A program made the translations under genes and the position numbers. Below are positions 1 to 28,175 of a stretch of 28,175 bases of DNA, one piece after another. Location of the stretch: the NCBI GenBank assembly GCA_031409655.1, contig JANNXQ010000126.1, positions 1-28,175 of the forward strand. Direction: 5' to 3'. The notes under the pieces are model-generated. The model had not been told where the DNA came from and searched no databases. It worked only from the letters and a program-made list of their open reading frames with translations. Position 1 is the first letter of the stretch, and each line of letters opens with the position of its first letter. This stretch comes from Chthoniobacteraceae bacterium (GTDB taxonomy: Bacteria > Verrucomicrobiota > Verrucomicrobiia > Chthoniobacterales > Chthoniobacteraceae).

Positions 1-212
1 AGCCCAGTGGCCGCGATCTCATCGAGCACCGGCGTCTGGACGTGCGGATGCCCGTGGTAGCCGGTCTCCTCCCAGCCGTGATCGTCACCCATCATCAGGA
101 TGATATTCGGCGGAGCGCCTGCGGCCAATGAGGACGCGGCAAGCGCGAGGAGAAGCAGGAGCGTTTTCAGGGTGCTATTTGGCCTCGGCCGGGATGAGGT
201 GTTTCGTGGCAA
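1..212 (-). CDS. Sulfatase (arylsulfatase A-like), 5' part only; continues off the left edge
   Basis: Manual translation gives ...LKTLLLLLALAASSLAAGAPPNIILMMGDDHGWEETGYHGHPHVQTPVLDEIAATG: a signal peptide followed by the typical sulfatase N-terminal PNI(I/L)xxxxDD.G....G..G......TP.LD motif. The start is uncertain (in-frame TTG at 212 chosen). Absent from the ORF track. Confidence 0.85.
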   Translation of the reverse strand, partial: MPRNTSSRPRPNSTLKTLLLLLALAASSLAAGAPPNIILMMGDDHGWEETGYHGHPHVQTPVLDEIAATG

Positions 213-226
213 AAGTTGGAGGTTCG

Positions 227-290
227 TCGAGCCGCACACCCCGCGCCTTGATGACCAAGGCGCGGGCGAGGCCGGCTCCGAGCGGCTCGA
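227..290. repeat. Intergenic nested hairpin (possible terminator or RNA-processing/REP-like stem)
   Basis: Perfect 11-bp stem CCCGCGCCTTG (240-250)/CAAGGCGCGGG (256-266) inside an outer 9-bp stem TCGAGCCGC (227-235)/GCGGCTCGA (282-290), just downstream of the stop at 308. No clear U-tract. Confidence 0.5.
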
Positions 291-307
291 TGTCCTGGAG
301 GGTCGGA

Positions 308-2272
308 TCAGGCAACTTCGCGGATGGTCACATCGGCCGTGAGCAGGGAGAGCTGGATCACGTCCAGCGGAGCGTTGGTCAGCGGGGCAGTGAAGCCGAG
401 GGACTTGAAGCTGCCGATCCGCTCGGAGACGAAGCCGAAGTGATCGCCCGCGCCACCACTGCCGATGACGATGCCGCCGATCTGGATGGCGGCGATCCGC
501 GCGACGATGGCGCCACCGCCCGCGCCGAAGAGGGCATCATTGACGCCAAAGCCGTCGGCGCCCGTGTCCTCCGCACCCGCGCTCACGCTGCTCGCGATCC
601 AGTCGCCGCCGACCTTGATCGTGCCGATCTGCGCGTCGCCATTGAGCGGGTTGAGATCGACATCGAAGCCCGCGAGGATCTGCGCGCTCTCGACCCGACC
701 ACCGACGGTGACGCTGGCGATGGCCACGTCCGTCGAAGTCTGCACAGCCTTGCCCCGCGCGCTGATGACCACGGCGGTGCCGGCATTGCCGATCAGGCTG
801 CCTTTCACGGTGATCGAGCCAAGGTCATCCTCGGCGCGGATCGACCCGCTCTGGGTGAGCGCGCCGACGCTGGTGTCGGTGCCGGCGATGATGGAGCCGC
901 CCACCGTGACGCTGAGAATGCGCTGAGCCTGGATGTAGCCAGTGCCATTCGCGGTATCCGCGCCGGTGACGCTGCCGCCCACGAGGTCGCGGCCGATTTT
1001 CACCGCGCCGATGGTGCCATCATTCGCCACGATCTTCCCCGTGCTGCTCGCCGCGCCCCCGATGATGGAGCCGCCGATCGTGACGCTCGCGATATTTCCC
1101 GCGGGGGCTTCGATGATGCCTGAAATCCCGGAGGTGCCGGCCCGCAGGTCGCCGCCGATTTTCACCGCCCCGATGTCCCCGCCGCTCTTGATCTCGCCAG
1201 TTTCAAAGTCGCTCCCACCAATCACTGACCCACCGATGGTCACACTGGTGATCTTCCCGGCGGCGGCAATGATCGATCCGCTCGAGCCACCGGCGTCGCC
1301 TTTCAAATCCCCACCGACCACCACGGGTCCGAGGCCACCGTTAGCCGAGACGGCTCCGGCGAAGTTGCTCTTCCCGCCCAGGACGGAGCCGCCGATGCTG
1401 ATGCTGGCCAGGGTGGTGAGGCTCTCGACCAAGCCCGAGCGCGGCGCGCTCCCACCGCGGAGATCGCCGCCGATTTTCACCGCTCCCGTAGCCAGGGTGC
1501 TGAGGATCTGGCCGCTGTCGTCACCGGCATCACCGACGATCGAGCCGCCCACGCTGACGCTCGCGATCTTGCCGAGGCTCTGGATTTTCCCGGAGCTCAG
1601 CCCCTGTCCGCCGAGGATGTGGCCACCGACTTTCACCGCGCCGATATTTCCGCTGGCGAAAATCTGGCCGCTATTCGTCGTCGCGCCGCCGCGCAGATCG
1701 CCGCCAATGGTCACCGCCCCGATGTTACCGTCCACGCCGTCATTGACGAAGAATTGGGCGCCGACGACGTCGGCCTTCACCACGAGCGCACCGACCGCGC
1801 CATTGAAACTACTGATCAGGCCGCCGCCCAGCCCCTGAGTGGCGACGCCAAAGCGCCCCATGGAGCGCACCGTCAGCGTCTTCAAGGCCTGGACCGCGGG
1901 ATCACTGTCGCCCGCGTTGATCGCCCCGAGATCACCGGGGATGGTGACGTTTCCGAGATCATGGTTGATCGACTGAATCCCGCCGACGTTCACGAGGCCG
2001 TCGCCAGTGGCGCTCTTCTTCACGGTGAAGACCACGTTCGCTCCGTCGAAGATGCCGCCGCCGCCGCTGAAATCGACCAGTTGCAATTGCTCACCCAAGC
2101 CAGCAGCGACGGTGAAGAATTGGCCGGCGGTCAAGGTGCCCTTGGAGACTTTCATGGTCACGATGTCGCCATCGACGTCGGTATAGGTGGCGGTCTTGGG
2201 ATCGACCGCGCTGATGAGGACGGCCGGAGCGATCCGGGCTTCGAGAGGTTCGATGGATGGGGTGATGTTCAT
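308..2272 (-). CDS. LExRIAPA-leader Gly-rich beta-solenoid repeat protein, paralog A (654 aa)
   Basis: Start reassigned from 2491 to the ATG at 2272 (MNITPSIEPLEARIAPA) by analogy with the paralogs. YTDVDGD N-cap, about 11 ~26-aa repeats, C-cap with GGDW, DHFGFV and terminal LSLLTADVTIREVA. Confidence 0.9.
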   Translation of the reverse strand: MNITPSIEPLEARIAPAVLISAVDPKTATYTDVDGDIVTMKVSKGTLTAGQFFTVAAGLGEQLQLVDFSGGGGIFDGANVVFTVKKSATGDGLVNVGGIQSINHDLGNVTIPGDLGAINAGDSDPAVQALKTLTVRSMGRFGVATQGLGGGLISSFNGAVGALVVKADVVGAQFFVNDGVDGNIGAVTIGGDLRGGATTNSGQIFASGNIGAVKVGGHILGGQGLSSGKIQSLGKIASVSVGGSIVGDAGDDSGQILSTLATGAVKIGGDLRGGSAPRSGLVESLTTLASISIGGSVLGGKSNFAGAVSANGGLGPVVVGGDLKGDAGGSSGSIIAAAGKITSVTIGGSVIGGSDFETGEIKSGGDIGAVKIGGDLRAGTSGISGIIEAPAGNIASVTIGGSIIGGAASSTGKIVANDGTIGAVKIGRDLVGGSVTGADTANGTGYIQAQRILSVTVGGSIIAGTDTSVGALTQSGSIRAEDDLGSITVKGSLIGNAGTAVVISARGKAVQTSTDVAIASVTVGGRVESAQILAGFDVDLNPLNGDAQIGTIKVGGDWIASSVSAGAEDTGADGFGVNDALFGAGGGAIVARIAAIQIGGIVIGSGGAGDHFGFVSERIGSFKSLGFTAPLTNAPLDVIQLSLLTADVTIREVA

Positions 2273-2325
2273 GGCGGATTGTGTTGGGGTTTTCAAGGGG
2301 TGGATTTGAGTGGGTGGATTTACCG

Positions 2326-2400
2326 TTAAACTTTGCGGATAGTCACGTCGCCAGTGAGGAGCGAGACGTCGATTGCGGCCAGATGCAGGCTGTTTTTCAT
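2326..2400 (-). pseudogene. Collapsed paralog or mini-ORF (24 aa) MKNSLHLAAIDVSLLTGDVTIRKV
   Basis: ATG at 2400 and TAA at 2326. The last 13 residues match the family C-terminus (LSLLTADVTIREV, LSLFTGDVTIREV). The upstream element shared with paralog I lies at nearly the same spacing. Confidence 0.75.
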
Positions 2401-2438
2401 GAGAGTGCCGATGCTGGGAAAAATGCAGACCCCGCCCG

Positions 2439-2482
2439 CGCGCACCCCGAGCCCACGGAACGAACCCAGCCAGCAAACCCGC
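2439..2482 (-). promoter_or_regulatory. Conserved upstream element, copy 1
   Basis: Plus-strand blocks CGCGCACCCCGAGCCC (16 bp) and GCCAGCAAACCCGC (14 bp) are identical to those at 27695-27736. It begins 39 nt from the ATG at 2400. Confidence 0.6.
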
Positions 2483-2619
2483 GATACGCAACTGACGAAG
2501 GCTGCGAGTCTATCGCCCCCGCCCACCTATGGCGAGCGCGGAACGCAGCGCATCATCGAGCAGCGGCAGGGCCGCCACTCCTCGTGTTTTCACGCCGCGG
2601 CTGCCCGCCTCCCGGCGCC

Positions 2620-2849
2620 ATGAAATCGAAACGCTTCCCGAGCGGCCTCTACGCCCTGGAATCCCTTGAGTCTCGCATCGCTCCGGCGACCATCATCTTC
2701 ACCGCCCTGGGCGATTCCGGCACGGGCACCGATGGCAACGGCGGCGGCATCTTCAACACCGTGGTCACCCCGGTCCTCCTCAACGGCTCGAAAGCCCTCT
2801 TCAACACCCCCCGACCCTGCCGCAAATCCGAGGCCTCTTCACGCCGTAG
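2620..2849 (+). pseudogene. Internally deleted, frameshifted sister of the Pmp-like gene B
   Basis: MKSKRFPSGLYALESLESRIAPATIIFTALGDSGTGT resembles the gene B N-terminus MSTTRFPRGLYAPELLEARIAPAT. It joins directly to DGNGGGIFNTVVTPVLLNGSKALFNT, like the last turn of gene B (NDGGGVFFNVGTTTLPGTLVKGN). A frame change at the C6 run (2807-2812) gives TLPQIRGLFTP-TAG (2847-2849). Confidence 0.75.
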
Positions 2850-2854
2850 CGCGC

Positions 2855-2870
2855 AAGCCCGCGCGGGCTT
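2855..2870. terminator. 16-bp perfect palindrome between convergent stops
   Basis: AAGCCCGCGCGGGCTT lies between the remnant's TAG (2849) and gene B's TAA (2869-2871), which it overlaps. Terminator function is inferred only. Confidence 0.35.
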
Positions 2871-4686
2871 AGGCGCTACCGATGTTCGGGCTGGCGGCGG
2901 CGCTGTTGCCTTTGACGAGGGTGCCGGGGAGCGTGGTCGTGCCCACGTTGAAAAAGACTCCGCCGCCGTCGTTGGCGAAGTTGCCGGTGACGGTGCTCCT
3001 GGCGATGACCACGGGGCCGTCCGAGATGCGCAGCCCGCCGCCGCGCCCGCCGGGCCCGGCGATATTGCCCAGCACTTTCACGCTCGTCAGCGTGCCCGCG
3101 CCGGCGAGGGTCGCGCCGCCGCCGCTGCTCCCGGCCACATTTCCCTGGAGGAGGGTGCCGGTGAGGGTGAAGTCGCCGAGATTTGTGACGAGATAGACGC
3201 CGCCGCCTTGGCCGGTGCGGGCCACATTCCCGAGGAAGCGGTCGCCCTTGCTGGTGAAGTCGCCGTCGCCGTTGGCAAGGATGCCGCCGCCGCTGTTCTG
3301 CGCGACATTGGCCTGGAAGAGATTCCCGCTCAGGCGGGCGGTGACGGCGCCGGCCCCCACGCCCTGCAGGAGGAGCGCGCCGCCGGAGGCGAGGGCGCGG
3401 TTGTCGGTGAATTTATTGCCGCTGAGATCGAGGACGCTGCCGCCCCCGGCCGTGATGGCCCCCCCGCTGTCCCCGGCGGTATTGCCGCTCAGGGTCGAGC
3501 TTTTCAGGGTGAAGACGGTGCGGGCGATCAGGTCCAGGGCGCCGCCCGAGTTCCCGGCGCTATTCCCCAGGAAGCTGGAGCTGGCGATGCTCAGGGTGAG
3601 GGACAGGACGCCGCCATGGCCGAGGGCGCCGCCGAAGCCCGCAGAGGCATTGCCGGAGAAAAGGGTGCTGGCGATCTGCACGACGCTGGGGCCCTCAAAG
3701 TAGAGCGCGCCGCCGCTGCTGGCGGCGCGATTACTGAGGAAGCGCGAGCTGGCGATGGAGACGGTATCGGCGAGGTCGCTGGCCAGCGCGCCGCCGCGCC
3801 CGGCGGAATTCCCGGCAAAGGTGGTGCCCGAGATGGCGAGGTGCCCGTCGTCGAGATAGAGGCCGCCCCCATTGAAGCCGGCGATATTGCCGGTCAGGAC
3901 GCTCTTTTTCAAAAGCGCCCGCCCCGTATCCGCCGTCTGGAGGGCGAGTCCGCCGCCGCTCCCGCCAGTGGTGCTATTATTCGCGATGAGGCTGGAGTCG
4001 ATGAGGATCACGGACTTCGCCCCCGCCGTGCCGATGTAGGCGCCGCCGCCTTTGCTGACCGCGGTGTTATTGGCGATGGTCGTCTTCACGAGGGTGACGC
4101 CCGCGTCGCCCACGAGGTAGAGCCCGCCGCTGATGTTGGCCGAGGAATTGTGGACGATGGTGCTGCTGAGGATGGCGATCTTCCCGATCGTGCTCGCCCA
4201 GACCCCGCCGCCGGTGATGTCCGCGGTGCTGCTGCGGATGACCACGCTTTTCAAAGTGAGCGGCTCGCGGCTGCTGATGGCCCCGCCATTGCCGGTCGTC
4301 TTCCCGTCCGTGAGGGTGAGGCCGGAGATGGTGGCGGGCTGGAGCGCGGCGGTGCCGTCGTCGATGTCGAAGATGCGCGAGAGGTTGTTGCCGGAGATGG
4401 TGAGGAGGTCGATGCCGGGGCCCTTGATGGTGAGGATGTCCAGGATGTCGAGATGCGCGCCGGCAAGGGTGATGGTGCCGGGGAGCCCGTCAGGGAAGAG
4501 CGCGGCGGCAAAGGTGATGGTGTCCGCGCCCGGCCGCGCGTTCGCTTCGACGATGGCTTCGCGCAGGGTCCGGGCCGCGCCCCCGCCATCGTCCAGCAAG
4601 CTGGTCACGGTGAAGGTGGCGGGAGCGATGCGGGCTTCGAGGAGTTCAGGGGCGTAGAGCCCGCGGGGGAAGCGAGTGGTGGACAT
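2869..4686 (-). CDS. LExRIAPA-leader beta-helix protein with CSLREA-like motif and Pmp-type GGA(I/L)/FxxN repeats, gene B (605 aa)
   Basis: Start reassigned to the ATG at 4686. TFTVTSLLDD...TLREAIVEAN is CSLREA-like. Many FxGNxA...GGA(L/I) repeats (FAGNSAGRGGAL, FLSNRAASSGGAL, FSGNASAGFGGAL) resemble chlamydial polymorphic membrane protein passenger repeats. No autotransporter barrel follows. Confidence 0.88.
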   Translation of the reverse strand: MSTTRFPRGLYAPELLEARIAPATFTVTSLLDDGGGAARTLREAIVEANARPGADTITFAAALFPDGLPGTITLAGAHLDILDILTIKGPGIDLLTISGNNLSRIFDIDDGTAALQPATISGLTLTDGKTTGNGGAISSREPLTLKSVVIRSSTADITGGGVWASTIGKIAILSSTIVHNSSANISGGLYLVGDAGVTLVKTTIANNTAVSKGGGAYIGTAGAKSVILIDSSLIANNSTTGGSGGGLALQTADTGRALLKKSVLTGNIAGFNGGGLYLDDGHLAISGTTFAGNSAGRGGALASDLADTVSIASSRFLSNRAASSGGALYFEGPSVVQIASTLFSGNASAGFGGALGHGGVLSLTLSIASSSFLGNSAGNSGGALDLIARTVFTLKSSTLSGNTAGDSGGAITAGGGSVLDLSGNKFTDNRALASGGALLLQGVGAGAVTARLSGNLFQANVAQNSGGGILANGDGDFTSKGDRFLGNVARTGQGGGVYLVTNLGDFTLTGTLLQGNVAGSSGGGATLAGAGTLTSVKVLGNIAGPGGRGGGLRISDGPVVIARSTVTGNFANDGGGVFFNVGTTTLPGTLVKGNSAAASPNIGSA

Positions 4687-4694
4687 AGGCCGGG

Positions 4695-4723
4695 ATGCTG
4701 CCACCGCCTGCCCGCGGGCGCAA
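4695..4723 (-). promoter_or_regulatory. Possible sigma70-type promoter giving a near-leaderless mRNA for gene B
   Basis: The minus strand reads TTGCGC-N17-CAGCAT with TGG before the -10, then 8 nt to the ATG at 4686. Imperfect match to consensus. Confidence 0.3.
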
Positions 4724-4741
4724 GGAAGGCCCGAGCGCACC

Positions 4742-6520
4742 TCAGCTCACCTCCAGGATGCGCACGTCGTTGGTGAAGGGGATGGCGATGTTTTGATTCC
4801 CGGTGGCGGCAAGGAGCGAGGCGACGAAGCCGAAGCTCTTGAAGCTGCCGATCTGCTGCGCGACGAAGCCGTAGTGATCCCCCGCGCCGAGCGAACCGGT
4901 GACGTCGCCTTTGATCGCGATGCTGGCGATGCGCGCGATGAGACTCGTGTCGCCAAGGGTCTGGAGCGTGTCGCCAAGGCCGAAGCCTGCACCGCCGCTG
5001 TCCTGCGCCCCAGCGACGAGACTGCTCGCGGCCCAGTCGCCGCCCACCGCCACGGCGCCGATCGAGGCGTCAGCGTTTTCCCCATCCAACTTGAACTCGA
5101 ACCCGGCGAGGATTTGCGCAAAGCGCACGTCGCCTTTCACCGTGATGCTGGCGATGGCGGTGTCGAAGCCAACCGTGGGTTTCACAGCCTGGCCCTTGGC
5201 GAGGATTAAGACGGGGTTGTCGCTATTGCCGACGATGCTCCCGCCGATTTTCACCGGGCCGAGATCCGCGCTGGCGATGATCGCTCCCGAGTTCGCCACG
5301 AAGCTCGAACTGGCGTTGCTGCCGGCGATGATCGAGCCGCCGAGGGTGACGCTCGCGATGTGCCGGGCGAAGATGGCGCCGGAGATGAAGACAAAGGCGC
5401 TCCCGGCGGCGCTCCCGCCGATCAAATCGCCGCCGATGCTCACATGCCCCAGGTCGGCGGCGGCGGAGACGATCCCGCTCCCCCCGCCCGCACTTCCAAT
5501 GACGCTGCCGCCGATCTTCACATTGCCCATCCCGAGCGTACCGAGGATGCGTCCGCTCTCGTCTCCAGAGCCGCCGGTGAGATTTCCGCCGACGAAGACA
5601 TGGCCACGATTGCCGAGCGCATCGTTCACGCCGCTCGTCTCCCCCGCGCCGCCAGTGATGCTCCCGGCGACCTTCACATTTCCCATGGTGCCGCTGCTGA
5701 AGACCCAGCCGCTATCCGCGCCCGCGCCGCCGACGATGTCGCCACCCACCATTACTACGCCCATCGCCGTAGCGCTTTCGATTCGCCCGCTGCCCTGCCC
5801 GGCACCACCGATCACGTCGCCTCCGAGGTTCACGACGCTCATCGTGGTCCCGGCAAAGACGAGCCCGCTATCATCCCCAGAGCCGCCGCGCACGTCGCCG
5901 ACGATCCGCACGGGACCGATAGCTCCGCCGCCGAGGATGCGCCCGCTATTCGCCGCCGTGCCGCCCGTGAGATCGCCGCCGATGAAGAGGGAGCCGATGC
6001 CACCGCTCGTGGCGAGCGAGGCGTCGGTGAAATCGCCCGCCACCTTCAATGCCCCGAGTTTGCCCACGATGGTGCTGGCGAGATCCGTCGCGCCGGTGAG
6101 GAGGCCGAGCGTGCCCATGCTGCGCACCGAGAGCAGATTCAGCCCGGAATCCGCGCCCGTGACGAGATCGCCGACATCGATCCTGCCGAGGTCGCCCTTC
6201 ACCACCACCTGATCGAGATCGACGCCCGCGGCATCGATGAAGCCGACGTGCGCGAGCCCATCGCCGCCGGGTTTCTTCGTCACGGTGAAGACGATCTTTG
6301 CCCCGTCGAAAGCCGGCGCAGTGAGATCGAGCTTCGCGAGCTGCCCCGCCGGGCCGCCGCCGATGAAGGTGAGATCGGTGGCGACCAGGGGTGCGACGGC
6401 GGCCCCGGCTTTGGTGGCGGTGATTTTCACGCTGTCGCCGTCGAGGTCGGTGTAGGTGATGAAGACGGCGGCGGGAGCGATGCGGGCTTCGAGGGGTTCG
6501 AGGGAGGTGGTGGTTTTCAT
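4742..6520 (-). CDS. LExRIAPA-leader Gly-rich beta-solenoid repeat protein, paralog C (592 aa)
   Basis: MKTTTSLEPLEARIAPA, YTDLDGD, about 9 repeats, C-cap GGDW/DHYGFVA, ends FTNDVRILEVS. Confidence 0.92.
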   Translation of the reverse strand: MKTTTSLEPLEARIAPAAVFITYTDLDGDSVKITATKAGAAVAPLVATDLTFIGGGPAGQLAKLDLTAPAFDGAKIVFTVTKKPGGDGLAHVGFIDAAGVDLDQVVVKGDLGRIDVGDLVTGADSGLNLLSVRSMGTLGLLTGATDLASTIVGKLGALKVAGDFTDASLATSGGIGSLFIGGDLTGGTAANSGRILGGGAIGPVRIVGDVRGGSGDDSGLVFAGTTMSVVNLGGDVIGGAGQGSGRIESATAMGVVMVGGDIVGGAGADSGWVFSSGTMGNVKVAGSITGGAGETSGVNDALGNRGHVFVGGNLTGGSGDESGRILGTLGMGNVKIGGSVIGSAGGGSGIVSAAADLGHVSIGGDLIGGSAAGSAFVFISGAIFARHIASVTLGGSIIAGSNASSSFVANSGAIIASADLGPVKIGGSIVGNSDNPVLILAKGQAVKPTVGFDTAIASITVKGDVRFAQILAGFEFKLDGENADASIGAVAVGGDWAASSLVAGAQDSGGAGFGLGDTLQTLGDTSLIARIASIAIKGDVTGSLGAGDHYGFVAQQIGSFKSFGFVASLLAATGNQNIAIPFTNDVRILEVS

Positions 6521-6551
6521 GGGAATGCGGGTCGTTTTATTGGGGGAATGG

Positions 6552-8504
6552 TCAGAGTTCGAAGTTGATGAAGCCGGGCTGGCCGGGCGGGAAGATGGCG
6601 GCGGTGCCGAAGACCCCGGCGTCGGCGAGGCCGTTGCCGCCGTCGAAGTTCACCGATTTCTGGAAGACCGCGCCGAGGAAGGGGCCGGCGGGGAAGGCCA
6701 CGCGGAGGCTGTCGTTGGCGTCGCCGAAGAGCACCGAGACGGTGCCGGCAAAGAGGGTGCGGCCGCGCGTCAGGGTGCTGGCATTCTCGATGTCGAGGGC
6801 GTCGCTGCCGCCCGCGAGTCCGGCCTCAAAGGGACCGCGGAAGGTGGCATCGTTGACGAGGATCTCGTCGGGCCCACCCGCGCCGAAGAAGCGCGCGGCA
6901 CCCCGCACTTCGAGACCGCTGATGGCGAAGGTGCCGCCGAGCGTCGCGCCGCTGCTAAAGAGGAGCGTGCCGCCGATCTGCAAAGCCGCGAGACGTCCGG
7001 TGAGCTCGACGTTCGCCGCGGTGCCGCCGGTGATGAATTGCGCGTCGCCCGCGATCTTCCCAGAGGCGACCGTCACCTCCGCGTCGAAGGTGGTGCCGTT
7101 GTGTTCGAGCCGCAGGGTTCCGCCGACTTTGAACGCGCCGCTGGTGAGGACGTCCGTGCCGAGCGCGCCCCCGGTCGTCTTGATAGTGACGTCCTTGCCG
7201 ACACTGAGCGCGACGACGTTCACATCGAACAGCGCGCCCGTGGTGCCGGTCGCGAGCACGGAGCCCTTCACGGCGTAGGTGCCGATGTCGAGGTCGAGGC
7301 TGACGCTGTCGCCATCCAGCGCGATGTCGCGGCCGATGCGCGCGCTGGTGGCGCCGATCTCCATGCTCACCCCGCCCGTGGCCGAGGCGCGAATGCTGCC
7401 ACCGATGTCCATCGTGCCGCGGTTGAAGATCGTATTGGCGACAAAGGTGGCGTCGGTCGTGGTGCTGAAGTCGTGCTTCACGCGCAGTTCGCTCGAGCTG
7501 AAGACGTCATTGCGCGCGCTGCCACTGCCCACGCTGCCACTCGAAAGCAAGACCCCGCCGCCGATGCGGATGATGTCGGCGCTGATCGTATTCTTAAACG
7601 CGCCCGAGGCGTGCCCGATGAGGAGATCGCCCTTCACATCGAGGAGTGTGCCGGGGGTGATGTTCACCGTGTCGAGGTCGGCATCCGCCGCGGTATTCAC
7701 CGCGAGCGAGCCGAGCGTCACGCGACCGGTGCCTTTGCCGATGCTGATGACATCCACGCCGGCACCCGCCCTGATGTCGAGCTTGCCACCCACGCGCAGC
7801 GACGACTGCGGGGCGATCTCGATGGTGCTCGCCGCATCGCTGTCCTCGATGAGCAAGCCCTTGCCGATGTCGAGCAAGCGCGGGTTGATGACGATCTGCG
7901 CCGCGCCCGCCGCGCCGCCGTGATAATCCACGCCGCCGCGAATCTTGATCGCGCCGCCCTGGATGAAGAGCGTATCGATCCCATTGCCGCCCTGCACCGT
8001 GACGTTGCCGCCGACGGTCGCAAATTCCCCATTCACCGAACCGCCGCCGCCGCCATCGCCGGTCTGCAAATTCACATTCCCACCGACGCTCACGCGGTAG
8101 CCTTCGAGAAAGCACGTATCGAATCCGGCACCACCCGTGTAGTTGAGATTCCCGCGGATGCTGGGGCTGCTGAGGAAGACGCCATTGTTGCCCGCGCCGG
8201 CGTTGATCGTGAGATTCTTTTTGAAGCTGACGTTGGTGAAGAAGGCGGTGTCGGCGTTGTTGCCGAAGTTCACCGTGACGTCGCCGGTGACGCCGGTGAG
8301 AAAGCCGAGCGCGGCTGGCGTGGCCGCGCCGATCTGAATGAGCGTGCCGGCGCTCCCGGTGATGGCCCACGTCTTCGCGTCGATCTGCTCGACGGTGAAG
8401 TTTGTGGCGTCCACGCCGCCGGTGAGGGTGAGCGCGCCATTCGCGAGAGTGGCGACGATGAGGCCCGCGGGGGCGATGCGGGATTCGAGGGGTTCGATGT
8501 TCAT
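6552..8504 (-). CDS. LExRIAPA-leader beta-solenoid protein of a distinct class, gene D (650 aa)
   Basis: MNIEPLESRIAPA followed by longer repeats with GxGxD turns (GGAGFD, GGNGID, AGAGVD, GAGGPD, AGGSD). Lacks the DxDGD N-cap and the family C-cap; ends FINFEL. Confidence 0.88.
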   Translation of the reverse strand: MNIEPLESRIAPAGLIVATLANGALTLTGGVDATNFTVEQIDAKTWAITGSAGTLIQIGAATPAALGFLTGVTGDVTVNFGNNADTAFFTNVSFKKNLTINAGAGNNGVFLSSPSIRGNLNYTGGAGFDTCFLEGYRVSVGGNVNLQTGDGGGGGSVNGEFATVGGNVTVQGGNGIDTLFIQGGAIKIRGGVDYHGGAAGAAQIVINPRLLDIGKGLLIEDSDAASTIEIAPQSSLRVGGKLDIRAGAGVDVISIGKGTGRVTLGSLAVNTAADADLDTVNITPGTLLDVKGDLLIGHASGAFKNTISADIIRIGGGVLLSSGSVGSGSARNDVFSSSELRVKHDFSTTTDATFVANTIFNRGTMDIGGSIRASATGGVSMEIGATSARIGRDIALDGDSVSLDLDIGTYAVKGSVLATGTTGALFDVNVVALSVGKDVTIKTTGGALGTDVLTSGAFKVGGTLRLEHNGTTFDAEVTVASGKIAGDAQFITGGTAANVELTGRLAALQIGGTLLFSSGATLGGTFAISGLEVRGAARFFGAGGPDEILVNDATFRGPFEAGLAGGSDALDIENASTLTRGRTLFAGTVSVLFGDANDSLRVAFPAGPFLGAVFQKSVNFDGGNGLADAGVFGTAAIFPPGQPGFINFEL

Positions 8505-8531
8505 GGTAGTGGGTGTTTGAGTTGGGATGGA

Positions 8532-10772
8532 TCAGACTTCGCGAAGGCTCACGTCGCCGGTGAGCAGCGCGAGCGGGATGAGTGGATCGGTGGCGGCGGT
8601 GAGTGGCGCGATGTAGAGGCCGGCTCGGAAGCTGCCGATCTGTTGCGCGGTGAAGCCGGAGTGGTCGTTCGGGTTCGCCTTCGTGCCGATGACGGCGCCG
8701 CCGATGGTGATGCTCGCGATCCGCGCGATGATGAGATCACCGTTGAATCCGGGAATCGCGTAGTCGTCGCCATTGGCAAAGCCATCGCCCGCCGGATCGC
8801 TGACTCCGGCGGAGATATTGCTCGCGATCCAGTCGCCGCCCACGCGCACGGTGCCGATCGAGGCGTTGCCATTGCTGCCGCCGCCCGGCGTATCGTTGGG
8901 GGCGAAACCGGCGAGCACCTGGGTGAAGAGGACGCGTCCGCCGACGACGAGGCTGGTCAGGGCGAGGTCGCTGGCGCGGGCGCTGCCGGTCGGTTGGCCG
9001 AGCGCGGAGATCACGGGACGCACGATGCCATTCGCGCTTTCATGGCCGAGGATGCTGCCGCGCACGGTGACGGTGCCGATGTCGTGCCCGGCGCGAATCG
9101 ACGCATTGTGGACGAGGTCGGAGAGCGTGTCCTGATCGATGCCGGAGACGATCGAGCCGCCGATGAGCACACTGCCGATGCGATCGGCTTTGATATAGGC
9201 GGACTCCGACGAGTCCCCGCCGCGGATGTCGCCACCGATGGTCGCCGTGCCGAGCCGGCCGCCCACATCGATGACGCCGCGCGGCAAGGGCGTGCCGATG
9301 ACGCGCCCGAAGACGAGCGTCTCGCCAACGAACGACCGCCCGATGCTCAGGCTGGTGAGATCGCCACCCACGGTGATGGCGCCACCGCGCAGGTCGCGCC
9401 CGATTTTCAGCGCCCCAATGTCGCCCTGCGTCTCGATGTTTCCGTAGAAAGTCCAGCCACCGATGCTGATGCTGGCGATGTCCGAGGTGCCGCCCGCGGC
9501 GATCTCGCCGAAGTAGAAATCGCCGCCGATACGCACCGTGCCGATCTTCGTGCCGCTGACGATCGCGGCGGAGTGGTCGGGCACCTTCCCGATGAGCGGA
9601 TTCGCCTGCACATTGCCGCGGATGGTGACGTTGCCGATCTCGCCGGTGGTGGTGAAGATGGCGCCGGAGTAAAGATCGGTTCCGCCGCGCAGATCGCCAC
9701 CGATCGTCACGGTGCCGAGCTTGGTGAAGGAATGGATCGCGCCGCTCTGCTTGCCGGAGCCGCCCAGCACGGTGCCGCCGATCTGCACCGTCGTCAGCGT
9801 GCCGTTCGCTTTGATGAGGCCGGATTCGTCGCCCGCGCCGCCACGCACGTCGTGCGCGATTTTCACGAGGCCGAGCGTGCCGCCGGAGAAGATCTGCGCA
9901 CTGCTCGCGCCGCCTTCTTTGCCCGGCTGGGCGAGGAGCGAACCGCCGAGGGTCACGCTCGGGAGATTCCCCACGGCGATGATCGCGCCGGATTGCAGGC
10001 CCGAGCCGCCGAGGATGTCGTCGCCGATCACCACCGCGCCCATGGTGGTGAAGCTGTAGATCAGCCCGCTCGAGGTGTTGCTCCCGCCGCGGAGCGAGCC
10101 GCCGATGTTCACCGCGCCGACTTTGCCCGAGGTCGATTGCACGATGCCGGAAAAGTTGCCCGCGCCGCCCACGACATCGCCGCCGATCTTCACCGGTCCG
10201 ATATTCCCGACGGCGATGATCGCGCCGGAATTATCCGCCGCGCCGCCGACCAGCGAACCGCCAATGTTGATCGCGCCGATGCCGCCACCATCGGTCACAT
10301 TGAGATACACCCCGACGACATCGCCGGTGATCTTGAGCGCGCCGACGGAGCCGCGGATGTCGCTCTGCAAATCGCCACCGAGCGTCGCGGTGCCAAAGCT
10401 GCCCATCGACCGGGCACACAAGGTCTTCAGCGCCGGCGTCGCGAAGTTCAAATCGCCCACGTCGATCGCGCCGAGGTCGCCTTTCACCGTGACATTGCCG
10501 AGATCGACGCCAGTGGCGTTGATGCTCCCGACATGCGCGAGGCCATCGCCGGTCGCGACCTTGGTGACCGTGAAAATGATGTTCGCGCCGGCAAAACCAG
10601 CGTCCGTGATAGTGAGCGAGCGCAACTGCCCACCGACGCCGATGGGCACGATGGTCAGATCGTTAAGGTCGAGCGGTCCGGCGGAGGTGGTGACTTTGAC
10701 GAGGTCGCCGTCGATGTCGGTGTAAGTGACAAACGAGGCGGGGGCGATGCGGGTTTCGAGGGGTTCGATCAT
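8532..10772 (-). CDS. LExRIAPA-leader Gly-rich beta-solenoid repeat protein, paralog E (746 aa)
   Basis: MIEPLETRIAPA, YTDIDGD, repeats, C-cap GGDW/DHSGFTA, ends LALLTGDVSLREV. Confidence 0.92.
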   Translation of the reverse strand: MIEPLETRIAPASFVTYTDIDGDLVKVTTSAGPLDLNDLTIVPIGVGGQLRSLTITDAGFAGANIIFTVTKVATGDGLAHVGSINATGVDLGNVTVKGDLGAIDVGDLNFATPALKTLCARSMGSFGTATLGGDLQSDIRGSVGALKITGDVVGVYLNVTDGGGIGAINIGGSLVGGAADNSGAIIAVGNIGPVKIGGDVVGGAGNFSGIVQSTSGKVGAVNIGGSLRGGSNTSSGLIYSFTTMGAVVIGDDILGGSGLQSGAIIAVGNLPSVTLGGSLLAQPGKEGGASSAQIFSGGTLGLVKIAHDVRGGAGDESGLIKANGTLTTVQIGGTVLGGSGKQSGAIHSFTKLGTVTIGGDLRGGTDLYSGAIFTTTGEIGNVTIRGNVQANPLIGKVPDHSAAIVSGTKIGTVRIGGDFYFGEIAAGGTSDIASISIGGWTFYGNIETQGDIGALKIGRDLRGGAITVGGDLTSLSIGRSFVGETLVFGRVIGTPLPRGVIDVGGRLGTATIGGDIRGGDSSESAYIKADRIGSVLIGGSIVSGIDQDTLSDLVHNASIRAGHDIGTVTVRGSILGHESANGIVRPVISALGQPTGSARASDLALTSLVVGGRVLFTQVLAGFAPNDTPGGGSNGNASIGTVRVGGDWIASNISAGVSDPAGDGFANGDDYAIPGFNGDLIIARIASITIGGAVIGTKANPNDHSGFTAQQIGSFRAGLYIAPLTAATDPLIPLALLTGDVSLREV

Positions 10773-10805
10773 AAGGAGTGAGTGGAGGGTTGAGGGTTGA
10801 GCGTT

Positions 10806-13607
10806 TCAGACTTCGCGGATGGTCACGTCGCCAGTGAAGAGCGAGAGCTGGATGGGGGCGTCTTGGGCGGCGGTGAGCGGGGGGAGGAAGGCGCCGGCGC
10901 GGAAGAAGCCGATCTGTTTGGCCACGAAACCGAAGTGGTCCTCGGGCCGCACGTCGCCGGCCACGGTGCCGGCGATGGTGATGCTGGCGATGCGCGAGAT
11001 GAGCGTGGCGCCGGGGATGAGCTGGTCGGTCGCTTTGCCGAAGCCGCTGTTGTTCGGATCCTGCACGCCGGCGGAGATGCTGCTCGCGAGCCAATCGCCG
11101 CCCACCGTCACGATGCCAATCGAGGCGTTGCCATTGGTGCCGGCGGTGATCGTGTCATCCTGATCGAAACCGGCGAGCACGAGCGACCATTCGACGCGGC
11201 CGCCGACGCTGAGGCTTCGAATGGCGATGTCGCTCGTCGCACCGGGGGCGAGCAGTTCCTGGCCGCGCGCGGAGATGATCACGGGGGTGAAGCTGCTCTG
11301 GGTCTTGCGACCGATGAGGCTGCCTTTCACCACCACGGGGCCGAGGTCGTCGGCGACGCGGATCGAGGCGTTGTTCGTCAGGTCGTTGAAGAGATCCTCG
11401 TTGATACCGGCGATCATCGAGCCGCCGATGGTGACGCTGGCGATGCGGTCGGCCTCGATGAAGCCGGTGCGGTCGAGCGTGGGCGCGCCGCTCGCGATGC
11501 TGCCGCCGACGACGTTGCCGCCGATCTTCACCGCGCCCATGTCGCCGACGCTGCCGACGTAGCCGGTGCGAATGGCGGTGCCGCCCACGAGCGATCCGCC
11601 GATGGTGAGACTCGCCAGGGTGTCGAAGGTGAGGATCGCTCCGGCGCTGTTCGCGCTGCCGCCGATGACGCTGCGGCCGATCTTCACTGGACCCAGCGGG
11701 CCGAAGCTCCCGATGCCGCCGCTGCTCGTGGCTGATCCGCCGACGAGTGAACCGCCGACGGTCACGCTCGCGAGGTCGGCGCTTTCGCTGACCACGCGGC
11801 CTGAGTCAGCACCCGTGCCTCCGCGGAGATCGCGCCCGATCTTCACCGCACCGAGCCTCTCCGCGGCGACGATCGCGCCGCTGCCCACGCCCGCGCTGCC
11901 GACGACGGAGCCGCCGATGGTCACGGTGCCCATGTCGTCGTCGCAGTAGATCAGGCCGGTATTCAGCGCCGGGCCCCCGAGCACTTCGCGGCCGATCGTC
12001 ACCGCCAGGAGATCGCCGCCACTCGAAATGCTGCCGCTGCTGATCCCGCCCGCGCCGACCAGCGAACCGCCAACGCTCACGCTGACCATGAATGAGGCGG
12101 AGTCGATGACGCCGGAAGCAGCGCCCGCACCGCCGACGATACTCCCGCCGATCTTCACCACGCCCGTGGTGAAGCCGCTGGCGATCTGCCCGCTGTCCGC
12201 CCCGGCACCGCCGAGGATCGAGCCAAGCACGGTGACGTTGCCGATTTTGGCGAAGTTGCCGCTGACCGTGAAGATCCGCCCGGAGTTCGGCCCCGATCCG
12301 CCCTGCACATCGCCGCCGATCGTCACCGGGCCGATGTCGCCGGCGCTCTTGATCTCGCCGCTGCTGACGATGTTCGAACCGCCGATGAGCGAGCCGCCGA
12401 GGGTCACGCTGACCAATTTGCCGTGGCTGCCGATGCGGCCGGATCGGTTGCCCGAGCCACCCTGCACATCACCGCCGATCTTCACCGGGCCGATGTCGGC
12501 CGGGGGCGCACCCGGTGCTCCGTCGTTGCCAATGAGCCCGCTGGCATTGCCGCCGCCGCCGAGGAGCGAGCCGCCGATGGTGACGCTCGCGATCTTGCCC
12601 CCCCCGGTGATCGCGCCGGAAGAAACGCCCGCGGCGCCCTGCACGTCGCCGCCGATCGTGACGGCGCCCAAGTCGCCGCTGCTGAGGATCTGGCCGGCGT
12701 TGTTGCCGCCGCCGCCGAGGAGCGATCCGCCGATGATCACCGAGGCCATCGTGCCGGAGCTATTGATGAAGCCGGCCGCGCCGCCACTGCCCCCGACCAC
12801 GTCGCCAGTGATTTTCACCGGACCCATATTCCCAAAGCTGAAGATGCTGCCGGCAGAGACGTTGGAGCCGCCAATCAGCGAGCCGCCCACAGTGATGCTG
12901 GGAATGTGGCCGATGGCCGTGATACTGCCGGAAAACAGGCCCGCACCGCCCTGCACGTCGCCGCCGATGCGCACTGCGCCGATGGCGCCGTCGGCGCGAA
13001 TCTTCCCGCTATCGTCCGAGACGCCGCCGACGAGCGAACCGCCGATGGTCACCGGGCCGATCGTGGCGAAGGTGCCGCCGAAGACGCGGATGTAGGCATC
13101 CTTGAGGTCGCGGGTGACTTTGAGCGAGCCGAGCGCGCCCTGGATGTCGCAGTCGTTGCCATTTCCGGAGAGGCCCATCGAGCGCACGCTCAAGCTCGCG
13201 ATGGCCGGCGTGCCGTCGGTGCCACTGCCGGCGTCGATCTCGGCGAGGTCGCCTTTCACGAGCACGGTGACGAGGTCGTTCGTGCCGGCGTTGATCCGCC
13301 TCACATCCGCGAGCCCGTCACCCGTCGCGGCTTTGGTGACGCTGAAGACGATGCTCGCGGTGTCGAAGCCGGCCTCGGTGAGATTGAGCAGCGTGAGATG
13401 CCCGCTCGCGCCGGCGGTGAGCGTGAGATCGGTGAGGTCGAGCGGCGGAGCGACGGCGCCGGCTTTGCTCGCAGTGATGCGGACGAGATCGCCGTCGAGG
13501 TCCGTGTAGTTGATGGCGATGGAGGCGGGGGCGATGCGGGCTTCGAGGAACTCGATGAAGGCCTGGGCAGGACGACGGGCTTGGGTGCGGATTGGGAGCG
13601 GTTTCAT
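10806..13607 (-). CDS. LExRIAPA-leader Gly-rich beta-solenoid repeat protein, paralog F (933 aa)
   Basis: Start taken at the ATG at 13607 (MKPLPIRTQARRPAQAFIEFLEARIAPA); the track's GTG at 13646 overlaps the upstream mini-ORF. YTDLDGD, about 21 repeats, ends LSLFTGDVTIREV. Confidence 0.9.
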   Translation of the reverse strand: MKPLPIRTQARRPAQAFIEFLEARIAPASIAINYTDLDGDLVRITASKAGAVAPPLDLTDLTLTAGASGHLTLLNLTEAGFDTASIVFSVTKAATGDGLADVRRINAGTNDLVTVLVKGDLAEIDAGSGTDGTPAIASLSVRSMGLSGNGNDCDIQGALGSLKVTRDLKDAYIRVFGGTFATIGPVTIGGSLVGGVSDDSGKIRADGAIGAVRIGGDVQGGAGLFSGSITAIGHIPSITVGGSLIGGSNVSAGSIFSFGNMGPVKITGDVVGGSGGAAGFINSSGTMASVIIGGSLLGGGGNNAGQILSSGDLGAVTIGGDVQGAAGVSSGAITGGGKIASVTIGGSLLGGGGNASGLIGNDGAPGAPPADIGPVKIGGDVQGGSGNRSGRIGSHGKLVSVTLGGSLIGGSNIVSSGEIKSAGDIGPVTIGGDVQGGSGPNSGRIFTVSGNFAKIGNVTVLGSILGGAGADSGQIASGFTTGVVKIGGSIVGGAGAASGVIDSASFMVSVSVGGSLVGAGGISSGSISSGGDLLAVTIGREVLGGPALNTGLIYCDDDMGTVTIGGSVVGSAGVGSGAIVAAERLGAVKIGRDLRGGTGADSGRVVSESADLASVTVGGSLVGGSATSSGGIGSFGPLGPVKIGRSVIGGSANSAGAILTFDTLASLTIGGSLVGGTAIRTGYVGSVGDMGAVKIGGNVVGGSIASGAPTLDRTGFIEADRIASVTIGGSMIAGINEDLFNDLTNNASIRVADDLGPVVVKGSLIGRKTQSSFTPVIISARGQELLAPGATSDIAIRSLSVGGRVEWSLVLAGFDQDDTITAGTNGNASIGIVTVGGDWLASSISAGVQDPNNSGFGKATDQLIPGATLISRIASITIAGTVAGDVRPEDHFGFVAKQIGFFRAGAFLPPLTAAQDAPIQLSLFTGDVTIREV

Positions 13608-13635
13608 GGGATTGGAGTGTGGGAATGGCTGTGGA

Positions 13636-13695
13636 TCAGATTTCACGGAGCGTGACGCCGCCGGTGGTTCCGGGCGGAGGCGGAGAGATCTTCAT
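13636..13695 (-). pseudogene. Collapsed paralog or mini-ORF (19 aa) MKISPPPPGTTGGVTLREI
   Basis: ATG at 13695 and TGA at 13636. TGGVTLREI matches the family tail TGDVTIREV/TGDVSLREV. The 28-nt gap to the next ATG equals the usual 27-33 nt spacing between family genes. Confidence 0.65.
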
Positions 13696-13724
13696 CGAGT
13701 GGCCGGTAGCGGTTGAACGCGTGA

Positions 13725-13755
13725 GATTGCGCGGATTGCGCGGATTGCGCGGATT
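13725..13755. repeat. 9-bp tandem repeat (GATTGCGCG) x3 plus a partial unit
   Basis: Read directly: GATTGCGCG GATTGCGCG GATTGCGCG GATT, about 30 nt upstream of the mini-ORF start. Confidence 0.9.
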
Positions 13756-14384
13756 CAGCGTCGCCGATGGGATGCGCGGCAACGCGAAGGTTGCCACAAG
13801 TACGGAGCCATCGAAGTCTGCGGAGAGGCAGGGCATTCGCATGGCGCGGGGATGGAGGACCGGAAGAAAGACCGTCGCCGCGACGAAGCACACGAGTGCT
13901 CGCGAAAACTCGCGCCTTCGGGAAGGAGCAATATCCACGACGCGCCGCGATCGACGTGGAGACACTAAAGGCCCGCGCCGGCGGCGGGCGAGCATGAAGT
14001 GATGGAACCCCCAGGCTCGTACGATTGAGCCAAGTGGTGCGCAAAGTCCGAGTCGAGTTTCCGGGAGCGCCCTACCTTGCCCACTGGCCAACCGGTGAAT
14101 GAGATAAACCGAAGGAAGCATGTGAAATGCGTGCGATTTGAAGGTTGCCCCCTTTTCAACACTAACTGGGGGACGGCGAGGGATGCGCTCGAGAGCTTTG
14201 CGGCGTGATGCTTGAAGCTCACTTGGAATTTGAAACGTGGCGCCTGGGACTCGCGGCGGGGACCCAAGTGTGGGGAGATTGCGTCGGGAATCGCCTCGCG
14301 AGGGCGGTCGGCGCGTGAATGATGCATGCGCACTTTTTTGTCCAGCGACCCGGACTCAAATCGGATTTACTGCTGAATCCCTGC

Positions 14385-17300
14385 ATGAAGCGAAAACTCG
14401 AAACTCGAAAGTGGGCGATCGTCACTCTGTCCGTTGCGCTCGTCGGCCAAGGACTGGCCGCGGACCTCACCTTCAATCGCGACATTCGCCCGATCCTCTC
14501 GGACAAGTGTTTCGCCTGCCACGGCTTCGACCCGAAGACGCGCGAGGCCGACCGGCGGCTCGATAATGCGGAGGGCGCGTATGCCGACCTCGACGGGGTA
14601 CGCGCGATCGTGCCCGGCGATCTCGTGAAGAGTGAATCGTGGGTGCGGATCATCAGCGACGACAAGGACGAGGTGATGCCGCCGCCGAAGTCGCACAAGA
14701 CGCTGACGGCTGCGGAGAAGGAGACGATCAAGCGCTGGATCGAGCAAGGTGCGCGCTATCAGAATCACTGGGCCTTTGAGCGGCCGCAGCGCGCGGCGCA
14801 ACCGACGGTGAAAGACCAGGCGTGGGTGCGGAACCCCATCGACTCCTTTGTGCATGCGGGGCTCGAACGCGTGGGACTCGCGCCGGCACCGGAGGCGGAT
14901 CGGCGCACGCTCGCGCGGCGGGTGTCGCTCGACCTCATCGGGCTGCCGCCGATGCCGGAGGAAGTGGAGGCCTTCGTGAAAGACCCGGCGCCGGACGCTT
15001 ACGAGCGGCTGGTCGCGAAGCTCCTGGCGCGGCCGCAGTGGGGCGAGCATCGCGGGCGCTACTGGCTCGATGCCGCGCGCTACGCCGACACGCACGGGCT
15101 GCACTTCGACAAGTATCGCGAGATCTGGCCGTATCGCGACTGGGTGATCGCGGCCTTCAATCGCAACCAGCGCTTCGACGAGTTCACCGTCGAGCAGCTC
15201 GCCGGCGATCTCCTGCCGAAGCCGACGCGCGCGCAGCTCATCGCGACCGGCTTTCACCGCTGCAACGCCACGACCAATGAAGGCGGCACCATCGACGAGG
15301 AGAATGTCGCCAACTACGCCCACGATCGCGTGAGCACGACGTCGTGGGTCTGGCTCGGGCTCACGGCGAATTGCGCGTCGTGCCACGACCACAAGTTCGA
15401 CCCGATCACGTCGAAGGACTTCTATGCGATGGCCGCCTTTTTCCGGAATACCACGCAGCCGCCGAAGGATGGCAACGTCGAGGACACCAAGCCGGTGATC
15501 TATCTGCCGCTGCCCGGTGACGAGAAGCGCTTCGCGGAACTCGGCAAGGTGATCGCCGGAGAGCGCGCGCAACTGGCGGCGCGGCGGGCCGATGCGGCAA
15601 AGGATTTCGATCTCTGGCTGAAAGTGGCGAAACCGGAGGACGTGGCGGTGAATCCCGAGAGCTTCGTGGTGCGGGTGCCGCTCGATGAAGGCGCCGTGGA
15701 GGTGCGCGCGGAGACGGCGAAGGGCGAGACGACTTTCGCCGCGACGGGACCGATCGAATGGCGCGAAGACGGGCGCTTCGGACGCGCGCCCGCTTTCACG
15801 AATGGCTCCCACTTCATCCTCGGCGATCTCGCGGACTTCGAGCGCGACCAGCCCTTCTCCGTCGGCGCGTGGGTGAATGTGCCGGAGAATGCGCGCGGCG
15901 GCACGGTCGTCGCGCGGCTCGACGATCGCACGGGCACGCAGGGTTGGGAGCTGGCGGTCGAGGGCGCGAAGTTCGCCGTGCAGCTCGCCGCGCGCGAGCC
16001 GGCCGGGACGCTGCGCGCGGCGACGAAGGCAAACACGGTGCGCGCCGGCAAGTGGCAGCATGTGCTCGCGACCTACGACGGCTCGGGCTCCGCGGATGGC
16101 TTCCGGCTTTTCAGCGACGGCCGGCCGCAGGTGCTCGTGCCACAAGGAAAGGAGCTCAAAGGCTCGACCCGCGCGGCCGTACCGCTGCGCCTCGGGCAGC
16201 GCGAGAAGCGCGGCGTTTTCACCGGTGGCCAGACGCAGGACGTGCGCATCTATGCCCGCGCACTCACCACGGGCGAAGCGCGTTCCCTGCCCACCGAGAG
16301 CAGCCTGCGCGCGGCCTTTGCGGCTCCGCCGGAAAAGCGCACGCCCGCGCAGAAAGCCGCGCCGCTGAACTTCTACATCGATAATCTCGACGCCCCATCG
16401 ATCGGCATGGCCTTCCACATCGAAGCACTCGAAGACGAGGACGCCGACATCCGCGACCGCGCGACCGTCTCGCACATCCAGGAGGAAAAGCCGGGCGAAC
16501 CAATGGCCCACGTGCTGATGCGCGGCGCCTACGACAAGGAGGGCGAGAAGGTCGGCCCCGCGGGCTTCAGCGCGCTGCATCCCATGCCGCCGGGCGCTCC
16601 GAAGAATCGCCTCGGCCTCGCGCAATGGCTGGTGGCGCCGGAGAATCCGCTCACGGCGCGGGTCACGGTGAATCGTTTCTGGCAGGAGCTCTTCGGCACG
16701 GGGCTGGTGCGGACTTCGGAGGATTTCGGATCGCAGGGCGAGCCGCCGACGAATCCCGAATTGCTCGACTGGCTCGCGGTCGAGTTCCGCGAATCGGGCT
16801 GGGACGTGAAGAAACTCTTCACCCTGCTCGTGACCTCCGCGACCTATCGCCAAGCCGCGACGGTGACGCCGGAGAAGCTGGCGAAAGATTCGCACAACCG
16901 GCTGCTCTCGCGTGGCCCGCGCTTCCGCATGGATGCGGAGATGCTTCGCGACTACGCGCTCGGCGCGAGCAGCACGCTGTCGCCGAAGATGGGCGGCCCC
17001 GGCACCAAGCCCTACCAGCCCGAGAACGTGTGGGAAGTGGTCGGCGTGAACACCGACAAGTATGTGCAGGACAAGGGCGAGAGCCTCTATCGACGGTCCA
17101 TTTACAACTTCTGGAAGCGCATGGCGCCGCCCGCTAGTCTCGAGATTCTCAACGCCCCGGCACGCGAATCGTGCGTGGTCCGCCGCGAACGCACCAACAC
17201 ACCGCTCCAGGCGCTGGTGACGTTGAACGACCCGCAATTCGTCGAAGCCGCGCGCCGCCTCGCGGAGACAGCGTGGAAAGAAAGCGGCGACCCGACGAAG

Positions 17301-17540
17301 GCTATCGACCTCATCGCCGCGCGCGTGCTGCTCCGTCCGCTCACCGGCGCCGAGCGCGAAGTCGTCGCCCGCACCGCCGGCGACCTCGAACGCGACTTCG
17401 CCGCCAACGCCGCCGGCGCCCAAGCCTTCCTCACCGTCGGCGAAGCCAAGCCCGATCCCACCCTCCCCGCCCCCCAACTCGCCGCCCTGACGATGGTAGC
17501 CAACCAACTCCTCAACCTCGACGAAGCGCTGAATAAGTAG
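14385..17540 (+). CDS. Planctomycete cytochrome c / DUF1549 / LamG-like / DUF1553 (PSD1) domain protein (1051 aa)
   Basis: Start reassigned to the ATG at 14385, giving a signal peptide then FNRDIRPILSDKCFACHG. Also HWAF..P, NPIDSFV, GEHRGRYWLDAARYADT, a second heme motif CASCHDHKFDP, a LamG-like insert (FSVGAWV, GKWQHVLATYDGS) and NPLTARVTVNRFWQELFG, TNTPLQALVTLN. Confidence 0.93.
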   Translation: MKRKLETRKWAIVTLSVALVGQGLAADLTFNRDIRPILSDKCFACHGFDPKTREADRRLDNAEGAYADLDGVRAIVPGDLVKSESWVRIISDDKDEVMPPPKSHKTLTAAEKETIKRWIEQGARYQNHWAFERPQRAAQPTVKDQAWVRNPIDSFVHAGLERVGLAPAPEADRRTLARRVSLDLIGLPPMPEEVEAFVKDPAPDAYERLVAKLLARPQWGEHRGRYWLDAARYADTHGLHFDKYREIWPYRDWVIAAFNRNQRFDEFTVEQLAGDLLPKPTRAQLIATGFHRCNATTNEGGTIDEENVANYAHDRVSTTSWVWLGLTANCASCHDHKFDPITSKDFYAMAAFFRNTTQPPKDGNVEDTKPVIYLPLPGDEKRFAELGKVIAGERAQLAARRADAAKDFDLWLKVAKPEDVAVNPESFVVRVPLDEGAVEVRAETAKGETTFAATGPIEWREDGRFGRAPAFTNGSHFILGDLADFERDQPFSVGAWVNVPENARGGTVVARLDDRTGTQGWELAVEGAKFAVQLAAREPAGTLRAATKANTVRAGKWQHVLATYDGSGSADGFRLFSDGRPQVLVPQGKELKGSTRAAVPLRLGQREKRGVFTGGQTQDVRIYARALTTGEARSLPTESSLRAAFAAPPEKRTPAQKAAPLNFYIDNLDAPSIGMAFHIEALEDEDADIRDRATVSHIQEEKPGEPMAHVLMRGAYDKEGEKVGPAGFSALHPMPPGAPKNRLGLAQWLVAPENPLTARVTVNRFWQELFGTGLVRTSEDFGSQGEPPTNPELLDWLAVEFRESGWDVKKLFTLLVTSATYRQAATVTPEKLAKDSHNRLLSRGPRFRMDAEMLRDYALGASSTLSPKMGGPGTKPYQPENVWEVVGVNTDKYVQDKGESLYRRSIYNFWKRMAPPASLEILNAPARESCVVRRERTNTPLQALVTLNDPQFVEAARRLAETAWKESGDPTKAIDLIAARVLLRPLTGAEREVVARTAGDLERDFAANAAGAQAFLTVGEAKPDPTLPAPQLAALTMVANQLLNLDEALNK

Positions 17541-17562
17541 TTAGGCCAAGAACAACCCTGAT

Positions 17563-17850
17563 ATGAATATCCAGAGCTATATGCCAAACCGCGCCTTTGT
17601 CGCATTCCTTCGGTTGTGGATCATCTTTTGGAGCCTCTGTCTGGTGATTTACCTCGGGTCGATCATTGCATTCGTAGTGCTCATGCCAAACGACAAGCAC
17701 GGATGGCAAGGAATTCGCACGGCTTTCTGGTCATTCAGTCCGGGTGCTCTGCTCGCAGGATATCTTATCATCTCGTCCTACCGCGAACTGCGTTCCATCA
17801 AGAGCGCCTTCGAGTCGAGCGCGGTCAAACCTCCAGCGACGCCCTTCTGA
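17563..17850 (+). CDS. Small hypothetical membrane protein (95 aa)
   Basis: ATG-started ORF in AT-richer DNA with two hydrophobic segments (LWIIFWSLCLVIYLGSIIAFVVL; FWSFSPGALLAGYLII). Confidence 0.65.
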   Translation: MNIQSYMPNRAFVAFLRLWIIFWSLCLVIYLGSIIAFVVLMPNDKHGWQGIRTAFWSFSPGALLAGYLIISSYRELRSIKSAFESSAVKPPATPF

Positions 17851-17925
17851 GTCAAACAAGGAAGCCGCCAAGAAGCGCATTGAGAACAAACCGGAGTTGA
17901 AGTCATTCCAGAATTCGCTCAACCA

Positions 17926-18336
17926 ATGAATACAATCAACTCCGGGCACAAATGGCCTAACCACGCGCCTCCTGATGATCGTCGCTTCACCGGCCTTTCG
18001 TGGTTCTGCGCATACTCGTCCTTCATCTTGCTTGGCCTCTATTTGCTTCTCGGACTCCACATTCGATTGGGTCTTGGCCATTGGCCGACTCCAATGTTCG
18101 AGAACTACACGGCTCCGTCGTTCCAAGCGCACATGGAGGTCGTCCGTCTTTTCCTTTTCGTTACCTGGTTCGTCATCGGGCCGGTGTGGCTCGCGTGTTT
18201 GCTCATCCGTCCGCTCCGTCCTAGTCCGCCTTGCATCATCGCATATCAACTCGCGACATTCGTCGGCGGGTATTTGCTCATCATTGCCGTTCTCGCGTTC
18301 GACCCAACAACTTTCTCAGCATGGTATCTCGACTAA
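17926..18336 (+). CDS. Hypothetical membrane protein (136 aa)
   Basis: Three hydrophobic segments, an HIRLGLGHWP loop and a DPTTFSAWYLD C-terminus, in AT-richer DNA. Confidence 0.7.
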   Translation: MNTINSGHKWPNHAPPDDRRFTGLSWFCAYSSFILLGLYLLLGLHIRLGLGHWPTPMFENYTAPSFQAHMEVVRLFLFVTWFVIGPVWLACLLIRPLRPSPPCIIAYQLATFVGGYLLIIAVLAFDPTTFSAWYLD

Positions 18337-18427
18337 ATGGTATTTCTCCAACAGCCGCAACGCCTATGCGCTGCAACTCGCGGGTGAATCCTCAACAGGA
18401 GCCGCTACCAATCCCCATTCCACGTCC

Positions 18428-19912
18428 ATGAACTGCAACTCCCACCTCTTCACCGATCTCCCCGAGGAAACACGCCTCGCCCTGACCCGCCGCGAATTCT
18501 TCGCCCGCGGACGCAACGTGCTCGGCACGGCGGCGCTCGGTTCGCTGCTCGGCAGTGATCTCGCGCGCGCCCTCGCGAGCACCGCCGCCGGTCAGACGGG
18601 GCTCCCGCATTTTCCGCCCAAGGTCAAAAACATCATCTACCTCCACATGGTCGGCGGCCCATCCCAGATGGACCTCTTCGACTACAAGCCGGAGATGGCG
18701 AAGATGTACGACAAGGATCTGCCCGAGAGCATCCGCCAGGGGCAGCGGCTGACCACGATGACCAGCAAGCAGGCGCGCTTCCCGATCGCGCCGTCGAAGT
18801 ACAAATTCAGCCAGGCGGGCCAGTGCGGGCTCTGGATGAATACGGAGCTGCTGCCGCAGACCGCGAAGGTCGTCGATGACATGACCTTCATCCGCTCGAT
18901 GCACACCGAGGCGATCAATCACGAGCCGGCCATCTGCGCCATGCAGACCGGCGCGCAGATCGGCGGGCGGCCCTGCATCGGCTCGTGGGTCAGCTACGGA
19001 CTCGGCGCGCTCAATGCCAACCTGCCGACCTTCGTCGTGCTCGTGGCCACGCCCACGAACAATGAGCAGAACCAGGCCATCTCCGCGCGCCTCTGGTCCG
19101 CGGGTTTCCTGCCCGGCGAACATGCGGGAGTCAGCTTCCGCAGCCAGGGCGATCCCATTCTCTTCATCGGCAACTCCCCCGGCATCACCCCGGCGATGCG
19201 CCGCCGCCAGCTCGACGGGCTCCGGCAGCTCAACGAAATGGCGCAGCGCGCCGTGGGCGATCCGGAGACCAACGTCCGCATCCAGCAATACGAAATGGCC
19301 TTCCGCATGCAGGCCAGCGTGCCCGATCTCATGGACGTGGCCAGCGAGCCCGCCTCGACCTACCAGCTCTACGGCGACGACGCGAAAAAGCCCGGCTCCT
19401 TCGCCTACACCTCGCTGCTCGCGCGGCGGCTCGTCGAGCGCGGCGTGCGCTTCGTGCAGATCTATCACAACAACTGGGACCACCACCGCAACGTCGGCGG
19501 ACGCATGCCCGACCAGTGCCGCGACGTGGATCAGCCGACTTACGGGCTCATCCAGGATCTGAAAGCGCGCGGCCTTTTCGACGAGACGCTCATCATCTGG
19601 GGCGGCGAATTCGGACGCACCATCTACTCGCAAGGCGGCCTCACGCGCGAGAACTACGGGCGCGATCATCACCCGCGCTGCTTCACCATGTGGATGGCCG
19701 GCGGCGGCGTGAAAGGCGGCACCATCTACGGCGAGACCGACGACTTCTCCTACAACATCGTCCAGGACCCGGTGCATATCCGCGACTTCCACGCCACCGT
19801 GCTGCACCTGCTCGGCCTCGACCACGAACGCTTCAGCTACAAGACGCAGGGCCTCGACTTCCGGCTCACGGGCGTCGAGAAGGCCACCGTGGTCAAAGGC
19901 ATCCTCGCGTAA
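18428..19912 (+). CDS. DUF1501 domain protein (sulfatase-like, Tat-type RR motif; 494 aa)
   Basis: Start reassigned to the ATG at 18428. TRREFF twin-arginine motif, HFPPKVKNIIYLHMVGGPSQMDLFDYKP, LLARRLVERGVRFVQ, WDHH, IWGGEFGRT, GRDHHP and DFHATVLHLLGLDH. Usual partner of DUF1553 genes. Confidence 0.93.
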   Translation: MNCNSHLFTDLPEETRLALTRREFFARGRNVLGTAALGSLLGSDLARALASTAAGQTGLPHFPPKVKNIIYLHMVGGPSQMDLFDYKPEMAKMYDKDLPESIRQGQRLTTMTSKQARFPIAPSKYKFSQAGQCGLWMNTELLPQTAKVVDDMTFIRSMHTEAINHEPAICAMQTGAQIGGRPCIGSWVSYGLGALNANLPTFVVLVATPTNNEQNQAISARLWSAGFLPGEHAGVSFRSQGDPILFIGNSPGITPAMRRRQLDGLRQLNEMAQRAVGDPETNVRIQQYEMAFRMQASVPDLMDVASEPASTYQLYGDDAKKPGSFAYTSLLARRLVERGVRFVQIYHNNWDHHRNVGGRMPDQCRDVDQPTYGLIQDLKARGLFDETLIIWGGEFGRTIYSQGGLTRENYGRDHHPRCFTMWMAGGGVKGGTIYGETDDFSYNIVQDPVHIRDFHATVLHLLGLDHERFSYKTQGLDFRLTGVEKATVVKGILA

Positions 19913-20078
19913 CGCGGCGGGAACGTGCGGAGCGACCGGGAGCGTAGAAAGGCGCAGTCTTTTCGTGAGCGCTCCGTGACCCTGTCGCCACTTTTTTCCA
20001 CAGGCTGAAAAGTATCGAGTGCGCCCGCCGATCGATGGGCATCGAAGGTGGAGAGCCGGAGCGCCGCACCTCTCGCTG

Positions 20079-21350
20079 CTAAACCTCCAGGATGCGCACG
20101 TCGTCGGTGAAGGGGAGGGCGATGTTTTGCGCGGCGGTGGCGAGCAGGAGCGGGGCGGTGAAGCCGAAGCTCTTGAAGCTGCCGATCTGCTGCGCGACGA
20201 AGCCGAAGTGATCGCCCGCGGAGAGCGAGCCGGTGACGTTGCCGCGGATCGTGATGCTGGCGATGGCGATGTCGAAACCGGTGGGCGGCTTCACAGCCTG
20301 CCCGTCCGCGGCGATGAGCACGGGATTCTCGCGGTTGCCGAAAATACTGCCGCCGATCTTCACCGGGCCGAGATCGCTTCCCGCGACGATCGCGCCGCAG
20401 AGGTCGAGCGTGCCGGTGCTGGCATCGGTGCCGGCGATGAGCGAGCCGCCGATGGTCACGCTGGCGATCCGGCCGGAGCTGCTCCTGACCATGCCCGAAT
20501 TAGACAGCGAGTCCGAGTCAGCGATGCTTCCGCCGATGAGGTCGCTGCCGATCCGCACGTGGCCGATTCCTTGGTTGGCATCCACCGCGCCGGTGGAGTT
20601 GCCGGCGCCGCCGACGACATCGCCGCCGATCTGCACATTCCCGAGGCCATTGCCGGAAATGTGGCCGCTGATATTGCCCGGGCCGCCGACGACGTCGCCG
20701 GCGATGCGCACATTGCCCGTGGCGCCGAGGCTCTAAATGCCGCCGCTGTTTAGCAGAGTGCCGCCGATGAGGTCGCCGCCGATAAAGATCGAACCGATCT
20801 GTCCATCCGCGCCGGGGCCGGGAGGGGTGGTCACGAAAATGTGGGCATCGGTGAAATCGCCGGCAACCTTCAGCGCGCCGAGCTTGCTGGTGATGGTGCT
20901 CTCGAGATTGCCCGAGCCGCCCTGGCTCACCAGGCCGAGCGTGCCCATGGCGCGCACCTGGAGCAGATTCAGCCCGGGGTCGTTGGCGGTGATGGTGTCG
21001 CCGGCGACGATGCGGCCGAGGTCACCTTTCACGATCACCTGATCGAGCGAGCGGTCGAAGGCATTGATGAAGCCGACGTGCGCCAGGCCATCACCGCCGG
21101 GTTTCTTCGTCACGGTGAAGACGATCTTCGCCCCGTCGAAGCCCGCTTCGGTCAGCGTGAGGGTGGCGAGCTGGCCGGTGGCGCCGCCGCCGACCAAGGC
21201 GAGGTCCGCGGCGTCGAGAGGAGGGGCGGCCGCGCCGGCCCGGCTGGCGGTGATTTTGACCAGGTCGCCGTCGAGATCCTGGTAGATGAACGAGACGGCG
21301 GCGGGGGCGATGCGGGATTCGAGGAGTTCGATGAATGGGTAGGCCTTCAC
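20079..21350 (-). pseudogene. LExRIAPA-leader repeat protein paralog G, interrupted by an in-frame TAG and lacking part of the C-cap
   Basis: Track ORFs 20733..21350 and 20079..20711 are in the same frame, joined as LLNSGGI*SLGATGNVRIAGD (TAG at 20733-20735). The C-cap lacks 75 residues relative to paralog C. Confidence 0.88.
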
Positions 21351-21383
21351 GGGATGCAGTGGTGTGGAGTGGAGGTTGAGAAA

Positions 21384-22883
21384 TCAGAGGGCTACTTCGC
21401 GCACGCGCAGGTCGCCGGTGGCGCCGACAAGTAGGCCGTTGAGGTCATTGGCCGTGCGAGGTGTGAGCGGGAAAGCAGCGCCGCCGACTTTGAACGAACC
21501 GATCTCCTGCGCGACGAAGCCGAAGTGATCGGTACCACCGACCGTGCCGCGCGCGGTGCCTTTGATCGTGATGCTGGCGATCTTCGAGGCGATCGTTGCC
21601 GAACCGCCGGCGATCTTTTGGTCGTCGCCTTCGCCAAAGAAATCGTTGCGCGCCGCAGTGGCGTCGTCCTGCACGCCAGCGATGAGATTGCTCGCGATCC
21701 AGTCGCCCGCGACGACCGCGCCGGTCTGCGCGTCGGCATTCACGGCCAGCAAATTGAAATCGTAGCCAGCTAGGATGTCGGCGAACTCCACGCGGCCGGT
21801 CACCGTGAGGCTCTTGATGGCCACGTCGCTGGTCGTGCCTTGCACGGCCTGGCCGCGCGCGGTGATCAGCACCGGATTCGCACTGTTCCCGATGATGCTG
21901 CCTTTGACGATGATCGCGCCAATGTCGTCCGCGACTTGGATGACGCCGCTCTGAAATACGCTGAAGCCTCCGCTTTCTCCGCCGGAGATGATCGAGCCGC
22001 CGACGGTCAGGCTTGCGAGGCGCTGGCCCAGAATCCGCCCCGAATAGGCAATCGAACCTCCATCCGCATCGGCACCCTTGATGTCGCCGCCGATTTTCAC
22101 CGGACCGATCGCGCCGACTGCGGAGATTTCACCGCTATTGCCCCCCGTACCCCCGAGGAGCGAGCCACCGACCGTGAGGCTGGCGATGCTCGAATTAGTC
22201 CCGATTTGCCCTGATGACGCACTAGAGCCGCCGGCGATGTCGCCACCGACTTTCACCGACCCGATCGCCCCGGTGCTGAAGATGCGCCCTCCGTCGCCGT
22301 CGGAACCGCCTATGAGTGAGCCGCCGATCGTGATCGAACCGATCTTTCCATCCAGCCCGCCCCCGACCGCGAGATAAGACTCCCGCATGCTGCCGACCAT
22401 TTTGAGGCTGCCGAGTGCGCCGTTTAGGTTACTGCTCAGCGAGCCGCCAGCCTGCTGAGTCGAAACGCCGAACTCCCCCATCGACTGCACGTTCAAGCCC
22501 TTCACCGCCGGCGTGCCGGTGCTCGCGTCGCCGGCGTCGATCTGCCCGAGGTCGCCGCGGATCGTGATGGTGCCGAGATCGAGCGCTGTGCCGCCGCCGT
22601 CCGTGCTCGCGTCGATGTAGCCGACGTTGGCGAGCCCGTCACCGCCCGCGGCAGTGCGCTTGGCAGTCACAGTCACGTTTGTGCCGGCGAAGACGGTTGC
22701 GTTGAGGCTGAAGTCGATGCGCCACGCTTCCTTGCCGAGTCCCTCGTCCACGACGGTGACGATGGCGGCGAGGTCGGCGTTGGTGCCTTTGCTGGTGGCG
22801 ATGGTGACGGCGTCGCCGTCCACGTCGGTGAATTTGAAGACGGCGGCGGGTGCGATGCGGGATTCGAGCGGTTCGATGTTCAT
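21384..22883 (-). CDS. LExRIAPA-leader Gly-rich beta-solenoid repeat protein, paralog H (499 aa)
   Basis: MNIEPLESRIAPA, FTDVDGD, about 5 repeats, C-cap DHFGFVA, ends TGDLRVREVAL. Confidence 0.92.
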   Translation of the reverse strand: MNIEPLESRIAPAAVFKFTDVDGDAVTIATSKGTNADLAAIVTVVDEGLGKEAWRIDFSLNATVFAGTNVTVTAKRTAAGGDGLANVGYIDASTDGGGTALDLGTITIRGDLGQIDAGDASTGTPAVKGLNVQSMGEFGVSTQQAGGSLSSNLNGALGSLKMVGSMRESYLAVGGGLDGKIGSITIGGSLIGGSDGDGGRIFSTGAIGSVKVGGDIAGGSSASSGQIGTNSSIASLTVGGSLLGGTGGNSGEISAVGAIGPVKIGGDIKGADADGGSIAYSGRILGQRLASLTVGGSIISGGESGGFSVFQSGVIQVADDIGAIIVKGSIIGNSANPVLITARGQAVQGTTSDVAIKSLTVTGRVEFADILAGYDFNLLAVNADAQTGAVVAGDWIASNLIAGVQDDATAARNDFFGEGDDQKIAGGSATIASKIASITIKGTARGTVGGTDHFGFVAQEIGSFKVGGAAFPLTPRTANDLNGLLVGATGDLRVREVAL

Positions 22884-22914
22884 GGGAGGTGGGGTGAGTT
22901 TGTGCGAGGGGAAA

Positions 22915-25900
22915 TCAGACTTCGCGGACGGTCACGTCGCGGGTGAGCAGCGAGAGTTCGATGACATCGCGGATGGGGCTATTGCCGAGGATGGCGGCGA
23001 TGCCGAGCGACTTGAAGGAACCGATGACGTGCGCGACGAAGCCGAAGTGGTCGGCGCCCTGCACGGTCCCGACGACGGCGCCCTTGATGCTGATCGACGC
23101 GATGCGCGCGATGACCGCGGTGCCGGGGAAGCTGCTCGGGATGTCGTCAAAATCGCCGAAGAGATTCGGCGCGCTCGGGTCGTCATCGACGATCACACCA
23201 GCCACCAGATCGCTCGCGGTCCAGTCGCCGCCGACCGTGACCGGGCCGATCGAGCCGGGACCGTGCACGGTCAGCGCCGGAGTGTAGCCGGCAAGAATCG
23301 ACGCGCGCTCGACTCGGCCGCCGATGCTGATGCTCTTGATCGCGAGATCGATGGTCGCATTCGCGGCGACGGTGGCCTGGCCGCTGGCCGTGATGATGAC
23401 CTTCGAAAGATTCGCCGCGGTCCCGTCGCCCACGTTGCCGATGAGGCTGCCTTTGACGCTCAGCGCGCCAATGTCGTTGCCGGCGCGGATCGAGGCGTTT
23501 CTGGTCAAAGCGCCGCCGGTGCTGTCGTCGATGCCGGCGATGACGGAGCCGCCGATGCTGACGCTCGCGATGCGGCCCGAGCTCTGGAGGTAACCCGTCG
23601 AGTCGAGCGTGGCCGTCGTGCCGGCGATGCTGCCGCCGATGAGATCGCGCCCGATCTTCACGGCGCCGAAATCGCCGCCCGTGATCTCCCCGGAAGAAAT
23701 ACTCGAGCCACCCACGAGCGAGCCGCCGATGCTGACGCTCGCAATCCCCACCGTGCCCCGCATCGAGGCGGTAGCGCCTCCTGAGCCGCCGAGCATGTCG
23801 TGTCCGATCTTCACCGGGCCAATGCGAGTGTCGCTGATGATTGCGCCGTCGAAGGAGCCGGCTCCGCCCACGAGCGAACCGCCGATGTTCACGCTCGCGA
23901 TACCGTCGCTCCCGTCGAGATAACCCGCACCCCCACCGCTGCCGCCGATCAGATCGTGGCCGATCTTCACCGCGGCCAGGGCGCCGACGAAAACAGAGCC
24001 GCTGAAAGATCCGGAGCCGCCGATCAACGAGCCGCCGATGGTGACGCTGGACGCCGCAACGTCGGTCTCGATTTCGGCCGAAGAATCGCCGGCCCCACCA
24101 TGCATGTTGTGGCCGATCGTGACCGGGCCGATGCTGCCGAGGGCGGCAATCTGGCCGCGCTGAGCCGTCGTGTCGTAGTCGCCGCTGCCGCCGAGGAGCG
24201 AGCCGCCGATCGAGAGGCTCGCGAGTTTGCCGGCGCTGTCGATTTTCCCCGACTCGTCGCCGGCACCGCCGGCGAGATCGTGGCCGACTTTCACCGCGCC
24301 GATGCCGCCGGTGCTGCCGCTGAAAATCTGGCCGCTCCTCATCCCGGCGCCGCCGAGGAGCGAGCCGCCGATGGTGATGTTGCCGACGCTCGTATTACCC
24401 GAGAGTCGGCCCGTGAAATCCGCGAGTCCCCCGATGACGTTGTGACCGATCTTGACCGCGCCGAGCGCGGCGCCGTCGGCATTGACGATGCCCCCGATGA
24501 GCGAGCCGCCGATGCTCACGGAGGCGATGCTCGTGCCGGTGTCGATGAAGCCAGTGCCGGCGACGCCCGCCTGGACGTGGTGGGCGATCCTGATCGCACC
24601 GATGCCCTGCGCCGTGGAGATGGTGCCGCTCGCCGCCGCACTCCCGCCGATGAGCGACCCGCCGATGCTCAGCGAGCCGAGCGCGCCGCTGATGGCGAGA
24701 CTCGCGCCGGCGATGTCCTGCCGCACCGAGAGCGCGCCGAGACTGCCGAGGATGTCGCCGCCGACGAAGGGCACGAAGCCCGCGACCGCCAGAGGCTGCG
24801 TGTCGAGGCCGAGCCGGCCGAACGTGCGGACATGGAGCGCCGCGAGGCCGCGCGTCGTGGAGACTGCGTCGCCTGCGGCGATTTGCCCGAGATCGCCGGG
24901 GACGGTGATGGTGCCGAGGTCGTCATCGGCGAGGATCGCGCCGATCTGCACGAGGCCATCGCCAGCCGCGGCGCGCTGGACGGTGACGGTGAGATTCACC
25001 CCCGCCGCGGCGAGCCCGGTGAGGTCGATGCGCTGGAGCTGCTGGGGAAAGGCGTTCGCGCCATCGACGGTGCCGTTGTCGAACTGGAAGACGGTATTGA
25101 CGTTGCCGGCGGTGAGCAGCGGCTTGGAAAGTCGCACCGTCACGCGGTCGCCGTCGCTGTCGGTGTAGGCCACGGTGCTGGCATTCACGAGCGTGGCTGG
25201 CGGGATCTGCGCGGGCAGGGAAAAGTCGATCGTCTTGCCGAGTTCGTGCGCTGCGAAGGTGAAAGCGAAGCTCTCGGTGAAAAAGCCGAGCGGCAGGCCG
25301 TCGTTGCCGGCGCCGGCGGTGAGCGCCACGGTGCGCGCGCCTATCTTGAGCGCGCCGATCTGCTCGGCGACGAAGCCGAAGCGGTCCACGTCGGAGAAGG
25401 ACGCCGGCGTGCCGAAGACCTGCCCCGCGATCGTGATGCTGCCGACCTTTGACCCGATCAGCGCCGACTCGCCGGCCTCGACGATCTTCGCGTCGTGCTC
25501 GTCGCCAAAGCGCACGTTGTCGGCATCCGCGCCGGCGCCGCCGGGCGCGTCGTCCGCGCCGAGATTGATCGCGCCCGCGATGATCGTGCTCGCGATCCAA
25601 TCGCCGCCGACACTCACCGCGCCGATCTGCGCGTCGGCATTGCGCGCCCCCAGCCCGCGGTCGTAGCCGGCGAAAATTTGCGCGAACTCGACACGTCCGC
25701 CGATTGAGATGCGACCGATCGCCACATCGGCGCGCGCGCTGGCCGCGAGCCCGGCCTGGCCTTGCGCGCTGATCGTGACGAACGATTCGCCCTGCGCACC
25801 GACATTGCCGATGAGCCCGCCCCGGACCGAGATCGCACCGATGTCCGCGCCGGAGCGGATCGTCCCGCTGCGCAACAAATCTCCCGTGCTGCCATCGGTG

Positions 25901-27657
25901 CCGGCGATGAACGAGCCGCCGATGGTGACGCTGTCGAAGCGCCCGGCGGATTCGATGAACCCGGAGCGCTCGAGCGTCGCCGCTCCGCCGACGCTGCCGC
26001 CGATGAGATCATGGCCGATGCGCACCGGGCCCAGGCTGCCCGCGGCGATGATCGCGCCGGTGACATCCGCCGCGCCGCTGCCGAGCGAGCCGCCGACGAG
26101 CGAACCGCCGATCGAGACGCTGGCGATCCGCGCGCCCGAGCGGAGGACGCCCGATTCATCCCCGCTGCCGCCGAGCAGATCGTGACCGATCTTCACCGCG
26201 CCCACGCCGCCGACGCCATTGACGAAGCCGCTGAAATTTCCGCTCCCGCCGACGAGCGAACCGCCGATGCTCACGCTCGTGATCGCGCCATCGCTCTCGA
26301 TCAACCCCGAGCCGACGCCGCTGCCGCCCGCCATGTCGTGGCCGATCGTCACCGCGCCGATGCTCGTCTCGCTGTCGAATCTCCCGCTCGTCAGTCCCGC
26401 TCCGCCGAGCAACGAACCGCCGATGCTGATCGCGCCGAGCGCCCCGACGCCACCGACGCGCGCCGATCCATCGCCCGCCCCGCCCTGCACATCGTGCCCG
26501 ACCTGAAACGAACCGATGCCGCCCTCCGCGAAGATTTGGCGAAAATGTCCGCCCGCCTGGTAATCGCCGTCGCCACCGAGCAGCGAGCCGCCGATCGCGA
26601 TGCTCGTGATCTTTCCGCCCGCGTCGATCTTGCCCGACTCATCGCCCGCGCCGCCCTTCACATCGTGCGCGATCTTCACTGGGCCGATGTCGGTGAAGCC
26701 GAGAATCCGCGCGCTGAAATCCCCAGCGCCACCAAGCAGCGAACCGCCGATGCTGATCGACGCCAGCTTGCCGCCCGCGCGGACGGTGCCGGAAGTCGCC
26801 GCGGTGCCGCCCTGGAGATTTCCCGCGATGCTCACCGCACCCATGCTGCCGTCGCTGACCACCCGCGCGCTGAGCGAACCGGAACCCCCGACCATCGAGC
26901 CGCCGATACTGACCGTGCCCAGGTTGCCGGTCGCATCGATCCGCCCCGAGCCGTCGCCGTCGCCGCCGATCAGATCGCGGCCGATCTTCACCGGGCCGAT
27001 GTCGCCCCCGGTGCTGATCGATCCGCTGTTGCCCAGCGCGCCCCCGATGAGCGAGCCGCCGATGGTGATGCTGCCGATCTTCGCGTCCGCGGCCACAGCC
27101 GCGGTGACGTCGATTTGCGCATCCTTGATATCCTCGGCCACGCGCAGTGCGCCGAGCGCGCCGCGGATGTCGCTCTTCAGTCCGGCGACGAGCGAATCGG
27201 TGGCGTCGCCGTAGCGCCCCATCGAACGCACGCTCAGCAACTCGATCGCCCGCGTGGCCGTGTTCGCGTCGCCCGCGTCGATCTCATTGAGATCGCCCCG
27301 CACCGTGATCGCGCCGACATCCACCCCCTGCGCATTGATGTAGCCGACCGCCGCGAGCCCATCGCCCGCGCCTGCCTTGACCACGCTGAAGGTGAGGTCC
27401 TCGCCGGCGAACCCAGGCAGCGTGAGATCGACAAAGACGAGTTGCTGGCCGCCGAGGGCATTGGCCGCGTTGAAGACAAAGCTGTCGCCGAAATCGCCAT
27501 TCGGCCCATTGGTGAAGACGAAGGGGCCGCCGGAAGTTTTCACCGTCACCGCGTCGCCATCGACGTCGGTGTAAGTGAAGGTGGTCGCATTCACGAGCAC
27601 CGCCGCGGGGGCGATGCGGGCTTCGAGCGGTTCGATGGTGGGCGGATTGGTTTTCAT
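22915..27657 (-). CDS. LExRIAPA-leader repeat protein paralog I, two complete units fused (1580 aa)
   Basis: MKTNPPTIEPLEARIAPA. Two N-caps (YTDVDGD, YTDSDGD) and two C-caps (GGDW...DRFGFVA; GGDW...DHFGFVA); ends LSLLTRDVTVREV. Confidence 0.93.
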   Translation of the reverse strand: MKTNPPTIEPLEARIAPAAVLVNATTFTYTDVDGDAVTVKTSGGPFVFTNGPNGDFGDSFVFNAANALGGQQLVFVDLTLPGFAGEDLTFSVVKAGAGDGLAAVGYINAQGVDVGAITVRGDLNEIDAGDANTATRAIELLSVRSMGRYGDATDSLVAGLKSDIRGALGALRVAEDIKDAQIDVTAAVAADAKIGSITIGGSLIGGALGNSGSISTGGDIGPVKIGRDLIGGDGDGSGRIDATGNLGTVSIGGSMVGGSGSLSARVVSDGSMGAVSIAGNLQGGTAATSGTVRAGGKLASISIGGSLLGGAGDFSARILGFTDIGPVKIAHDVKGGAGDESGKIDAGGKITSIAIGGSLLGGDGDYQAGGHFRQIFAEGGIGSFQVGHDVQGGAGDGSARVGGVGALGAISIGGSLLGGAGLTSGRFDSETSIGAVTIGHDMAGGSGVGSGLIESDGAITSVSIGGSLVGGSGNFSGFVNGVGGVGAVKIGHDLLGGSGDESGVLRSGARIASVSIGGSLVGGSLGSGAADVTGAIIAAGSLGPVRIGHDLIGGSVGGAATLERSGFIESAGRFDSVTIGGSFIAGTDGSTGDLLRSGTIRSGADIGAISVRGGLIGNVGAQGESFVTISAQGQAGLAASARADVAIGRISIGGRVEFAQIFAGYDRGLGARNADAQIGAVSVGGDWIASTIIAGAINLGADDAPGGAGADADNVRFGDEHDAKIVEAGESALIGSKVGSITIAGQVFGTPASFSDVDRFGFVAEQIGALKIGARTVALTAGAGNDGLPLGFFTESFAFTFAAHELGKTIDFSLPAQIPPATLVNASTVAYTDSDGDRVTVRLSKPLLTAGNVNTVFQFDNGTVDGANAFPQQLQRIDLTGLAAAGVNLTVTVQRAAAGDGLVQIGAILADDDLGTITVPGDLGQIAAGDAVSTTRGLAALHVRTFGRLGLDTQPLAVAGFVPFVGGDILGSLGALSVRQDIAGASLAISGALGSLSIGGSLIGGSAAASGTISTAQGIGAIRIAHHVQAGVAGTGFIDTGTSIASVSIGGSLIGGIVNADGAALGAVKIGHNVIGGLADFTGRLSGNTSVGNITIGGSLLGGAGMRSGQIFSGSTGGIGAVKVGHDLAGGAGDESGKIDSAGKLASLSIGGSLLGGSGDYDTTAQRGQIAALGSIGPVTIGHNMHGGAGDSSAEIETDVAASSVTIGGSLIGGSGSFSGSVFVGALAAVKIGHDLIGGSGGGAGYLDGSDGIASVNIGGSLVGGAGSFDGAIISDTRIGPVKIGHDMLGGSGGATASMRGTVGIASVSIGGSLVGGSSISSGEITGGDFGAVKIGRDLIGGSIAGTTATLDSTGYLQSSGRIASVSIGGSVIAGIDDSTGGALTRNASIRAGNDIGALSVKGSLIGNVGDGTAANLSKVIITASGQATVAANATIDLAIKSISIGGRVERASILAGYTPALTVHGPGSIGPVTVGGDWTASDLVAGVIVDDDPSAPNLFGDFDDIPSSFPGTAVIARIASISIKGAVVGTVQGADHFGFVAHVIGSFKSLGIAAILGNSPIRDVIELSLLTRDVTVREV

Positions 27658-27694
27658 GCGGGGTGATGGGTGGAAAGAAAACGCCGATCGCCGT

Positions 27695-27736
27695 CGCGCA
27701 CCCCGAGCCCGTGGAGAAACTGGCCAGCAAACCCGC
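27695..27736 (-). promoter_or_regulatory. Conserved upstream element, copy 2
   Basis: Same 16-bp and 14-bp blocks as 2439-2482. It begins 38 nt from the ATG at 27657. Confidence 0.6.
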
Positions 27737-27850
27737 AGTGCGCGCCTGGCATTGCGTGGAGATTAGCGCGCCGCACCGCGTCTTGGCGAGAGCCGTTGCG
27801 GAGGGAGTGCGCGCAAGGGCGCATCCCATTTTTTGACCACGTTCCTCATT

Positions 27851-28045
27851 GCGCCGGAGGCGCAACAGAAATTAGCCGGTGGTGAAGCGAGGAACGAGCG
27901 CAACCACCGGAACCCAACAAAGAACGGAGCGCGCCCCGGAGGCGGCGCGAGCAACGCGCGCAGGGTTCTGGCGCCGCCTCCGGGGCGCATTCGCCTTTCG
28001 AAATGTTCCGGTGGTTCCGCTCGCGGACTCGCTTCACCACCGGCT
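27851..28045. repeat. Long imperfect palindrome, REP/REPIN- or MITE-like element
   Basis: Perfect 18-bp arms AGCCGGTGGTGAAGCGAG (27874-27891)/CTCGCTTCACCACCGGCT (28028-28045), middle arms AACCACCGGAAC/GTTCCGGTGGTT, and perfect inner 18-bp arms GCGCCCCGGAGGCGGCGC (27931-27948)/GCGCCGCCTCCGGGGCGC (27971-27988). A mini-hairpin GCGCCGGAGGCGC starts at 27851. Confidence 0.85.
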
Positions 28046-28085
28046 TGTGTGTTGATTGCCGTGTTAGACCAAGAGCGTCCGTTTT

Positions 28086-28167
28086 GAGGCAGCGGGGCGG
28101 GTAACCCGTCACCGGCTGAGGTCACACTGAGCCTGTAAATTAGAAAGGCACCCGACCCCGCCGCCTC
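28086..28167. other. Stem-loop with a large structured loop at the window edge
   Basis: GAGGCAGCGGGGCGGGT (28086-28102) pairs with ACCCGACCCCGCCGCCTC (28150-28167) with one mismatch and one bulge. An inner GGCTGAG/CTGAGCC stem has one mismatch. Confidence 0.55.
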
Positions 28168-28175
28168 TCCGGCCC

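What the first reader, a model, noticed from the sequence alone, without database searches (positions are those of the whole stretch)
308..27657. Arrays of leader-tagged, variable-length beta-solenoid proteins: candidate uncharacterised extracellular fibre or surface-coat system
Seen: seven genes (eight units) share one plan of leader, DxDGD N-cap, ~26-aa repeat (I/V)GG(S/D)(L/V)xGGxGxxSGxIxxxxxIGxV, and a C-cap ending in TxDVxxxEV. By hand count the repeat number is about 5 (G, H), 9 (C), 11 (A) and 21 (F). The genes are co-oriented, mostly with 27-33 nt gaps, and two unrelated bodies (B, D) carry the same leader. Known: alternating small/hydrophobic Gly-rich repeats form beta-solenoids, as in curli, adhesins and ice-binding proteins, and DxDGD loops often bind Ca2+. 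Inference: these are interchangeable rod subunits of different lengths, co-exported and possibly co-assembled, with B and D as accessory or tip components. I do not recognise a characterised family for the caps, but novelty cannot be established without a search.
Basis: partly seen in the sequence, partly recalled or inferred. Interest (0 to 1): 0.85.

Follow-up and report, generated by a model that had tools for sequence, protein, structure and literature searches.

The report
Length-matched paired beta-helix surface rods
This bacterium carries a row of related, unannotated genes whose glycine-rich repeat proteins are predicted to fold into rods of gene-specific length that likely zip together in antiparallel pairs of equal length, and likely leave the cell through a little-studied export machine that reads their shared N-terminal tag.

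Summary
Observation confirmed: seven genes (eight units) share an ExLExRIAPA leader, a DxDGD N-cap, 26-aa coils and a C-cap. G is broken by a real in-frame stop. The family has no Pfam/NCBIfam match, about 2,000 clusters at 50% identity, and occurs patchily in Chthoniobacterales and some Planctomycetia. AlphaFold2 gives a beta-helix (pLDDT 94); the closest fold is the Marinomonas ice-binding domain, without its Ca/ice turn. The interchangeable-fibre idea is not favoured. H is predicted as a closed antiparallel side-by-side homodimer (0.81, best control 0.00), N-cap on the partner's C-cap. Independently, in 55 natural two-unit proteins the units match in length (r 0.98, median difference 13 aa, against 134 aa for equally diverged separate genes), and none of 331 proteins has three units. 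The leader resembles the planctomycete export motif and the daptide RRE-recognition motif. It co-occurs with an RRE/site-2-protease/MFP/TolC cassette (18 of 19 leader-positive, 0 of 25 leader-negative genomes). This scan had noted that exporter before on other DNA; look-ups found no note on this cargo family. The rods' biological role is untested.

The parts
22915..27657 (-). Gene I, 1580 aa: leader plus two complete modules fused in frame (cap-to-cap spans 640 and 618 aa); no leader at the internal junction; likely a single-chain antiparallel pair
21384..22883 (-). Gene H, 499 aa: leader, N-cap, 5 regular coils, C-cap; predicted antiparallel homodimer
20079..21350 (-). Gene G: decayed paralogue of C (about 5 coils), in-frame TAG at 20732-20734 and about 75 aa missing from the C-cap
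10806..13607 (-). Gene F, 933 aa: leader, N-cap, 21 coils, C-cap
8532..10772 (-). Gene E, 746 aa: leader, N-cap, 13 regular coils plus several short irregular coils, C-cap; sister of F in the C-cap tree
6552..8504 (-). Gene D, 650 aa: leader plus a different body with ~24-aa coils and RTX-like GGxGxD turns; likely another beta-solenoid, lacks both caps
4742..6520 (-). Gene C, 592 aa: leader, N-cap, 9 coils, C-cap; AlphaFold2 beta-helix, pLDDT 94.3, pTM 0.92
2869..4686 (-). Gene B, 605 aa: leader plus PMP-repeat body (PF02415, TIGR01376), one of seven B-type full-length genes in the genome
2620..2810 (+). Relic of a B-type gene: leader and first residues joined to a B-type C-terminal piece (end approximate)
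308..2272 (-). Gene A, 654 aa: leader, N-cap, 11 coils, C-cap
27605..27633 (-). Example of the leader motif ExLExRIAPA (gene I); the LExRIAPA core lies at 22846, 21301, 13525, 10738, 8467, 6471, 4619, 2223 (minus) and 2665 (plus)

Best explanation
These genes encode paralogous proteins predicted to fold as capped beta-helical rods whose length is set by the number of 26-residue coils, and each rod likely pairs side by side and antiparallel with a rod of the same length after likely export by a leader-reading, type-I-like machine encoded elsewhere in the genome. Shown in sequence: the leader, caps, variable coil number, length matching of fused units, and co-occurrence of leader, module and exporter cassette. 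Predicted: the beta-helix; the dimer, zipped along the conserved GG(S/D) turn ladder, with each N-cap (including the DxD loop and the GDGL motif) closing on the partner's C-cap. Inferred: two-unit genes such as I are single-chain versions of the dimer; the leader is bound by the PqqD/RRE-like domain and cut by the fused site-2 protease, and the chain passes through MFP adaptors and a TolC-like channel. Inferred function: the two-stranded rod (roughly 6-15 nm at 4.8 A per coil, general knowledge) is a rigid extracellular strut and dimerisation module; where it ends a larger protein (Calx-beta, FG-GAP, DUF4394, PMP) it would hold two passenger domains at opposite ends.
For: Fold: pLDDT 94.3, pTM 0.92, leader unstructured. 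Dimer of H: score 0.81, best of 3 controls 0.00; the mark was reached by 20 of 30 proteins solved as pairs of one chain and 1 of 23 solved as single chains (counts hold only roughly, own alignment used); runs agree in at least 93% of contacts, partner pLDDT at least 89. The interface maps to the GG(S/D) turn of every coil, D20-D22, 75-86, 442-449, 466-472 and 484-490. No like structure by sequence or Foldseek at E<=0.001, so recall of a solved complex is unlikely. Independent of folding: 55 two-unit proteins have matched spans (214-840 aa, r 0.976, median difference 13 aa, 47 of 55 within 30 aa) at median 45% cap identity, whereas separate single-unit pairs at 40-49% identity differ by 134 aa (12% within 30); length changes of units 1 and 2 correlate across orthologous fusions (r 0.62, 189 non-independent pairs); 0 of 331 proteins have three units. 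The I junction folds with fixed geometry, pTM 0.89. Bulky His/Arg at the interface position occur in 670 of 1325 D-type and 52 of 1409 S-type coils, in adjacent coils only 11 of 1465 times, as a knob-and-hole zipper would need. Export: no hydrophobic signal; leader absent from 10 of 10 internal junctions; leader in 16 of 16 module-positive and 0 of 20 module-negative family genomes; RRE-M50-MFP homologue at 390 bits or more in 18 of 19 leader-positive and 0 of 25 leader-negative genomes (GAF-MFP similar); leader genes directly upstream of the cassette in G352, G509, G557; HExxH and NPxxxxDG intact; N-domain PqqD-like at 0.95; daptide RRE-site-2 proteases act on leaders with ELExMEAP.
Against: Fold and dimer are predictions, for one paralogue; coordinates could not be inspected, so fold-back of the I junction is inferred from contact lists. 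Length matching could partly be inherited from tandem duplication (the sister unit is the best hit in 4 of 25 fusions), and the fusions are related to each other. G340 has 20 leaders but no cassette match. The leader genes next to the cassette are non-module cargo; the window array is on another contig than the cassette (C287; TolC-like gene on C90). No energiser was found: a full-length secondary SecA_DEAD is missing in 9 of 19 leader-positive genomes and no ABC gene is a conserved part of the cassette. Genomes are kin; 5 of the 25 module-negative family genomes were not listed and not tested. No data on expression, location or ligand.
Confidence: 0.6

Rival explanations
1. The antiparallel pair forms between proteins on different cells, so the family is a homophilic adhesin set like antigen 43, with rod length and sequence as a self/non-self code.
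For: The predicted geometry is that of trans adhesion dimers; Ag43 beta-helices aggregate cells through head-to-tail dimers (PMC8993888, passages). 19 module-bearing ORFs in this genome span 255-807 aa, and repertoires differ between genomes.
Against: Two-unit fusions with a short linker would close the pair within one chain. No membrane anchor was seen in any leader protein. Lengths in the genome are not more evenly spaced than random (5 close pairs against 7 expected, p 0.35). Repeats are old (53% DNA identity within genes), not hypervariable.
Confidence: 0.17
2. One reading: rods of different length are interchangeable subunits that stack end to end into a fibre or coat, with B and D as tips.
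For: C-cap and N-cap have a fixed geometry in the natural fusion (pTM 0.89); some structure alignments run across the junction; genes are co-oriented with short gaps. Staggered antiparallel pairing of unequal rods could in principle extend a fibre.
Against: Given two copies the predictor made a closed symmetric side-by-side dimer. End-to-end stacking gives no reason for matched unit lengths or for a limit of two units. B-type genes occur without module genes.
Confidence: 0.12
3. Monomeric ligand-binding beta-helices (ice, mineral or glycan binding, like MpIBP region IV), diversified by coil number for avidity.
For: Best structural match is MpIBP region IV (Z 22.5, rmsd 3.3 A, 282 aligned; next Z 17.4); shared UxU-GGxUxG core.
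Against: The GTGND Ca2+/ice turn is absent (0, 0, 1 and 1 loose matches in A, C, F, I); the most conserved face is used by the predicted dimer; monomers would not explain length matching.
Confidence: 0.07
4. The leader is not an export signal for this cassette; the proteins use another route or stay inside, and the co-occurrence reflects shared ancestry.
For: G340 lacks the cassette; no energiser identified; the motif is below the cut-offs of PF07595 and NF012209.
Against: Presence splits within genera (g150 5 of 7, g157 1 of 2) together for leader, module and, apart from G340, cassette; synteny in two families; other leader proteins carry extracellular domains; motif-bearing planctomycete proteins were recovered in the envelope-rich fraction (PMC8567305).
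Confidence: 0.04

Closest known systems
MpIBP/MpAFP region IV, Marinomonas primoryensis ice-binding beta-helix (PDB 3P4G; PMC6891781 and PMC3492233, passages read)
   Same: Closest fold (Z 22.5, rmsd 3.3 A, 282 aligned, 18% identity); one repeat per coil; shared UxU-GGxUxG core.
   Different: 26-aa coils in S/D doublets instead of 19; GTGND Ca2+/ice turn replaced and a 7-residue Gly loop added; dedicated caps; N-terminal leader instead of a C-terminal T1SS signal; predicted dimer.
Antigen 43 self-associating autotransporter (PMC8993888, passages read)
   Same: Beta-helical surface protein forming head-to-tail dimers; paralogous variants.
   Different: No Sec signal or beta-barrel translocator; no sequence match; pairing along a glycine ladder with reciprocal cap contacts; variable coil number; natural single-chain pairs.
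Planctomycete extracellular / LEPR-XLL N-terminal motif (PF07595, NF012209; LxLExLExRxxP in Tuwongella, PMC8567305, passages read; Studholme 2004 seen only as cited there)
   Same: ExLExRxxP core near the N-terminus, no hydrophobic stretch, on many large surface-type proteins.
   Different: Near-invariant RIAPA ending; below both HMM cut-offs; the same genome also has a classical-type leader beside a SecA_DEAD cassette on C17.
Secondary SecA_DEAD + Peptidase_M50/HlyD + HlyD + GAF/HlyD (+OEP) locus (Kamneva et al. 2015, PMC4452313; abstract, passages and part 3 of 7 read)
   Same: Same M50-HlyD, HlyD, GAF-HlyD and OEP components, no ABC transporter.
   Different: The cassette that tracks this leader has no SecA_DEAD gene in it, and 9 of 19 leader-positive genomes have none; the passages read name no substrates or leader.
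Daptide RRE-site-2 protease MpaP/DapP (NF041824; bioRxiv 10.1101/2023.03.08.531785, passages read)
   Same: RRE fused to an intramembrane protease that removes a leader with ELExMEAP; the cassette protein matches NF041824 at E 6e-50.
   Different: Below cut-off (170 of 300 bits), fused to an MFP, and the likely substrates are 400-3300 aa proteins rather than peptides.
Curli CsgA (PDB 8C50)
   Same: Secreted Gly-rich beta-solenoid with variable repeat number.
   Different: Poor superposition (Z 12.6, rmsd 9.7 A); both ends capped; predicted closed dimer rather than open stacking.

Membership tests
MpIBP region IV-type ice-binding beta-helix | Beta-helix with one repeat per coil and UxU-GGxUxG core | tested here: met
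MpIBP region IV-type ice-binding beta-helix | 19-aa repeat with xGTGND Ca2+-binding, Thr/Asx ice-binding turn | tested here: not met
   26-aa coils; loose GxGND matches 0, 0, 1, 1 in A, C, F, I
MpIBP region IV-type ice-binding beta-helix | Ice binding | not testable with these tools
   needs thermal hysteresis or ice-affinity assay
Self-associating autotransporters (Ag43) | Sec signal peptide and C-terminal beta-barrel translocator | tested here: not met
   no hydrophobic leader; no Pfam or NCBIfam hit; C-terminal part modelled as continued beta-helix
Self-associating autotransporters (Ag43) | Antiparallel beta-helix dimer | tested here: met
   prediction only: 0.81 against best control 0.00; mark reached by 20 of 30 true pairs and 1 of 23 single chains
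Self-associating autotransporters (Ag43) | Dimer bridges two cells | not testable with these tools
   needs aggregation assay
Curli (CsgA/CsgB) | Curlin repeat family match | tested here: not met
   no Pfam or NCBIfam hit at E<=0.05
Curli (CsgA/CsgB) | Uncapped solenoid stacking into an open fibre | tested here: inconclusive
   closed dimer predicted; higher-order assembly not tested
Planc_extracel PF07595 / LEPR-XLL NF012209 | HMM score over the curated cut-off | tested here: not met
Planc_extracel PF07595 / LEPR-XLL NF012209 | ExLExRxx(P/L) motif near the N-terminus without hydrophobic core | tested here: met
   (median offset 11.5 aa in 34 called genes of this genome)
Kamneva SecA_DEAD/T1SS-like locus (likely exporter) | M50-HlyD, HlyD, GAF-HlyD and OEP genes, no ABC transporter | tested here: met
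   all four contiguous in 11 genomes; outside the window
Kamneva SecA_DEAD/T1SS-like locus (likely exporter) | Secondary SecA_DEAD gene in the locus | tested here: not met
   absent from the leader-tracking cassette and from 9 of 19 leader-positive genomes
RRE-dependent leader recognition (daptide MpaP-like) | PqqD/RRE-like domain fused to an intact site-2 protease | tested here: met
RRE-dependent leader recognition (daptide MpaP-like) | RRE binds this leader and the protease cuts it | not tested
   no docking or assay was run
Ca2+-binding DxDGD loops | Bound Ca2+ | not tested
   D25, D27, D29 invariant in 61 sequences and at the predicted interface; no ligand modelling

The most novel reading that the evidence does not exclude
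A bacterial length-coded pairing system: each paralogue closes both cap contacts only with a rod of its own coil number, so a tandem array of genes gives a set of non-cross-reacting antiparallel connectors of defined length, exported by a RiPP-like leader-reading secretion machine and used as rulers, cross-linkers or a cell-cell self-recognition code.
Probability: 0.2. Interest if true: 0.9.

Novelty: new variant of a known kind. Interest (0 to 1): 0.74.

Why it matters
It defines a large unannotated family (2,070 clusters at 50% identity, E<=1e-10) with a testable design rule: repeat number is free between genes but matched between partners. That would be a natural, tunable antiparallel dimerisation rod of interest for repeat-protein evolution and design. 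The family is also a compact cargo (H is 499 aa) for testing the open question of how planctomycete-type LExR leaders are exported, and it points to a cassette variant with neither ABC transporter nor secondary SecA.

Tried and rejected
Pfam and NCBIfam: no family for the modules or D. PDB by sequence: best E 0.053. Foldseek: none at E<=0.001 for either model; the N-cap was not folded or searched alone, so its fold is untested. ESM Atlas gave only unnamed clusters. Invertible switch between B and the plus-strand relic: no inverted repeat there. Hypervariable DNA repeats: no 78-nt tandem arrays, 53% identity within genes. Stop in G as assembly error: rejected (one study, possibly the source samples). 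Promoter/terminator scan at chance level; no Rfam hit. No RNA holder listed. Even spacing of lengths in the genome: not found (p 0.35); length matching of adjacent separate genes only weak (7 pairs, median 60 aa, p 0.04). A first fusion count with strict motif anchors kept only 5 proteins and was redone with HMM anchors. The covariation script gave only tail and length statistics. The C-cap tree is the quick tree, the careful search did not finish. Docking of the leader on the RRE-protease was not run and stays open. A phylum-wide sample gave 0 of 300 other genomes but held only 8 of the same order and none of the family. Literature: 10 searches (terms LEPR-XLL; PF07595/Planc_extracel; MpAFP region IV; M50+HlyD+GAF+TolC+DUF4347; SecA_DEAD+T1SS; S2P+MFP+RRE+adhesin; daptide; Chthoniobacteraceae+beta-helix+adhesin; Verrucomicrobia+beta-solenoid; antiparallel beta-helix dimers) listed no paper on this family; the library lacks most subscription journals, and no supplements were read (Kamneva S2 Table and Supplementary Table 9 of PMC8567305 may list cargo proteins).

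Full report
Setting. The window is contig C126 of a 6.85 Mb, 94.9% complete genome. Named homologues come from Chthoniobacteraceae/Chthoniobacterales and Gemmataceae MAGs. The best DNA holders are freshwater-sediment metagenomes of one study.

Observation. Nine minus-strand genes carry LExRIAPA near their start. A, C, E, F, G, H and I share N-cap, coils and C-cap; I has two units. Coils are 26 aa and alternate between an S-type (VTIGGSLxGG) and a D-type (VKIGGDxxGG). G is decayed: in-frame TAG at 20732-20734, also present in contigs of three runs, and a C-cap deletion. B is a PMP-repeat protein. D shares only the leader with C by BLAST but has ~24-aa coils with RTX-like turns.

Family. No Pfam, NCBIfam or PDB sequence match. 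C has 846 homologues among 7,992 candidates scored; the C-cap profile finds 2,070 clusters at E<=1e-10. This genome has 19 ORFs with a complete module, spans 255-807 aa, some at the C-terminus of larger proteins, among 38 leader hits. The C-cap was found in 16 of 41 same-family genomes and 3 of 259 others of the order, and in 4 of 251 genomes of the class of a Gemmataceae carrier, that carrier included. In a quick tree the window paralogues are spread over old subfamilies; H groups with a Gemmataceae copy (97) and the last cap of I with another (90), and the two lie in the same order there, a lead for transfer that was not tested further.

Fold. AlphaFold2 on C (61 sequences): pLDDT 94.3, pTM 0.92, one coil per repeat, residues 1-16 without structure. 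Foldseek found nothing at E<=0.001. VIA-align put MpIBP region IV first (Z 22.5, rmsd 3.3 A, 282 aligned; next 17.4). Its published repeat, XGTGND-XUXU-GGXUXG-XUX (PMC6891781, passages), shares the UxU-GGxUxG core, but the Ca2+/ice turn is missing here. It is a look-alike, not a member.

Assembly. The junction of I (C-cap 1 to N-cap 2; 82 rows, 10 of them real junctions) folded with pTM 0.89, so the caps have a fixed relation. Two copies of mature H scored 0.81 against a best control of 0.00; the mark was reached by 20 of 30 proteins solved as pairs of one chain and 1 of 23 solved as single chains; runs agreed in at least 93% of contacts, partner pLDDT at least 89. The contacts are symmetric about G266 and run antiparallel along the GG(S/D) turns, with the DxD loop and GDGL motif of one N-cap on the partner's C-cap. 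One chain's C-terminus thus lies by the other's N-terminus, which suggests that two-unit genes are fold-back dimers and predicts equal unit lengths. The prediction held: 25 direct fusions gave r 0.98 and median difference 16 aa, against 108 under permutation (0 of 20,000); with more sequences, 55 two-unit proteins gave r 0.976, median 13 aa, 47 of 55 within 30 aa, over spans of 214-840 aa. Sister caps are only 37-61% identical (median 45%), and separate genes at 40-49% identity differ by 134 aa. Three fusions differ by more than 80 aa besides P0305 (684/598, 747/662, 840/659), so the rule has exceptions. None of 331 module proteins has three units. Bulky residues at the ladder position avoid adjacent coils (11 of 1465; about 113 expected from their frequency, my calculation). 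These results favour closed, length-matched pairs over an open fibre of interchangeable parts. Common descent from tandem duplication may add to the match, and the fusions are not independent.

Export. The leader is (I/L)ExLExRIAPA, median 11.5 residues from the start, with no hydrophobic core, and is missing at 10 of 10 internal junctions. It matches the Tuwongella motif LxLExLExRxxP, proposed as an export signal (PMC8567305, passages), though below the PF07595 and NF012209 cut-offs. In 44 other genomes (the 19 C-cap carriers, 20 of the 25 family non-carriers, 5 further order members) it is all-or-none: 16 of 16 family carriers, 0 of 20 non-carriers. Clustering the neighbours of leader genes exposed a cassette of GAF-MFP, small MFP, RRE-like/M50/MFP fusion and TolC-like gene, contiguous in 11 genomes and directly behind leader genes in G352, G509 and G557. 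The fusion has a homologue at 390 bits or more in 18 of 19 leader-positive genomes (58-81% identity in 15 of 16 family members; G340 is the exception) and in 0 of 25 leader-negative ones, four of which have only a ~200-bit paralogue. Its protease motifs are intact, its N-domain is PqqD-like, and it resembles the daptide leader peptidase, whose substrates carry ELExMEAP (bioRxiv 2023.03.08.531785, passages). Kamneva et al. described the locus with a secondary SecA_DEAD and, in the parts read, no substrate; the variant here lacks that gene, so the energy source is unknown. I noted this link before consulting the scan's notes; several earlier notes reach the same exporter reading on other DNA and are not independent support. 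Look-ups by sequence and by words found no note on the solenoid family or dimer. Binding of the leader to the RRE domain was not modelled.

Mechanism and limits. Likely course: the leader is read and cut at the inner membrane, the chain exits through the MFP/TolC conduit, folds to a capped beta-helix and zips with an equal-length partner into a two-stranded rod that serves as strut or bivalent linker (8 of 153 leader-bearing single modules have a passenger over 100 aa in front). Whether pairs form on one cell or between cells, how rods are held on the surface, and whether DxDGD binds Ca2+ are open. Nothing here shows expression.

Verdict. Real, unannotated, a new variant of secreted self-associating beta-helices. 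Confidence in the full explanation 0.6; interest 0.74.

Noticed in passing
window 2620-2810 (+): Internally deleted relic of a B-type leader gene, facing B and divergent from A.
   Followed up: partly
window 14319-19912 (+): PSCyt1/DUF1549/LamG/DUF1553 gene, two small membrane-like ORFs (17563-17850, 17926-18336) and a DUF1501 gene split the array; GC drops to about 60% at 17-19 kb.
   Followed up: no
window 13725-13755: Perfect 9-nt tandem repeat (3.4 copies) in the non-coding stretch upstream of F.
   Followed up: no
window intergenic gaps, e.g. 22884-22914, 10773-10805: Short C/A-rich spacers without a Shine-Dalgarno sequence precede the genes.
   Followed up: no
L080 (G000:C17:1-19217): Second cassette with secondary SecA_DEAD, TolC-like gene and a giant DUF11/SdrD protein bearing a classical planctomycete-type leader; a third, partial cassette on C295 holds an ECF sigma fusion. 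Two leader classes may sort cargo between exporters.
   Followed up: partly
L082 (G000:C179:10190-18167): Large cyclophilin-domain proteins flank a module gene; cyclophilin-like neighbours recur next to leader genes in 7 genomes, a possible folding helper.
   Followed up: no
L002:9956-16382: A Gemmataceae MAG has an H-like and an I-like gene side by side (59% and 53-58% identity), a lead for transfer between phyla.
   Followed up: partly
G000:C230:20262-30214: Array of five B-type PMP-repeat leader genes plus a short leader fragment, without module genes.
   Followed up: partly
L078, L059, L033, L023, L083: A conserved pair of large leader genes of unknown family (about 1100-2900 aa) recurs across genomes and is the pair found beside the exporter; possible dedicated components or anchors.
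   Followed up: no
L105-L107: A divergent cassette copy preceded by a DUF3467-like small gene and, in G509 and G567, a methyltransferase-like gene and three similar ~290-aa genes.
   Followed up: no
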